Below, piece by piece: positions 1 through 64,000 of a stretch of DNA of 64,000 nt. The DNA comes from Anaerolineae bacterium. Its GTDB lineage: Bacteria > Chloroflexota > Anaerolineae > S140-20. The translations under genes were made by a program, and so were the position numbers. The stretch is from positions 1-64,000 of the forward strand of contig JALUTT010000164.1 of assembly GCA_027021705.1 (NCBI GenBank), given 5' to 3'. The notes beneath the pieces were generated by a model. That model made no database searches. It was not told the DNA's origin and saw nothing but the letters and a program-made list of their open reading frames with translations. How positions within the stretch are numbered: the first letter of the stretch is position 1; the number at the start of each line of letters is the position of its first letter.

Positions 1-3000
1 GCGGCCCAGGTCGCCCAATTGCCAGCTCACGATGCCACCGGCGTAGGAGCAGGGAGCCGGCGCACAGCTCTGGAAGCTGGTGTTGGGGTCCAGCGTGTCC
101 GTCAGGAGCAGCGTATGGGCATCGGCCGGACCGACGTTGGTGAAGGTGAAGGTGTAGGTCAGGAGCCCGTCAGCGGCCACCGGGTTGGGCGCTCCCACCT
201 TACCCAGCACCAGCGATGGTGCGTCCACGCTGGAGGTCACCCAGGCGGTGGCCGAATAGGCCCCGCTGAGGGCCGAGAAGCGGGCCCGGTTGGTGATCAC
301 CGCCCCTTGGGCCAGGTGGTTGTTCACCCGGACCGTCAGGGTGACGACCGCCTGCTGATGGGCCGGCAGATCGCCGGGGTTCCAGGTCACGATCCCGGTA
401 TCGGTATCGTAGTCGCAGCGGGTCGCCGGTGCACAACTCACGAAGGTCGTATCGGCCGGCACCGCGTCGGTCAGCACCACCCCGGTGGCTTGGCCATCTC
501 CCGTGTTGCTGTAGACCAACCGGTAGGTCATCAACCCCAGCACGGGGGCTGGGTTGGGCGTCACCTCCTTGCGCAGGGCCAGCGATGGTGCATAGACCGT
601 CGTCACCGTCGAATCCTGGTTGGAGGGCGTCTCGTCGCTGTCGGCAATCACCTGTCCCAAGAGCACCGTCTTGTCCTCCAAGGGCACCGTGACCCGAACG
701 GTGACGTAGATCAACCCATCCTTGCCCGCCTCCAGGGTGGGGATCACCCAGACGTTGTTCGTCCCCGTGTAGGGAGACGGATTGGCGGAGACGAAGGTGA
801 CGTTAGCATCGTAGGTCATCGTGATACGCACGTTGTGGAGGGGCGCAGTCCCCGTGTTGCTGTACCGGACGGTGTAGACCAGGTTCAGCCCCACGTCCAC
901 CGGATCCGGGGAGTCGCTGAGGGAGACCCGTAGGTCCGGCGTCGAGGTCACCACCGTCGTCTCGGTGACCACGTGCTCCGCCAGGCGGCTCCCGCCGATG
1001 ATCACTTGGTTGGTTAAGAGGGTTCCGGAGATGAGCGAGTTGGCCACGTTGACGAAGACGTAGATGGTCCCTCCGGCACCGGGGGCCAGCGTGCTCTTCG
1101 TCCAAACGTTGTTGCCCTCATCGGGAGGCGGCCCGGCGCTGGCGAAGGTCACGTTGGCATCGTAGGTCTCCGTGATGCGCACGCTCCGGGCAGCGGCGTT
1201 GCCCACGTTGGTGTAGATGATGGTGTACATCAGGGATTCGCTGGCCCCCACCGGGTCCTCGCTATCCACCTTGCTGACAATCAGATAGGGGGCCTGGATG
1301 GTGAAAAGATCGGTAGCATCGGTGAAGCCACCGTAGGAAGCCACGATGGTCCCTGTGCCGCTGAGGATCGGCGCCGGTGTGAAGGTGGTAGAAATGCCTG
1401 GATTCGGCGCGAAGCTGCCCGAGGCCAGCACACCTGTCGCGCTCCAGGTGGCGTTGTAGTCCCGCTTGTAGTTGTTGTAGACGTCGTAGCCAGAGACGTA
1501 GGCAGTGTAGGTGTCGTAGATGGTCATTGTGTGGGTGGTAACCTCGGTCCCGCCGTTGTTGGGAGCCGTCCGAATCACAATGTGGTCCAGCGCCGCCGGC
1601 GTCACCGTCAGCACCACCGTGTCGGAAACCCCGCCGTGGGTCCCCGTCACCGTCCAGGTGGCCGCCACGGTGGGCGTCACCACGTTCCCCACAAAGCTCC
1701 CCCCACTCGCCGGCGGAATCGTGAAGACCGTCTGCGCCGTCACCTCCCCACGGCTGTTGTCGTAGACGTCAAAGGCCTCCGCCGTGTAGGTGATCCTCTC
1801 CCCCGCCGAGATCACCGCCGTCGCCGGAGAGACCACAATGTGGTCCAGCGCCGCCGGCGTCACCGTCAGCACCGCCGTGTCGGAAACCCCGCTGTGGGTC
1901 CCCGTCACCGTCCAGGTGGCCGCCACGGTGGGGGTGACCACGTTCCCCACAAAGCTCCCCCCACTCGCCGGCGGAATCGTGAAGACCGTCTGCGCCGTCA
2001 CCTCCCCACGGCTGTTGTCGTAGACATCAAAGGCCTCTGCCGTGTAGGTGATCCTCTCCCCCGCCGAGATCACCGCCGTCGCCGGAGAGACCACAATGTG
2101 GTCCAGCGCCGCCGGCGTCACCGTCAGCACCGCCGTGTCGGAAACCCCGCTGTAGGTCCCCGTCACCGTCCAGGTGGCCGCCACGGTGGGCGTCACCACG
2201 TTCCCCACGAAGCTCCCACCACTCGCTGGCGGAATCGTGAAGACCGTCTGCGCCGTCACCTCCCCACGGCTGTTGTCGTAGACATCAAAGGCCTCTGCCG
2301 TGTAGGTGATCCCCACCCCCGCAGAGATCACCGCCGTCGCCGGAGAGACCACAATGTGGTCCAGCGCCGCCGGCGTCACCGTCAGCACCGCCGTGTCGGA
2401 AACCCCGCTGTGGGTCCCCGTCACCGTCCAGGTGGCCGCAACGGTGGGGGTGACCACGTTCCCCACAAAGCTCCCCCCACTCGCCGGCGGAATCGTGAAG
2501 ACCGTCTGCGCCGTCACCTCCCCACGGCTGTTGTCGTAGACGTCAAAGGCCTCCGCCGTGTAGGTGATCCTCTTCCCCGCCGAGATCACCGCCGTCGCCG
2601 GAGAGACCACAATGTAGTTCAGCGCCGCCGGCGTCACCGTCAGCACCGCCGTGTCGGAAACCCCGCTGTAGGTCCCCGTCACCGTCCAGGTGGCCGCAAC
2701 GGTGGGGGTGACCACGTTCCCCACAAAGCTCCCCCCACTCGCCGGCGGAATCGTGAAGACCGTCTGCGCCGTCACCTCCCCACGGCTGTTGTCGTAGACA
2801 TCAAAGGCCTCCGCCGTGTAGGTGATCCCCTCCCCCGCCGAGATCACCGCCGTCGCCGGAGAGACCACAATGTGGTCCAGCGCCGCCGGCACCACGTCGA
2901 AGGTGTTGCTGGTGCCCTGCTTCCCATCTTTGCCCGTCGTCGTGATGACAATGGCGCTCTGGGCCCGGGTGATGGCCACACTGCCCGACCAGACGCCGGC

Positions 3001-4812
3001 GCTGAAGTTGCCCGTCGTCGTCGGGCTGATGGTGCTGGTGCTGTCCGTCAGCGTCGCCGTCTCCACGTAGCTGGTGACGACGTTGTTGTACTGGTCCTGA
3101 GCGGTGATGACCAGTGTGAAAGTGATCCCGGCCGTCTGGGGACTGGTGATGGGGCTGAGGGCGAAGTGGTCCAGAGGGCCGGGGGTGATGTTCACGACCG
3201 CGTAGCCGACGACGCTCCCCTGGGTGGCCGTCACCCGCCGACCGCTGGCCACCGTCGTCTGGGCCGTGAAGAGGCCGCTGCTGTTGATGGTTCCCCCGTT
3301 GGTCGCCCAGGTGGGGGTGACCGGAACAGGGTTGCCGTAGGCATCGGTGCCGTTGGCAGTGAAGGTCTGGGTATGGCCCGCCCAGACGTAGGCCGGGTCG
3401 GGCGAGACGGTGATGGTGGTCAGGGCGGCCGCCTGGACCGTGAGCGTGGCGGTGTCCACCTTCCCGTTGTGGGTCCCGGTCACCGTCCAGGTGGCGGCGG
3501 CAGTGGGGGTGACGACGTTGCCCACGAAGCTGCCCCCGCTGGCCGGCGCAATGGTGAAGGTGGTCTGGGCCGTCACGTCGCCCCGGCTGTTGTCGTAGGC
3601 GTCGAAGGCCTCGGCCGTATAGGTGGCCGGCTGCCCGGCTGTGACCGTGATGCTGTCAGGGGAGATGATGATGTAGTCGAGGGAGCCCGGTTCAACGGTG
3701 ATGAAGGCGGTGCTGGTCACGCCTCCGCCGGTGACGGTGATGGGACGGGAGGGGCCGGCATAGGTGAGGGTGATCGCTCCGGTCCACACGCCCAGGGAGA
3801 AGGACCCGGCCGGCAGCGTCGTGGGGGTGATCAGACCATCGCTGGTGGTGAGGGTGGCCGGGCCGCTGAAAGTGAGCACCGTCTGGTCGCTGGCATCCTG
3901 GGCAGTGATCACCGCGCTGAAGCCCAAACCGGCCGTGGCCGTGGGTGGCACGGCGATGGCGAAGTGGTCCAACGGCCCGCCGGTGACCGTGATCGTCCCG
4001 GTAGCGTCGGTGATGGAAGCCGAGGCCTGGGCCTGCACGCTCCCCAGGCCCGTCGTCGTCGCCTGGAAGGTCGTCGTCGGCCCCACGGTAGGCGATACGG
4101 TGCCGATCCCCCCGTTGACCGACCAGGTGACGGCCTGGCCGGCGATCAGGTTGTTGTTGGCATCGTAAGCGGCGGCGTGGAGGGCCCAACTCTCCCCCAC
4201 CAGCAGCGTCTTGTCGCCGGCCTCGCCGCCCCCGCTCTCGGTGATCACGACGGAGGCGACAGGACCCGGCACAACGATGAGGGTCGCGGTGGCGACCAGT
4301 GTGGGGGTTTGCTGAGCCGTGGCGGTGATGATGGCGGTGGTGGCGGTGATGGCGTGGAAGGTGGTGGAGATCCCGACCAGGGGGGTGATGGTACCGTTGA
4401 CGCCGGAGGGAAGCGTCCAGGTCGAGACCTCATAACCTGTGGTCACCGTGCCGCTGACACCCATCGCGTAGAGGACCAGCGACTGGCCCGAGGTGATGGT
4501 CGCGCTCACGATGGGATTGCCGCTGGCATCTTCGATGCGCAGGCCGGTCGCCCCTCCGGCGAAGAGAGGGGCCAGCGGAGGAGCCTGGACCGGTTTGGCC
4601 CTCGGCACCCACCAAGGAGGCAAGGCCGTGGGCCGGCCTCCCTGGCCCCCTAAGGAGATGGCGACCCACTGCCCCACGTCCGATGTCAACGCCGAAGCAG
4701 GCTCGGCAGCGAGGGCAGCACCGACGCCGCTGCCCAAGATGTTCAGCACCAACGTGGAAACGAGCCCAACCCGGACGATGCGAGAGACAAAGGCCAATCG
4801 CCAGTTCATCAT
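1..4812 (-). CDS. Giant secreted Ig-like repeat/DUF11 surface protein (3'-partial, >1600 aa; absent from ORF track)
   Basis: The minus strand reads GGAGGGGGT-ATG ATG AAC TGG at 4812, giving MMNWRLAFVSRIVRVGLVSTLVLNILGSGVGAALAAEP (signal peptide). I saw no stop before the window edge. It has Thr/Val-rich beta-sandwich repeats (PGPLDHFAI..., PAALDHIVVSP...) and DUF11-like units near 1-1300 (SKVDSEDPVGASESLMYTIIYTNVGN). Confidence 0.9.
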   Translation of the reverse strand, partial: MMNWRLAFVSRIVRVGLVSTLVLNILGSGVGAALAAEPASALTSDVGQWVAISLGGQGGRPTALPPWWVPRAKPVQAPPLAPLFAGGATGLRIEDASGNPIVSATITSGQSLVLYAMGVSGTVTTGYEVSTWTLPSGVNGTITPLVGISTTFHAITATTAIITATAQQTPTLVATATLIVVPGPVASVVITESGGGEAGDKTLLVGESWALHAAAYDANNNLIAGQAVTWSVNGGIGTVSPTVGPTTTFQATTTGLGSVQAQASASITDATGTITVTGGPLDHFAIAVPPTATAGLGFSAVITAQDASDQTVLTFSGPATLTTSDGLITPTTLPAGSFSLGVWTGAITLTYAGPSRPITVTGGGVTSTAFITVEPGSLDYIIISPDSITVTAGQPATYTAEAFDAYDNSRGDVTAQTTFTIAPASGGSFVGNVVTPTAAATWTVTGTHNGKVDTATLTVQAAALTTITVSPDPAYVWAGHTQTFTANGTDAYGNPVPVTPTWATNGGTINSSGLFTAQTTVASGRRVTATQGSVVGYAVVNITPGPLDHFALSPITSPQTAGITFTLVITAQDQYNNVVTSYVETATLTDSTSTISPTTTGNFSAGVWSGSVAITRAQSAIVITTTGKDGKQGTSNTFDVVPAALDHIVVSPATAVISAGEGITYTAEAFDVYDNSRGEVTAQTVFTIPPASGGSFVGNVVTPTVAATWTVTGTYSGVSDTAVLTVTPAALNYIVVSPATAVISAGKRITYTAEAFDVYDNSRGEVTAQTVFTIPPASGGSFVGNVVTPTVAATWTVTGTHSGVSDTAVLTVTPAALDHIVVSPATAVISAGVGITYTAEAFDVYDNSRGEVTAQTVFTIPPASGGSFVGNVVTPTVAATWTVTGTYSGVSDTAVLTVTPAALDHIVVSPATAVISAGERITYTAEAFDVYDNSRGEVTAQTVFTIPPASGGSFVGNVVTPTVAATWTVTGTHSGVSDTAVLTVTPAALDHIVVSPATAVISAGERITYTAEAFDVYDNSRGEVTAQTVFTIPPASGGSFVGNVVTPTVAATWTVTGTHGGVSDTVVLTVTPAALDHIVIRTAPNNGGTEVTTHTMTIYDTYTAYVSGYDVYNNYKRDYNATWSATGVLASGSFAPNPGISTTFTPAPILSGTGTIVASYGGFTDATDLFTIQAPYLIVSKVDSEDPVGASESLMYTIIYTNVGNAAARSVRITETYDANVTFASAGPPPDEGNNVWTKSTLAPGAGGTIYVFVNVANSLISGTLLTNQVIIGGSRLAEHVVTETTVVTSTPDLRVSLSDSPDPVDVGLNLVYTVRYSNTGTAPLHNVRITMTYDANVTFVSANPSPYTGTNNVWVIPTLEAGKDGLIYVTVRVTVPLEDKTVLLGQVIADSDETPSNQDSTVTTVYAPSLALRKEVTPNPAPVLGLMTYRLVYSNTGDGQATGVVLTDAVPADTTFVSCAPATRCDYDTDTGIVTWNPGDLPAHQQAVVTLTVRVNNHLAQGAVITNRARFSALSGAYSATAWVTSSVDAPSLVLGKVGAPNPVAADGLLTYTFTFTNVGPADAHTLLLTDTLDPNTSFQSCAPAPCSYAGGIVSWQLGDLGR
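1576..2890. repeat. Tandem 258-bp (86-aa) coding repeats, 5 full copies plus a partial one; diverged sixth copy at ~3430-3680
   Basis: The anchor CACAATGT(G/A)GT recurs at 1576, 1834, 2092, 2350, 2608 and 2866, exactly 258 bp apart, with few substitutions between units. Confidence 0.95.
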
Positions 4813-4850
4813 ACCCCCCTCCCGTCGGACTACCCAGAGATCCTCTTCCC

Positions 4851-4859
4851 ATTGTACCA
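4851..4859 (-). promoter_or_regulatory. Possible extended -10 (TGGTACAAT) for the giant surface-protein gene
   Basis: TGnTACAAT on the minus strand ~40 bp upstream of the ATG. No good -35. Confidence 0.4.
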
Positions 4860-5044
4860 CAACTTCCCCAACGCCACTGTTAGAGAGAAGTTAAAAAGCT
4901 GTCTGAAAAGGTTTAGCCGGAGCCAACTTATCCACAAGGCGTGAAAAGGAAAGCGCGATGCACACCCACAGTGCATCGCCTCCCTACGGGGCACCAGACA
5001 CCTCCAGGGCGCGGTAAAGGCAACGAGTCCGGCAATCACTCCAG

Positions 5045-6004
5045 CTATCCGTCAGGAGGCCGCTCCAGAGCCCACAGATGGGTGAAGACCAGGGCCAGTT
5101 TTCCCGTCTCGCCCCGCTCCAACGCCCAGGCATTGGCCGTCTCGAAGTCCCGATGGAGGTCTTCGAGCATCTGCAATTGCAGCTCGGCCGGCTCGGCTGA
5201 GAAGATCACGATGAGCGTCGTGTGCCGCCCTGGGATGAAGCAGAGCCATCGCCCCCCCTCGATCTCCGTGCGTTTCATCCCTGCGCCGAAGACCTCCTGG
5301 GTGAGGCTGCGGAAGCTGCTGAGCATTGGGACCAGGAGCCCTGTATCCACCTGGAACTTCCCGACCTCTGCCAGGGGGACGCCGCTGGCCGTTTCGTAGA
5401 TGGCGTAGCTAAGGATGCGGGCGGCGTGCTGCTGTCGGAGGAAAGTCGTCCTGCCCTCCACAGCCACAGCCCGCCACGCCCCGGAGCCCGGCATCTCGAT
5501 CAGCGCCTGTTCGATGGCCTGCCGCTGCCGTTGATAGTGGCTGTAGATCTCTTGGAATTGCCGCCGGTTGATGCGCCCCTCGGCGAACTCTTGGACGATC
5601 CGCACCGTCTTCTCCCGCAGCCGGCGGAGGAACTGCCGGGCCTCGGCAGGGGTCGCGGGCATCTTCGTCGCCTCGGAGGTATCCGGTGTAGGCCGAGAGG
5701 GCGAGGAAACCGGCGGGACGGTGAAAGGGGGTACCGATGTCGAGGAGGATGGACGAGGTGAACGCGGCGGGTGAGAGGACGGACGATGCGGAGGCTTCGT
5801 CCTCGTTGGAGGGGAAGGTGGTCTTGGTTGGCCGAAGGAAGAAGGGCCGGAGACCGAGGGGACCGCCGAAGCGGCTCTCAGAGTAGGTTGTGCTTTGGGT
5901 CGCGTCTCAGCCGTCGTCGGTTGTTCTGCCGTCTGAGCTTGTTCCTGAGGTCGCTTTTTCCGCCAGCTTTTGAGGATCCGTCGAAATCGGTCTGTATCTC
6001 CCAC
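5045..6004 (-). CDS. Hypothetical protein: Pro/Ser-rich disordered N-terminus, helical hairpin, C-terminal longin/roadblock-like domain
   Basis: 319-aa ORF with GTG start and a GGGGGA RBS, downstream of a consensus promoter. The C-terminal pattern ILSYAIYETASGVPL...VDTGLLVPMLSSFRSLTQEVFGAGMKRTEIEGGRWLCF resembles longin/roadblock folds. Confidence 0.75.
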   Translation of the reverse strand: MGDTDRFRRILKSWRKKRPQEQAQTAEQPTTAETRPKAQPTLRAASAVPSVSGPSSFGQPRPPSPPTRTKPPHRPSSHPPRSPRPSSSTSVPPFTVPPVSSPSRPTPDTSEATKMPATPAEARQFLRRLREKTVRIVQEFAEGRINRRQFQEIYSHYQRQRQAIEQALIEMPGSGAWRAVAVEGRTTFLRQQHAARILSYAIYETASGVPLAEVGKFQVDTGLLVPMLSSFRSLTQEVFGAGMKRTEIEGGRWLCFIPGRHTTLIVIFSAEPAELQLQMLEDLHRDFETANAWALERGETGKLALVFTHLWALERPPDG

Positions 6005-6065
6005 AGTCCCCCCTTATCTCGACGCACGTTGCCTGTTTCCGATGAAGGTCTGACATCCCAACACC

Positions 6066-6094
6066 ATTCTAACATAGTCGAGGAGGGCTGTCAA
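6066..6094 (-). promoter_or_regulatory. sigma70-type promoter TTGACA-N17-TAGAAT with TGn extension
   Basis: The minus strand reads TTGACA gccctcctcgactatgt TAGAAT, ~60 bp upstream of the 6004 start. Confidence 0.8.
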
Positions 6095-6110
6095 CAAGGA
6101 GAACCCGGCG

Positions 6111-6131
6111 TTGGACCAAAAGTTGACCAAA
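6111..6131 (-). promoter_or_regulatory. Putative operator: direct repeat TTGGTCAA-N3-TTGGTCCA
   Basis: 11-bp period. A matching element lies at 12679-12699 after the paralogue. This copy is just upstream of the -35 at 6089-6094. Confidence 0.5.
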
Positions 6132-6142
6132 TGGCCCTATCC

Positions 6143-7699
6143 TCAACCGTTGCCCTCTCGCGCCTGGAGCTCCGCCTGCCAGATGATCCTCGCCAGCCGC
6201 TCCCGAGCCGCCTTCAGATAGCGGGTGTAGGTGCCCCCCGTGATCGCCAACCCTAACCCCCGCAGGTAAGCCTCTACCTCCCGGCGGCTCCGGCCCTCGA
6301 TGTACTTCTGACAGAGGATCAGGTACTCTATCCACTCTGACGGAAGAGGGGTGGGAGGACCAGACCTCGTGTCGGGACAGAGCGCCTCCACCTGCCTGAC
6401 CAGGAAGCCCCGCAGGATCTCGGCCCGCTCGTGCACGGAGTTTCCCATCGGAGAGGTTCCCCAGGTCCGGGCCAGGGCCTGGAGCTCCCGCTGCACAACG
6501 GCGAGGGTGAAGAGCCGGCTCTCGGCCAAGGCTTGGTCCTTCCAGAAGGTCGCGTGGCGGAAGAGACGATGGATCTCTTGCCGGATCACCTCGTAGGAAG
6601 CGACCCGCCGGGCCTCCTGGGCGATCTGGGCGAACTCCGCCTCGGCCGTCTTCAGGGCCTGCTGGGGGTTGGGGGCCTTCAGGATCTCCCGCTGCAGCCG
6701 GGTGAGCCGCCGGCGGTACTCGACGAGCCAGTGGGGGAGGAGCGCCCGGTCCAGCAACACCCGCCCCCAGTCGAAGAGGGTGTGGGTGAGGATCACCAGG
6801 CCGATCAGCGAGGAGACGGCGACAGGAGGGACGGGGCGACCGCCGATCCAATGAGCGAGGTGGAAGACCAAGAGGTAAAAGAAGACAGCAACTGCTGTCC
6901 CCGTGAGGGCGTGGAGGAAATCTTCCCAGAGGATCTGGTTCCGCACCAGCGCCCCGTAGATCACGATGCCGCGCATGATCAGGACCAATCCTACCGTGCC
7001 GGTCAGGTCGCCGACCTGTTCGGGGATGGGCTTTGGCCTCCACGTGTAGGCCACGATGATCACCGTCACGGCGACGGCCAGGAACGTGCCCCCCAGCCAC
7101 ATCCACTTGAACCCCTGGCGGCGCGGCGAATCCTCCTGGCCTCCCCGGTATAGGCGGAAGAGCAATACTGCGCTGGCCCACATAATCCCAGGGTAGTAGG
7201 CTCCATACAGGTAAAAGGCTGGCTTGTTGGCTGGGATGACGAAGGGTTCGAGGAGAAAGGCTGAATAGGTGCCGCGAAAGCTCCAGATCAACTCGGTGAA
7301 GGTGCCGGCCAGGGCGACGAAGAAGGCGTAGAGCAGGATGATAGGGAAAAGCACCTGTTCCCACAGCGGGGAGCTTTTCCAGCGGCCTTCCTCGACGCCT
7401 AAGAAGATGATGATGCGCAGCCAGAGGGCGCCGGTGATGGGCATACCCCACCAGGTCATCTTACGCCAGAGGATGTACTTCTCAACCGTCGGCATCGTGC
7501 TTCGGATGGCCACGCCGAACATGAAAAGCGCCACTAGTCCCATCGTTGTACCGGCCCACAGGGACGGTGAGTGCCACCACCAAGGGGATCGGGTCTCCCC
7601 CCGGCGGGCCGGCAAGTCCCGAGTGAGAAGGTAGAGGCTGAACCAAAGGAAGAGGCCGGCCGCTATGTTCTCCAGCCAGAAGACCACCGTGTGAGCCAT
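6143..7699 (-). CDS. Membrane-anchored one-component regulator: ~8 TM sensor (HisKA_7TM-like) plus C-terminal sigma70-region-4-like HTH (copy A)
   Basis: Start moved to ATG 7699 (MAHTVVFWLEN) to match the paralogue start. Many hydrophobic helices. The C-terminus YLILCQKYIEGRSRREVEAYLRGLGLAITGGTYTRYLKAARERLA fits a sigma4-type HTH. Confidence 0.75.
   Translation of the reverse strand: MAHTVVFWLENIAAGLFLWFSLYLLTRDLPARRGETRSPWWWHSPSLWAGTTMGLVALFMFGVAIRSTMPTVEKYILWRKMTWWGMPITGALWLRIIIFLGVEEGRWKSSPLWEQVLFPIILLYAFFVALAGTFTELIWSFRGTYSAFLLEPFVIPANKPAFYLYGAYYPGIMWASAVLLFRLYRGGQEDSPRRQGFKWMWLGGTFLAVAVTVIIVAYTWRPKPIPEQVGDLTGTVGLVLIMRGIVIYGALVRNQILWEDFLHALTGTAVAVFFYLLVFHLAHWIGGRPVPPVAVSSLIGLVILTHTLFDWGRVLLDRALLPHWLVEYRRRLTRLQREILKAPNPQQALKTAEAEFAQIAQEARRVASYEVIRQEIHRLFRHATFWKDQALAESRLFTLAVVQRELQALARTWGTSPMGNSVHERAEILRGFLVRQVEALCPDTRSGPPTPLPSEWIEYLILCQKYIEGRSRREVEAYLRGLGLAITGGTYTRYLKAARERLARIIWQAELQAREGNG
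6146..6976. repeat. Inverted repeat arm 1 (partner 11833-12663)
   Basis: The reverse complement matches 11833-12663. The core 6419-6822 vs 11987-12390 looks identical by eye. Confidence 0.9.
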
Positions 7700-8039
7700 C
7701 TCTGGCTCTCTCCGTTGGCGGATCAGGTGCAGGGCAAGTTTCAGAACTGGACTTCGGCGAGTCTCCTCTACGGAGAGGAGCTGAAAACCCGCGCTCTGGG
7801 TGCGGAGGTGAGCGTGGTACGGGGAGTGCGGCGGAGGTACGATCTGCGGGTACAACGCCATCCTATCACGGAGCGAAAACCGATGCCATTAGAATTTGGT
7901 AAGATATTGGTTGGAATTCGGTTAGAGGCGAACAGAGAGGTGGCGGGAAACGGCACGAAAACGGCCCGGACCGAGGGTCCGGGCCCAGAGGATTCCAAGG
8001 CCGGAGAGCGTCGGCGAAAGCGATGAGCACGCCGGCAGC

Positions 8040-10481
8040 CTATTCTCCGCCCCCCACCGGCACCAACTGCAACACCCCCTCGGCATCCGCCTCGATGGCC
8101 GATCGCTCCCAGTGCATCGGATGGTACTCTCCATCCCGCCAGAGGGGGATCATATCGGCATAGTGGGGATGGTAGGGATGCCCTGACTGACCGGTGGTGT
8201 GAACGGACAGTGAGGCCTCAAAGTCGCTCAGATCAACGATCTGGCGCATTGAGGGGACCCCGACGACCTCGGCCGGCTCCCGAGCGCTCCAGGAGGTGGC
8301 GTTGACGATGGCCGTACCCCCATCCACCGCCACCGGCCCCCGGTTGAAGAGCCCCTCGATCAGCCGGATGCCCGACTTCCCCAAGGACTGGTTACGGAAG
8401 GTGGCGGTGTGGATCCGCCCCCAGGTCCACCGGTCCATCTTCCCCCCCAGCCTCTCCCGCAGCCATCGGACTCCATCGGCCAGGGCCTGCAGCAGGACCT
8501 CATCCCGCGTCTCCACCCGGTCCGGCGTGGTCACGTTGTCCCACCAGGGGTTGTCGGGCCGCTCCAGCAGGTAACGGATGGCCACCATCTCCTCGTCCCC
8601 GCCTCCCGGCCGCTGGCCCAGCTCGTCGGCAAAGGTGTCCTCCATCAAGAAGGTCCAGAAAGCCGCGTAGATGGCGGCCGGCACGCTCTCCCGACGCATC
8701 TGCAGGTCCCAGTCGGCCAGCCGCTCCAGCGCCTCGGCCAGCTCCGGCTCCTCCGGCTGCAGGCTCAGGAGATAAGGCAACACCTCGCCGGCCGAGAGGT
8801 TGTAGCTGTCGTTCTGGATGCGGGCGAAATCCCGGACCGAGAACTTCTCCTGGGCCATCAGCAGGTCGGTGATCCGCCGTGCCCGGTAGCCGGCAGCCCA
8901 CTCCCGGGCGATCAGGTAGGGGTAGCCCGCGTCCACGATCGCGTTGTTGGCCGTGACGATGAACCCCTCCGGTGGATTGAAGCGGGAGGGCAACTCCTCG
9001 TAGGGAATCGTCCCCACCCACTCGTACTCCCCTGTCCAGCCCGGCACGGGCATGCTCCCATCCCCCTTGGCTCGGATGGGGATGCGCCCCGGCAACTGGT
9101 AGCCGATGTTCCCTTCCACGTCGGCGTAGACGAAGTTCTGGGCAGGCACGTCCCACAAACGCAGGGCCTCCCGGAACTCCTCCCAGTTCTGAGCCCGGTC
9201 CAGGGCCAGCACCGCCTGATGGAGGGTGCCCGGCTCCAGCGCCGTCCAGCGCAAGGCCAGCGGCTGCCAGCCGTAGGCCCACGCCTCGTCGGGGCCGTGA
9301 ACGACGTCGTTGATGATGGGGCCGTGACGGGTCCTGCGCACCTTGATGACCAGGGGCTCCTCCCGGCCCGCCACCTGGATCTCCTCGTAGCGGACCTCCA
9401 TATCCACCCACTCTCCCTGGTACTCGTACTGGTCCGGGTTCTGGGGGTTGATCTTCTCCACGTAGAGGTCCTGCACATCGGGGCCGGCGTTGGTCACCCC
9501 CCAGGCGATCCGCCCGTTGTGGCCGATGATCACGCCGGGCACGCCGGCAAAGGAAAAGCCGACGACGTTGTAGGGGCACCGCTCCCCGCAGTGCAGCCCC
9601 ACCTCATACCAGATGGAAGGCATCTGGATGCTCAGGTGGGGATCGTTAGCCAGCAGGGGCATCCCGGTGACCGACTTCGCGCCCGACACGACCCAATTGT
9701 TGCTGCCGATGCCCATGCCGTGGCCCAGGACCAGCCCCTCACCCAACCGTCGGGCCAGCAGGTCCAGCCCGGCCACATCCTCCCGCCGCCAACTCACCTC
9801 CGAGGGGACGATGACCGGCGAGTCCTCCGGGTAGGGGCGGAGGTAATCGTGGAGGCGGCCAAGGCCCACCTGGGCGATCAGGCGGGCCCGCAGAAGCTCC
9901 ATCTTGCGATTGCCCCCCAGGTCCCAGGCCATCACCTTCCCCCAGGTCAGCGAATCCACCGGCGTCCAGGGCTCCGGCTCGAAGCGGGTGCCGTTGAGGG
10001 CCAGGATGGTGAACTCCAGGCCCAGCCGGCCCCGATGCTCCTCCAGGTAGGCATTCACCCCCTGGGCGTAAGCGTCCAGCGCCGCCCGGGTCTCATCATC
10101 CAGCAGCGCCACCTCGGCTTCGGCCACCTGCCGCCAGCCCAGGGTACGGATGAAGCGGTCCTTCTCCAAAGCATCCTCCCCCAGGATCTCGGCGAGCCGC
10201 CCGCTACCGATCCGCCGCCAGAACTCCATCTGCCAGAAGCGGTCCTGGGCGTGGACATACCCTTGGGCGAAGAAGAGGTCGTGGCTGTTCTGGGCGTAGA
10301 TGTGGGGCACGCCCCAGCGATCGCGGATGATCTCCACCGGCTCGATGAGCCCCGGCACCTCGACGATGCCGTTGGTCTGCGGCCAGGAGCGCCGGATCAC
10401 CGTCCGCCAAGCCAGCCCCACGATCACCAGGACCACCAGCAGGATTCCCAGACCGATGAGAAGCCCCCTAAAGCGCCGCAT
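8040..10481 (-). CDS. Penicillin acylase family (S45) Ntn-hydrolase with N-terminal membrane anchor
   Basis: AAGGAGG RBS before ATG 10481 (MRRFRGLLIGLG). Family motifs present: RDRWGVPHIYA, AQGYVHAQDRFWQM, catalytic GSNNWVV, LANDPHL, TGQSGHP. Confidence 0.93.
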   Translation of the reverse strand: MRRFRGLLIGLGILLVVLVIVGLAWRTVIRRSWPQTNGIVEVPGLIEPVEIIRDRWGVPHIYAQNSHDLFFAQGYVHAQDRFWQMEFWRRIGSGRLAEILGEDALEKDRFIRTLGWRQVAEAEVALLDDETRAALDAYAQGVNAYLEEHRGRLGLEFTILALNGTRFEPEPWTPVDSLTWGKVMAWDLGGNRKMELLRARLIAQVGLGRLHDYLRPYPEDSPVIVPSEVSWRREDVAGLDLLARRLGEGLVLGHGMGIGSNNWVVSGAKSVTGMPLLANDPHLSIQMPSIWYEVGLHCGERCPYNVVGFSFAGVPGVIIGHNGRIAWGVTNAGPDVQDLYVEKINPQNPDQYEYQGEWVDMEVRYEEIQVAGREEPLVIKVRRTRHGPIINDVVHGPDEAWAYGWQPLALRWTALEPGTLHQAVLALDRAQNWEEFREALRLWDVPAQNFVYADVEGNIGYQLPGRIPIRAKGDGSMPVPGWTGEYEWVGTIPYEELPSRFNPPEGFIVTANNAIVDAGYPYLIAREWAAGYRARRITDLLMAQEKFSVRDFARIQNDSYNLSAGEVLPYLLSLQPEEPELAEALERLADWDLQMRRESVPAAIYAAFWTFLMEDTFADELGQRPGGGDEEMVAIRYLLERPDNPWWDNVTTPDRVETRDEVLLQALADGVRWLRERLGGKMDRWTWGRIHTATFRNQSLGKSGIRLIEGLFNRGPVAVDGGTAIVNATSWSAREPAEVVGVPSMRQIVDLSDFEASLSVHTTGQSGHPYHPHYADMIPLWRDGEYHPMHWERSAIEADAEGVLQLVPVGGGE

Positions 10482-10659
10482 CGCTTCCTCCTTGTGCATG
10501 ACGCTTCCGCGCGAGTAACTGTTCACCCTCCCGCAGGTTAGGCACGTTGCCGACGCGAAATCGTGCTTCAAATAGCCCATCGGGGCTGAAAGCGCCCTCG
10601 ACCGGTGACCTGCGGGAGGTAGGCTATAGGTACCCGCGCGATAGGAATGGTGGGCCGAC

Positions 10660-10668
10660 AGTATAGCA
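10660..10668 (-). promoter_or_regulatory. Possible extended -10 (TGCTATACT) for the acylase gene
   Basis: TGnTATACT on the minus strand. A rightward TGGTAGTAT at 10853-10861 could serve the divergent gene. Confidence 0.4.
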
Positions 10669-10710
10669 CAATCTTCGGCGAAAGGCCAGCCGTCAAGCTT
10701 CCTCGTATCG

Positions 10711-10810
10711 CCGGTCTCCGCAGTTTCCCGCAGCACTGCGCAGGATTCTGCAGTTCTCCGAAGTTTTCCGCAGTTTTCTGAAGCTTTCGCCCTTCTCCCG
10801 CAGTCCACTA
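10711..10810. repeat. Degenerate 10-bp-period direct repeat array (consensus ~CAGTTTTCCG)
   Basis: Consecutive 10-mers from 10721: cagtttcccg, cagcactgcg, caggattctg, cagttctccg, aagttttccg, cagttttctg, aagctttcgc, ccttctcccg, cagtccacta. A further cgcagtttttc lies at ~10840. Confidence 0.75.
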
Positions 10811-11109
10811 CACCAACCTGAACAAAATCCGTAGTCCACCGCAGTTTTTCTGTGGTAGTATCGTAGCAGGAGCCCAGGACGGAGGTCTCCGGCGTCACAC
10901 TGTCCTGCTCAACCTCGCGTCCGTCGTCCCCCGCACGTCCCTCCGTCCGTCCGGGCGATGCCGGGCCCATCCTGACAGACATCCTCCGCCTCTCCGCCGC
11001 GAACACCGATGCCGGCCCCGATGATCCAGACGATCTCTCACCTCGCGGGAATCGGCGGGAGCTGAGCGGACCCGCCCTCCACCCGACCCGTCAACAGAGG
11101 GGGCTGAAG

Positions 11110-12672
11110 ATGCCGTACACGGTGTTTTTCTGGCTGGAGAACCTGGCGGCCGGCCTCTTCTTTTGGTTTAGCCTCTACCTCCTCACCCGCGACTTGCCAT
11201 CCCGTCGGGAGGAGAGCCAGTCCCTCTGGCGGTGGCACCTGCCGTCACTGTTGACGAGCACAGCGATGGGACTGGCTGCGCTTTTTATGTTCGGTACGGC
11301 CATCCAAAGCGTTGCGTCCACCGCCGAAGAGTACCTCCTCTGGTATAGAGCATCCTGGTGGGGCGTTCCCATCACCGGTATCCTCTGGCTACAGGTCGTT
11401 GTCTTCTTGGGGGCCGAAGAGGGCCAATGGCGAAGCCCCCCGCTCTGGGAACAGGTGCTCTTTCCCCTCCTTCTACTCTACGCCATCGTCATCGCCTTGG
11501 CCGGCACCTTCACCGAGCTGATCTGGAGCTTCCATCGGGTTCAACCGGGCTCTTCCATTGAACCCTACGTCGTTCCTGCAAACAAGCCGACCTTCTACCT
11601 GTATGGAGTGTACTACCCCAGCACGATGTGGATCAGCACAGCGCTGTTGTTCCGCCTGTACCGAGGGAGCCCGAAGAACTCGCCGTGCCGCCAGGGATTC
11701 AAGTGGTTGTGGCTGGGCAGCTCGCTTGTAGCCGTCGCCATCACGATGCTCATAGTCGCCTATGCCCGACGGTCAGAACCCCTGCCCGAGCAGATCGGCG
11801 ACCTGATGAGCACCGTAGGTTTGCTCCTCATAATGCGCGGCATCGTGATCTACGGGGCGCTGGTGCGGAACCAGATCCTCTGGGAAGATTTCCTCCACGC
11901 CCTCACAGGGACGGCAATCGCCGTCTCCTCCTACCTCCTGGCCTTCCACCTGACCTATTGGATCAGTGGCCGCTCTGTCTCCCCCATCGCCGTCTCCTCG
12001 CTGATCGGCCTGGTGATCCTCACCCACACCCTCTTCGACTGGGGGCGGGTGTTGCTGGACCGGGCGCTCCTCCCCCACTGGCTCGTCGAGTACCGCCGGC
12101 GGCTCACCCGGCTGCAGCGGGAGATCCTGAAGGCCCCCAACCCCCAGCAGGCCCTGAAGACGGCCGAGGCGGAGTTCGCCCAGATCGCCCAGGAGGCCCG
12201 GCGGGTCGCTTCCTACGAGGTGATCCGGCAAGAGATCCATCGTCTCTTCCGCCACGCGACCTTCTGGAAGGACCAAGCCTTGGCCGAGAGCCGGCTCTTC
12301 ACCCTCGCCGTTGTGCAGCGGGAGCTCCAGGCCCTGGCCCGGACCTGGGGAACCTCTCCGATGGGAAACTCCGTGCACGAGCGGGCCGAGGTCCTGCGGG
12401 GCTTCCTGGTCAGGCAGGTGGAGGCGCTCTGTCCCAACACGAGGTCTGGTCCTCCCACTCCTCCTCCCTCGGAGTGGATTGAGTACCTGATTCTCTGTCA
12501 GAAGTACATCGAGGGCCGGAGCCGCCGGGAGGTGGAGGCTTACCTGCGGGGGTTGGGGTTGGCGATCACGGGAGGCACCTACACTCGCTATCTGAAGGCG
12601 GCGCGGGAGCGGCTGGCGAGGGTCATCTGGCAGGCGGAGCTTCAGGCGCGAGAGGGCAACGGCCGAGAATAG
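11110..12672 (+). CDS. Membrane-anchored one-component regulator: multi-TM sensor plus sigma4-like HTH (copy B)
   Basis: 520-aa paralogue of 6143-7699. The N-terminal half is diverged and the C-terminal half is nearly identical. The 5' leaders are homologous. Confidence 0.78.
   Translation: MPYTVFFWLENLAAGLFFWFSLYLLTRDLPSRREESQSLWRWHLPSLLTSTAMGLAALFMFGTAIQSVASTAEEYLLWYRASWWGVPITGILWLQVVVFLGAEEGQWRSPPLWEQVLFPLLLLYAIVIALAGTFTELIWSFHRVQPGSSIEPYVVPANKPTFYLYGVYYPSTMWISTALLFRLYRGSPKNSPCRQGFKWLWLGSSLVAVAITMLIVAYARRSEPLPEQIGDLMSTVGLLLIMRGIVIYGALVRNQILWEDFLHALTGTAIAVSSYLLAFHLTYWISGRSVSPIAVSSLIGLVILTHTLFDWGRVLLDRALLPHWLVEYRRRLTRLQREILKAPNPQQALKTAEAEFAQIAQEARRVASYEVIRQEIHRLFRHATFWKDQALAESRLFTLAVVQRELQALARTWGTSPMGNSVHERAEVLRGFLVRQVEALCPNTRSGPPTPPPSEWIEYLILCQKYIEGRSRREVEAYLRGLGLAITGGTYTRYLKAARERLARVIWQAELQAREGNGRE
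11833..12663. repeat. Inverted repeat arm 2 (partner 6146-6976)
   Basis: Reverse complement of arm 1. Confidence 0.9.
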
Positions 12673-12678
12673 GGCCGT

Positions 12679-12734
12679 TTCGGTCAACCTTTGGTCAAAT
12701 TCGCTTGACTTGGCCCTTTCCAAAACTGTAAACT
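12679..12734 (+). promoter_or_regulatory. Direct repeat TCGGTCAA-N3-TTGGTCAA followed by sigma70-like TTGACT-N18-TAAACT
   Basis: Repeat at 12679-12699, -35 at 12705-12710, -10 at 12729-12734. It faces the long plus-strand gene cluster. Confidence 0.55.
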
Positions 12735-13053
12735 TAGGTGGAAGACCCAACGTCGGGCATCCCAACGCCACTGTCTGTCGTCCTCCGAAATCGCCCACAT
12801 CGTTCTCCGTTCCACTCCTCATCCTTCCCCCCAGGCCCGGCGTGATCAGGCCATACACAGGTTTGGGTTCCGCAGGACTCGTTTCTACGCCCTAGTGCGG
12901 GAAGAACACCTCCTGCCCAGCGTGTGAGAACCCGGTTGGGTTTCATCTTATTCCCACGTTCCGGCAGAGAAAGGGCGGCTCCTACATAGCATATGGGGGC
13001 CAGGCTGAAGCAAAGCCGTGCTCAGATTTATGGGGATGAAAGAGAGGTGAGCT

Positions 13054-13236
13054 ATGCAGAAATTCTCTCAATGCCCTGGTTGCGGGAGAAAACCTTCTCG
13101 AGGAATGTGGTTCCACGTCTATAGATGCTCGAAATGCTTAAGGTACTACTGCTACAATTGCCACGGGAGTAACGGCGGCCGCCAGTGTCCATCATGTGGA
13201 GCAACAGAGAAGATAACAGCAGGAAAATGCGAGTGA
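13054..13236 (+). CDS. Small Cys-rich protein (4 CxxC; double zinc ribbon/RING-like)
   Basis: GAGGTGA RBS. CPGC, CSKC, CYNC and CPSC occur within 60 aa. Confidence 0.75.
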   Translation: MQKFSQCPGCGRKPSRGMWFHVYRCSKCLRYYCYNCHGSNGGRQCPSCGATEKITAGKCE

Positions 13237-13294
13237 ATACCAAGGAGCGTGACACCTAAACCTAGCCCTTGTAGGGGGCAGAAAGGAGTGAAAG

Positions 13295-13552
13295 ATGGGA
13301 TACCGCTACAAGATGGTCCAGCTCCCCCCAACCATCGTGGTCAAAGCCAAGGAAGAGAGAGGTCAGGAGGCCGCCATTTACTTGCAGTCCATTGCCAACG
13401 AGTTGGCTGAACAGGGCTGGGAGTTCTACCGGGTTGACACGGTGGGGGTCGTTACTCAGCCCGGATGTCTTGCCTCCCTCTTCGGTGCGAAGGAGACTTA
13501 CGTCAACTACTACGTGGCCACCTTCCGCAGGGAGGAGCCCAGCCCTGGGTAA
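13295..13552 (+). CDS. DUF4177-like small protein
   Basis: AAGGAG RBS. Pattern YRYKMV...ANELAEQGWEFYRVD...ATFRR. Confidence 0.75.
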   Translation: MGYRYKMVQLPPTIVVKAKEERGQEAAIYLQSIANELAEQGWEFYRVDTVGVVTQPGCLASLFGAKETYVNYYVATFRREEPSPG

Positions 13553-13625
13553 GAAGAGCACTGCAGCACCAATCAGCCCAAGCATCAGCTTGTTGCTGAG
13601 GTGGATGTATGGAAGGAGGTACACG

Positions 13626-14453
13626 ATGGGAGGGACCACGACGGTCTGCCTAAGCCTCAGTTGCCTGGCGGTGCCCATCCTCCTGGGCTTCCTGGGGCTA
13701 ACCGCTTACACCCTGGGCGTAGGGGCCGTCCGCATCCCCGGGGTGAGCCGCCGCGAATACCGTGAAGGCCGGGCCTGGATTGACGTCCCAACCTTCGCCC
13801 GCAGGGCCGGCGAGTTATTGGGCGTCCTCCTGAGCGGACTGGGCACCTTGTTCGGACTCCTCGGCTACCTGCTCCCGTGGGTCGCGCTGAACCTGCGGGT
13901 CTCCGAGGACCTGATGAAGGAGTTGGCCGAGCTGGTTCCCCAGCTCGAGGGACTGGGAGAGGTCACAGGCACCTGGAGTGGGGCCGCCATCGCGCTGCAG
14001 AGCCTGCTCGTCGGCCTGAAACTGCTGGGAGCCGAGTTCCGCGGGGCAGCTCCCATAGCAACCGTGCTGATCCTGCTTTCCTTGGTGCTATGGTTGCTTC
14101 TTCTCCTCCTCATCCTATCCCTCGTTACCAGTGTGGTCATGGTCGTCCGCCCGCTGTGGAAGATCAAGCTCTCGGCCCAGGCAGCGAGCCGCAGCCTGCT
14201 GCTGCTGTTGGGCGCGGCCTTCAGCCTGGGCTGCGCCTTCCTGATCGCCCTGCAGGCCAGCGTGGGGGGCATCAGGGTCAAGATGGCCGGCATCTCCGTC
14301 TCTATGACCCCTGCCGGAGGATTCTGGATCACGATGGGCGGACTGGTTCTAGCACTGACGGGGGTCTTCGTGGCCGGCGTCTTCGCCGGCGCGCTGGAGG
14401 AATGGGCCCAGGCCCTCACAACGCTGCCCACGGAGGGAGAGCCATCAGGATAA
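13626..14453 (+). CDS. Multi-pass membrane protein of unknown function
   Basis: AAGGAGGT RBS before ATG 13626, in frame with the track ORF at 13392. Several hydrophobic helices and an LLPW motif. Confidence 0.8.
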   Translation: MGGTTTVCLSLSCLAVPILLGFLGLTAYTLGVGAVRIPGVSRREYREGRAWIDVPTFARRAGELLGVLLSGLGTLFGLLGYLLPWVALNLRVSEDLMKELAELVPQLEGLGEVTGTWSGAAIALQSLLVGLKLLGAEFRGAAPIATVLILLSLVLWLLLLLLILSLVTSVVMVVRPLWKIKLSAQAASRSLLLLLGAAFSLGCAFLIALQASVGGIRVKMAGISVSMTPAGGFWITMGGLVLALTGVFVAGVFAGALEEWAQALTTLPTEGEPSG

Positions 14454-14520
14454 CCAAGTCCAGCGATGGCAGCCAAATCGCGGAAGAAGAAGCAACGAAT
14501 CGCAGGGATTTTATGAGAAC

Positions 14521-17500
14521 GTGATGCAACGCACCATCCGCTTCTGGAAGGGTCTCGATCCTATCAGCCAACTGCTCCTCGGGTGCAGCGGACTGGCGGT
14601 GCTGCTCTTCTGCGTCCTGGCCGGCCTCGCCCTGGTTGTGCTGGGCCGCTCCTTTCTCGAGGAACAGCCTCCCGAGGCCACGGCCATCGTCGCCCAGAAG
14701 ACCATCCCACCGACCCAACCCTCCGCCCTGCCCCCCACATCCACGCCAACGCCCACCCTCCCGCCGTCGCCCACCCCCACGCCCACGCCCTCTCCAACGC
14801 CGACTTCCCCTCCTCCTACGCTTGTGTGGGAAAGCCGAATCGCTTACACGGCCAACGGCATCTGGGTGACCGACGAGGGAGGAAACGGGCCGGTGCAACT
14901 GGTCCAGGAAGGGAACAACCCCATCTGGCTGGCGGACGGACGGCACGTCGCTTACACCTTCTCAGGAGAGGTCAGGATCGTCCGCCGGGGCGGAGCAGCC
15001 GGGGAGACGGTATGGCGAGCGCCGCTAAATCCCAGGGTTGGCTCCCCTCAGTTTATGCGCCTACGATGGTCCCATGATGGCAGAGGATTCTTCGTCCAAT
15101 GGTTCAGCGGCGCCGGCGCTATCCCTCTTCCAGGATTCCCCTTGACTTACGTGGACCTCTCCACCCTGGAGATGGTGGAGATCGCCTCGGCCGAGGAAGT
15201 AGACCAGTTTGATGTCTCCCCCGTAGATGGCCGGATCGCCTTCGTTGAGATCACCCCCTCGTGGACCACGGCCCTCTCCGTGATGGACGCCGATGGCCGA
15301 AACCGACGCCAGATTTTGGCCTTGCGGGAAGGGGGAGGGATCTCCGAATGGGGTCCGCCGATCCGGGCTCCTGCCTGGTCCCCCGATGGCCGAAAGATCG
15401 CTTTCTACCTCTCGGAGTCAGGCAATCTCTCCGACGAGGCGACCCTCTGCACGATCAACGCCGATGGCAACGATCTCCGCAAACTGCGGCGCGTGCGTCT
15501 GACCGCCCCCGACGTCTCATTCCTCGACTCCTGGATATACAACGGATGGATCGCCTGGTCGCCTGATGGGGAGCGGATCGCCTACGTGGACAACGGCTGG
15601 ATCTGGACCATCCCCGCCGATGGACGCGGGGAGCCCGACCGGCTGGTCCAAGGCTCCACCCCCACCTGGGCCCTGGTCCCGATCACCCTCACGATCCGCC
15701 CCGAGACCCGGCAGCAGGGCGAGACGGCAAAACGGCCCCGAGACCGGGGTGGCGGGTTTGGCGGGGTCAAAGCTGCGCCGGCCGACCGGGGCCGTCCCCT
15801 TCCTGCCCCGGCCCCAGGCCAGCCATTCCAATGGGTGGGGCGCATCGGCGGCACCACCATCGCCGTGGCTGTGCAGGGAGACTACGCCTACATCGGCGAG
15901 GGACCGGGCTTGACCATCCTGAAGGTCTCGGAGCCGGCGCGCCCCCAGGTGGTCGGCAGGACCCCTCCACTGCCTGGCTTCGTGCGGGACGTGGATGTGG
16001 TGGGGGAGTACGCCTACGTTGCAGCCGGCAAGGGGGGCCTGCGGGTGGTGGACATCTCCGACCCGGCCCAACCGACGGAGGTGGGAGCCTCCGCCACGGG
16101 GGGAGATGCCTGGGGCGTGGCTGTGGTCGGGGACTACGCCTACGTGGCCGACCGGAGGGCAGGGCTGCGGGTGGTCCAGGTCTCCGACCCCACCCGCCCC
16201 ACCGAAGTGGGCCTCTACGTGACGCCGGGGCAGGCCAAGGATGTGGCCGTGGCCGGGGACTACGCTTACGTCGCTGCCGACTTCGCCGGCCTGCGGGTGG
16301 TGGAGGTCGCCGATCCCACCCACCCGAAGGAGGTCGGCTTCTACAACACGGGAGGACCGGCGGAGGGGGTGGCCGTGGTCGGCGATCACGCCTACGTCGC
16401 CGCCTCCTGGGCCGGCCTGCGGGTCGTCGAGATCGCCGACCCGCTCCACCCCCGCGAGGTGGGAGCCTACCAGGGAACGGGGTTCATCTGGGGCGTCACC
16501 ATCGCCGGGGACCGCGCCTATCTGGCCACTGCCTGGGACGGGCTGCAGATCGTGGACCTCTCCAACCCGGCGTGGCCCCGGCCCATGGGCACCTACGACA
16601 CCCCGGGGCTCGCCCATCGCGTGGCCCTGGCCGGCGACCGCGCCTTGGTCGCCGATGGGTGGGCCGGCCTGCGGGTGATCCAGGTCGCCGATCCGACCCG
16701 GCCGGCGGAGGTAGGGTTCTACGACGGGCCGGACCGGATCAGTGACGTGGCCGTGGCCGGGAACTATGCCTACGTGGCCGACGAGTATGGGGGTCGCCTC
16801 TGGGTGGTGGACCTCTCCGATCCCGGCCGTCCTGTCGTCGTTGGCTCTGACGACACGCCCCAATACGCCAGGGCCATCGTCCTGGCAGGAGACGACCTCT
16901 ACGTGGCCGATGGGGATGCCGGCCTGCGAGTAGTGGATGTAAGTGATCCGGCCCATCTCAAGGAGGTAGGGCGATCTTCTACGACCGCCCCTGCCTGGAG
17001 GTTGGCCGTGGCGGGAAACTATGCCTACGTCGCTAACGGCTTCTGGAGCCTCCAGGTGATGGACATTGCCAGCCCAGACCATCCTCGCGAGGTAGGCACC
17101 TACGAGACCTTCGACCAGGCCCTGGACGTCGCGGTCCGCGGAAGGTACGCCTACGTGGCGACCGGCTTCTCAGGCTTGCATGTGGTGGACATCTCCAACC
17201 CAACCCGCCCTCGGGCGGTAGGCACCGCCCAGGCAGGAGTGGCCCAAAGCGTGACCGTGGCCGGGGACTACGCCTACGTGGCCGCTCAGGATGGGGGGAT
17301 GTGGATCGTGAACGTCGCCAACCCGGCCCGTCCCCGGCCGGTGGGGTCCTTCGACACGCCGGGTCCTGCCCACGACGTAGCCGTAGTCGGAGGGAGCGCT
17401 TACATCGCCGAGGGGGAGGGGGGCCTGCGGGTGGTGGACGTCTCCAACCCGGCGCGTCCTCGAGAGGTGGGCACCTACGCAGTGGCCGGGGAAGCGGCGC

Positions 17501-17571
17501 GGGTGATCGCCGTCGGAGACGACCTCTACGTCGCTGCGCAAAACGGCGGCCTGCTGATCCTGCGCCGGTAG
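14521..17571 (+). CDS. Membrane-anchored protein: PT linker, TolB/PD40-like propeller, LVIVD-repeat propellers
   Basis: N-terminal TM and PTPTPT linker, WSPDGRKIAF/WSPDGERIAY motifs, and ~14 repeats of VAVAGDYAYVA..GLRVVDVSDP. Confidence 0.88.
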   Translation: MMQRTIRFWKGLDPISQLLLGCSGLAVLLFCVLAGLALVVLGRSFLEEQPPEATAIVAQKTIPPTQPSALPPTSTPTPTLPPSPTPTPTPSPTPTSPPPTLVWESRIAYTANGIWVTDEGGNGPVQLVQEGNNPIWLADGRHVAYTFSGEVRIVRRGGAAGETVWRAPLNPRVGSPQFMRLRWSHDGRGFFVQWFSGAGAIPLPGFPLTYVDLSTLEMVEIASAEEVDQFDVSPVDGRIAFVEITPSWTTALSVMDADGRNRRQILALREGGGISEWGPPIRAPAWSPDGRKIAFYLSESGNLSDEATLCTINADGNDLRKLRRVRLTAPDVSFLDSWIYNGWIAWSPDGERIAYVDNGWIWTIPADGRGEPDRLVQGSTPTWALVPITLTIRPETRQQGETAKRPRDRGGGFGGVKAAPADRGRPLPAPAPGQPFQWVGRIGGTTIAVAVQGDYAYIGEGPGLTILKVSEPARPQVVGRTPPLPGFVRDVDVVGEYAYVAAGKGGLRVVDISDPAQPTEVGASATGGDAWGVAVVGDYAYVADRRAGLRVVQVSDPTRPTEVGLYVTPGQAKDVAVAGDYAYVAADFAGLRVVEVADPTHPKEVGFYNTGGPAEGVAVVGDHAYVAASWAGLRVVEIADPLHPREVGAYQGTGFIWGVTIAGDRAYLATAWDGLQIVDLSNPAWPRPMGTYDTPGLAHRVALAGDRALVADGWAGLRVIQVADPTRPAEVGFYDGPDRISDVAVAGNYAYVADEYGGRLWVVDLSDPGRPVVVGSDDTPQYARAIVLAGDDLYVADGDAGLRVVDVSDPAHLKEVGRSSTTAPAWRLAVAGNYAYVANGFWSLQVMDIASPDHPREVGTYETFDQALDVAVRGRYAYVATGFSGLHVVDISNPTRPRAVGTAQAGVAQSVTVAGDYAYVAAQDGGMWIVNVANPARPRPVGSFDTPGPAHDVAVVGGSAYIAEGEGGLRVVDVSNPARPREVGTYAVAGEAARVIAVGDDLYVAAQNGGLLILRR

Positions 17572-17721
17572 CTGGGGAGATTTGACGTAGACTTGAACGG
17601 CTAGGGCTGCAGGAATCGTGTGAGGAGATGGCAAGCGTGTCATGATCATTGGCTCAACGTCGCACCAATAGGCTAAACGCCAAAATTCCAAAAGAAACCA
17701 TTTTACCCCAGGAGGGCAGAA

Positions 17722-20700
17722 GTGTACCGCAAATTCAATACTCTTAGTGGGATCATTGTCCTAATCTCCCTGATCAGCTTGGCTGGACTGTTCTCACTTC
17801 CTAAACATGCTTCCAGCCAAGAAATCAAATCAGCCTCCCTTTTCTTCCAGCGGGAACACCCGCCTATAAAGAGACCCTACGAAATCTCATTGCGCTCTCG
17901 CCAATTCACGCCTCAGGCAGGCGTTGAACCAGCCCTCGTCCAAAGCGAAATACGCATGGCAGGCTCTAAAGAGGGACGTATCCACATGCTCTTACAACTT
18001 TATGACGCTCCTACACCTGATGACCTGGCCAAGCTGCGCTCGGAGGGAATCGAGTTGCTCAGTTACGTACCGCACAATGCTTGGTTTGCCTCAGCACCTG
18101 TCAATGACCTGACAACAAAGCTAGCAAGCTCAGCCTTGGCAGACATCGTACGATGGGCTGGGATCATTCGACCCGAAGACAAAATGCCGGCAGACATATG
18201 GGACGGCCGAATCGGCAGCTGGGCCGTTACCGAGGATGGATATGTCCGACTGGCCGTGAGTTTCTTTGACGACGTTTCCCTAGAAGCAACTGATCCCATC
18301 ATCACCCGGTATGGCGGGATCATAGAGGGCAAAATCACTCACTCAAACAAAGTGTTGATCCTCCTGGAACCCGACAAAATCCGTGCTATAGCATCGGAGG
18401 ATGTAGTACGCTGGTTAGATCAGGTGCCCCCGCCGCCGACCACCAGCAACGACGGTATTCGGGCCGCAGTCAATGCTAACCAGATACAAGCTGTGCCTTA
18501 TGGCCTCTCCGGCCAAGGTGTAACCATCGGTATTTGGGACGGCGGCGCGGTGGACTGGAACCACGATGATTTCAAACGCCCTGATGGCACCTCACGAGTC
18601 ATCAGCCGAACGCACTACCCTATTGCTGATCATGCCACCCACGTGGCTGGAACAATGGGTGGTAACGGAGCTAGAAGCCAGGCTGCAGGGGGAACCGATC
18701 GCCAATGGCGTGGTATAGCACCCAACGTCGCTATTGTATCTTATGATTTCGACGACCCAATCAATGATTACAATGAGGCTATCCAAACTTACCACATTGA
18801 CCTATCCCAGAACTCGTGGGGACGGTGTATAGCCGATACGTATATTGGCAATGGTCCCTGCGGAGACTATTCAATATGGATTAGTAATTGTAGTGATTAC
18901 GGAGATTATCGCTATCTGGCTCCCGATTTTGACCGCATCGTCACTGAGCAGCGTATTCCCATAATCTTCGCCGCAGGCAATGAGCGGGATGACGAAGACT
19001 GTGGAATGGATCCCCACCAGCCCTTCATCAACTACCATACTGTCACACCACCGGGTTCTGCGAAGAACACTATAGTGGTTGGAGCCACTAACTCCGAGGA
19101 CGACAGTATGACTTCATTTAGCAGTTGGGGACCTGTAGACGATGGTCGCCTGAAACCGGAAGTCGTCGCTCCCGGCTGTGAGAGGGAGCCCATCAGAGAC
19201 AACAATGTATATACACGGACGATCTGGTCTACCTTACCGGGAAACAGATACGGTGGGATGTGTGGTACTTCAATGGCCGCGCCCGTCGTGTCAGGCATCA
19301 GCGCACTGCTGATTGAGCAATACCGTAGGACGTATGGTGACAATCCCTGGCCCTCCACAGTCAAGGCCCTGTTGGTGCAATCGGCTCACGACCTGAACGA
19401 TGGAACAAGCTGGTACAATCCAGGCCCTGATTACGCTTCTGGGTACGGCTTGGTTGATGCGAAAGCCGCTGTAGACCTGGTACGTGCGCAGGCAATTCGG
19501 CAGGACACCATTGACGTGGATGACGAGATTGATGTCTTTTCTGTATGGGTTATGACAGGGACTACCCAGGTCAAATTCACCCTGGCATGGGACGACCCAG
19601 CTGCGGTCGAAAATGCTAACTCCACCCTGATCAACGATCTCGACTTGTTAGTGATTGATCCGAACGGGGACTCGTATCACGCATGGGTCCTCGAACCTAT
19701 GACTCCGACCCTTGATGCGACGACCGGATGGAATGACAAGGATAACCTAGAACAGGTGCTTGTATCGGATCCAACCGGTCTGCCCCCTGGAAAATGGGAG
19801 ATATGGGTCTGGGGATGGGACGTGCAACAGGGGCCTCAAGATTACTCGCTGGTATCTGAGATGCTCTTTGACATCTTGAAGCCGCGAGGAGATGGACAAG
19901 TTTACGCAGGCCCGGCATCCAGCCCTCAGAAAATCGTCATAGAGACCACCAAGCCCAGAGGTGGACTGGATACAAGCCAATTCCAAGTAATGATCGGCAA
20001 ACAACCGGCCCGGATTCTGACTCTCTACGAAGGGAGTGATCGGTACGTGCTTGAAGTGATGCCGGCCTCGCCCCCCGCCAACGGTAGCTACGATCTCTCC
20101 GTTATGATCCCTGCAGCCTCGGTCTGGAATGTTAAAGAAGAAGCTGTCCTGTTTGCCGACGTAGCGAACGTAGATGTAGTTCTCACCATTGATCGCTCAG
20201 GAAGCATGGGCACTAGTAAAATGGAAGCAGCCAAGGAAGCCGCCAAGCAGTTTGTGGACCTGATGCAATACGGCGATATGGTCGGCGTGGTGAGTTTCGA
20301 CGACCTGGTTGAAACGAACTTTCCCCTGACCACGATTGAGCCCCCCCCTTCTGTTCCTCCTGCCTTCCACGATGATATGGAAGCAGGCACAAGCAACTGG
20401 ATTGCTGATACCCCGTGGGCACTAACGACGGCTTCGTCCTTCAGCCCCTCTCACGCATGGACGGATAGTCCAGGCGGCAACTACGAGAACAACCTGAACA
20501 TCTCTTTACAGACTGCTACTCCCATCAGTGTTTCTAGTACGATTATTACCCCGGTTCTCCGCTTCTGGCACCGGTATGAACTTGAGCCGTGGGATGATCG
20601 AGGATATGTTGAAGTATCCACCGATGGTGGCAGTAACTGGATACACCTAGTTACTTTCACGGGGATCAATCCCACCTGGCATCAAGTTGAGTTGGACCTC

Positions 20701-22557
20701 AGCAACTACAAAGGGCAGTACATTCTTGTCCGGTTCCGGCTCTCAACGGACTCCAGCACAACGTACGATGGCTGGTACATTGATGATGTGACGATAGGCC
20801 AAAGTAACGCCAATGCCAAAACATGGGCTAAAGACGCTATTGATTCGCTTTACAGCCGAGATATGACTTCCATTGGCGGCGGGTTGCAGCGTGCCCAAGA
20901 ACAGCTATCCACGCGAGGTAATGCGAACCATCCTTGGGCCATCGTTCTGTTGAGTGACGGTCTGGAAAACAGGACGCCCTATGTCATAGATGTGCTACCT
21001 ACCATCAAGGCCAGTAAGACAGTGGTGCATACGATTGGACTTGGTTCAGATGCCGACGAAGCTTTGATGCTGGATATTGCCTCCCAGACCGGAGGTACCT
21101 ACAACTTCGCTCCCACCCCGGAGGAACTCTCAAGAGTTTACAACACGATTGCTGGTACAGTCGCTGATCGCCAGACCCTGCTCGCCATAACAGGCATTGC
21201 CCAACAGGGGGTAACAGATCAGATAGATGTCGTCGTGGATTCAACGATATCCGAGGCAACCTTCTCCATAAGCTGGTCTGATAGCAACAGTACCCTTGAC
21301 CTGGAACTCCGCAAACCGAATGGGGATATCATTGATCCCACAGTCGCCGCAAGTGACCCGAACCTTGAATATGTAGCGGGTTCAACGTACCGGTATTACC
21401 GCATCAAGAAACCCGCCCTTGCCGTCGGTGTGTGGCAAATGCAAGTCACAGGAGGATTGATCTCAACATCTCAAGAGGAAGGTTACACCACTCTGACCTC
21501 GGGTGAGCCCTATGTGGCGCGCGTCACCGCCCAGACGAGCTTGACCATGCGATTCTACCTTGACCGCGATAGCTACCTCACGACTGAACCGATCAAGCTT
21601 ATCGCGACTTTGTCGGATGATCAGCCTATCTTGGACGCTACAGTGACCGTCTCAATCCAACCACCCTCTCAGGCCGCCTACGCCATTAGGTCGAGCCAGT
21701 GGGTCGAGACCAACGGCGACACCATACCCGACCCGGCAAAGGCTGCCGAGATTCAAGCACGATTTACCCAAAGGACCACGTCGGTAACCCTGTATGATGA
21801 CGGTCTACACGATGATGGTGAGGCCGACGATGGCGTATATGCTAACGCCTTCGGTGGGACATTCGACCCGGGGACTTACACCTTCTACGCATCGGCAAGC
21901 GGTACGTCCAATATAGGTGAAGCGTTCACCAGACAATCGGACATCGCAACATACATCGCTCCGAACCCTTCCCCGAATATCCATCAGATTTTCCTGCCTA
22001 TGGTGACTCGCAATCTTGCCGGAAGAGCTGTCTACAATTGGCTCGATGCCACTGCCGGCGGCACCATCGTGGCAAATGGTGATGACACCTATGAATACGT
22101 TGACCTCCCGTTCGCCTTTAGCTTCTATGGCAACACCTATACGGGACTGTACGTGTCCTCAAACGGGTTCGTCAGCTTCGGCTCGGGATACGCTACTCAC
22201 AGAAACCATTGCATTCCCAGCGCCAGCGCTCCCAACAACGCTATCTACGCTTTCTGGGACGATTTGACACCCACGGGCGGCAGTAATGGCAATGTTTACG
22301 TGAAACAGATTGACAGCGATACTGTCGTCATCGAATGGTATCGTGTCAGGAAGTACGGCACTGCTGACTACCAGACGTTCGAGATTGTTCTGAGAAGTGA
22401 CCACTCAGCGACCCTGCAGTACCAATCTGTGAGCAATACCGACTCGGCGACAGTAGGTGTGGAGAACGCCACGGGTACGCTTGCCCAGCAATACATCTGT
22501 AACGGCACGGGGACACCTCCCACCAACCGGTCGGCGATCCGGTACACAACTCCGTAA
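17722..22557 (+). CDS. Secreted S8 subtilase with vWA (jelly-roll insert), choice-of-anchor-X-like domain, internal FLPMVTR motif and terminal beta domain
   Basis: GGAGG RBS, GTG start and signal peptide. Catalytic triad motifs IWDGG, DHATHVAGT and GTSMAAP. MIDAS DRSGSM and LLSDG. LYDDGLHDDGEADDGVY. Confidence 0.92.
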   Translation: MYRKFNTLSGIIVLISLISLAGLFSLPKHASSQEIKSASLFFQREHPPIKRPYEISLRSRQFTPQAGVEPALVQSEIRMAGSKEGRIHMLLQLYDAPTPDDLAKLRSEGIELLSYVPHNAWFASAPVNDLTTKLASSALADIVRWAGIIRPEDKMPADIWDGRIGSWAVTEDGYVRLAVSFFDDVSLEATDPIITRYGGIIEGKITHSNKVLILLEPDKIRAIASEDVVRWLDQVPPPPTTSNDGIRAAVNANQIQAVPYGLSGQGVTIGIWDGGAVDWNHDDFKRPDGTSRVISRTHYPIADHATHVAGTMGGNGARSQAAGGTDRQWRGIAPNVAIVSYDFDDPINDYNEAIQTYHIDLSQNSWGRCIADTYIGNGPCGDYSIWISNCSDYGDYRYLAPDFDRIVTEQRIPIIFAAGNERDDEDCGMDPHQPFINYHTVTPPGSAKNTIVVGATNSEDDSMTSFSSWGPVDDGRLKPEVVAPGCEREPIRDNNVYTRTIWSTLPGNRYGGMCGTSMAAPVVSGISALLIEQYRRTYGDNPWPSTVKALLVQSAHDLNDGTSWYNPGPDYASGYGLVDAKAAVDLVRAQAIRQDTIDVDDEIDVFSVWVMTGTTQVKFTLAWDDPAAVENANSTLINDLDLLVIDPNGDSYHAWVLEPMTPTLDATTGWNDKDNLEQVLVSDPTGLPPGKWEIWVWGWDVQQGPQDYSLVSEMLFDILKPRGDGQVYAGPASSPQKIVIETTKPRGGLDTSQFQVMIGKQPARILTLYEGSDRYVLEVMPASPPANGSYDLSVMIPAASVWNVKEEAVLFADVANVDVVLTIDRSGSMGTSKMEAAKEAAKQFVDLMQYGDMVGVVSFDDLVETNFPLTTIEPPPSVPPAFHDDMEAGTSNWIADTPWALTTASSFSPSHAWTDSPGGNYENNLNISLQTATPISVSSTIITPVLRFWHRYELEPWDDRGYVEVSTDGGSNWIHLVTFTGINPTWHQVELDLSNYKGQYILVRFRLSTDSSTTYDGWYIDDVTIGQSNANAKTWAKDAIDSLYSRDMTSIGGGLQRAQEQLSTRGNANHPWAIVLLSDGLENRTPYVIDVLPTIKASKTVVHTIGLGSDADEALMLDIASQTGGTYNFAPTPEELSRVYNTIAGTVADRQTLLAITGIAQQGVTDQIDVVVDSTISEATFSISWSDSNSTLDLELRKPNGDIIDPTVAASDPNLEYVAGSTYRYYRIKKPALAVGVWQMQVTGGLISTSQEEGYTTLTSGEPYVARVTAQTSLTMRFYLDRDSYLTTEPIKLIATLSDDQPILDATVTVSIQPPSQAAYAIRSSQWVETNGDTIPDPAKAAEIQARFTQRTTSVTLYDDGLHDDGEADDGVYANAFGGTFDPGTYTFYASASGTSNIGEAFTRQSDIATYIAPNPSPNIHQIFLPMVTRNLAGRAVYNWLDATAGGTIVANGDDTYEYVDLPFAFSFYGNTYTGLYVSSNGFVSFGSGYATHRNHCIPSASAPNNAIYAFWDDLTPTGGSNGNVYVKQIDSDTVVIEWYRVRKYGTADYQTFEIVLRSDHSATLQYQSVSNTDSATVGVENATGTLAQQYICNGTGTPPTNRSAIRYTTP

Positions 22558-22576
22558 CTTATTGTCATACAACGAG

Positions 22577-22609
22577 GGTGCCAGGGTGGGGATGCTCCAC
22601 CTTAGCACC
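22577..22609 (+). terminator. Stem-loop after the subtilase gene (no U tract)
   Basis: GGTGC-c-AGGGTGG...CCACCTT-a-GCACC imperfect stem ~20 bp after the stop codon. Confidence 0.35.
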
Positions 22610-22721
22610 GTGTTACCCTAAACCTATGCTTGCCTTCAGCCCCCTAACTCTAGTACGAAGCTGGAAATAGCTTACTCGGTCAGCAAAGTACCCTTTCAAG
22701 GAACGTGTGAGGAGGTTGGAA

Positions 22722-24035
22722 ATGAGGAGGCCACCCTTGATCTGCCTGCTGGGCGCTGTGCTAGTGACCTACTTATTCATAGGGATATGGAAGGCTACCC
22801 AGGCTCAAGGGAAAGTAGAGCACCAGCTTTGCATTGCCTTGGACGGCTCCGGAAGCATCTCAACTGATGACTTCGCCCTTCAAGTCACCGGCCTGGCTAA
22901 TGCTGTTGGGGATCCCTCAGTGGTTCCCCAAGATGGGTCCGTTGAATTCAGCCTCGTTCAATTCGGTACATCTGATCCAGAGGGTGCCCGGGTAGAAGTC
23001 CAGGCCGTGGTCATTGACAGTCCCCAGACCGCTTCAAGCGTCGTTGCCACCATCCGAGCGCTGGAGCAAGGTGGTAATGGTACACCTATGGACGCCGGAA
23101 TCGACCTGTGTACAGCCCAGATCACCGGTTCGCTTCATTTCGCCGACGCGCGCCACCAGGTCATTAACTTGTCTACAGATGGACAACCGACCGACAGAAC
23201 AGCCACCTTGGCAGCACGGGATGCAGCTGTAGCCGCCGGGATTGACGAACTGGATGCTGAAGCCGTTGGAACGAGTGCTGATGTGGACTTCCTGGCAACG
23301 TTGGTCTACCCCCAGCCCGGCACTGTTATTCCACCTGGAAGCTACTCACCTGGTTTCGTCCGCGTGATCAGCTCGTTCGCCGATTTTGAGGAAGCCATCC
23401 GAGAAAAACTGCGCTATGTTTTCCAATCAACTCCCACTCCTCCTCCCATTCCCCAGGCTTACCCCGTTTACCTCCCCCTCGTCGTCAAGCCGGCCGCCCT
23501 GCCCGACCTCATCGTCCGCTCCCTCACCGTCCAACCCTCCTCCCTTTGGGCCGGCCAGCCCGCCTCCATCACCCTCCTCATCGAAAACATCGGCACCGCC
23601 CCCGCCAACGGCCCCTTCTGGGTGGACCTCTACATCAACCCCGACCCCGCCCTGATGCCCCCCAAGACCAACCAGACCTGGGACCGGGCCGGCAGTCAGT
23701 TCGGCATCGCCTGGCTCATCACCCCTTCCCGCTCCCTCGCCCCAGGCGACCAGATCACCCTCACCTCTCAAGACTACGCCGACGACTGGAGCTTCTGGCC
23801 CGGCTACTTCACCCGCGTCGGCGACCAGGTCCTCTACGCTCAGGTGGACTCCTACAACGGCTCTTCCCCCTTCGCCGCCGTCGAGGAGTCGGACGAGAGC
23901 AACAACGCCTTCGGCCCGGTCTTGGTTCCCGTCGTCTGCCCTGTCACCTTGGGCGAGAGCTGCCTCCCCCTGGGAGACCAGGGCTTCGACCGGCCCTTCC
24001 GGCCCGCGCCCCGGCCTCTCCGGCCTCGACCTTAG
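22722..24035 (+). CDS. Secreted vWA (DUF1194-like) protein, internal VYLPLVVK motif, CARDB-like domain
   Basis: GGAGG RBS before ATG 22722. IALDGSGSI, GTPMDAGI and LSTDGQP (vWA). PDLIVRSL...IENIGTAPA...VDSYN...EESDESNN (CARDB). Confidence 0.88.
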   Translation: MRRPPLICLLGAVLVTYLFIGIWKATQAQGKVEHQLCIALDGSGSISTDDFALQVTGLANAVGDPSVVPQDGSVEFSLVQFGTSDPEGARVEVQAVVIDSPQTASSVVATIRALEQGGNGTPMDAGIDLCTAQITGSLHFADARHQVINLSTDGQPTDRTATLAARDAAVAAGIDELDAEAVGTSADVDFLATLVYPQPGTVIPPGSYSPGFVRVISSFADFEEAIREKLRYVFQSTPTPPPIPQAYPVYLPLVVKPAALPDLIVRSLTVQPSSLWAGQPASITLLIENIGTAPANGPFWVDLYINPDPALMPPKTNQTWDRAGSQFGIAWLITPSRSLAPGDQITLTSQDYADDWSFWPGYFTRVGDQVLYAQVDSYNGSSPFAAVEESDESNNAFGPVLVPVVCPVTLGESCLPLGDQGFDRPFRPAPRPLRPRP

Positions 24036-24492
24036 AGGCTGTCACCCTCCCGCAGGTCACGCGGTGCCCGGCGACAGCGATGGTTTATCGGAGGCTGCCT
24101 TGACGCGCTTCAGACCGTGGGGGGAATCTGCAGGCGGGTTAGCTTAGTAACGCTCTTGGAGGAAAGAACGATGGAGAAGAGAGGACTTCGATGGTTCGTG
24201 ATGATGGTCTTTCTGGCCAGCCTGCTGGTGGTAGGGCTTCCCGGTCGGGGGGCGGCGGCGTTGGGGGTGGGGGTGCAGTTGACGCCCCGCCCGACGGTGC
24301 CGCCGGGCACGGTGCCTCCGCCGACGCCCTGCCCGCCGACCTCGACGCCGGCGTTGGCTCCTTCACCGACGCCGGCCCCGCCGCTGCTCGCTTCGCCGAC
24401 GCCGACCTCGGTGGTCATCCTGCCCGAGGCCGGAGCTGCCCCGTCCGGTCCTGGGGTCTCGCTTCTGGTCGTCCTGGGCCTGCTGGCGGTGG
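23460..24492. repeat. ~1 kb direct repeat, copy 1 (partner 41173-42183)
   Basis: Near-identical DNA from the TACCCCGT(T/C)TACCTCCCCCTC codons (YPVYLPL) through CARDB, the intergenic region and most of the LPEAG gene. Confidence 0.95.
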
Positions 24493-24542
24493 TCGTCGGG
24501 TTGGCCTGGCGATGCCAATGGCGGGCAAGAGGGACTGTCTGA
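24171..24542 (+). CDS. Small sortase-type substrate: signal peptide, Pro/Thr stalk, LPEAG, TM, basic tail (copy 1)
   Basis: GGAGG RBS and ATG 24171 (MEKRGLRWF). LPEAG is followed by a hydrophobic stretch and RCQWRAR. The gene is duplicated at 41893. Confidence 0.82.
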   Translation: MEKRGLRWFVMMVFLASLLVVGLPGRGAAALGVGVQLTPRPTVPPGTVPPPTPCPPTSTPALAPSPTPAPPLLASPTPTSVVILPEAGAAPSGPGVSLLVVLGLLAVVVGLAWRCQWRARGTV

Positions 24543-24652
24543 GAAACCCCCTGAACCCGACTCCGGTGAGCTACCCTTATCGCTGGGCACTGCCCAACCT
24601 GCGGAGGATTAAGGGCATCAAAATACCTAAATCCACAGCGAGAGGTGAAAGT

Positions 24653-27600
24653 ATGAAGGGAGATGGAAAATTTTTCAGCATATTGCCTATCCTGCTAGTC
24701 CTGGCCTTGCTTGCGAGCGGAGCACTGACAGCGCGGAAGCCTCAGCCAGTCTCTACGCCCGCGTTGGTGACAGCAGCAGAGGGACTCCGCTCCTCCTCGG
24801 AGGGCTCCATCGCCACCCTCTCTCCACTCCCGCCCAGCGAGCAAGGAGAGGGTGCCAGAAGACAGAATGAGAGCACAGCCTCCGTGGACGAAGCCGTTCG
24901 CGCCCATGCTCAGAACCTACTCGATAGCCTCCCCCTCGACTTCATCCCCAACCAAGGACAGGTAGACGAACAGGTGGACTTCTACGTTAAGGGTCGTGAC
25001 AAACTCATTTACTTTACCCCCCAGGGCCTCACCTTCGTCCTCACCACCATCCTTGAAACGAACAGCACAGTCGGGATAGACAACATACTGAACCCCTCAT
25101 CACCACCCACCGCTCCTCATCCGCAATCTGCTACCCGCTGGGTCGTCAAACTGGACTTCGTGGACGCCAACCCCGACGTGCATCCCGTGGGCGAGGAGAA
25201 GACCGACACCACCGTCTCCTACTTCAAGGGCTCCCCTGACCAATGGCACACCGGCATCCCCACCTATCGCCGCATCGTCTACAAAGACCTGTGGCCGGGG
25301 ATTGACCTGGCCTTCACCGGCACGGTCAACGAGCTCAAGTACGAGTTCATCGTCCGTCCGGGAGCAGACCCGGACCGGATCCGTCTGACCTACCGAGGTG
25401 CGGAGGTGGTCCAGGCTGCTGACGGCTCTCTGGAGATCACCACCCCCGTCGGCGGCTTCACCGACGTCTCCCCCACCGCCTACCAGGAGATTGAAGGCCG
25501 CCGGGTGCCTGTGTCGGTGGCTTACGACCTGGCCCCCCCGGTCGCCGACCCGCAACCTGCAACCCGCCACGTACGATTCGCCGTCGGCCCTTACGACCCC
25601 ACCCGCCCGTTGGTGCTCGACCCCGCCATCTTGATCTACTGCGGCTACATCGGTGGCACGGGCGGTGACTATGGCCTAGGCATTGCCGTGGATGAAGCAG
25701 GAAATGCCTACGTTGTAGGCCAAACTTACTCCTCTGAAAGCAGAGGGTTTCCCGTGTCCGCCGGACCGGACCCGACTTTCAACGATGATGATGACCCAGA
25801 TGCTTTTGTCGCCAAGGTGCGAGCGGATGGGACAGGGCTAGACTACTGCGGCTATATCGGCGGTGCAAACGAAGACTCTGGCTGGGACATCGCTGTGGAT
25901 GGGGCAGGGAATGCCTATATCGTAGGCACGACTTACTCCTCTCCTAGTGAGGGATTTCCTGTGACCGTCGGGCCAGACTTGACCTTCAATGGCTCCAAGG
26001 ACGCTTTCGTCGCCAAGGTGCGGGCCGATGGAACGAGGCTGGACTACTGCGGCTACATCGGTGGGACAGATGAGGACTCCGGGTGGGGCATCGCCGTGGA
26101 TGGAGCAGGGAATGCCTACATCGTGGGCCGAACCTACTCCTCTGAAAGCGAGGGCTTCCCCGTAGCCGTTGGGCCGGATTTAACCTTCAATGGTGATGAC
26201 AATTCGGATGCCTTCGTCGCCAAGGTGCAGGCGGATGGAGCAAGGCTGGACTACTGTGGCTACATCGGTGGCATAGACAACGATCTGGGCTGGGACATCG
26301 CCGTGGATGAGATAGGAAATGCCTACATCGTGGGCACAACTTACTCCTCTTTCGGCGAGGGCTTTCCCGTGGCCGTCGGGCCGGACTTGACCTTCAATGA
26401 TGATGATGATGAGCCAGATGCCTTCGTCGCCAAGGTGCGGGCGGATGGAACAGGGCTGGATTACTGTGGCTACATCGGTGGGACAGACGAGGACTCCGGC
26501 TGGGGTATTGCCGTAGACGGAGCAGGGAATGCCTACGTTGTGGGTACAACTTACTCCTCCCCCGGTGAGGGCTTTCCCGTGGCCGTCGGGCCGGACTTGA
26601 CCTTTAACGGCCTCAAAGATGCCTTCGTCGCCAGGGTGCGAGCCGACGGGAGGTGGCTCGACTACTGTGGCTACATTGGCGGGTTGGATTGGGACGAAGG
26701 TCTCGGCATTGCTGTAGACAGGGTAGGGAACGCCTACGTCGCAGGCACGACTCACTCCTCCCCTAGCGAGAACTTTCCCGTGATCGTCGGGCCGGACCTG
26801 ACCTTCAACGGTGGCTACAAGGACGCTTTCGTAGCCAAGGTGCAGGCCGGCGGAGTAAGGCTCGACTACTGTGGTTACATTGGCGGCTCAGCTTCTGACT
26901 ACGGTTACGGCATCGCCGTGGATGGGACAGGAAATACCTACGTTGTGGGCACAACCGACTCCTCCCCCATCGAGGGCTTCCCAGTAACCATTGGACCGAG
27001 TCTGACCTTCAACGGCTACAGAGACGCTTTCGTGGCCAGGATATGGGCAGAGAGTGGATCAGGGCCCTTTATCCTCCCAGTGTATCCCGGAACTCACACC
27101 ATCAGCAACACTGTTATGCAAGGCGGAACAACTTACCGCTACTTCCGCTTGCTCGATTCGACCCACAACCCCATATCCAATGCCACTATCACCCTCAGCA
27201 CTGGCAGCACCGCCACCACTGATGCTCAAGGCTACTTCACCGCCACCATTGCCGCTGATTCTCTAGGAGGTGTCGGAAGCTACATGGTAAGCATTCAAAG
27301 CGTGACTTACGGAGGTCAAACTTATGATACCGCTGGGCAGCCTGCTTTTCCCGTTCAGGTCACCGATCGGCGCTATTCCTATGCTTGGAGCTATGGAGCG
27401 TCTACAAAGCTTAAAGGTGGCATCTCTGCCGGCCTTATCGCTTACCTGCAATATACCACCTCAGGTGGCATGGAACTCAAGCTAGATGAAAGCGACCCCA
27501 ACATCTCCTCAGATGACGTTGTTTCGATGAAAGAGGACTTCAGTGACGAGGTTGGCATCGGTGGCGGCATAGGGATTGAGGGAGAAGTAAATATCCTTAT

Positions 27601-29530
27601 CTTGAAGATCAAAGGAGGAGCATCAGCGACATCGGAGTGGGCCATTCGTTCCATCGGCAGTACTCAGGCACGCTTCTCCAACCCCTACTCAGATAATGAC
27701 CGCAAGGCCGCGGGCGTTTTCCTACTAGCTTCGGTGATTGATAGCATCGGACAGGCTTTCCCTGGACAACCCCTTGCTATGCGGCTCTTAAAATTGTCCC
27801 TCGATCGTGGAGCGCCTTATCGGGATTACATCTCTCGCCAGCAAGCTGGGCTAGGGAGCAAAATCACCCCGCTTCAGGCCAACGTGGGCGCAAGCGCCTC
27901 TTTGGGCATCAAGCGGAGTGGCCTCGCCTGGGAAGAGCGCATCCTGGGCTTCGACCTGGTGGATGTGGGCGTGACCGTCGTGCAAATGAACACCCTCACC
28001 GACTACCGTGACCGCAACGAGTGGGGATTGGGCTATGAATCCGAGCACGAGATAAATTGGTCACTGCTTTCCTGGCAGATCGGGGACCTCAGGAACAAGC
28101 TTGCTGGCACCATCGGTGACGGAGCTAAAAAGGCTAAGGTGGAACTCATCTTTGACAGTGACACCAACGCCTTAAAGCGGTTAGAAATTTCGTTTACTGG
28201 TGAGGGAAATCCCTATGCTTTTACCGATGTATTAAAGGAAGAAGTGACCTTTAAGCTCATTATCCCCGCCAATTCCCTGGGTGATGACCGTCTTGCTCGT
28301 TTAGTAAACATCATCCGTCTGCTGAGCGCTGCCCAACGAATCGACACCGATCCGCTCCAGATAGGGCCCTCAGCAATGGCCGAGGAACTGAACACCCTGT
28401 TGGAAGGTCTGAGATATGCCGAATACGAGATCACAGTAGATGATGGGGCCGAAACACGCTTTGAGATCAGCTTGAGCGTGACAGCAGGGATTGACATCAG
28501 CCTGGGGCCGGGCCTCAAAATCAAGAAAGTACGTAGCCTGGTGAGAGAACGGGGCGTCTTCATCAACGGCCATCCTTACAGAACCGAATCCTATAATGCC
28601 GATGCCTACGTCTCCCGCCCTGGCAAGTCCTGGCAAAGTTTGTCCACCAACGCTATGGGCGGGCTGTGGCTCCTGGTGCAAGACGCTTTTAGTTGGGTTT
28701 GGAAACAAGTAACATCGGGCGCAGGCTGGGTCATCAGCGCTATCTCCCGGACGGTGGACGGCATCATCCAAGGTGGCGCGCAGATCATTGCTCCACCGGG
28801 CACACAGCTCCACACAACGAATCCTGACCTACGGACAGGACCTATACAGCAAACAGAGCCCATCACCATCACCGCCATCGGTTGGGCACCTACCAGGCTT
28901 GGGAGCAGCACAGCCCTCAACCTAGGCCCGACAACCGTTACGGCCTCTGGTGAGGGACTCGTGATCGGTGGTATCTACGCATTCCAGCCTTACACTCTGA
29001 CCCTGAGCCCCGGCGCCACCCTTGTCATCACTTATACCGATGAAGCGGTTGCGGGAGTGAATGAGCACGCGATCGGGATGTTCCGCTGGAACCCAGAGGA
29101 AAGCAACTGGCAACCGCTGACGGCAATCTCAGACACGGCCCGTAACGTATTCACCGCCACCATCACCCAATTGGGCACCTTTGCTCTCGGGTACGATGTC
29201 ACCCCACCTCAGATCACCATCTTGGAACCGGCAGACGGCAGCATCAACAACAACACGTTACCCCTCATCAGCGCTCTGGTGGTGGATACAGGAGGAGGAG
29301 TTGACCCATCCACAGTGGAGATGCGATTGGATGGGCGATCTGTGGCAGCGGATTACATCACCAGTACGGGACAGCTCGTTTACTTGCCCCCAACACCGCT
29401 GGCAAATGGTCTCCACACAATAACGGTCTCAGCAAGAGACGTGTTGGGGAACGTCGGTTCTACATTGGCCACCTTCACTGTAGAGATACACTACACTCTC
29501 TACCTGCCGCTGATACTGCAGGATCGGTAA
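24653..29530 (+). CDS. Large secreted SBBP beta-propeller protein with unknown central region, ZU5-like and Ig-like domains, C-terminal LYLPLILQ
   Basis: GAGGTGA RBS and ATG 24653 with signal peptide. FIPNQGQ...YKDLWPGID N-domain and seven YCGYIGG...GIAVD.AGNAYVVG.T.S repeats. Confidence 0.9.
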   Translation: MKGDGKFFSILPILLVLALLASGALTARKPQPVSTPALVTAAEGLRSSSEGSIATLSPLPPSEQGEGARRQNESTASVDEAVRAHAQNLLDSLPLDFIPNQGQVDEQVDFYVKGRDKLIYFTPQGLTFVLTTILETNSTVGIDNILNPSSPPTAPHPQSATRWVVKLDFVDANPDVHPVGEEKTDTTVSYFKGSPDQWHTGIPTYRRIVYKDLWPGIDLAFTGTVNELKYEFIVRPGADPDRIRLTYRGAEVVQAADGSLEITTPVGGFTDVSPTAYQEIEGRRVPVSVAYDLAPPVADPQPATRHVRFAVGPYDPTRPLVLDPAILIYCGYIGGTGGDYGLGIAVDEAGNAYVVGQTYSSESRGFPVSAGPDPTFNDDDDPDAFVAKVRADGTGLDYCGYIGGANEDSGWDIAVDGAGNAYIVGTTYSSPSEGFPVTVGPDLTFNGSKDAFVAKVRADGTRLDYCGYIGGTDEDSGWGIAVDGAGNAYIVGRTYSSESEGFPVAVGPDLTFNGDDNSDAFVAKVQADGARLDYCGYIGGIDNDLGWDIAVDEIGNAYIVGTTYSSFGEGFPVAVGPDLTFNDDDDEPDAFVAKVRADGTGLDYCGYIGGTDEDSGWGIAVDGAGNAYVVGTTYSSPGEGFPVAVGPDLTFNGLKDAFVARVRADGRWLDYCGYIGGLDWDEGLGIAVDRVGNAYVAGTTHSSPSENFPVIVGPDLTFNGGYKDAFVAKVQAGGVRLDYCGYIGGSASDYGYGIAVDGTGNTYVVGTTDSSPIEGFPVTIGPSLTFNGYRDAFVARIWAESGSGPFILPVYPGTHTISNTVMQGGTTYRYFRLLDSTHNPISNATITLSTGSTATTDAQGYFTATIAADSLGGVGSYMVSIQSVTYGGQTYDTAGQPAFPVQVTDRRYSYAWSYGASTKLKGGISAGLIAYLQYTTSGGMELKLDESDPNISSDDVVSMKEDFSDEVGIGGGIGIEGEVNILILKIKGGASATSEWAIRSIGSTQARFSNPYSDNDRKAAGVFLLASVIDSIGQAFPGQPLAMRLLKLSLDRGAPYRDYISRQQAGLGSKITPLQANVGASASLGIKRSGLAWEERILGFDLVDVGVTVVQMNTLTDYRDRNEWGLGYESEHEINWSLLSWQIGDLRNKLAGTIGDGAKKAKVELIFDSDTNALKRLEISFTGEGNPYAFTDVLKEEVTFKLIIPANSLGDDRLARLVNIIRLLSAAQRIDTDPLQIGPSAMAEELNTLLEGLRYAEYEITVDDGAETRFEISLSVTAGIDISLGPGLKIKKVRSLVRERGVFINGHPYRTESYNADAYVSRPGKSWQSLSTNAMGGLWLLVQDAFSWVWKQVTSGAGWVISAISRTVDGIIQGGAQIIAPPGTQLHTTNPDLRTGPIQQTEPITITAIGWAPTRLGSSTALNLGPTTVTASGEGLVIGGIYAFQPYTLTLSPGATLVITYTDEAVAGVNEHAIGMFRWNPEESNWQPLTAISDTARNVFTATITQLGTFALGYDVTPPQITILEPADGSINNNTLPLISALVVDTGGGVDPSTVEMRLDGRSVAADYITSTGQLVYLPPTPLANGLHTITVSARDVLGNVGSTLATFTVEIHYTLYLPLILQDR
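25133..25653. repeat. Highly similar direct repeat of the SBBP-associated N-domain (partner 42663-43183)
   Basis: Both copies encode TRWV.KLDFVDAN...LVLDPAILIYCGYIGG with high nucleotide identity. Confidence 0.9.
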
Positions 29531-29636
29531 GCGAGCAGTCCTCTTAATGTTGGTCATTCAGTTGAGGGGAGTCGAGGTGCGGTAAACGAAGACCAGATAT
29601 CCAGGTCCATCGAGTGACCTGAATCGAGGCAATGTT

Positions 29637-30920
29637 ATGCGACGTGCCATCCGCTTCTGGGGGGAACTGAAGCCCATCGGCCGGCTGCTCCTCGGGTGCA
29701 GCGGGCTGATCGCGCTGCTCTCCTGGGCCACAGCCGGCCTTATGCTCCTCGCCTTGCACCGCTGCCTCCGCTCCGAGGTGATCCCGGAAGCAACGGCCAT
29801 CATCGCTCAGTTCGTCGCCTCTCCCACGCCATCCCCCTCGCCATCCGCTACCCCCACGCCGTCGCCCACCGCCACCGCGACCCCTACCTTCACCCCCACG
29901 CCATCGCCTACCGCCACCGCAACGCCTACACCCACTCCCAGCCCCTCCCCCACACCAACATTCACCCTGACCCCGACTCCGCTGACCTCTGTCACCGGTG
30001 TGGAACCCGTGGGGCAGGTCGAGGGCAACGTCCAAGCGGTGGCTGCACGAGGTGACTACCTCTACCTGGGCGTTGGACCCTCGCTGGTCGTGGTGGACAT
30101 CTCCGATCCGGCCACCCCCCAAACGATCGGGCAGGTTGACCTCCCCAGCCTGGGAGAAGGCCCCCTCACGCCCGACGTGCAAGAGATCATCCTTTCCGAT
30201 GGGTACGCCTACGTCGGTGCCTGGGGGCTGGGCCTCTGCGTGGTGGAGGTCTCCGAACCCTCGGCACCGCGCGTGGCCGGATGCACCGATTTCGGAGGTA
30301 TCCAAAACGAACTGGCCCTCTCCGATTCCTACGCCTATGTGACGGGCAAGCCCCTGCGAGTGGTAGATGTAGCGGACCCGACCACCCCCTACGAAGCGGC
30401 TCAGTTCAGGCTCGAGGGAGAGATCACCGACATCGCCATCGCCGACTCCTACGCCTATGTGGCCGCCGGGGGCGGAGGGATGTGGGTCGTGGACCTCTCC
30501 AACCCCACGGCCCCTCGTGAAGTGGGACATCTCAACCTCTACGCTGCCGGCCTCTTCATTGCCGCCCCCTACGCCTATGTCGTGGAGCGAGACCTGCCAA
30601 CGGTCATAGCGAACCGCTACTACCTCTACAGCTTGGCCGTGGTGGACATCACCGACCCAACCCGCCCCCGCAAGGTGGGATACCTCAAGATGGGGTATCA
30701 GGCCCCTGCCGGCTGGACGCAACGCCTCTTCGTGGCCGGCCCCCTGGCCTACCTGGCTGCCTGGGAGGAGGGGCTGCGGATCGTGGACGTTTCCAACCCA
30801 AGCCGTCCCAGGGAGGTGGCCCACCATCCGGCCCGCGCTGTGGACATCTGGGTCTCCGGGGCCTACGCCTATGTAGCCACCGGAGAAGCGTTGCTCATCC
30901 TACGCCTCCAGGCCGACTGA
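29637..30920 (+). CDS. Membrane-anchored LVIVD-repeat protein with PT linker
   Basis: N-terminus homologous to 14521 ([14 protein letters not shown]...PEATAI.AQ). (TP)n linker and ~7 LVIVD repeats. Confidence 0.88.
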
Positions 30921-30991
30921 AGACCCAGGAGCTGGGTCAACGGTCGTAACGTTCTGCGGGTGAAAGGCTCTTTTCTAACGAAGTCTCTTTA

Positions 30992-31024
30992 CCCCGGCTC
31001 CGGCCGGAAACGCCGGAGCCGGGG
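30992..31024. other. Perfect 13-bp GC-rich hairpin (possible terminator or RNA stabiliser)
   Basis: CCCCGGCTCCGGC-cggaaac-GCCGGAGCCGGGG. No 3' U tract on either strand. Confidence 0.55.
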
Positions 31025-31061
31025 GAGCACAAGACCTTCCTGATACCTTCACAGGCACACG

Positions 31062-31898
31062 ATGATCAACGAACTTCTGCATCCATCGAACGTCCTTGCA
31101 CCGCGAGGGCCGGCGGGATGCCTGGACCGATCCCGGGTCCCGCTGGCCCACCTCTACTACTATCGCGGCTTTCTCTCCCTCAAAACCTGCCGCTACGAGA
31201 CCGCCATTAGGGCCCTGCGCCGAGCCGTCGCCCTGGCCCCCCGCTGGCCGAGGCTTCGGCTGGCCTTGGGAGACGCGCTGGCTTCCCAAGGGCAGTGGCA
31301 AGCCGCCATCGCCCAGTACGAATGGGCCGTCCTTCTGGCCCCCCATCGCCCCGACGCCTTGGCCGCCTTGGGGAGAGGGCTCCTAGTCACCGGCCGGACG
31401 GCCGAGGCCGTCCGGGTCTTCCGGCGGCTGCAAGCGATGGTGGACGAGGCGGTCCGGCACAGAGCAGGCAACCATATGGCCTCAGTGGCCTGCTGGGCAC
31501 TCCAGGCCGGCGATGCCTGCCGAGAGGCGGGCCAATGGGATGCCGCCGCCGACCTCTATCGGCCCCTGACCCGCCTGCCCACCGAGACCCCTCTGCTGAC
31601 AGCGATCGTGCGGGAGGCGGTGAACGAACTGAGTGATCTGTTGGCACGTCAAGGGCAATGGGAGGAACTGGCTGCGCTGGTGGAGCGGACGGCGGCGGAC
31701 GATCCGCCGGCGCTGCGGGCGGTGAGGCGGGGGGACCTCTGGCGGGCCTTGGGGCAGCCTGGACGGGCTCGCGCCGAGTACACCCTGGCCATCGGCCTGG
31801 CGCAGACCGATCCCCCGACGGGATGGGTGGCCGAGCTGGCCCGCCGGAGGCAGGAGGCCCTCACTCAACCGAAAGAAGGCGAAGGGAAAGTCCAATGA
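31062..31898 (+). CDS. Tetratricopeptide repeat protein
   Basis: Helical TPR-like repeats (AIRALRRAVALAP...LALGDALASQGQWQAAIAQYE...ALAALGRGL). Start position uncertain. Confidence 0.75.
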   Translation: MINELLHPSNVLAPRGPAGCLDRSRVPLAHLYYYRGFLSLKTCRYETAIRALRRAVALAPRWPRLRLALGDALASQGQWQAAIAQYEWAVLLAPHRPDALAALGRGLLVTGRTAEAVRVFRRLQAMVDEAVRHRAGNHMASVACWALQAGDACREAGQWDAAADLYRPLTRLPTETPLLTAIVREAVNELSDLLARQGQWEELAALVERTAADDPPALRAVRRGDLWRALGQPGRARAEYTLAIGLAQTDPPTGWVAELARRRQEALTQPKEGEGKVQ

Positions 31899-31904
31899 CA
31901 GGAT

Positions 31905-32192
31905 TTACGCGGTTAGCAACTGAGCGGTAGCTACTCTGCCCTGCACGGGAGCGGAGGCAGGCATTCCGCCGGTAATCGGTTCTCGCTGCAAGCGATCCTT
32001 GCCCTCACCGACCTTACCTAAGGTTTCTTTCGGGTGCCGGCGCAACCGCTGCAGTACGACGAAGGGGATCATTGCGAAGGCGCCGTGGGGGATCAAGGCT
32101 TGATCAACCCGACACCGGCACACCGCCAGGCCGCTGAACGGCTTGACATCGCGGAAGAGGATCTCGATGGACCAACGGCTTCGTTTGCGCAG
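31905..32192 (-). mobile_element. IS4/IS701-type DDE transposase remnant (C-terminal fragment)
   Basis: The minus frame reads *LRKRSRWSIEILFRDVKPFSGLAVCRCR..., matching the RWxIExxFRxxK...GL signature. There is an in-frame stop upstream and no N-terminal part. Confidence 0.75.
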
Positions 32193-32275
32193 TCAAGTAG
32201 GGAGCGGCCACTAGTGCCGCCCTCTACTTAGGCAGATAGGCCACAATGGGTGAAGGATGTGAATAGGAGGAACAA

Positions 32276-34897
32276 ATGCAAATCAGGAATACAGCTTACC
32301 GATGGTTGCTCATCGCGAGCAGTGTGCTCCTGTTGCTCCCGATGATGCCAAGTCGCCTAACGGTGGCTTCAACGGATCTCGCCTTCCAAACCCTCCGTTC
32401 CCTGGACATTCTATCACCAACACAGAGTGATCCGGATTACGCCGGTCCCCATCACAGTCCCCAGAAGATCGTTATCCGTGTGACCAAGCCCGCTGACGGC
32501 TTGCAACGGAGTGATTTTACCGTCGAGGTCGGTGGAGAACCCGCCTATGTCGTCGTCGTCTGGGAGGGGAGTGATGAATACGCCCTTGAGGTCATTCCCC
32601 CCGATACACTGGGCGCCAACGGGTTATATGACTTGATGGTCAGTGCTGCCGGTGAGAGTGACACAGAAGTCCAGGCGGTCAAATACGCCCCTGCCCAGAA
32701 CGTGGATGTCGTCGTCGTCCTGGACCGGTCAGGAAGCATGTCCGGAAGCACAAACATCCCCGGCGTCAACAAACTGGAGGCTGCCAAGAAAGCAGCCATC
32801 CTCTTTGTGAACTTGATGGTGGATGGTGATAAGCTGGGGCTGGTCAGCTTCTCGACCATTGCTAAGCTGGAGTATGCCCTCACAACGGTCACAGCAGCCG
32901 TGCGCCAGGCCATTGTAGCGGCCATCACGCCCCTCTACCCCAGCGGCACGACAACCATTGGGGGCGGGCTTGAGGTCGCCCAAGACCAACTGGAGCAGTA
33001 TGGCGCTGCCGACGAGCCTTGGGCTATCGTCCTGCTCTCCGACGGCCGGCACAATACGCCTCCCGATTGGTGGGATGTCCTGCCCCGTATTGAGCAGAGC
33101 AAGACCGCCGTACACACCATTGGATTGGGGACCGATGCGGATGAAGCAACAATGCTGGAGATCGCTTCACGGACCGGAGGAACCTATAGCTATGCCCCCG
33201 ATGCCAGTCAACTCCAGCGCATCTACAACACCATTGCCGGGACCGTGCGCAATCAGCAGACACTGATCTCGCTGTCCGGCAACATCTCCCCCGGCGGAAA
33301 CGTCACGAAAACCGTCATCGTGGATTCAACGGTGACCGAAGCGGTCTTCTCCGTGGGGTGGAACAAGGCGAGCACCCACATCCAGATGACCTTGATACGT
33401 CCCGATGGGAGCCTTCTGGACCCAACAGTAGCAGCCAGCGATCCCACCGTCCGATATGTCTCCGGTGCCACCTTTGCCTACTATCACGTGGAGCGTCCCC
33501 TGGTGGGAGAGTGGATCGTCCAGCTCAGCAGTAGCTCGACCACGCGGGCCGTTGGCGTGGCGGGGACAGACCAGGCCGATATAGATACTTACTCCCTGGT
33601 TGTGAGCGGCCAGACAAACCTGACGCTACGTCTCTACGCCGATGAGAGGACCTATCCCATCGCCGGGATCATTCGCCTCAGCGCCACGTTGGCCGATACG
33701 GAACCGATCACCACGGCCCGCGTTGTGGGTGTTGGTACCGGACCGACGGGACACACTTACACTTTTAACCTCTATGACGATGGGGCGCACCAGGATGGGG
33801 CCGCAGCCGATGGCGTCTATGCTGGTGCGTATCCCAAGACCTACGTCGAGGGCACCCACACCTTCGTAGTTCGGGCAGAGGGCAAGGCAACCAGCGGTGA
33901 AGCCTTCGTCCGTCAGGCCGAGATGGCTTTTAACGTCACAGGCACACCATCGTCCGACACCACGGTCAACGTCACGTTGCAGGAAGCGTGGAACTTGATT
34001 TCCTTCGATGTAATGCCTCACGATACCGACGTAGCCACCGTGATGAACGCGATTGCCAACAATTACACGGCCGTGCTGGGCTTCGATGGCGAGGGATACA
34101 GTTACTACCCCCAACTTCCCGATACCATCAACACCCTTCAGGAGATGGATCCCTACCATGGCTACTGGATTCGGAGCACTGCCGTTGTGACGCTGCCTGT
34201 CGTTGGCCCTGAGGTGCCTGATAACACTCCCATCAGCCTACGCCCCGGATGGAACTTGGTGAGTTACCTACCCAATGCCTCAATGACCATCACCGATGCC
34301 CTCCGCTCGATAGAGGGTCTGTACACAGCCGTTTTAGGCTATGATCAGGGTGCAATGTCCTCCTACCCGGATCTGCCCGGCTATATGAACACCCTCCACA
34401 CGATGGAGCGCTTCCGGGGCTATTGGATTCATATGACTGCACCAGCTACCTTGATCTATCCCAGCGGTAACAACGCTGGGGTGATAGCTACTGCCTCCCT
34501 CCCCCCGAACGCGCCTCAATCGGCGGCTGGTATCAATCCAACAAACCAGTGGGTCAACTTCTACGGCTTTGAGGTCCTAGTGGATGGAAAGCCGGCCCCA
34601 ATCGGGACGACGATCTCCGTCTATGATCCCGATGGTGTGAAGATCGGAGAGATGCAGATCCGCCGTGCAGGCACTTACGGCGTGCTCTCGGCCTACGCTG
34701 ACGACCCGCTCACGCCGGAGGATGAGGGAGCTCTTCCGGGTGATCGGCTGACCTTCTATATCAACGGCCAGCCCGCCCTGGCGGTCGGTCCTGACCAGCC
34801 TATATGGACAGCCCCTGGAGAACGTCATCAAGTCAACCTATGGATTGGGGCAGCGCCTTTCCGGGTCTACATCCCCCTGATCCTGCGAACTCCGTAA
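32276..34897 (+). CDS. Secreted vWA plus choice-of-anchor-X-like protein with WNL(I/V)S repeats and C-terminal VYIPLILR
   Basis: AGGAGG RBS and signal peptide. VLDRSGSM, LLSDG, LYDDGAHQDGAAADGVY, two L..(A/G)WNL(I/V)S units and a WVNFYG...DDPLTPEDEGA domain. Confidence 0.9.
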   Translation: MQIRNTAYRWLLIASSVLLLLPMMPSRLTVASTDLAFQTLRSLDILSPTQSDPDYAGPHHSPQKIVIRVTKPADGLQRSDFTVEVGGEPAYVVVVWEGSDEYALEVIPPDTLGANGLYDLMVSAAGESDTEVQAVKYAPAQNVDVVVVLDRSGSMSGSTNIPGVNKLEAAKKAAILFVNLMVDGDKLGLVSFSTIAKLEYALTTVTAAVRQAIVAAITPLYPSGTTTIGGGLEVAQDQLEQYGAADEPWAIVLLSDGRHNTPPDWWDVLPRIEQSKTAVHTIGLGTDADEATMLEIASRTGGTYSYAPDASQLQRIYNTIAGTVRNQQTLISLSGNISPGGNVTKTVIVDSTVTEAVFSVGWNKASTHIQMTLIRPDGSLLDPTVAASDPTVRYVSGATFAYYHVERPLVGEWIVQLSSSSTTRAVGVAGTDQADIDTYSLVVSGQTNLTLRLYADERTYPIAGIIRLSATLADTEPITTARVVGVGTGPTGHTYTFNLYDDGAHQDGAAADGVYAGAYPKTYVEGTHTFVVRAEGKATSGEAFVRQAEMAFNVTGTPSSDTTVNVTLQEAWNLISFDVMPHDTDVATVMNAIANNYTAVLGFDGEGYSYYPQLPDTINTLQEMDPYHGYWIRSTAVVTLPVVGPEVPDNTPISLRPGWNLVSYLPNASMTITDALRSIEGLYTAVLGYDQGAMSSYPDLPGYMNTLHTMERFRGYWIHMTAPATLIYPSGNNAGVIATASLPPNAPQSAAGINPTNQWVNFYGFEVLVDGKPAPIGTTISVYDPDGVKIGEMQIRRAGTYGVLSAYADDPLTPEDEGALPGDRLTFYINGQPALAVGPDQPIWTAPGERHQVNLWIGAAPFRVYIPLILRTP

Positions 34898-35030
34898 GGA
34901 GCTGGCTCGGAACGGGCAAAAGCGTGCTCTCAATCCTCAAGAAAGGGAGTCCGCTCTCTTTCAAAAGCAATATCGTGTAATCACAAAGGTGCATCGAAGA
35001 ATGGGAGAGAATCTACCGTAAGGAGGGAGT

Positions 35031-35915
35031 ATGACACACTGGAAGATAGGGAACGGGCTTATGCACACCGGCATCCGCATCATCACGGTGCTGGTCGTGC
35101 TCGCTGTTGGTAGCCTGTCTCCTGCCTGGGCCCGATCTGGAGCCCAGGTCAGTCCCACTACAGAGTGGGTCAACTTCTACGGAGTGAACACCACCTGGAA
35201 CGGGGAGCTTGTTCCGGCAGGAACAGTAATTGCCGCCTACGATCCTCAAGGGACGTTGTGTGGTCAGTTTGTCGTCCACACGCCGGGCCGCTACGGCTTG
35301 TTGGCCTGCTACCGGGATGATCCCAATACACCCGAAGACGAAGGCGCCGAACCTGGCGATAGCATCACGTTCACGATGAATGGTCAGGCTGCGGTCCAGC
35401 TTGGTCCGGACAGCGCTCGCTGGACCAGCAATGGCGACCTGATGCAGGTGGAGTTGAGCGCTGGAGGAGCGGCCAGTGCTCCGTCGGGTACAATCCGAGG
35501 CACGGTCTTTCTCGACGCCGATGGGGATGGCATTTATGACGCCGGAGAGGCACCCATTGCTGGCGTTACAGTCACCGCGATCTCTAATGGCGGCTTTGAA
35601 ATCCCCCTGAGATCTGGAGAAGATGGTACTTTCGGTTTTGTCGGAATACACTCGGCCCACTGGACACTGCGGGTAACCGTGCCCGAGGGCTATGCTGCCA
35701 GCGGCCCAACCCTCTACACAGACATCTGGCTCGGTGCAGGGAACTGGCAGGTCCTGGACAAGAACTTCGGTCTGGTCAGCACAGCCCCCCTCCTGCTCCC
35801 CGTCGCCGGCAGTGAATCGCAGGGGCTCACCATCGCTCTGGGGCTCCTCATCGGCGGCGGTCTGCTGGTCGGAGGGAACCTGTCCCTGAGGCGAAGGAGG
35901 CAACGGCAGGGATAG
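35031..35915 (+). CDS. Sortase-type anchored protein: WVNFYG/DDP.TPEDEG domain, SdrD-B/CnaB-like domain, LPVAG
   Basis: AAGGAGG RBS. GTIRGTVFLDADGDGIYDAGEAPIAGVTV (SdrD-B-like). LPVAG followed by TM and RRRRQR. Confidence 0.88.
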   Translation: MTHWKIGNGLMHTGIRIITVLVVLAVGSLSPAWARSGAQVSPTTEWVNFYGVNTTWNGELVPAGTVIAAYDPQGTLCGQFVVHTPGRYGLLACYRDDPNTPEDEGAEPGDSITFTMNGQAAVQLGPDSARWTSNGDLMQVELSAGGAASAPSGTIRGTVFLDADGDGIYDAGEAPIAGVTVTAISNGGFEIPLRSGEDGTFGFVGIHSAHWTLRVTVPEGYAASGPTLYTDIWLGAGNWQVLDKNFGLVSTAPLLLPVAGSESQGLTIALGLLIGGGLLVGGNLSLRRRRQRQG

Positions 35916-36070
35916 ACCTCAGCACAACCGACAGCGCACCTGAATGGCTGGACCTGGCAGGTCTGGACGGGGCTGCGCCTCTTGCCCAAGGCAACCAGAT
36001 CACCTATGTCAGAGAAGCAGCCGCCGCAAAGACCTACCAGGTCCTTATTCGTTTACAAACGGGGGGAAGG

Positions 36071-38452
36071 ATGTTAACTCGCGTAAGAATGATTCTTCTA
36101 ACGGTGGCCGTACCGTTGGTACTAGCACTGTTGCCAGGCGTGCTCACCGCCGGACATGCCGGTCGTATAGCAGGCAATAAGGGTATGTTTGTTACAGCTC
36201 GTTCCTCTTCTTCTGATGCTTGGAATGTGGAGCTCGTAAGCCAGATTGGCGGTTCTACCCTCGCTGCAGTCGTGAGAGGAGACTACGTCTATATCGGTGA
36301 GGGGCCACGGTTAACGATTCTGGAAGTTTCCACCCCAACCGCTCCGATCGTTCTCGGACGGACTGAGGTATTACCCGGCATAGTCCAAGATATAGCGATA
36401 GCAGGCAACTATGCTTACATTGCCGACGCCCAGGGAGGCTTACGCATCGTAGATGTCTCTAATCCAGCTGCCCCTAGTGAGTTGGGAATCTTTGACACAA
36501 CAGGGATAGTTCAAGGAGTGGCCGTAGCTGGAAGCTACGCCTATATCGTGGACTATAAGGATGGCCTGTACATCATTGACATCTCTAATCCAGCCACTCC
36601 TAAAGAAGCCGGATTCTACGCAACACCAAGCACTGCTCTGGGCGTGGCCGTAGCAGGAAGGTATGCTTACATCGCGGACTACGACAGCGGCTTGCATATC
36701 ATTGATGTCTCTAATCCGGCCACCCCCAGGAGGATAGGATCTTATGATACGCCCGGTCACGCCCAAAATGTGACAGTGGTCGGCAGATATGCTTATGTTG
36801 CAGATTACTGGGGTGGGGTGCGCATTATTGACGTCTCCGACCCATCAACTCCCATTGAGGTGAGCAACTTCCAAACAACATCAGGACCAGGAGGCCCGGT
36901 AGATGTGGCAGTGGCCGGAAACTACGCCTACATCGCTGATTATGGAGGCGGCCTCCATATCCTAAACGTCTCCAACCCTGCTCTTCCCACCGAAGTGGGT
37001 GCTTACGATACCACGAGCCTACTCGCAGGCATCGCGGTGACCGGCACCTATGCTTACGCTGCTGCTTGGAGTGGTGGTCTACACATTGTTGACATCTCCA
37101 ACCCTGCTTTACCCTCAGAAGTAGGAGCCTATGATCCACCGGGATACACCGAGGGCTTAACCGTGTCCAAGGGCTATGCCTACATAGCTGATTATAGCGC
37201 CGGGTTGCGCATCATTGATGTCTCTCAACCTACCACTCCCATCCAAGTAGGTACCTACACGACACCGGGACTCGGCCGAAACGTGACTGTGGTCGGCGAC
37301 TACGCCTATGTGGCCGATGGCGATCTACATATCATCGAGGTCTCCAATCCCGCCGCTCCCGTCGGGGTAAGCACTCATACCACACCAGGGGCAGCGTGGA
37401 ACACAGCCCTCGACGGAGACTACCTCTATGTTGCCAACTACGGCACCGGTCTGAGCATCATCAATGTCTCCAACCCTTCAGCTCCCACCGATGTCAGCTT
37501 CCTCGCTATGCCGGGAGGAGCTTTCGACGTGGCAGTAGTGGGAAACTATGCCTATGTCGCCAATGCTCCTACGTGGAGTGGGGATCACTGGATAGGCGCC
37601 GGCCTGCGCATCCTCGATGTCTCCAATCCAGCAGATCCCAGTGAGGTCAGCTTCTATGCTACACCAGGGCTTGCCCGCGAGGTCACTGTGGCCAAGGGAT
37701 ATGCTTACATCGCCGATGGGGGCCCCGGCCTTCGTATCCTTGATGTCTCCAACCCGACTGCTCCCAGCGAGATAGGATCTTTTACATCTGGACTTGCTAT
37801 GGGAGTGTCTATAGCTTGGAATTATGCTTTCATCACTGGGAGTAAATTATACGTCATTGACATCTCCGACCCTGCATCCCCCCGGGAAGTAGGCTCTTAC
37901 ACCACATCAGGAGGCGGAGGTGTGGAGATAGCCGGACACTACGCCTACGTTGCTGACGGGAGCGGAGGACTGCTCATTCTGAAGCCTCCACTGCCTATCT
38001 CAGCCACCATCTCCAGCGACAATGGCGTTCTCTCCTCTACAGTAGATAACACTGCTTACTTCTTTCCAACGGGGACCTTCACTGCCCCCGTACTTATCAC
38101 CCATACCATCCGATTCCCCAAAGATGCTCCCCTGCCAAGAGATTTGGTGGGTATCGGCCACTACTTTAGGACCACAGCGACATACAGTGGGACCGGTCGG
38201 CCAGCTCAGATTGCGCAGCCCTACACCATCACTGTGAGATACACTGAAGCAGCAAGAGGAACGGCTATGGAGAGCACGTTGGCCCTCTACTGGTGGAATG
38301 AGGAAGCAAAACAGTGGTCTCGGCAGGGTATTACCAGCACGGTGAACACGGCTACTAACCAAATCACCACCCAAGTGGACCGTCTCGCCTTTTTCGCCGT
38401 GCTGGGAGAGACCCAACGAGTCTACCTGCCGTTGACATCGAAAGGGCCATAA
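36071..38452 (+). CDS. Secreted LVIVD-repeat protein with ZU5-like domain and C-terminal VYLPLTSK
   Basis: Signal peptide and ~14 LVIVD repeats. YTE...ESTLALYWWN...W...TTQVDRLAFFAVLG. Confidence 0.9.
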   Translation: MLTRVRMILLTVAVPLVLALLPGVLTAGHAGRIAGNKGMFVTARSSSSDAWNVELVSQIGGSTLAAVVRGDYVYIGEGPRLTILEVSTPTAPIVLGRTEVLPGIVQDIAIAGNYAYIADAQGGLRIVDVSNPAAPSELGIFDTTGIVQGVAVAGSYAYIVDYKDGLYIIDISNPATPKEAGFYATPSTALGVAVAGRYAYIADYDSGLHIIDVSNPATPRRIGSYDTPGHAQNVTVVGRYAYVADYWGGVRIIDVSDPSTPIEVSNFQTTSGPGGPVDVAVAGNYAYIADYGGGLHILNVSNPALPTEVGAYDTTSLLAGIAVTGTYAYAAAWSGGLHIVDISNPALPSEVGAYDPPGYTEGLTVSKGYAYIADYSAGLRIIDVSQPTTPIQVGTYTTPGLGRNVTVVGDYAYVADGDLHIIEVSNPAAPVGVSTHTTPGAAWNTALDGDYLYVANYGTGLSIINVSNPSAPTDVSFLAMPGGAFDVAVVGNYAYVANAPTWSGDHWIGAGLRILDVSNPADPSEVSFYATPGLAREVTVAKGYAYIADGGPGLRILDVSNPTAPSEIGSFTSGLAMGVSIAWNYAFITGSKLYVIDISDPASPREVGSYTTSGGGGVEIAGHYAYVADGSGGLLILKPPLPISATISSDNGVLSSTVDNTAYFFPTGTFTAPVLITHTIRFPKDAPLPRDLVGIGHYFRTTATYSGTGRPAQIAQPYTITVRYTEAARGTAMESTLALYWWNEEAKQWSRQGITSTVNTATNQITTQVDRLAFFAVLGETQRVYLPLTSKGP

Positions 38453-38607
38453 CCTGGATTCCCCCCCCGTCCTGGAGGCCCAACATCGAGACTGCGACCT
38501 TACCTGAAATCTAACAATCTAACAACGGGTTGGGTGTGATCCCCCCTTAGCCACGCTCAAGACGTTAAGGTGACCAAATCGCGATAGATCCGAAGGAGGG
38601 CTCGAAA

Positions 38608-41600
38608 ATGCGCGATGTTTCTAGGGCTGTCCGGCTGATGATGCTCATCGTCGTCCTCGCCGGGATGGTGTACCTCCTCTTGTGGGGGCTCTCTATCTAC
38701 GCCGCCGAAGGAGCACGCCTCCCCGCCGAGACAAAGGCCCGCGAGGATGCCGTCCTCCAGGAGGCCCTCGCCCCCGGCACCTCCCCGGTGATGACCTTCG
38801 CATCCGCCAACGTCGTCCTGACCGTCACTGTGGAGGCCACTTCTACCGTAGCCTGGGGAGAAGTGGCTTACTTCGTCAACTACTCCGTCAGCGACTCTCC
38901 CGCCCCCAGCGCCACCCTGGTCTTCACGATGCCGGTGACCTCCTACACCTACGATGGGGTGCGCTACGAGTACCAGGCCGACTGGGCCGGGTTCGCCACG
39001 GGCGATTACACCTATGATTATGCCTCCCGTCGGATCATCTGGACCTTGGGTACGGTGCCGGACGGCACGGCGGGGCAGGAGATGGTCATCGTACGGTTTC
39101 CCGCCGGTCCTCTTGATGGCAGCGTCTTTCGGACCACGGCGGCCTTTGGGGATGCAGGGGGAACCCACATCACGGCGGATGCCCCCCCTGTCATCATCCG
39201 CACCGAGGCCCTGGTCCAGCTGGAGAGCATCTACCCAGGGGAAGTATGCCCCGCGCGATCCATCCACTACTCACTGATCACCCGCAACACCGGCACCAGC
39301 GACCTCTTCAACCTGGTGCTCACCGACACCCTGCCGACCGGCATCACCCTGATCACGGCGACTATGCCTTTCAGTCAGGCCGGTTCGGTGATCACTTGGA
39401 CGTTCCCCTATCTACCTGTAGGCGACGATTGGCTGGTTGACGTGGTCATCACAACCGATGCAAGCCTAGCAGGAACAAGCGTTCCCAACCTGGCCCGCGT
39501 CACGTGTGACCAGAACACTTCAGACGATGCCCAGTATGACATCCAGGTCCTACAGCCCTACCTCATCCTATCCAAACAAGGCCCTTCTTACATCCGCCCA
39601 GGGGATACCTTCACCTACTGCATCAAGCTCCAGGGCAGCTGCATTTCAGGACAGGCTGTGATGACAGACACCTTGCCGGTCGGGCTGACGGCAATCACGG
39701 CCACACCACCCTACACGTTGGCCGGAAACCAGGTCATTTGGCCCCACGTGAGTGTGGACCGGCTCTACACCCTTACGGTTCAGGCAGATAACGGCCTCGC
39801 CTTGGGCACAGCTGTGACCAATCTCGCTGAAGCCTTAGATCCAGGAGTCTTTACGGTCTCTATGACCCACTTCGCTTTGGTGACGCCAACAGTGCCCTTA
39901 GAAGCCGACAAATTCAGATACTCCGTGTACGCCTCAGTTGGCTTCTTCCGTATAAAGCTTGCCAACTCGAGCACAACTCCCGTCACCGACCTAGACATCG
40001 TAGATCGAGTGCCCACGAACACTCTTTTCACCTACGCCACCTCGACACGCTGTTCCTGCTGGTGCTTCGCTCCCACCGTATCCATCAGTGTACATTACAC
40101 CCCCTCTCTGGCGGCACCTCCCCTCGACGATCCTGGATGGCTGCCCTATTCAGGAGGCAGCGGGCCCTACGGCTCCGAGACCCGGTGGGTCCGCTGGCAT
40201 ATCCCTTCCCTGGCTTATCAGTGCACAACGTTGGAGATAGGGGTTCTGCACCTCGGTCTCCCCGAGGGCACTCTCATCTACAACACTGCCTGGTACACCA
40301 GCCCCCAGGCCTCCGGCATCCTCACGGCTACCTATACCGTCCCACCCCAACCTCCCCTCTACCTCTCCACTTGGGCCTACCCCTCCCTGGTCAGCCCTGA
40401 CCAGGAGGTCGAGTTTGGGATTGAGTATTGGAACCCTACCAACATCTCGGCCACCCACACCCTCCTCACCTCCACCCTCCCCATCACCGCCAGCTTCGTC
40501 AGCGCCGATCAGGGTGGGACCTACATCTCTAAAACCCATCAGGTCGTCTGGGACCTGGACACCCTCGGTCCTGACAAGCGGGGCATCGTGACCGTGCGCG
40601 TCTTCGTCCCCCGAGGCACCCTCGACCGCTCCCCCATCTGCCACCAGGCCCTCCTCAGCTCCGCCGAGCACCCAACGGCGGGACCCAAGGAAGCGTGCAG
40701 CACCGTGCGGGCCAGGCTGGTCTTCAAAGTCACCAAGGAGAGCGACAGCCCCATCTACCTCCCCGGCAGCACCGTCACCTACACCCTCACCTACCGCAAC
40801 ATCGGCGACGGCGCCGTCGCCCACCTCAGCGTCCTGGACCGCCTCCCCAAGGAGATGACCTTCGTCACCGCCACCGCCTCCCCCGACGAGAAACTCCTCT
40901 TCAGCGACAACCCCGCCTCCTCCGACGCCCCGCCCCCCCTCGACGACCCCTCCTGGACCCCCCATCCCCCCACCAGAACCACCTGGGTCCGCTGGAAACG
41001 CCTTGCCCCCGTCCAGATCGAAACCACCTACGCGATGACCCTCGTCCTGCGCAACCAGCCCACCTCCCCCATCGGCACCCAGATCACCAACACCGTCATC
41101 ATCGTGGGGGAAAACCTCCCCTTCGCCCGCACCGCCCAGAGCATCCACCTGGTCGAGCAGATCCCTCACGTCTACCCCGTCTACCTCCCCCTCATCGTCA
41201 AGCCGGCCGCCCTGCCCGACCTCATCGTCCGCTCCCTCACCGTCCAACCCTCCTCCCTTTGGGCCGGCCAGCCCGCCTCCATCACCCTCCTCATCGAGAA
41301 CATCGGCACCGCCCCCGCCAACGGCCCCTTCTGGGTGGACCTCTACATCAACCCCGACCCCGCCCTGATGCCCCCCAAGACCAACCAGACCTGGGACCAG
41401 GCCGGCAGTCAGTTCGGCATCGCCTGGCTCATCACCCCCTCCCTCTCCCTCGCCCCAGGCGACCAGATCACCCTCACCTCTCAAGACTACGCCGACGACT
41501 GGAGCTTCTGGCCCGGCTACTTCACCCGGGTCGGCGACCAGGTCCTCTACGCTCAGGTGGACTCCTACAACGGCTCTTCCCCCTTCGCCGCCGTCGAGGA

Positions 41601-41748
41601 GTCGGACGAGAGCAACAACGCCTTCGGCCCGGTCTTGGTTCCCGTCGTCTGCCCTGTCACCTTGGGCGAGAGCTGCCTCCCCCTGGAGGACCAGGGCTTC
41701 GACCAGTCCTTCCGGCCTGCACCCCGGCCTCTCCGGCCTCGACCTTAG
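38608..41748 (+). CDS. Secreted DUF11-repeat protein, internal VYLPLIVK motif, CARDB-like domain
   Basis: AAGGAGG RBS. Repeated (K)...Y.I...N.G....L.DTLP units. The last ~190 aa are nearly identical to the 22722 protein. Confidence 0.9.
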   Translation: MRDVSRAVRLMMLIVVLAGMVYLLLWGLSIYAAEGARLPAETKAREDAVLQEALAPGTSPVMTFASANVVLTVTVEATSTVAWGEVAYFVNYSVSDSPAPSATLVFTMPVTSYTYDGVRYEYQADWAGFATGDYTYDYASRRIIWTLGTVPDGTAGQEMVIVRFPAGPLDGSVFRTTAAFGDAGGTHITADAPPVIIRTEALVQLESIYPGEVCPARSIHYSLITRNTGTSDLFNLVLTDTLPTGITLITATMPFSQAGSVITWTFPYLPVGDDWLVDVVITTDASLAGTSVPNLARVTCDQNTSDDAQYDIQVLQPYLILSKQGPSYIRPGDTFTYCIKLQGSCISGQAVMTDTLPVGLTAITATPPYTLAGNQVIWPHVSVDRLYTLTVQADNGLALGTAVTNLAEALDPGVFTVSMTHFALVTPTVPLEADKFRYSVYASVGFFRIKLANSSTTPVTDLDIVDRVPTNTLFTYATSTRCSCWCFAPTVSISVHYTPSLAAPPLDDPGWLPYSGGSGPYGSETRWVRWHIPSLAYQCTTLEIGVLHLGLPEGTLIYNTAWYTSPQASGILTATYTVPPQPPLYLSTWAYPSLVSPDQEVEFGIEYWNPTNISATHTLLTSTLPITASFVSADQGGTYISKTHQVVWDLDTLGPDKRGIVTVRVFVPRGTLDRSPICHQALLSSAEHPTAGPKEACSTVRARLVFKVTKESDSPIYLPGSTVTYTLTYRNIGDGAVAHLSVLDRLPKEMTFVTATASPDEKLLFSDNPASSDAPPPLDDPSWTPHPPTRTTWVRWKRLAPVQIETTYAMTLVLRNQPTSPIGTQITNTVIIVGENLPFARTAQSIHLVEQIPHVYPVYLPLIVKPAALPDLIVRSLTVQPSSLWAGQPASITLLIENIGTAPANGPFWVDLYINPDPALMPPKTNQTWDQAGSQFGIAWLITPSLSLAPGDQITLTSQDYADDWSFWPGYFTRVGDQVLYAQVDSYNGSSPFAAVEESDESNNAFGPVLVPVVCPVTLGESCLPLEDQGFDQSFRPAPRPLRPRP

Positions 41749-42183
41749 AGGCTGTCACCCTCCCGCAGGTCACGCGGTGCCCGGCGACAGCGATGGTTTA
41801 TCGGAGGCTGCCTATGACGCGCTTCAGACCGTGGGGGGAACCTGCGGGAGGGTTAGCTTAGCAAACGCTCAACGCTCTTGGAGGAAAGAACGATGGAGAA
41901 GAGAGGACTTCGATGGTTCGTGCTGATGGCCTTTCTGGCCGGCCTGCTGGTGGTAGGGCTTCCCGGTCGGGGGGTGGCGGCGTTGGGGGTGGGGGTGCAG
42001 TTGACGCCCCGGCCGACGGTGCCGCCGGGCACGGTGCCTCCGCCGACGCCCTGCCCGCCGACCTCGACGCCGGCGTTGGCTCCTTCACCGACGCCGACCT
42101 CGGTGGTCATCCTGCCCGAGGCCGGGGCTGCCCCGTCCGGTCCTGGGGTCTCGCTTCTGCTCGTCCTGGGCCTGCTGGCGGTG
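41173..42183. repeat. ~1 kb direct repeat, copy 2 (partner 23460-24492)
   Basis: As copy 1, with a 30-bp in-frame deletion in the PT stalk. Confidence 0.95.
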
Positions 42184-42255
42184 GGAGCCGGGCTGGCCTG
42201 CAAGGGCAAGGGATGGAAGGCAAAGGCGTGTTTGTGTTGGAGGTGTTACCAATGA
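41893..42255 (+). CDS. Small sortase-type substrate, LPEAG (copy 2)
   Basis: GGAGG RBS and ATG 41893. The tail differs (CKGKGWKAKACLCWRCYQ). The stop overlaps the next start (ATGA). Confidence 0.8.
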   Translation: MEKRGLRWFVLMAFLAGLLVVGLPGRGVAALGVGVQLTPRPTVPPGTVPPPTPCPPTSTPALAPSPTPTSVVILPEAGAAPSGPGVSLLLVLGLLAVGAGLACKGKGWKAKACLCWRCYQ

Positions 42256-44957
42256 CCACCCCAAGATCCGCTCTGCTCACCCTGCTCACCCTGCTCGCTC
42301 TCCTGCTCAGCTTTGTTTCACCACCCAGACCGCCGAATGGGGCCTTGGGCGACGCCGATGCCGCCGACGCCCCCTCCCCCGGCACTCCCGGCGCCCTCGG
42401 CAACTCGGCGCTTCAAACGCCCCCCGACACCGCCACCCGCGCCCGCGTGAAAGCCCTCCTCAACCAACTCCCCCTCTACTTCGTCGAGAACCAGGGCCAG
42501 GCGGACGAACAGGTGGACTTCTACATCAAAGGCCACGACAAAACCATCTACTTCACCCCCCAGGGCCTCACCTTCGTCCTCACCGAACACCGCCCGGCCG
42601 ACGACGAGCCTCGCTCACCCTTCGCCCGTTCGCCACTCGGTCCTCGCCACCTGCCACCCGCCACCCGCTGGGTCATCAAACTGGACTTCGTGGACGCCAA
42701 CCTCGACGTGCATCCCGTGGGTGAGGAGAAGGCCGACGCCGTTGTCTCCTACTTCAAGGGCTCCCCTGACCAATGGCACACCGGCATCCCCACCTACCGC
42801 CGCATCGTCTACAAGGACCTGTGGCCGGGGATTGACCTGGCCTTCACCGGCACGGTCAACGAGCTCAAGTACGAGTTCATCGTCCGTCCGGGGGCGGACC
42901 CGGGCCGGATTCGTCTGGCCTACCGGGGTGCGGAGGTGGCTCAGGCCGCCGACGGCCAACTGGAGGTCGCCACCCCCATCGGCGGCTTCACCGACGCGCC
43001 CCCCGTCGCCTACCAGGAGATCGAAGGCCGCCGGGTGCCTGTGTCGGTGGCTTACGACCTGGCTTCTCCGGTCGCCGACCCGCAACCTGCAACCCGCCAC
43101 GTACAATTCGCCGTCGGCCCCTACGACCCCACCCGCCCGTTGGTGCTCGACCCTGCCATCTTGATCTACTGCGGCTACATCGGCGGCGCGGACAATGACC
43201 ATGGCTCTGACATCGCCGTGGACGGGGCAGGGAACGCCTACGTCGTGGGCTGGACCTCCTCTTCCGAAAGCGAGGGCTTCCCGGTGGCCGGAGGGCCGGA
43301 CCCGACCTACAACGGCGACGGGGATGCCTTTGTGGCGAAGGTGCGGGCCGACGGGACGGGGCTGACCTACTGCGGCTACATCGGCGGCGCGGACTGGGAC
43401 CAAGGCTCTGGTATCGCCGTAGATGAAGCAGGCAACACCTACGTTGTCGGCTGGACCACCTCTTCCGAGGATGAGGGTTTCCCCGTAACCACCGGGCCGG
43501 ACCTGACTTACAATGGCGACGGTACTTTCGGTGGAGACACCTTCGTGGCCAAAGTAGATGCCAACGGGACAAGGCTGGATTATTGTGGCTACATCGGCGG
43601 ATCGGACGATGACTGGGGCTACGGAGTTGCGGTGGACCAGGCAGGGAGTGCCTACATCGCAGGTCGGACTTGGTCCTCTGCTAGTGAAGGCTTTCCCGTG
43701 GTCGTCGGGCCGGACCTGACTTACAACGGCGATGGCATTTACGGGGGAGGGGATGCCTTTGTGGCCAAGGTACGGGCCGACGGGACAGGATTGGATTACT
43801 GCGGTTACATCGGTGGGTCGGACGGAGACGCAGGCCGGGACATTGCTGTGGACGGTGGAGGAAATGCCTACGTTGTAGGCGACACCGGATCCTCTAAGAA
43901 TGCGGGCTTCCCTGTGACCGTTGGACCGGACCTGACCTACAACGGCGACTGGGACGTTTTTGTGGCAAAAGTGCAAGCCGACGGGATGGGTCTGATTTAC
44001 TGCGGCTATATCGGCGGATCGGACCCCGAGTGGGGTTACGGCATTGCAGTGGACAAAGCAGGGAACGCCTACGTCACAGGTGGTACCTCCTCCGCCGAAA
44101 GTGAAGGCTTTCCTGTAACCGTCGGGCCGGACCTTACCTACAACGGTGGCTACTATGGGGATGCTTTTGTGGCGAAAGTGCGAGCCGACGGAATGGGGCT
44201 GGATTACTGCGGTTACATCGGCGGACCAGGTAACGATGAAGGCAACAGCGTTGCAGTGGACATGGCAGGAAATGCCTATGTCGTGGGGAGCACCACCTCT
44301 CCCGAAAGTGAGGGCTTCCCTGTGACCGTTGGACCGGACCTGACCTACAACGGCGGCCTGGATGCCTTCATAGCCAGGGTACGGGCCGACGGGACGGGGT
44401 TGGACTACTGCGGTTACATCGGCGGACCGGGTGACGATAGAGGCGACGGCGTTGCCGTGGACAAAGCAGGAAATGCCTACGTCGTGGGGGGCACCACCTC
44501 TCCTGAAGACGAAGGTTTCCCTGTGACCATCGGGCCAGACCTGACCTACCATGGCAAGGGTGATGCCTTCGTCGCCAAGGTGAGCACGAGCGCCAGGCCT
44601 GCGTTGATCTCCTTCAGCCTATCCACTGCCTCAGCGGTCCCTACCGGTCAGCCGCTGACAACTATCGTCCACGTACGGAACGCCAGCACAACCTCTCAGG
44701 ATGCAACGCTCACCCTCTTACTCCGGCAAGGAAGCACCGTTCTGAGCACACGCACTCTCACCCTCTCTCTGGCTGCCGACACGGCCGCCAAGTGGATAAC
44801 CAGCTTTGGTTCGCGTCGCCCCGGACGGTATCGAATGGAAGCCATTCTTGCAGTCAACGGAACGGTCCTGGCCTCTCAAGGTCGTGACATCCTGATCACC
44901 GCTCCCAATGCTCCGCGTTGGGTTCTAGACCACGCGGACGACGTCGAAGCAACGTGA
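42252..44957 (+). CDS. Secreted SBBP beta-propeller protein (possibly 3'-truncated)
   Basis: GGAGGTG RBS and ATG 42252 (MTTPRSALLTLL). Seven YCGYIGG repeats and one Ig-like domain. Ends abruptly without a sorting motif. Confidence 0.85.
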   Translation: MTTPRSALLTLLTLLALLLSFVSPPRPPNGALGDADAADAPSPGTPGALGNSALQTPPDTATRARVKALLNQLPLYFVENQGQADEQVDFYIKGHDKTIYFTPQGLTFVLTEHRPADDEPRSPFARSPLGPRHLPPATRWVIKLDFVDANLDVHPVGEEKADAVVSYFKGSPDQWHTGIPTYRRIVYKDLWPGIDLAFTGTVNELKYEFIVRPGADPGRIRLAYRGAEVAQAADGQLEVATPIGGFTDAPPVAYQEIEGRRVPVSVAYDLASPVADPQPATRHVQFAVGPYDPTRPLVLDPAILIYCGYIGGADNDHGSDIAVDGAGNAYVVGWTSSSESEGFPVAGGPDPTYNGDGDAFVAKVRADGTGLTYCGYIGGADWDQGSGIAVDEAGNTYVVGWTTSSEDEGFPVTTGPDLTYNGDGTFGGDTFVAKVDANGTRLDYCGYIGGSDDDWGYGVAVDQAGSAYIAGRTWSSASEGFPVVVGPDLTYNGDGIYGGGDAFVAKVRADGTGLDYCGYIGGSDGDAGRDIAVDGGGNAYVVGDTGSSKNAGFPVTVGPDLTYNGDWDVFVAKVQADGMGLIYCGYIGGSDPEWGYGIAVDKAGNAYVTGGTSSAESEGFPVTVGPDLTYNGGYYGDAFVAKVRADGMGLDYCGYIGGPGNDEGNSVAVDMAGNAYVVGSTTSPESEGFPVTVGPDLTYNGGLDAFIARVRADGTGLDYCGYIGGPGDDRGDGVAVDKAGNAYVVGGTTSPEDEGFPVTIGPDLTYHGKGDAFVAKVSTSARPALISFSLSTASAVPTGQPLTTIVHVRNASTTSQDATLTLLLRQGSTVLSTRTLTLSLAADTAAKWITSFGSRRPGRYRMEAILAVNGTVLASQGRDILITAPNAPRWVLDHADDVEAT

Positions 44958-45075
44958 TACTGCCTAGCGGCCTCGATAAGGTGCTTTTCAGAACCCTGCT
45001 TGCTCCTCTACCGCTTCAAGCAACCTGGTTGAAGAGGGCCACCGCACGACAAAATATGCTCACGGGAGGTGATTG

Positions 45076-47307
45076 ATGAAGCGTTATTCCCTTGCTACCC
45101 TGCTCATCATCGCAGGGCTACTGTTGGGCAGCATCTCAACGACCGGGATGGGTGCCCCAGAGGCCATCTCAGACCCTACCCAACTCACCTCCCCCGATTC
45201 CCCAGGGAGCATCCCCAGAACCGCCGGGTCGGGGCCCCCGAGGAAAGCTGGGGCAACTCAGTATGGAGAGAATGTGGAACTGATGGGCCATATCGGTGGC
45301 TACATCAACACCGTGGCTGTACAGGGACACTATGCCTACATCGGTGAGGGACCGCAGCTAACCATCCTAGACATCTCCAACCCCGCTTCCCCAACCGTGG
45401 TGGGCAAAACGGCGCTGCTGCCCGCCAACGTACAAGACATCGCCGTCGCCGGCGATTATGCCTATGTGACCGCCGGGGCAGATGGAGGGCTACGGGTGGT
45501 GGACATAAGCAATCCCGCCAACCCCACAGAGGTGGGGCATTACGACACGCCAGGAAGCGCGGTAGGCGTAGCCGTGGCCGGCCACTACGCTTACGTAGCC
45601 GACGGGAACGACGGAGGGTTGCGAATCGTGGATGTGAGCGATCCCACCAACCCCGTCGAAGTCGGCTCCTACGATACGCCGGGGAGTGCCAGAGGCGTGG
45701 CTACGGCTGGCAACTACGCCTATATGGCCGACGGAAGCAGCGGGTTGCGGGTGTTGGATGTGGGCGACCCCACCGCCCCTACCGAGGTCGGCTCCTACGA
45801 TACACCAGGAGATGCTCGAAGTGTGGCTATGGTCGGTAACTATGCCTATATAGCCGACGGGGACAGTGGGGGGCTGCGGATCGTGGATGTGAGCAACCCC
45901 ACCAGCCCCACGGAGGTCGGCTTCTGCTACACGATGGGGTATGCTTTCAGCGTGGCTGTGGCCGGTGACTACGCCTATATGGCCAATTATCGGGCCGGAC
46001 TGCAAGTGGTAGATGTGAGTGATCCGGCCAATCCTACCGGGGTTGGCTCCTATGACACGCCGGGAAACGTCTGGGATGTGGCTGCCGGTGGCGGTTATGC
46101 CTATGTAGCCGACGCCTATTATGGGTTGTGGGTGATGGATGTAAGCAATCCCACTGCCCCGGCTGAAGCGGGCTTCTACGACACGCCGGGGAACGCCGTG
46201 AGCGTGGCCGTGGCCGGCAGTTATGCCTATGTAACCGCCGGAAGAGGTGGAGGGCTGCGGGTGGTGGACGTGAGTGATCCCGGCGCTCCTGCCGAGATCG
46301 GCTTCTACGATACACCCGGGTATGCCATAGGCGTGGCTGTAGCCGGCAACTATGTCTATGTAGCCGCCGGATCTGACGGACTGCGGGTGGTGGATGTGAG
46401 CAATCCTACCGCACCCACCGAGGTTGGGTTCTACTACGTGCTGGGGCAGCGGGCCTATGGCGTGGCTGTAGCCGGCAACTATGCCTATGTAGCCGCCGGA
46501 TCTGCTGGACTGCGGGTGGTGAACGTGAGCAACCCTACCGCTCCCATCGCTGTTGGCTACTACAGTGCACCAGGCTGGATCCCTGACGCCGCTGTGGTCG
46601 GGAGTTACACCTATGTAGCCGCCGGAAAGGATGGCGGGCTGCGGATCGCAGACGTGAGTGATCCTACCAATCCCACGGAGGTAGGGCATTACGACACGCC
46701 AGGAAGCGCAGTAGGCGTCGCCGTGGCCGGCTACTACGCCTATGTGGCCGATGGAGACAGTGGCCTGCGGGTGGTAGAGGTGAGTGACCCCACCAACCCC
46801 ACTGAGGTCGGTTTCTACGACACGCCGGGGGGTGCCAAAGGCGTGGCCGTGGCCGGGAACTACGCCTACGTCGCCGCTGGGGATGGAGGCCTGCGTGTGG
46901 TAGACGTGAGTGATCCCACCAACCCTATCGAGATAGGCTACTACGATACACTGGGGGAGGCCGAAGACGTGGCAGTAGCCGGGAACTACATCTACGTGGC
47001 TGATGGAGATAGCGGGCTGGTCATCCTGCGGTATACAGGCGGCGGCCCAACGTCTACCCCAACGCCCGCACTGACGCCAAGCCCCACTTCTCCCCCTGGT
47101 TCCACAGCCACTCCGACACCTATGGCGCAGGAACCCCGCCGGCGAGCTGATGGGCACCACCGCCGACACCGATACCCTCTATTGGTCCCTTGGAAATGGC
47201 TCTTCTTGGAGTGCGCCTCAGGTGCTTCAGACCGGTGTCAACGGTATCATTGGCCTCACCGCCGCCCGCCACGACGGCAGCCGGATGGTCGTCGCCCACA
47301 ACCGTGA
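45076..47307 (+). CDS. Secreted LVIVD-repeat protein with aberrant C-terminal tail after the PT linker
   Basis: GGAGGTG RBS, signal peptide and ~14 LVIVD repeats. After ...TATPTP (~47122) the frame turns into off-frame-like Arg/His-rich sequence. Confidence 0.85.
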   Translation: MKRYSLATLLIIAGLLLGSISTTGMGAPEAISDPTQLTSPDSPGSIPRTAGSGPPRKAGATQYGENVELMGHIGGYINTVAVQGHYAYIGEGPQLTILDISNPASPTVVGKTALLPANVQDIAVAGDYAYVTAGADGGLRVVDISNPANPTEVGHYDTPGSAVGVAVAGHYAYVADGNDGGLRIVDVSDPTNPVEVGSYDTPGSARGVATAGNYAYMADGSSGLRVLDVGDPTAPTEVGSYDTPGDARSVAMVGNYAYIADGDSGGLRIVDVSNPTSPTEVGFCYTMGYAFSVAVAGDYAYMANYRAGLQVVDVSDPANPTGVGSYDTPGNVWDVAAGGGYAYVADAYYGLWVMDVSNPTAPAEAGFYDTPGNAVSVAVAGSYAYVTAGRGGGLRVVDVSDPGAPAEIGFYDTPGYAIGVAVAGNYVYVAAGSDGLRVVDVSNPTAPTEVGFYYVLGQRAYGVAVAGNYAYVAAGSAGLRVVNVSNPTAPIAVGYYSAPGWIPDAAVVGSYTYVAAGKDGGLRIADVSDPTNPTEVGHYDTPGSAVGVAVAGYYAYVADGDSGLRVVEVSDPTNPTEVGFYDTPGGAKGVAVAGNYAYVAAGDGGLRVVDVSDPTNPIEIGYYDTLGEAEDVAVAGNYIYVADGDSGLVILRYTGGGPTSTPTPALTPSPTSPPGSTATPTPMAQEPRRRADGHHRRHRYPLLVPWKWLFLECASGASDRCQRYHWPHRRPPRRQPDGRRPQP

Positions 47308-47800
47308 GGCTAGTCGAAGGCTCCGCCGCCATCCTCGACCACACTGCCGCCCAGGACCCTTAGGGCAACCTCGTCCTCCTGTGGCAGGGTTCTCTCCCGA
47401 AGGGGTGGATGTCTTCTATGCCACCTATGATGAGACTTTCAACGCCTTCAGCCTGGTCGCCCAACTGACCCACGATCAGCTACTTTTCCCGCGGCCCTCC
47501 GGCTGAACAACCCAGAGACGGGGCCGGTGGTAGCTCAGGTCACCTTGGGAAGTCTGGAGACCGGTGCCAAGGAGCAGGCCCAGGCGGTGTGGGATGCTTC
47601 GACGACCGCTGTCGGCTGGCATCAGGCCTACGCCATCGTGGACCCAACGGACGGGATCACGGAGGCCGATGAGGAGAACAACCTCGGTTGGGCAGGGGTG
47701 GGACTTCTGCCCGACCTGGTGCTGCGGCCCACGGCAGTGATCACCGGCATCAACGCCGATGGGACCCAGGCGGCGAGCCTGTGGGTCTTCGGCGCGCAGG
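47124..47800 (+). pseudogene. Decayed fragments of a large secreted CARDB-containing gene
   Basis: Pieces in shifting frames: WRRNPAGELMGTTADTDTLYWSLGNGSSWSAP; AAQDP*GNLVLLWQG (TAG at 47361); FSPEGVDVFYATYDETFNAFSLVAQLTHD; CARDB end AIVDPTDGITEADEENN...LPDLVL. Confidence 0.72.
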
Positions 47801-47948
47801 TCTGCGCCCGAACTGCTCATTTTCGACCGTTGGCCAATCTCAAACGGGCACGCTAGACAATGCATTATTCGCGAGGCCCTGCACCACTGTCCGGCTCAAC
47901 TAACTATCACGCTTCAACCAGCTGCATAGTTCGTGAGGAGGAAAAAGG

Positions 47949-50900
47949 ATGAACAGGCGCAAGTTATTCAATCTGGTGTTCACTGCTATGTTACTATTGG
48001 GCTTGTTGCCGGCCATGATGAGCATTGCTCAGACATCTCCTCGACAAAGAGAATCTATGACCCGTGAGGAAGGGATCCAGACGAACACACCAACGGCCCC
48101 GCAGCAAGCGCTAAGACCCGTGGTGAGCTTGCCGCTCAAACACGACGTCTCTCCTCCTTTATCGAGCATCAAACCAATTCCTCCCAAACCAGGAGAGGTC
48201 TTGCGCGAGATCCCGCGCCTGCCCATGCCTAAGGCACTAGCCAGCCAGTCCAAGGGTAGAGCGTTGGGACCTATCCTCCAGGACCGACCGGGTACGATTA
48301 ACATGGCCCCCACCATTCAAAACTTTGAAGGTATCAACAACGTCAATGGGGTGTTGCCGCCCGATACCCAAGGTGACGTTGGCCCCAATCACTATGTCCA
48401 GTGGGTCAACCTCTCCTTCGCTATCTGGGACAAGGACGGCAACCTGCTGTACGGCCCGGCTGATGGCAACACCCTGTGGGTCGGCTTTGGGGGGATATGT
48501 GAGAGCAACAACGACGGCGACCCTATCACCCTCTACGACCCCATCGCCGACCGCTGGCTAATGAGCCAGTTTGCCCTGAACTTTCCCAACGATTTCCACC
48601 AGTGTATCGCCATCTCTCAAACAGGGGATCCCACCGGCGCCTGGTACCGCTATGACTATCAGGTCAGCACAACCAAGATGAACGACTACCCCAAGTTCGG
48701 GGTCTGGCCGGATGCCTACTATATGACGGCCAACCAGTTCGACGGCAGCACGTTCGCCTGGGCAGGGGCAGGTGTGTGGGCCTTTGAGCGGGACAAGATG
48801 CTCACCGGCGATGCTGCCCAGATGGTCTACTTTGACCTGTATGGGGTTAACCCCAACTACGGAGGCATGCTTCCTGCCGACCTGGATGGCTGGACCCTGC
48901 CGCCGAGTGGCACCCCCGGCCTCTTTGTCGAGTGGGACGACAGCGACTGGCTGGACGACCCCGCTGACACGCTTCGCATCTGGGAGTTCCATGTGGACTG
49001 GGACACACCGGCCAACTCGACCTTTGGCATTGGTGGGGCCCCCAACTATATGGTCACTACTGCCGACGTAGACCCCGATATGTGCGGTGGTTCCCGCAAC
49101 TGCATCCCCCAGCCAGGTGGCACAGCCCTGGATGCCATCGCAGACCGGTTGATGTACCGCCTGCAGTACCGCAACTTTGGTAGCTACCAGACCCTGGTCT
49201 CCAACCACACGGTAGATGTGGATGGCATCGACCACGCCGGCATCCACTGGTTCGAGTTACGGAACAATGGCGGCGGTTGGAATATGTATCAGGAAGGCGT
49301 CTACGCCCCGGACAGCGACCACCGATGGATGGGCAGCGTGGCTTTGGATCGGCAGGGCAACATGGCGATGGGCTATAGCGTCTCCAGCGGCGATACCTAC
49401 CCTTCCATACGTTATGCGGGTCGCCTGGCAGGCGACCCGCTGGGCACCCTGCCCCAGGCCGAGGTCGAGATCATCGCCGGCAGTGGCTATCAACAACACT
49501 CCTCCGGCAGGTGGGGCGACTATAGTATGATAGCCGTAGACCCAGTGGACGACTGCACCTTCTGGTACACCCAAGAGTACTACGAAGTCGTCGGCACCGC
49601 TCCCTGGCAGACCCGCATCGCTTCCTTCCAGTTTCCCAGCTGCCTGGGCCCCACAGGCACCCTGAGCGGCACGGTCACGGAGGACGGCAGCGGCACGCCC
49701 ATCATCGGTGCGAAGATAACAGCCGAGACTAATCCGACCTTTGTGACCTACAGCCAACCGCCCAACGGAGCCTATGAGCTCTCCGCCATCCCCACGGGGA
49801 CCTACACGGTGACCGCCCAGGCCTACGGCTACCTGCCCCAGACCTCCACCGGGGTGCAAGTCTATTCCGGCACCGTCACCACCCAGGACTTTCAACTGAG
49901 CGCAGCGCCCAGCTATGTCATCAGCGGCACCGTTACCGATGCAACCACTGGCTGGCCCCTCTACGCCCGTATAGACATTGACGGCTATCCAGGCGACGCT
50001 ATCTGGACCAATCCGGAGACCGGGTTCTACAGCATCACCCTGGTGGCCGGGATCACCTACAATTTTGACGTGGCCGCCTGGGTGGATGGCTATCTGCCCG
50101 AAAACCGTGATGTCGCAGTGGCGGACAATGCCACCGAGAACTTTGCTCTGGAGGCCGACCTGGCGACCTGCAATGCGCCCGGCTATGAACCGTCCTACGC
50201 CTATCTGGAAGACTTTGAAGCTGATGATGGCAACTACACCCACGGCGGGGACGAAGACGAATGGGAGTGGGGCACACCGATCGGCTGGCCCGACGGTTGC
50301 GCCGACGGCACGAGCTGCTGGGGCACCGACCTGGACGACACCTACGGAGATAACGCCGACAACTGGTTGATGTCTCCGGTGATCACCCTCAATGGGATGC
50401 ATGGACAAAACACAACGCTCGCCTGGCAACAGGCCTGGGAGATCGAAAGTAGCACTTGGGATCATGCTTACGCCGAGATCACGCTTGATGGAGGCGCGAC
50501 CTGGATCGAGATGTGGTCGCACACGGGCGGGACGGCCACCGAAGACTGGCAGGAGTTAAAATATGAGTTTACCGTCCCTGCCAGCGAGCAGATCCAGATC
50601 CGATGGCGTATGACCAGCGACGGTTCGATCACGTACCGGGGCCTCTATGTGGACCGCGTAAGTATCCTCCGAGCATGCGTCCCGCTACCCGGTGGCCTAG
50701 TGGTGGGCAACGTCTACGACGACAACACGGGTGATCCGCTGGTCGGCGCCGAGGTGGAGAACGAGGACAGCTACGCCACGACCACCGAAGCCACGCCCAA
50801 TGACCCGGCCATAAACGACGGCTTCTACACCCTCTTCTCCCCGACCGGCTCCAAGACCTTCACCGCCACAATGAGCGGCGGCTACGCCCCTGACGTAGCG

Positions 50901-53900
50901 AGCGTCACTGTGGTCCAGAGCGACACCGTACGCCAGGACTTTTACCTGGCGGCCGGCTGGCTCTCTTACGCACCGCCAGCTCTGGAAGTGACCCTCGAAC
51001 TGGGTATGACCACCTCCCTTCCCCTTACGCTGAGCAACAACGGCGGGGTCCCAGCCAATTACGAACTGCTCGAGCTGGACAAAGGCTGGGGTCCTCTCGG
51101 TCCCTTCGAGTCGCCTCTGTACGTCGTCAAACCTTCCAAGTCCTATAGCCTGACTGCTGAAGGATTAACCCTGCTCGATCCGCCCCAAGCTCCACCCTAC
51201 GCTGCCGGCGACATCATCCAAGCTTGGCCGACCGGCTTGACCTACGCTTGGGGGCTAGGATATAACACCCTGGCTACGGACTTGTGGCTGGGGAACATTG
51301 GGGCTGGCGGTGGCGATGACCTGGATTACCGCTTCTTGCCCGATGGCACCAACACAGGCGACGCCATAGACACCTCATCATGGATCGGCTACTGGGCCGG
51401 AGACATAACCTTCAACCAGAACACCGGAATGCTCTGGCAGGTCAATGTCGGCGGCGATAACTGCATCTACGAACTGGATCCGGTCAGCCTGGCGCCGACC
51501 GGCAACAACATCTGCCCCGGCTTTAGCACCTCTCAGCGCGGCCTGGCCTATGACCCCACGACCGACACCTACTTTGCCGGCGGGTGGAACGACTCGATGA
51601 TCCACCACTTTGCCTCGGATGGCACTATGCTGGACGAGGTGAACGTGTCCCTAGCCATCGCCGGTCTGGCTTACAACCCCGACACCCAGCACTTGTTCGT
51701 CATAGTCAACGCTTCCCCGAACCTAGTCTACGTGTTGGACGCGACCAACAACTATGCTGTCCTGGGTCAGTTCTCCGTCGCCAGCTTTAGCGACTACGGC
51801 GGCGCCGGCCTGGCAATGGACTGCGACGGCACGCTGTGGGCTGTAGATCAACAGGCGCAAACCGTCTACCAGTTCGAGTCGGGCGAATCTACCACGATGT
51901 GCTCTTTCGACGTGCTATGGCTCAGCGAGGACCCCATCAGTGGCACCGTTGCTTCGATGGCCAACACGCCCATCACCGTCACCTTCGACGCCGGTCAAGT
52001 GGCTCAGCCAGGAACCTACTATGCTCAACTCAAAGTCAAGGACGACACTCCCTACGACGTGCCTAACGCCCCCGTAACCATGACCGTCACCGCGCCCCCC
52101 ACCTGGGGCAAGCTGAACGGCACCGTCACTGGCCTAGGCTACTGCGACGCCGACCCCAACCCCCTAGAGGGCGCTCAGATCCACATCCAGTCTGCCAACG
52201 CGGCGGTCACGACCACGACCGTGCTGAGTGAGGACTTTGAGACCTGGCTGCCCACCGGCTGGACCATCGTCACCAATGGCGGCGACTGTACGTGGGAGAG
52301 CACGGCAACGACCGGACGGCCCAACTATGCCGGCGGGGATGGTGAGGCCGCCGATGCCGACAGTGACTGGTGCGGCAGCGGAACCACTATGGACACCGAG
52401 CTGTGGACGCCAGCCATAGACCTCTCTGGCTACGACGAGGCCAAGCTGGACTTCGTTGCCGCCTACAACGACATCACTGCAGGTGGTGGTGACTACTTTG
52501 CAGTGGACGTCAGCTCCGACGGCGGCGCAACCTGGACTAACCTGCTCTCCTGGAACGAGGACCACGACGCCACCGGGCCGGGGGAGGCAGTCAGCATTGA
52601 TCTGACGCCTTACTTGTCCGACCAGGTCGTGGTGCGATTCCACTATGTCGCCCCTGGCTGGGACTGGTGGGCAGAGGTAGACCAGGTGCGCGTCATCGGT
52701 TCTGTCTACACAGGAATCTGGTCGTTGGAGACCGACGAGAACGGCTACTACCAGGTCTGGTTTGACGAGGCCTATAGTCCTGTGACCGTGACCGTCACCC
52801 ATCCCGACCACGAGGATGGAATGGTTACCGAGGTAGCGGTGACCAGCCAGATGACGATCACTCAGGACTTTGACCTGCGCTGGCTCAAGCCCTGTGGCAG
52901 CGCCAGCCCGCCCTTCATGGAGGTCACCGTGGTGCGCGGCACCTCGGAGACGCTGCCGCTGGTGTTAAGCAACGACGGCGCGATGGACATGGCTTTCGAG
53001 ATGAGGGAAACCACAAAGACTTTGTCCTTGCCGTTGCCAACAACCAACCGAGCAGCCGGACACGGAGAATGGCTGTACCGCGCTTCACAAGGTGTTGCGT
53101 TATCAACCAACACAGGTGAACAGAAATTAGCCTACCCTGCCGCCTACCGTTGGGAACCTGCTGCACCCAGCCAGTTCAACGTGCTGGTCTACGCCGATGA
53201 CTTTATCCACACGCCTCCCAATACGTACGTGGACCGGGCTTTGCAGGCGCTGGGAATCGCCTACACCGCTCACTATGACGGAGATTTCTCTGGCTTTGCA
53301 GCCGATCTCAGCAATGGCGGGCCGTGGGACCTGGTGATCTTTGAAAACACCAGCTACAACTCCAATGGTGTAGGCTTTCCAGAGATGCTGGCTTACGTTC
53401 AGGACGGAGGCAAGCTGGCCGCCGAGATTTGGACTATGCTGTGGGACAACACTGACCCGCTGTATGCCGAGATGGGTGTGAGCTATGTAAGTAACGACGT
53501 AGCAGCCCCCCCTGTCTACTGGTGGGCACCGAGCCACAACATCTTTAACGTCCCAGAGAGCGCACCCGAATGGTTGACCCGCAACTGCCCAGCCAGGTGG
53601 TCCTGCGGGCAATACCTTGATCCTGTGTCCGGAGTATCCATCGCTTTGGCCGGCTACACCACACCCGGGCCCAACGTTGGCCAAGCCACACTGATCCTGC
53701 GGAACGATGAGCAAACAGTCTACAAGGGGTTTGCCGACATCACCACCGACGCAGATATCGATGGAGACGGAACTCCGGACGGCATTGAGCTATGGGAGAA
53801 CATCGCCACTGGGTTGCTGGAGGGCTTTGGCGGCGCCGACATTCCCTGGCTCGACGAAGACCCCATCGCCGGCACCGTGTCCACCGACAGCAGTGTCCCG

Positions 53901-54872
53901 GTCAGCATCACTTTCACCGCCTTCCCGACCATGACCGGTGGTATTTACACCGCGACCCTCATCGTAAAGACCGATGATCCGGTCAACAGCAGCCTTGACC
54001 TTCCGGTGACTATGACTGTCGTCTATGCGCCGGTTTGCAGCTTTACGGCCAGCAGCCCAGACGATCTGGGCATGACCACTATCTTTACCAACACCACCGA
54101 CGAGGGCTACTCACCGACCACTTATCGTTGGAACTTTGGCGACGGAAGTGGGGTCAGCGCTGCAGCCAATCCCACCCACACGTACAACCTGCCCGGTCTC
54201 TACACCGCCGTCCTGACCGCCACGAACGCCTACGGCGCCAATGTCTGCACGGCCACGGTATCGGTCGAGGGTGTGGTGGCCGGCTTTACCTCCAACAGCC
54301 CGGTCCTGCTGGGCGAGGAAATGGTCTTTACCAACACCACCGTCGCCAACCCAGGCATCGTGCAGTGGATGTGGACTTTTGGCGACAGCGGAATTGCCTA
54401 CACCGAGAACCCAGTCCACACCTACACGGCTCCCGGCACCTACACCGTGACTCTGCTCGCGGCCATCGCTCCCAGCGGTCCGAACAGCCCAGAGGCACTG
54501 GAGAACGTCTACGACTTTTACGTGGACACCGTGGAGGTCATCACCGCATGCCAGCCAGTGACCGGTGCAAGCTTTAGCTGGTTGCCGGCCACACCGGTAG
54601 AGAACGAGACAGTGACCTTCACTGGGACAGTGGCAGCTGGAACATCGCCCATCACCTACACCTGGGCCTTTGGCGACGGCGCGACGGCGAGCGGAGCCAC
54701 CGTAGCCCACGCTTATACATCGGCCGGCAACTACACGGTGTGGATGACAGCCACCAATTGCAACGGTACAGGCGTGTCGGTCATCTCGGACACGCTGGCC
54801 ATAGCAGCGCCCGTATCTTCCATGCACCCCGTCTATCTGCCGCTCATCGGCAAAAATACAAGCGGCAACTAG
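47949..54872 (+). CDS. 2307-aa secreted multidomain protein: PPD..GDVGPNH/WGDY domain, carboxypeptidase-regulatory-like Igs, jelly-rolls, propeller, 3 PKD, C-terminal VYLPLIGK
   Basis: GAGGAGG RBS and signal peptide. GTLSGTVT...PIIGA.I (CarboxypepD_reg-like), EDFE...W...D.V.I jelly-rolls, and W.FGD...NP.HTY..PG.Y (PKD). Confidence 0.92.
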   Translation: MNRRKLFNLVFTAMLLLGLLPAMMSIAQTSPRQRESMTREEGIQTNTPTAPQQALRPVVSLPLKHDVSPPLSSIKPIPPKPGEVLREIPRLPMPKALASQSKGRALGPILQDRPGTINMAPTIQNFEGINNVNGVLPPDTQGDVGPNHYVQWVNLSFAIWDKDGNLLYGPADGNTLWVGFGGICESNNDGDPITLYDPIADRWLMSQFALNFPNDFHQCIAISQTGDPTGAWYRYDYQVSTTKMNDYPKFGVWPDAYYMTANQFDGSTFAWAGAGVWAFERDKMLTGDAAQMVYFDLYGVNPNYGGMLPADLDGWTLPPSGTPGLFVEWDDSDWLDDPADTLRIWEFHVDWDTPANSTFGIGGAPNYMVTTADVDPDMCGGSRNCIPQPGGTALDAIADRLMYRLQYRNFGSYQTLVSNHTVDVDGIDHAGIHWFELRNNGGGWNMYQEGVYAPDSDHRWMGSVALDRQGNMAMGYSVSSGDTYPSIRYAGRLAGDPLGTLPQAEVEIIAGSGYQQHSSGRWGDYSMIAVDPVDDCTFWYTQEYYEVVGTAPWQTRIASFQFPSCLGPTGTLSGTVTEDGSGTPIIGAKITAETNPTFVTYSQPPNGAYELSAIPTGTYTVTAQAYGYLPQTSTGVQVYSGTVTTQDFQLSAAPSYVISGTVTDATTGWPLYARIDIDGYPGDAIWTNPETGFYSITLVAGITYNFDVAAWVDGYLPENRDVAVADNATENFALEADLATCNAPGYEPSYAYLEDFEADDGNYTHGGDEDEWEWGTPIGWPDGCADGTSCWGTDLDDTYGDNADNWLMSPVITLNGMHGQNTTLAWQQAWEIESSTWDHAYAEITLDGGATWIEMWSHTGGTATEDWQELKYEFTVPASEQIQIRWRMTSDGSITYRGLYVDRVSILRACVPLPGGLVVGNVYDDNTGDPLVGAEVENEDSYATTTEATPNDPAINDGFYTLFSPTGSKTFTATMSGGYAPDVASVTVVQSDTVRQDFYLAAGWLSYAPPALEVTLELGMTTSLPLTLSNNGGVPANYELLELDKGWGPLGPFESPLYVVKPSKSYSLTAEGLTLLDPPQAPPYAAGDIIQAWPTGLTYAWGLGYNTLATDLWLGNIGAGGGDDLDYRFLPDGTNTGDAIDTSSWIGYWAGDITFNQNTGMLWQVNVGGDNCIYELDPVSLAPTGNNICPGFSTSQRGLAYDPTTDTYFAGGWNDSMIHHFASDGTMLDEVNVSLAIAGLAYNPDTQHLFVIVNASPNLVYVLDATNNYAVLGQFSVASFSDYGGAGLAMDCDGTLWAVDQQAQTVYQFESGESTTMCSFDVLWLSEDPISGTVASMANTPITVTFDAGQVAQPGTYYAQLKVKDDTPYDVPNAPVTMTVTAPPTWGKLNGTVTGLGYCDADPNPLEGAQIHIQSANAAVTTTTVLSEDFETWLPTGWTIVTNGGDCTWESTATTGRPNYAGGDGEAADADSDWCGSGTTMDTELWTPAIDLSGYDEAKLDFVAAYNDITAGGGDYFAVDVSSDGGATWTNLLSWNEDHDATGPGEAVSIDLTPYLSDQVVVRFHYVAPGWDWWAEVDQVRVIGSVYTGIWSLETDENGYYQVWFDEAYSPVTVTVTHPDHEDGMVTEVAVTSQMTITQDFDLRWLKPCGSASPPFMEVTVVRGTSETLPLVLSNDGAMDMAFEMRETTKTLSLPLPTTNRAAGHGEWLYRASQGVALSTNTGEQKLAYPAAYRWEPAAPSQFNVLVYADDFIHTPPNTYVDRALQALGIAYTAHYDGDFSGFAADLSNGGPWDLVIFENTSYNSNGVGFPEMLAYVQDGGKLAAEIWTMLWDNTDPLYAEMGVSYVSNDVAAPPVYWWAPSHNIFNVPESAPEWLTRNCPARWSCGQYLDPVSGVSIALAGYTTPGPNVGQATLILRNDEQTVYKGFADITTDADIDGDGTPDGIELWENIATGLLEGFGGADIPWLDEDPIAGTVSTDSSVPVSITFTAFPTMTGGIYTATLIVKTDDPVNSSLDLPVTMTVVYAPVCSFTASSPDDLGMTTIFTNTTDEGYSPTTYRWNFGDGSGVSAAANPTHTYNLPGLYTAVLTATNAYGANVCTATVSVEGVVAGFTSNSPVLLGEEMVFTNTTVANPGIVQWMWTFGDSGIAYTENPVHTYTAPGTYTVTLLAAIAPSGPNSPEALENVYDFYVDTVEVITACQPVTGASFSWLPATPVENETVTFTGTVAAGTSPITYTWAFGDGATASGATVAHAYTSAGNYTVWMTATNCNGTGVSVISDTLAIAAPVSSMHPVYLPLIGKNTSGN

Positions 54873-55012
54873 CTCTGCTGGCAACTGTAGAAGCTGCCAA
54901 TTGGAGAGATGATGGTTCTACCTGCCTCTAACCTAGAAAAAGGGGCAGGACAACCGCTACTCTGTTCTTACCGGTGATTACCCATAAGTGAGCAAGAGGA
55001 TGGGCTGTGGTA

Positions 55013-55091
55013 GGCCGTCCACGAATTTCTCGCGGATACACGAATGGGGCGGCTCCTGATTCGTGTATTCGTGCCCCATTCGTGGACGGCC
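55013..55091. repeat. Nested palindromic REP/MITE-like element between convergent genes
   Basis: Outer arms GGCCGTCCACGAAT / ATTCGTGGACGGCC. Inner arms ATACACGAAT / ATTCGTGTAT. Alternative stem CACGAATGGGGC / GCCCCATTCGTG. Confidence 0.8.
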
Positions 55092-55187
55092 CATCTCCCC
55101 ACCCCCAAGATATGGGTAATCACTACTGTTCTTAAGGTAGCGAGAACGTAGCCCTCGCTCACCAGCCGAAAGGCATCGAAAGAATCC

Positions 55188-58100
55188 CTACCGACCGCCT
55201 TCCTTCAAGAGCAAAGGAAGGAAGAGGACGTGTTGGAAGGGCTCCCCTCCCGACCCAGGTGACGCCAGCAAGAGGTAGGTGCCCAACGCCGTCACCGGCG
55301 CCACCACCGCTTGCTGCCCCTCGTCCAGATGGGCCGGGACCTCCACCCACGTCTGACGAACCGGGTCCCATCGGTAGAGCCCCAGGGCCTCCGGCCTCAC
55401 CGACGACGTGATGAGGGCGTCGTCGTAGTGCAGCTTTAGGACCGCCGGCCGCTCCAGGCTCGCCAACGCCCCCGACGCCGTGATGTCGTAGGGATGGCCC
55501 ACCGGCACCAACCCCTGAGGTGGCGGCCCCGGCACCGCCCCCGGCGGCGTGATCACCACGTAGGCTCCATCGCCCGGCAGGCTGCCGGACGCCAGGTGCA
55601 AACTCAGGTTCCCATCGTTGGCGTAGAGGTCCCAGCTTCGATCCCCGGTCACCCGATGCAGCCGGTAGGTGGCCTGCAACCAGACCAGCCGCTCACCCAC
55701 ACTCCCCACTGCCCGAATGCGCCCCATCCCCCGCGCCGTGGCCTCCAGAGAGACGGCCCCGCTATAGATGCCCGTGGCAGGGCTGTAGGCCAGGGTGGGA
55801 ACATAACCGGTCTCCCCGCCCGGCTCCGTGATGACAACGGTGGGGTCTGCGTCGGGGCCAAAGCCGAGCAGGAAGATCAGCAAGTCAATCCGGTCGGGGT
55901 CCTGGCCCGGCTCGGCCACCACCCGCAGGTGGGGGATCGAACCGGTGCTCTGGACTGCCGAACCGGTCACCGGGGCCATCGTCAGGTTGAGGGTCATCGC
56001 CGTTCCCACGGTGACGCTCCCCGCCAGCCCCCCGTCGAAAGAGGCAGCCCGCAACGTGTCTCCTGCAATGGCCCCGTAGACCGCCAGGCGGCCATTGCCG
56101 TCGGTGAACCCCTGGCCGATAACCCGCCCATCCTGTTTGTAGAGGGCGACGATGGCCCCCCAGTAAGGCCCTTGGGGACCGTAGACGGTCAACTGACGAG
56201 GAGGGGGTGAGGGACCTTCTTGATGGACCTGGACCAGGGGCCACGCCGGCAGGCTGGATGGCATCCCCTCGGGCCCGGCCACGACACCTCCCCGATCGGC
56301 CGGGGTTGCGAGCCGCCAGCGCGGTGGGTCTTGGACGTCCCCGTACATCCGGCCCAGCGTCTCCCAATCCGACTCGCCGCGAAGCTGCCATTGAGCCGTA
56401 TTCTCGCACCGGTCAGACCAGAGGCCGGGAACGCCCCGCATCGCCAGTTCGCTGCTGGTGTAGTGGTAATCCATCGCACTGGCGTTGGTCGCATCGGTAG
56501 CGGGATTGCGGTTCTCCGGTCCGGTGCAAGAGGCCGGCACCTCACCGATCAGATTCCCGTCCTGGTCGAACAAGTAAGCAAAGTACTCATCGTACAGGTA
56601 GAGGGCGTAGTGGCCAAACTCATGGGCCAGGGTACGGTAGCCTTCGGGCCGGTCCCACGCTCCCTGGTTGCTGCTGTGACCATCCCACCCCCGGCCTATC
56701 CGAATGACGTGGGACCTATCATCGGAGGTGATGCCCCCCACGTAAGCGTGGGGCCGGACGACGTTCTTGGTCGCCACCTGCACATCGGCCTCCGCCCAGT
56801 AAGCCCCATCGTCGTAGAGCGCCACCTGTCCCAAAGCCATCTGCCCATCGGTGAGGTCGTAGAGGTAGTCGGAGGCGTAGCGGACCGCCCGGGCGATCTC
56901 GTCCAGGTAGGCTTGGGTAGCATCCCATTCGATGGAGACGAGCAAATTGAAGAGGATGAGAGGGTGGCTCTCCCGAAGGACCAGTCGCTGCTCGCCGGAA
57001 CCGCTGACGACGAAGGGACGAGCGCTGCCGTCGGTATCCCAGATCAGGCTGGTCCGATAGACGCGGTAGGCCCAGCCCCCGTGGCCGGCCCGGGCCGTGG
57101 GTTGCTCCGCTTGGAGGGCCAGGGCGACCAGCGTGGTCCCCATATCCAGCGGACCGGCGTTGAGCAACCCGGCCCGGTCGGTGGTCCCAACGGCCTCGCC
57201 ATCGGCATAGACCGTGGCCCCGGCGACGGGATTGCCCCCCTCATCCACCACCCGAATGAACCAGGGAGCCGCCACCCGGAAGGGAGGACTCTTGCCGTCC
57301 TGGGCAGGCCATAGGATAGGACCAAGGCGGTAACCAGGCTGAGCCCGGATGCGGAAGACCACGTTGTCGCTCTTGATCAGGTCCGCGCCGGCGTCCCAGA
57401 CAAAGAGATGCGACGTTCCCTCAGGCGAGGCAGAAAGCGCCGTCGTCCCATCGCCGCCGGGACCAGGCGTGGCCGGGAACCACGCCCCCCCACCGTTGGG
57501 CGAGAACTCCGGGAAGATGCGGGCGACAGGATCCCCCTCGGGATCGAAGAGGGTGTACAGAATCGAGACCTGGGTTTGGGTGATGATGTGGGGAGTTGGA
57601 GCGAGGGGCGCGTCGTGAGTGGGCCCAGGGCGGGGGATGACCACGTAAGGGGGATCGTTCACCGACGGAGCAGGGGTCCGTCGGGGGTTCCGGTAGAGCA
57701 GATTCCGGCTGACACTGCTCACCGCCAGGTCCAGGTCCCCATCGCCATCGTAATCCCCCCAAGCCAGGCCGGGGGTGCTATCGGCCTCGGCCGAGGACCA
57801 GACAGCCTCGGTCGCCAGCACCCCTCCGTCGTTGCGGTAGAGCCGGTTGGGCTGGCGATGGTTGCCCGCAACCAGATCCAGGTCCCCGTCGCCGTCATAA
57901 TCCCCCCAGGCCAGGGCCGAGGTCCGATCCGACTCGTCCGAGGACCAGACCGCGCTGGTGGTCAGGACACCGTCGTCATTGCGGTAGAGCCGGTTGGGCT
58001 GCCCCGTCGCCGTCCCGTTGCCCACCGCCAGGTCCAGGTCTCCATCGCCGTCGTAGTCCCCCCATGAGAGGCTGGTGGTGTTGTCCTCCTCGGCCGAGGA

Positions 58101-59915
58101 CCAGACGGCTTCGGACGTCAGCACGCCGCCGTCGTTGCGGTAGAGCCGGTTGGATTGGCCGGCGAAGTCCGGTCGCCCGTTGCCCACCGCCAGGTCCAGG
58201 TCCCCATCGCCGTCGTAATCCCCCCAGGCAACGCTGCGGGTGGTGTCGGCCTCGTCGGAGGACCAGACCGCGCCGGTGGTCAGGACACCGTCGTCGTTGC
58301 GGTAGAGCCGGTTGGGCTGACCGTCGTTGCCCACGACCAGGTCCAGGTCCCCGTCGCCGTCGTAATCCCCCCAGGCGACGCTGCGGGTAGCGTCGGCCTC
58401 GTCGGAGGACCAGACCGCGCCGGTGGTCAGAACGCCGCCGTCATTGCGGTAGAGCCGGTTGGGTTGGCCGTCGTTGCCTACGGCCAAGTCCAGGTCCCCG
58501 TCGCCGTCGTAATCCCCCCAGGCGACGCTGCGGGTAGCGTCGGCCTCGTCGGAGGACCAGACCGCGCCGGTGGTCAGGACACCGTCGTCATTGCGGTAGA
58601 GCCGGTTGGGCTGCCCATCGTTGCCCACGACCAGGTCCAGGTCCCCGTCACCGTCGTAATCCCCCCAGGCCAAGCCGGAAGAAGGCTCCTCCTCGGCCGA
58701 GGTCCAAACCGGGCCGTCCAACACCACGCCGTCGTTGCGGTAGAGCCGGTTGGGCTGATTGAGGTTTCCTACCGCGATGTCCAAGTCTCCATCGTTATCG
58801 TAGTCCCCCCAGGCCACCCCTATCGTGTAGTCCACCTCGGCTGAGGTCCAGATGGCCTCGGCCGTCAACACACCACCGTCGTTGCGATAGATTCGGTTGG
58901 GCACCCCCCCGTGGGAACCGCCTCCCGTCAGCAGGTCCAGATCACCATCAGCATCGTAGTCCCCCCAGGCCACGCTCCAGATCAGATCCTGCTCGACAGA
59001 AGACCAGACGGCCCCGGTCGTCAGCATCCCACCGTCGTTGCGGTAGAGCCGATGGGGGGCCAGGCCGTTGCCGGCGACCAGGTCCAGGTCCCCGTCGCCG
59101 TCGTAGTCCCCCCAGCCGGCGTCGGTCGTGGGGTCCGACTCATCCGAGGACCAGACGGCGCTGGCCGTTAGCACACCGCCATCGTTGCGGTGGAGTTCGT
59201 TCACGCCGTTGCGCCCTACGGCCAGGTCCAGGTCTCCATCGTTGTCGTAGTCGCCCCAGAGCACGACGGACACGGGGTCCACGTCTGCCGAGGACCAGAC
59301 CGCGCCGGTCGTCAAGGTTCCCCCATCGTTGCGATAGAGCTGGATCGGCTGTCCCCCGTTCCCGACGGCCAGGTCCAGGTCCCCGTCGCCGTCGTAGTCC
59401 CCCCAGGCAACGCTGCGGGTGGTGTCGGCCTCCTCGGAGGACCAGACCGCGCCAGTGGTCAGGACGCCGCCGTCGTTGCGGTAGAGCCGGTTAGGCTGAC
59501 CCTCGTTGCCCACCGCCAGGTCTAGGTCCCCGTCGCCGTCGTAATCCCCCCAGGCAACGCTGCGGGTGGTGTCGGCCTCCTCGGAGGTCCAAACGGCCAC
59601 CGTGGTCAGCACGCCATGATCGTTGCGGTACAGGTGGTTGGGGCCGTTGTTGCCCACGACCAGGTCCAGGTCTCCGTCGTTGTCGTAGTCCCCCCAGGCT
59701 ATGCTCCTGGTCACGGCCGCCTCTGTGGACACCCAGGCCGACGTGAAGGCAGGCGGGTCGGTCTGGGCCGCAAGGCGCCGATGGGGAGACAACAAGGGCA
59801 GAAGAAGGATCGAGAGGGTGAGCCAGAGGCCAACGTTCCTCCGGCGATTGCCTTCAGAGGTGATGGCCGGCGGGGTGGCCGGTCTACTGCCGGATGAGAG
59901 AGGTCTATCGGACAT
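55188..59915 (-). CDS. Secreted FG-GAP/VCBS double-propeller plus CLCA-like HExxH metalloprotease, ZU5-like domain, C-terminal LFLPLLLK
   Basis: Fourteen WGDYD.DGDLD repeats. ASDYLYDLTDGQM, TLAHEFGHYALYLYDEY, ASAMDY and SDWETL. Confidence 0.9.
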   Translation of the reverse strand: MSDRPLSSGSRPATPPAITSEGNRRRNVGLWLTLSILLLPLLSPHRRLAAQTDPPAFTSAWVSTEAAVTRSIAWGDYDNDGDLDLVVGNNGPNHLYRNDHGVLTTVAVWTSEEADTTRSVAWGDYDGDGDLDLAVGNEGQPNRLYRNDGGVLTTGAVWSSEEADTTRSVAWGDYDGDGDLDLAVGNGGQPIQLYRNDGGTLTTGAVWSSADVDPVSVVLWGDYDNDGDLDLAVGRNGVNELHRNDGGVLTASAVWSSDESDPTTDAGWGDYDGDGDLDLVAGNGLAPHRLYRNDGGMLTTGAVWSSVEQDLIWSVAWGDYDADGDLDLLTGGGSHGGVPNRIYRNDGGVLTAEAIWTSAEVDYTIGVAWGDYDNDGDLDIAVGNLNQPNRLYRNDGVVLDGPVWTSAEEEPSSGLAWGDYDGDGDLDLVVGNDGQPNRLYRNDDGVLTTGAVWSSDEADATRSVAWGDYDGDGDLDLAVGNDGQPNRLYRNDGGVLTTGAVWSSDEADATRSVAWGDYDGDGDLDLVVGNDGQPNRLYRNDDGVLTTGAVWSSDEADTTRSVAWGDYDGDGDLDLAVGNGRPDFAGQSNRLYRNDGGVLTSEAVWSSAEEDNTTSLSWGDYDGDGDLDLAVGNGTATGQPNRLYRNDDGVLTTSAVWSSDESDRTSALAWGDYDGDGDLDLVAGNHRQPNRLYRNDGGVLATEAVWSSAEADSTPGLAWGDYDGDGDLDLAVSSVSRNLLYRNPRRTPAPSVNDPPYVVIPRPGPTHDAPLAPTPHIITQTQVSILYTLFDPEGDPVARIFPEFSPNGGGAWFPATPGPGGDGTTALSASPEGTSHLFVWDAGADLIKSDNVVFRIRAQPGYRLGPILWPAQDGKSPPFRVAAPWFIRVVDEGGNPVAGATVYADGEAVGTTDRAGLLNAGPLDMGTTLVALALQAEQPTARAGHGGWAYRVYRTSLIWDTDGSARPFVVSGSGEQRLVLRESHPLILFNLLVSIEWDATQAYLDEIARAVRYASDYLYDLTDGQMALGQVALYDDGAYWAEADVQVATKNVVRPHAYVGGITSDDRSHVIRIGRGWDGHSSNQGAWDRPEGYRTLAHEFGHYALYLYDEYFAYLFDQDGNLIGEVPASCTGPENRNPATDATNASAMDYHYTSSELAMRGVPGLWSDRCENTAQWQLRGESDWETLGRMYGDVQDPPRWRLATPADRGGVVAGPEGMPSSLPAWPLVQVHQEGPSPPPRQLTVYGPQGPYWGAIVALYKQDGRVIGQGFTDGNGRLAVYGAIAGDTLRAASFDGGLAGSVTVGTAMTLNLTMAPVTGSAVQSTGSIPHLRVVAEPGQDPDRIDLLIFLLGFGPDADPTVVITEPGGETGYVPTLAYSPATGIYSGAVSLEATARGMGRIRAVGSVGERLVWLQATYRLHRVTGDRSWDLYANDGNLSLHLASGSLPGDGAYVVITPPGAVPGPPPQGLVPVGHPYDITASGALASLERPAVLKLHYDDALITSSVRPEALGLYRWDPVRQTWVEVPAHLDEGQQAVVAPVTALGTYLLLASPGSGGEPFQHVLFLPLLLKEGGR

Positions 59916-59936
59916 CGGCGGTCTCCCTTCTTGCGC

Positions 59937-61220
59937 TCACCGGAGCACCACCGGCAGGTAGACCTGGTACGCTGCCACCTGCCAGCTCAGTTCCCAGAGG
60001 TCGAGGCGCGGTGTCGCGCCGGCCACCGTTGAGGAGAACGTAGCCCGTAGCCGGAGGGCAGGGTATTGGTGAGGATCGAGATGGCTAAGGTGGGTCCTGC
60101 TGACAACGTGGGTCAACAGCACCGTGCCGTTCAGGTCCAAGAGGTCCACCGTCAGCGTCGCGGTGGGAGGGCTCACCACGGCGGTGAAAGTCAAGCTCCC
60201 CCAGGCGGCTATCGCCATCGAGGGGGTGATGGGCTGCGAGAGGATGGTTCCCTCCCCCGGCGTGTTCGCCAGGACCACCCCCTGCTCGTCTGGAGATCCG
60301 CCGAGGGTCACGTTGGCGCTCCCCGCCGGGTCAAGACCGCTGAAATCGTCGAAGTCGTCCCGCCACACCGGGGTGCTCATCAGAGCGTAGGTGGTGAAGC
60401 GCGACGTGGCGACTGTGAGATAGCGCTGCGCGGAGAAGAGCCGCCCTCCCAACCTCTCCCAGCGTCGGTGGAAGGCATCCCAGGCGAAGATGGCCAAGGT
60501 ATGCGGGTCGGCGCCGGCCAACGTTGTCTCGTCGTAGTAAAACCGCAAGTCCATCGGCCTGTTGGTCACGAGGAGGGCACCGGCAGCCCGCACACTGTAG
60601 GGGCTGCCCACAAGGCGGTGGCCGGGAGGAGGCGGACCGGGAGGCGCGAAACCGGGCACGATGACCACGTAGGTATCGGCAGGAAGGGTATCCGTGCCGA
60701 CCAGGGTCAGTTGCAGGTTGCCATCCACGGAACGGATCGTCTGGAGGGTCGAGGCAGGCACGTAAGCCCGGTAGAAGTCCACCGTCCCCGTATCCAGGCC
60801 CGTCGTCGTGGTGATGCTCAGCGGTCCCGAGGCCCCGGTTCCCGGCGTGAAGCCCGGCGCCGTCGTGGTGTAGAGCTGGTCGGTATCCGAGTAGACCATC
60901 GTGTACGAATCCTTGTCGTGGCCGGGACCGATGCCCACGTTAAGGAATACATCCCCATCCAGCTTCCCCACGCCTCCCGCCTTGATGAAAAGCGCCGTCC
61001 CATCCTGGCTGGGCACAACGTCGAGGAAGGGAGCGAGGGCAGATGCTTGCTGCTTCAAAGGAGGGGCACCACCTGTCGGTTCCGGGGCCGGCACCTGCCC
61101 GGCCACTGGCCTGACCGCGCTTTTGGCGGTAGAATAGAGGGTAGCCCCGGTCATCAAGAGGAGGCCGAGCAACAAGGTGATCAACCGCGTGTAACCGTTG
61201 GGACGATGCTTAGAGATCAT
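59937..61220 (-). CDS. Secreted protein with ZU5-like domain, homologous to the C-terminal part of the downstream gene; ends VYLPVVLR
   Basis: GGAG RBS, ATG 61220 (MISKHRPNG) and signal peptide. DGNLQL...PGPPPPG..LVGSPY.V.A.GA...L..YDE...LAIFAWD...W. Confidence 0.85.
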   Translation of the reverse strand: MISKHRPNGYTRLITLLLGLLLMTGATLYSTAKSAVRPVAGQVPAPEPTGGAPPLKQQASALAPFLDVVPSQDGTALFIKAGGVGKLDGDVFLNVGIGPGHDKDSYTMVYSDTDQLYTTTAPGFTPGTGASGPLSITTTTGLDTGTVDFYRAYVPASTLQTIRSVDGNLQLTLVGTDTLPADTYVVIVPGFAPPGPPPPGHRLVGSPYSVRAAGALLVTNRPMDLRFYYDETTLAGADPHTLAIFAWDAFHRRWERLGGRLFSAQRYLTVATSRFTTYALMSTPVWRDDFDDFSGLDPAGSANVTLGGSPDEQGVVLANTPGEGTILSQPITPSMAIAAWGSLTFTAVVSPPTATLTVDLLDLNGTVLLTHVVSRTHLSHLDPHQYPALRLRATFSSTVAGATPRLDLWELSWQVAAYQVYLPVVLR

Positions 61221-61309
61221 CTTTCTACTCCTACGGGGATGACGACCGTTCCTCACCCCTTTCCCCGGCCGGGGCGCGTCCTGAGCCATCCATAGGAGAG
61301 GACACGCCG

Positions 61310-63655
61310 ATGCCAACCCCAGCAGAGGAACCAGGACGAGGCCTGATCAACGCCTTCTTCACCGCTCTTAACACCCGCCACTTGGATCGGTGTGAGGCCG
61401 CTTTAGACCAACTCGAAGCTTTGGCCCGTCATCAGCCGGCCTATGCCCCTTGGTGCACCTACCTCCGAGGCATCCTGATCAACGAACGGGACTGCGACTG
61501 GGCCGAGGCCGAGGCGATCTTCAGCCGTCTATTGGAGACAGACCTGGAGCCTGCGTTGCACGGTCGGGTGCTCCTGGCTCTGGGGCGGTCGTACCAGTAC
61601 CAAGGCCGTTGGCAGGAAGCCCTCCACACCTATGAAGCTGCCGTTTCCCTCTTCATCGAGCTCAACCGACCTGTTGACCAAGCTAAGGCGTGGAAACAGA
61701 TGGCGATTTGCTGCCGACGCGGGTTCACTCAGGGCGACTTCAACGCGGCTGCCCTGGACCAAGGGATCACCTACTGTCGGCGGGCTTTGGACCTGCTGGA
61801 GGCCATTGAAGCGCCTTCACCGAGCGTGGTCTGGCTGATCGGTTCCGTGTGGAACACCCTGGGGCTCATCCACCGGAGCCTGCGCCAATGGGATGAGGCC
61901 ATCGCCTGCTATCAACGGGACCTGGCCCTCTGCCGCTCTCTAGGCGACCGCCTGGGCGAAGGACTCTCTTACGGCAACCTGGGCGAGGTCTACCAGAGGC
62001 GTGGGCCGGATACTTGGCCCCAGGCTCTGGATGCCTACCGGCAGGCCCTGGCAATCATCCGAGAGTTCGATGATCGCTACGAAGAGATTGAAGTCCTGGC
62101 CAATCTAGGCTCCCTGCACCGGGAAATGGGGAAGCCGGTACGGGCCTTGGAGCACTATGACCGGGCCATCGGCCTGATTGAAGCGCTGCGGGCTGGTGCT
62201 TCATCGGAGGAAGCCCGCGCCGGGTTTCTGGCGACAACGGTAGATGTCTACGCCAACACCGTGTTGCTCTGCCTAGAGATGGAGCGAGGTGATCAGGCTT
62301 TCGATTACGGGGAACGGGCCCGGTCACGGGCTTTCCTCGACGTCCTGGTGTCTCACTCGCCGGCCCTCGCCCGCCGGATGGTGGCGGTGCCGACAACGCT
62401 GGCCCAGGTCCAGGCAGCCCTCCCCCCCGATGCCTTGCTGTTGGAGTACTTTACCACCGGTCTGGTGGAAGCCCAGGATCGCCGGCCGGCCTCGTCCCAT
62501 CGCCAGGTCTACCGCCACCGCTTCCCCCCGGCCCGGACGCTGATCTTCGCCATCACCCGACAGGGCTTCTGGGTCCACGACACGGGCCTCTCTCCCAACG
62601 ACCTGCTTCCCCGCCGGCTCGACAGCGTCGTAGAGCGGCATTTCTTGAAGCCAGAACTCCGGCGTCGGCTATACGATCATCTCATCGCTCCGGTGGAACC
62701 GCTCCTCCGAGGCCGGCGTCGGCTCTACCTGGTCCCCCACGGTCCCCTCCACTACATCCCCTTCCAGGCTCTCATCGCTCCCGACGGAGATACGCTACTG
62801 CGGGAAGGAGGTCCCTCGTTCGTCTACGCCCCCAGCGCGACCTTTCTCCTCCATAGCCGGCAGCGAACGGAAGGAGCCGCGCCTGCCCCTCTCTTGGCAC
62901 TGGGCTACAATGGACAGGACCGGATGGCCCTGCGCTTTGCAGAAGCGGAAGCCCAGCGTGTTGCCCAGGTCACCGGAGGGCGAGCTCTGATCGGCCCTAC
63001 GCCCAAGAAGGCAATCCTCTATCGGGAAGCAGCCGGTCACCAGGTGCTCCACATCTCCTGCCACGGTGAGTTCGACCCCGATCTCCCCCTGGCCTCTGCC
63101 CTCTACCTAGGCCCCGGAGAGACCCTGACGGCGATGGAAGTGCTAGAGCACCTTCGTCTGCGCTGTGATTTGGTGGTTCTGAGCGCCTGTGAGAGCGGTC
63201 TCAGTCGGGTGCGCCGGGGAGATGAGTTGATCGGCCTGACGCGGGCCTTTTTCTACGCAGGCACTTCGGCATTGCTTTCCACCCTGTGGCGAGTGGACGA
63301 ACGCTCAACCCTGATCCTGATGGAGCAGTTCTACCAGGGCCTGCAGGCCGGGCTGGGCTTTGCCGACGCTCTCAGCCGGGCTCAGCTCTACCTGAAGAGC
63401 CTGTCCCGGCGCGAAGCTTCGAAGCTCCTAGAGCGCTTCCTGCTGGAGGACTCCGCCTCAGCTTGGCCGACCCTTTTCGAGGTCTTGCGCCGGCCCCAGA
63501 CCCATCCCAAGGGATGGGCAGAATCGGCGATGGACGAGCAGACCGGGCTGGGATGGGCGAGGAGGCACGAGGAACGCCCCTTTGCCGATCCGTACCACTG
63601 GGCTCCTTTCATCCTTACAGGAGATCGCACCCTGTTAGGAGTAGAGGTGAGGTGA
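61310..63655 (+). CDS. TPR-CHAT (caspase-like) protease
   Basis: AGGAG RBS and TPR repeats (NTLGLIH, GNLGEVY, ANLGSLH). ERARSRAFLD, VPHGPLHYIPFQAL, catalytic HISCHG and LSACES, STLWRVD, PYHWAPF. Confidence 0.93.
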   Translation: MPTPAEEPGRGLINAFFTALNTRHLDRCEAALDQLEALARHQPAYAPWCTYLRGILINERDCDWAEAEAIFSRLLETDLEPALHGRVLLALGRSYQYQGRWQEALHTYEAAVSLFIELNRPVDQAKAWKQMAICCRRGFTQGDFNAAALDQGITYCRRALDLLEAIEAPSPSVVWLIGSVWNTLGLIHRSLRQWDEAIACYQRDLALCRSLGDRLGEGLSYGNLGEVYQRRGPDTWPQALDAYRQALAIIREFDDRYEEIEVLANLGSLHREMGKPVRALEHYDRAIGLIEALRAGASSEEARAGFLATTVDVYANTVLLCLEMERGDQAFDYGERARSRAFLDVLVSHSPALARRMVAVPTTLAQVQAALPPDALLLEYFTTGLVEAQDRRPASSHRQVYRHRFPPARTLIFAITRQGFWVHDTGLSPNDLLPRRLDSVVERHFLKPELRRRLYDHLIAPVEPLLRGRRRLYLVPHGPLHYIPFQALIAPDGDTLLREGGPSFVYAPSATFLLHSRQRTEGAAPAPLLALGYNGQDRMALRFAEAEAQRVAQVTGGRALIGPTPKKAILYREAAGHQVLHISCHGEFDPDLPLASALYLGPGETLTAMEVLEHLRLRCDLVVLSACESGLSRVRRGDELIGLTRAFFYAGTSALLSTLWRVDERSTLILMEQFYQGLQAGLGFADALSRAQLYLKSLSRREASKLLERFLLEDSASAWPTLFEVLRRPQTHPKGWAESAMDEQTGLGWARRHEERPFADPYHWAPFILTGDRTLLGVEVR

Positions 63656-63784
63656 GGTTGACAGAAGGGATGGGGGCTACTGTGATCCCACGCTCCGCGC
63701 GGGGACTTTCCCGTTCTCTAGCTGAAGAGGAGAAGATGGACAGTGGATCCCCAATCCTTACTCTTACGGTAACCACCGCGAGAG

Positions 63785-64000
63785 TCAGGACCGGGGTGTG
63801 ATCTCGAGGGCAAGATAGGCCAAGTCGTCTCTGAGGACCCGCTCGAAAAGCACCAGGCCGAAAGCGTCGGTCTGTCGAATTCCTAGAATCGTTTTCCCCC
63901 GCCTAAGAGCCACCGTTGTACCTGCCAGATAAGGCCATCCCCCTTTGCTGGGAATGTTGACCTCGACGGTCAGTGTGCAGTAAGCCGAATCAGCCTGTTC
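63785..64000 (-). CDS. 5'-partial hypothetical protein (C-terminal beta-sandwich), convergent with TPR-CHAT
   Basis: Open from the edge: EQADSAYCTLTVEVNIPSKGGWPYLAGTTVALRRGKTILGIRQTDAFGLVLFERVLRDDLAYLALEITPRS*. The V.L...TD.FG...F pattern is typical of prealbumin/Cna-like folds. Confidence 0.65.
   Translation of the reverse strand, partial: EQADSAYCTLTVEVNIPSKGGWPYLAGTTVALRRGKTILGIRQTDAFGLVLFERVLRDDLAYLALEITPRS

Follow-up and report, generated by a model that had tools for sequence, protein, structure and literature searches.

Cohesin-dockerin cellulosomes are a well-known arrangement in which many unrelated enzymes carry one terminal module for an anchored scaffold, the dockerin being a folded module of approximately 70 residues with a known receptor. 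The tag analyzed here, called the YLP-box, is analogous in that unrelated proteins carry one terminal module and an anchored scaffold can be imagined, but it is a peptide of 10 residues without a known receptor. LPXTG signals of the sortase system are likewise short motifs with an L-P core on exported surface proteins having the same kinds of passenger domains; the YLP-box, however, has no T-G, membrane helix or basic tail, and the presence of sortase does not track it. A third comparison is T9SS, whose C-terminal domain has approximately 80 residues. This domain in P. gingivalis and its sortase PorU served as our comparison system (PMC4560394, PMC8545088, PMC4804311), and in PMC4804311 the signal is described as a folded beta-sandwich domain. 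In contrast to this folded signal of an outer-membrane bacterium, the YLP-box consists of about 10 residues predicted to be disordered. The likeness to T9SS lies in a PorU-like C25 peptidase of this genome, which has an intact His/Cys pair and is itself YLP-tagged, and in an operon of one other family that encodes a DUF11-YLP protein, an LPxTG stalk protein and a PorU-like C25 peptidase; boxes nevertheless do not require C25. Neither the T9SS C-terminal domain (TIGR04183, E up to 0.001) nor SprA was matched in this genome, and the control genomes were likewise unmatched. NCBIfam scans gave no PEP-CTERM, GlyGly-CTERM or other exosortase/rhombosortase family, and no membrane helix follows the box, in agreement with the view of the initial annotation that the tag is not an LPxTG, PEP-CTERM or T9SS signal.

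The peptide is already on record in NCBIfam as NF050076 (sort_motif_YLP) and NF053834 (ultrashort_CTERM), both curated as "YLP-box putative sorting motif", and the tag in our sequence is the same peptide with nothing essential differing; "uncharacterised", as it had been called, is therefore no longer apt for the tag in the sense of unrecorded. Going by its name the box should be a signal at the C-terminus, but it is found in many cases internally or near the N-terminus. Literature searches on the YLP-box yielded no paper, and those on a YLPLV-type tail only unrelated human and parasite peptides; those on C-terminal sorting signals and sortase in the Chloroflex group yielded no paper relevant to the box, and those joining PorU with the Chloroflex group no relevant paper.

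The YLP-box in the window and in the whole genome

The window, i.e., the whole stretch of 64,000 nt that was analyzed, contains six C-terminal and three internal boxes, every one at the place where the initial annotation had put it (Table 1). The reading frame of the DUF7948/SBBP/Big_13 protein at 24191-29530 (+) has its real start near 24653, and the 459-aa protein at 59937-61316 matched no Pfam family. Proteins 14521 and 29637 have N-terminal membrane helices; these anchors and the LPxAG-type anchors of 24171, 35031 and 41893 were confirmed, and none of the five proteins bears a box.

Table 1. YLP-boxes and sortase-anchored genes of the window
Feature	Position	Strand	Context
YLP-box YTLYLPLILQ, then DR and stop	29492..29521	+	C-terminus of DUF7948/SBBP/Big_13 protein, ORF 24191-29530, ending YTLYLPLILQDR
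YLP-box FRVYIPLILR, then TP and stop	34859..34888	+	C-terminus of VWA / choice-of-anchor X protein 32276-34897, ending FRVYIPLILRTP
YLP-box QRVYLPLTSK, then GP and stop	38414..38443	+	C-terminus of LVIVD (choice-of-anchor B) protein 36071-38452, ending QRVYLPLTSKGP
YLP-box HPVYLPLIGK, then NTSGN and stop	54825..54854	+	C-terminus of 2307-aa PKD / choice-of-anchor J protein 47949-54872, ending HPVYLPLIGKNTSGN
YLP-box HVLFLPLLLK, then EGGR and stop	55203..55232	-	C-terminus of FG-GAP repeat protein 55188-59915, ending HVLFLPLLLKEGGR
YLP-box YQVYLPVVLR, stop directly after	59940..59969	-	C-terminus of 459-aa protein 59937-61316
Internal YLP-box HQIFLPMVTR (QIFLPMVTR, nt 21991)	21982..22011	+	S8 peptidase/VWA protein 17722-22557; then 181-aa NIDO-like end domain
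Internal YLP-box YPVYLPLVVK (PVYLPLVVK, nt 23469)	23460..23489	+	DUF1194/VWA protein 22707-24035; then CARDB domain
Internal YLP-box YPVYLPLIVK (PVYLPLIVK, nt 41182)	41173..41202	+	DUF11 protein 38608-41748; then duplicated CARDB domain
Small sortase substrate consisting of a stalk only (signal peptide and a region rich in Pro/Thr, then LPEAG, membrane helix and basic tail)	24171..24542	+	Between two YLP genes
Second stalk-only LPEAG gene, duplicate of 24171..24542	41893..42255	+	Directly 3' of DUF11-YLP-CARDB gene
SdrD_B-like sortase substrate: LPVAG, membrane helix, RRRRQRQG tail	35031..35915	+	134 bp after YLP gene

When stretches of 40–50 residues around the nine boxes were scanned, NF050076 and NF053834 matched six at E up to 10; the tails at 34897, 38452 and 55188 are too divergent and were unreported. 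At the curated cut-off of 10 bits, NF053834 recovered the boxes at 54872 (13.7 bits), 59937 (13.8), 21991 (16.0), 23469 (13.0) and 41182 (11.6), and at its cut-off of 15 bits NF050076 recovered only that at 59937 (15.1 bits), the other matched boxes scoring 12.0–14.4. Genome-wide, the two models gave 68 matches, 39 of them marked above cut-off. We also built a motif profile from the genome's own tails and scanned 18,369 ORFs of at least 80 aa, with reversed sequences as the control. At 12 bits or more there were 108 matches, of which 78 lay within six residues of the stop, against 13 in total for the reversed sequences; at 16 bits or more the numbers were 91 and 3. The genome scan that the initial annotation had proposed thus places the tag far above chance. 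Taken together, the motif is almost certainly a linear peptide of about 10 residues on approximately 80 mostly large, multidomain, Sec-exported proteins of this genome, with the consensus [Y/H/F/W]-[R/K/Q]-[V/I]-[Y/F]-L-P-[L/I/V]-V-x-[R/K], followed either by 0 to 5 residues and a stop or by a Pro-rich linker. Among DUF7948/SBBP homologues, the only family compared in this way, YLP-type tails occur in 5 of 10 complete genes labeled Chloroflexota and in none of 56 complete genes of other phyla.

Signal peptides and LPxTG-type anchors were called by simple rules of our own, the former by a crude hydrophobicity rule. By this rule a signal-peptide-like N-terminus is present in 68/72 tagged ORFs as against 733/2207 other ORFs of at least 300 aa, which bears out the expected enrichment among exported proteins. 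An LPxTG-type anchor (pentapeptide, membrane helix and basic tail) was found in 0/72 tagged ORFs; the mutual exclusivity of tag and anchor that had been claimed does hold here, but with only 12 LPxTG proteins chance suffices to explain it, and it is statistically not meaningful. One membrane-anchored FecR-type protein (contig C37) bears a box just outside its helix. The codons of the box vary synonymously (CTG, CTC, CTA, CTT and TTG for Leu; CCG, CCC, CCT and CCA for Pro), and Arg and Lys alternate. Selection therefore acts on the peptide, and a DNA-level element is ruled out.

Position and structural context of the box

The box is not tied to the C-terminus and occurs independently of position. 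Beside the 78 C-terminal boxes, this genome has 16 internal ones at 16 bits or more, a score that reversed sequences reach three times anywhere. In some cases (contigs C113 and C124) the signal peptide immediately precedes the box and a Pro or Pro/Thr linker comes next, and other boxes stand at domain junctions (contigs C49, C132, C77 and C30, and three in the window). When 30 pattern matches were sampled from five other genomes, 16 lay within six residues of the stop and most of the others looked like internal boxes with linkers after them. The earlier argument that internal copies disfavor a mechanism needing a free C-terminus has consequently gained weight. In the window itself, 185 residues follow the four-residue core in each of the three internal copies, but a segmental duplication (approximately 23448-27100 / 41161-44582) has its left edge exactly at the YPVYLPL codons, with unrelated sequence upstream; the copies at 23469 and 41182 are thus products of one event, and of the three internal copies described, all of which are present, two are independent.

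The domains preceding the box are unrelated (Big_13, PKD, LVIVD, FG-GAP, or none recognized) and the tagged proteins are spread over many sequence clusters, so that the tag, as had been supposed, is real and marks exported proteins irrespective of their domains. One tagged protein was modeled with AlphaFold2 (mean pLDDT 78.6), the only structure model made; its tail is predicted to be a disordered coil, residues 956-967 and 969-971 having pLDDT below 50. The view that the box is the last strand of one shared domain was rejected on account of the differing domains and of this tail. Residues after the R/K are short and variable; 21 of the 78 C-terminally tagged proteins end in Pro, and 20 end exactly at the R/K, meaning that cleavage after the basic residue cannot be general.

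Possible docking or cleavage and the candidate partners

Our best guess, which is a tentative one, is that the YLP-box is a short, intrinsically disordered docking peptide that would retain otherwise unanchored exported proteins at the cell surface; we infer surface retention, docking and the identity of the partner alike. The box would bind to a partner anchored in the wall or the membrane, probably by adding a beta-strand to it, and such docking would need neither a free C-terminus nor cleavage. The likeliest partners in this genome may be the sortase-anchored LPxTG proteins encoded beside YLP genes. Because TIGR01167 lacked both sensitivity and specificity for the LPxAG-type anchors of this genome, our own rule was used. 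By this rule, 7/12 LPxTG-type genes have a YLP gene at a distance of no more than 150 bp, as against 56/1141 other signal-peptide-like ORFs (binomial P ~4e-7; 6/11 and P ~5e-6 with the window duplicate counted once), an adjacency inflated by the clustering of surface-protein genes in islands. All four stalk-only LPxTG genes are among the seven that adjoin YLP genes, and DUF11-repeat YLP proteins take part in 4/6 independent pairs; a DUF11-YLP gene followed by a DUF11-LPxTG gene recurs in another family. This pairing gives docking some support, and loci elsewhere give none: the 20 loci (299 kb in total) that surround 24 YLP genes in three other genomes (G036, G233 and G241) contain no LPxTG-type ORF, and no LPxTG stalk gene adjoins any of five DUF7948 homologues from Chloroflexota. 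Accordingly, the pairing is confined to particular loci, and LPxTG stalk genes as general YLP neighbors were rejected as unreplicated. Since the closed genome G069 has YLP-like tails and no sortase match, the partner cannot be an LPxTG protein in every case. It also counts against docking that the stalk-only partners lack a folded domain onto which a protein could dock.

A somewhat unlikely alternative to docking is that a dedicated extracytoplasmic transpeptidase or protease, neither a sortase nor a PorU-like C25 enzyme, would recognize the box, cleave within or ahead of it and join the protein to a wall polymer or a partner protein, in the manner of LPXTG with sortase and of the T9SS C-terminal domain with PorU. 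The tag does resemble a sorting signal and sits on choice-of-anchor families B, J and X, which carry sorting signals elsewhere; the short variable stretch after the R/K resembles a leaving group; and the internal boxes followed by one beta-sandwich end domain of about 180 aa (CARDB, NIDO-like and others) recall the cleavage site before the T9SS C-terminal domain. A cut inside the box fits every C-terminal copy as well as docking does. However, no enzyme family tracks the tag, and cutting at boxes directly after signal peptides would free the entire protein. The genes recurring beside YLP genes, in this genome and in others, encode STAND/TPR regulators, CHAT proteins, Ser/Thr kinase-FGE fusions, ECF sigma-like proteins and glycosyltransferases, that is, regulators and glycosyltransferases and not peptidases, and no candidate receptor or peptidase was found among them. 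None of the candidate processing enzymes occurs in all box users, which we have counted in favor of docking.

A more specific scheme, which we regard as unlikely, is a two-protein surface display in which small sortase-anchored LPxTG partners would carry the box-ended passengers, either covalently or noncovalently bound, and a PorU-like C25 peptidase of the same operon would in some families be the ligase. These partner proteins have a Pro/Thr stalk, often a DUF11 domain, and a conserved N-terminal tip, "LxITET..EPPTRTP".

It is quite unlikely that the box signals something other than anchoring, such as glycosylation of adjacent Pro/Thr linkers or binding of an export-coupled chaperone or quality-control factor. 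Pro is indeed enriched in the 12 residues after internal boxes (0.146 vs 0.073 in random stretches), and genes for glycosyltransferases of PMT_2 type and of GT4 are repeatedly found near YLP genes. But glycosyltransferases commonly adjoin any surface-protein gene, most boxes here terminate the protein with no linker behind, and the P/T/S content upstream of the box is the same as in stretches taken at random from these proteins (0.227 vs 0.224).

The proposal, prompted in part by the conserved R/K, that the PorU-like C25 cysteine peptidase (C77:52271-55186) is itself the "sortase" of the box, a single-membrane counterpart of T9SS PorU that would cut the box and attach the cargo to an acceptor anchored in the wall, for instance an LPxTG stalk protein, appears very unlikely in spite of suggestive evidence. 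The protein matches NF033707 (PorU) at E 7.6e-72 over residues 256-950, and PorU 6ZA2 is both its best sequence match and its best PDB fold match (E 2e-26, 820 aligned columns). The match to NF033707 scores 242.4 bits over model positions 10-731 of 1095, below the 420-bit cut-off; the protein is a PorU homologue and not a member of the PorU equivalog. The Peptidase C25 domain PF01364 is full-length (301.7 bits, residues 596-950), and in alignment its GH and TC fall on the matching GH and C motifs in gingipain R and PorU, where gingipain R has its catalytic His211 and Cys244. The corresponding His825 and Cys859 are invariant in 18/18 orthologues, and 15 of the 18 orthologues examined are YLP-tailed, as is the protein itself. 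An LPxTG stalk gene lies directly upstream of the C25 gene in 13/14 genomes tested of one family (f18) and in one genome of another (f55), and in the seven genomes for which a longer stretch was fetched a DUF11-YLP gene precedes both; no synteny around the C25 gene is conserved across families beyond this operon.

In the phylum sample, a strong C25 match was present in 24/27 genomes with at least three YLP model matches and in 6/179 without any (the cargo control LVIVD was present in just 9/27 YLP genomes), but this association is largely due to shared ancestry and has nearly gone within one class: in the class to which the window belongs (171 genomes), 44/61 YLP-rich genomes and 65/110 others have C25 (odds ratio 1.8, P 0.10). 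Six YLP-rich families of the class sample have no C25. One of the families with real boxes (f19) has no PorU-like protein, its weak "C25" matches being proteins of about 1,210 aa without a signal peptide. The apparent exceptions in family f13 are chance pattern matches in AT-rich DNA, with a convincing C-terminal tag in 0/12 sampled. Genuine boxes without a C25 match at E up to 0.01 occur in G262, a closed genome of one contig that is 98% complete, and in its relative G342. The tail of the C25 enzyme, moreover, is undocked on its own catalytic domain in the structure model. As an obligate reader of the box, the PorU-like C25 peptidase is refuted by the class sample and G262.

It is hardly credible that the box is a degenerate LPxTG recognized by an ordinary sortase. 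In favor of this view, the L-P core is placed as in LPXTG, two sortases are encoded in this genome and sortase was found in 6/6 YLP-rich genomes checked; against it, sortase is present in 172/251 phylum-sample genomes, including 16/16 of a YLP-poor family (f2), genuine substrates here have LP.[TAS]G, a helix and a basic tail that no YLP protein has, and G069, a closed genome with 14 pattern matches against 1 in the control, excludes it as an obligate reader. The boxes of G069 without a sortase match and those of G262 without a C25 match together mean that both enzymes fail as obligate partners.

Meaning for surface display in Chloroflexota

What this analysis adds is the position independence of the box, the tail predicted to be disordered in one model, the LPxTG-YLP gene pairing and the DUF11-YLP/LPxTG/C25 operon. 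The search for the mechanism has been narrowed, because the box is position-independent and sortase and PorU-like C25 are each unmatched in a closed box-using genome, and the pairing of YLP genes with sortase-anchored stalk genes supplies concrete candidate partners. If the two-protein display were true, it would be a pilus-like or cohesin-dockerin-like assembly undescribed in any bacterium. The tag marks a large share of the surface proteome in several Chloroflexota lineages; with approximately 80 tagged surface proteins in this genome, the mechanism of the box decides how these bacteria display their enzymes and adhesins.

Identity and distribution of the YLP-box

When the long open reading frames (ORFs) of the window are translated, all six C-terminal tails given in the initial annotation reappear, identical in sequence (ORFs ending or starting at 29530, 34897, 38452, 54872, 55188 and 59937). 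The three internal copies listed with them are all present, at nt 21991, 23469 and 41182, but the last two represent one segmental duplication. The anchors named for other proteins are likewise real: N-terminal membrane helices on proteins 14521 and 29637, LPEAG on the genes at 24171 and 41893, and LPVAG on the gene at 35031. What did not stand is the description of the motif as uncharacterised. Two NCBIfam models, NF050076 (sort_motif_YLP) and NF053834 (ultrashort_CTERM), both titled "YLP-box putative sorting motif-containing protein", match six of the nine window boxes when stretches of 40-50 residues are scanned, and the motif has therefore already been catalogued; in the whole genome NF050076 gives 68 matches, 39 of them above cut-off. 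The finding is real, and it is this catalogued YLP-box. Literature searches on the YLP-box/YLPLV motif and on C-terminal sorting signals of Chloroflexota found nothing relevant. Haft's "choice-of-anchor" domains B, J and X are present in several proteins of the window, in keeping with the use of sorting signals.

The assembly to which the window belongs (G000) comprises 5.19 Mb in 183 contigs, and the window is positions 1-64000 of contig C164. We derived a 10-position profile from the tails and applied it to every ORF 80 aa or longer (n = 18,369). It gave 108 matches at 12 bits or more, 78 of them within six residues of the stop, and reversed control sequences gave 13 matches in all; at 16 bits or more there were 91 real versus 3 reversed matches. 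The consensus is [Y/H/F/W]-[R/K/Q]-[V/I]-[Y/F]-L-P-[L/I/V]-V-[L/M/I]-[R/K], and the number of residues past the R/K is 0 in 20 proteins, 1 in 15, 2 in 27, 3 in 10, 4 in 5 and 5 in 1. Of the 58 tails that extend past the R/K, 21 begin with Asn, and Pro is the last residue in 21 of the 78 tagged proteins. Box codons are synonymously diverse, and selection therefore acts on the peptide. Using our own crude rules for signal-peptide-like starts and for LPxTG-type ends (sortase signals with a helix and a basic tail), we found the signal-peptide enrichment for which the initial annotation proposed a test, in 68/72 tagged non-overlapping ORFs versus 733/2207 other ORFs 300 aa or longer, and an LPxTG-type end in none of the same 72. 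Because the domains preceding the box are unrelated and the tagged proteins spread over many sequence clusters, the possibility that the box is simply the last strand of one shared domain, raised in that annotation as a refutation, is ruled out.

Of 251 genomes sampled from the phylum, 72 give one or more model matches at E up to 0.3. Single matches are noise, judging by the control genomes, and at least 10 matches occur in only 10 genomes (G000, G002, G015, G011, G024, G036, G101, G083, G233 and G241). A stricter DNA pattern, h-[Y/F]-L-P-h-h-h-[R/K], gave 53 matches versus 3 control matches in G000, and 61 of 171 genomes sampled from the window's own class surpass the control by at least 10 matches. 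Tallies of the strict pattern, and those of model matches and sortases in the phylum sample, include the unpublished genomes G038, G162 and G181, on which no claim depends. Profiling across genomes covered four families: sortase, C25, LVIVD and the box itself. Among 80 public loci encoding relatives of the DUF7948/SBBP protein at 24653-29530, YLP-type tails end 5 of 10 complete genes labelled Chloroflexota and none of the 56 complete genes that belong to other phyla.

Positions of the box within proteins

Sixteen internal boxes score at least 16 bits in G000. Some come straight after the signal peptide and are followed by a Pro or Pro/Thr linker (a 1158-aa protein on contig C113, and contig C124), one is placed immediately outside the membrane helix of a FecR-type protein whose gene is preceded by an adjoining ECF sigma-like gene, and others stand at junctions ahead of a final domain of about 130-190 residues (contigs C49, C132, C56 and C30, and three in the window). 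Similar small sigma-like genes also adjoin YLP genes, that is, genes encoding box proteins, in genome G036. When 30 pattern matches were sampled from five other genomes, 16 were within six residues of the stop and the rest were mostly clear boxes followed by linkers. Pro is two-fold enriched in the 12 residues past internal boxes, and P/T/S in the 25 residues ahead of boxes shows no enrichment (0.227 versus 0.224 in random stretches of the same proteins). An AlphaFold2 model of one tagged protein, built on a 17-sequence alignment, has a mean pLDDT of 78.6 and a pTM of 0.80, and its tail is coil with pLDDT below 50.

The duplication in the window spans about 3.5 kb, with 96% identity in the first 300 nt, and takes in a CARDB end domain and a stalk-only LPEAG gene (one without a folded domain), as well as the first half of a DUF7948/SBBP gene. 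The DNA identity begins at the YPVYLPL codons, which form the left edge, and the sequences upstream are unrelated, encoding a VWA/DUF1194 protein in one copy and a DUF11 protein in the other; therefore, the box is the junction of a domain-shuffling event. The long ORF "24191" truly starts at about 24653, downstream of the small LPEAG gene. The second DUF7948 copy has no box at its end.

Several further observations concern the same genes. The translation of one LVIVD gene is junk-like past its Pro/Thr linker and a CARDB-like domain comes next in other frames, which points to an assembly error or to a gene that is frameshifted or decaying. A conserved N-terminal segment, made up of a cytoplasmic part and a helix, is shared by two membrane-anchored LVIVD propeller proteins (75% DNA identity); outside it the proteins differ in length (1016 and 427 aa). 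A family of exported proteins of about 96-108 aa (GGFWG...Y.VYLPVVLRNR) consists of a small Gly/Trp-rich domain and the box, with little else; on contigs C48, C83 and C30 such a protein directly follows a member of one paralogous gene family without a Pfam match, and the neighbours on C48 are tail-fibre-like secreted proteins with a Peptidase_S74 chaperone domain.

Positions of the features discussed (window coordinates unless a contig or locus is named; contigs are those of G000 unless stated)
Feature	Location	Strand	Description
Small LPEAG gene	24171-24542		Signal peptide, Pro/Thr-rich stretch, LPEAG, helix, basic tail; stalk-only
Small LPEAG gene	41893-42255		Signal peptide, Pro/Thr-rich stretch, LPEAG, helix, basic tail; stalk-only
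LPVAG gene	35031-35915		C-terminus: LPVAG, helix, RRRRQRQG
Other stalk-only LPxTG genes	C56:43317-43736; C108:2787-3419
Segmental duplication	23448-27100; 41161-44582
Second DUF7948 copy	42252-44957
LVIVD gene	45073-47307		With CARDB-like domain, 45073-47900
LVIVD N-terminal segments	14518-14627; 29631-29740
DUF11-repeat YLP gene	38608-41748
FecR-type box protein and sigma-like gene	C37:50302-53233
Regulator gene	61310-63655
Gly/Trp-rich small box protein	C48:13162-13452		Paralogues on C48, C83, C140, C144
PorU-like C25 cysteine peptidase	C77:52271-55186 (L151:8272-11187)	minus	971 aa; C25 domain at residues 596-950
Operon DUF11-YLP, LPxTG stalk, C25	L153 (G217:C1:1504000-1522000), L152, L155, L158-L167, L174		Families f18 and f55; stalk N-terminus LxITET..EPPTRTP

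Pairing with sortase-anchored genes

Of the 12 LPxTG-type genes in G000, 7 have a YLP gene no more than 150 bp away, versus 56 of 1141 other signal-peptide-like ORFs (P ~4e-7); with the window duplicate counted once, the pairing is 6 of 11 (P ~5e-6). All four stalk-only LPxTG genes are among these seven, and DUF11-repeat YLP proteins occur in four of the six independent pairs (contigs C22, C27 and C108, and the window). In genome family f18, an LPxTG stalk gene is directly upstream of the gene for a PorU-like C25 cysteine peptidase in 13 of the 14 genomes whose sequence was available (the exception is G233; G024 was not judgeable and three further genomes were left out), and the same order is found in one f55 genome. 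This stalk protein has a signal peptide, the conserved sequence PLSITET..AEPPTRTP at its N-terminus, a Pro/Thr stalk, and LPxT[G/A/S] with a helix and a basic tail; it carries one or two DUF11 domains, except in f55, where there are none. A DUF11-YLP gene precedes the stalk gene in the seven cases where the fetched stretch extended far enough. In f34 a sortase gene adjoins the C25 gene. This pairing does not hold everywhere: the surroundings of 24 other YLP genes in G036, G233 and G241 (20 loci, 299 kb) contain no LPxTG-type ORF, and there is none beside five Chloroflexota DUF7948 homologues either.

The tail of the operon C25 peptidase itself often has no aromatic residue (EVMLPLVVR, RVDVPLLQR, EVALPLVQR). 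Regulator genes also recur beside YLP genes (TPR-CHAT, response-regulator-CHAT, adenylate-cyclase/AAA/TPR and BTAD/AAA/TPR), in the window, on several other G000 contigs and in G233, G241 and G036.

Candidate readers and the action of the box

The C25 peptidase of G000 carries the YLP tail ...ASRLFLPLVARGA and scores 242 bits (E 7.6e-72) against the NCBIfam PorU model, under the model's 420-bit cut-off; no curated NCBIfam family covers the orthologues above its cut-off. PorU 6ZA2 is the best PDB match by sequence and by fold, and all 18 orthologues compared have His825 and Cys859. PorU cuts the C-terminal domain from type IX cargo and adds A-LPS in its place (PMC4560394, PMC8545088). Searches of G000 for parts of a type IX system gave no match, and neither did the control genomes. 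In the phylum sample, C25 occurs in 46/251 genomes, in 24/27 with at least three YLP matches versus 6/179 without any, and LVIVD, a cargo family taken as control, in only 9/27 of the former. Because the hypothesis arose from this sample, we retested it on the class sample, where C25 is common (109/171 genomes) and hardly associated with the tag: it occurs in 44/61 YLP-rich genomes versus 65/110 others (odds ratio 1.8, P 0.10), or 68/92 versus 41/79 at a looser threshold (P 0.004). The phylum-level signal was mostly shared ancestry. Six YLP-rich families of the class sample have no C25, neither the closed genome G262 nor its relative G342, both with genuine boxes, gives a C25 match even at E 0.01, and no PorU-like protein was found in family f19, which has real boxes. 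C25 is a frequent YLP-tagged cargo and not an obligate reader of the tag.

A sortase is likewise rejected as an obligate reader. G000 has two ordinary sortases and, by our rule, 12 LPxTG-type substrates. Sortases are found in 172/251 phylum-sample genomes, including 16/16 of the YLP-poor family f2, and no match was found in the closed genome G069, which has 14 strict-pattern matches versus 1 control and two large genes ending LNFIPMILH and LIFLPLIMH. Boxes therefore do not require a sortase, and sortases are not confined to genomes that use the box.

That the box is read by some other transpeptidase or protease is rather doubtful. It is improbable that the PorU-like C25 acts as an optional helper where it is encoded with the stalk protein. 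Boxes occur independently of position, the modelled tail is disordered, neither of the enzymes profiled (sortase and C25) is universal among box users, and YLP genes pair with genes for anchored proteins. These observations tilt us, weakly and tentatively, towards the reading that the YLP-box may be a docking peptide, which would act without cleavage, and away from that of another transpeptidase or protease.
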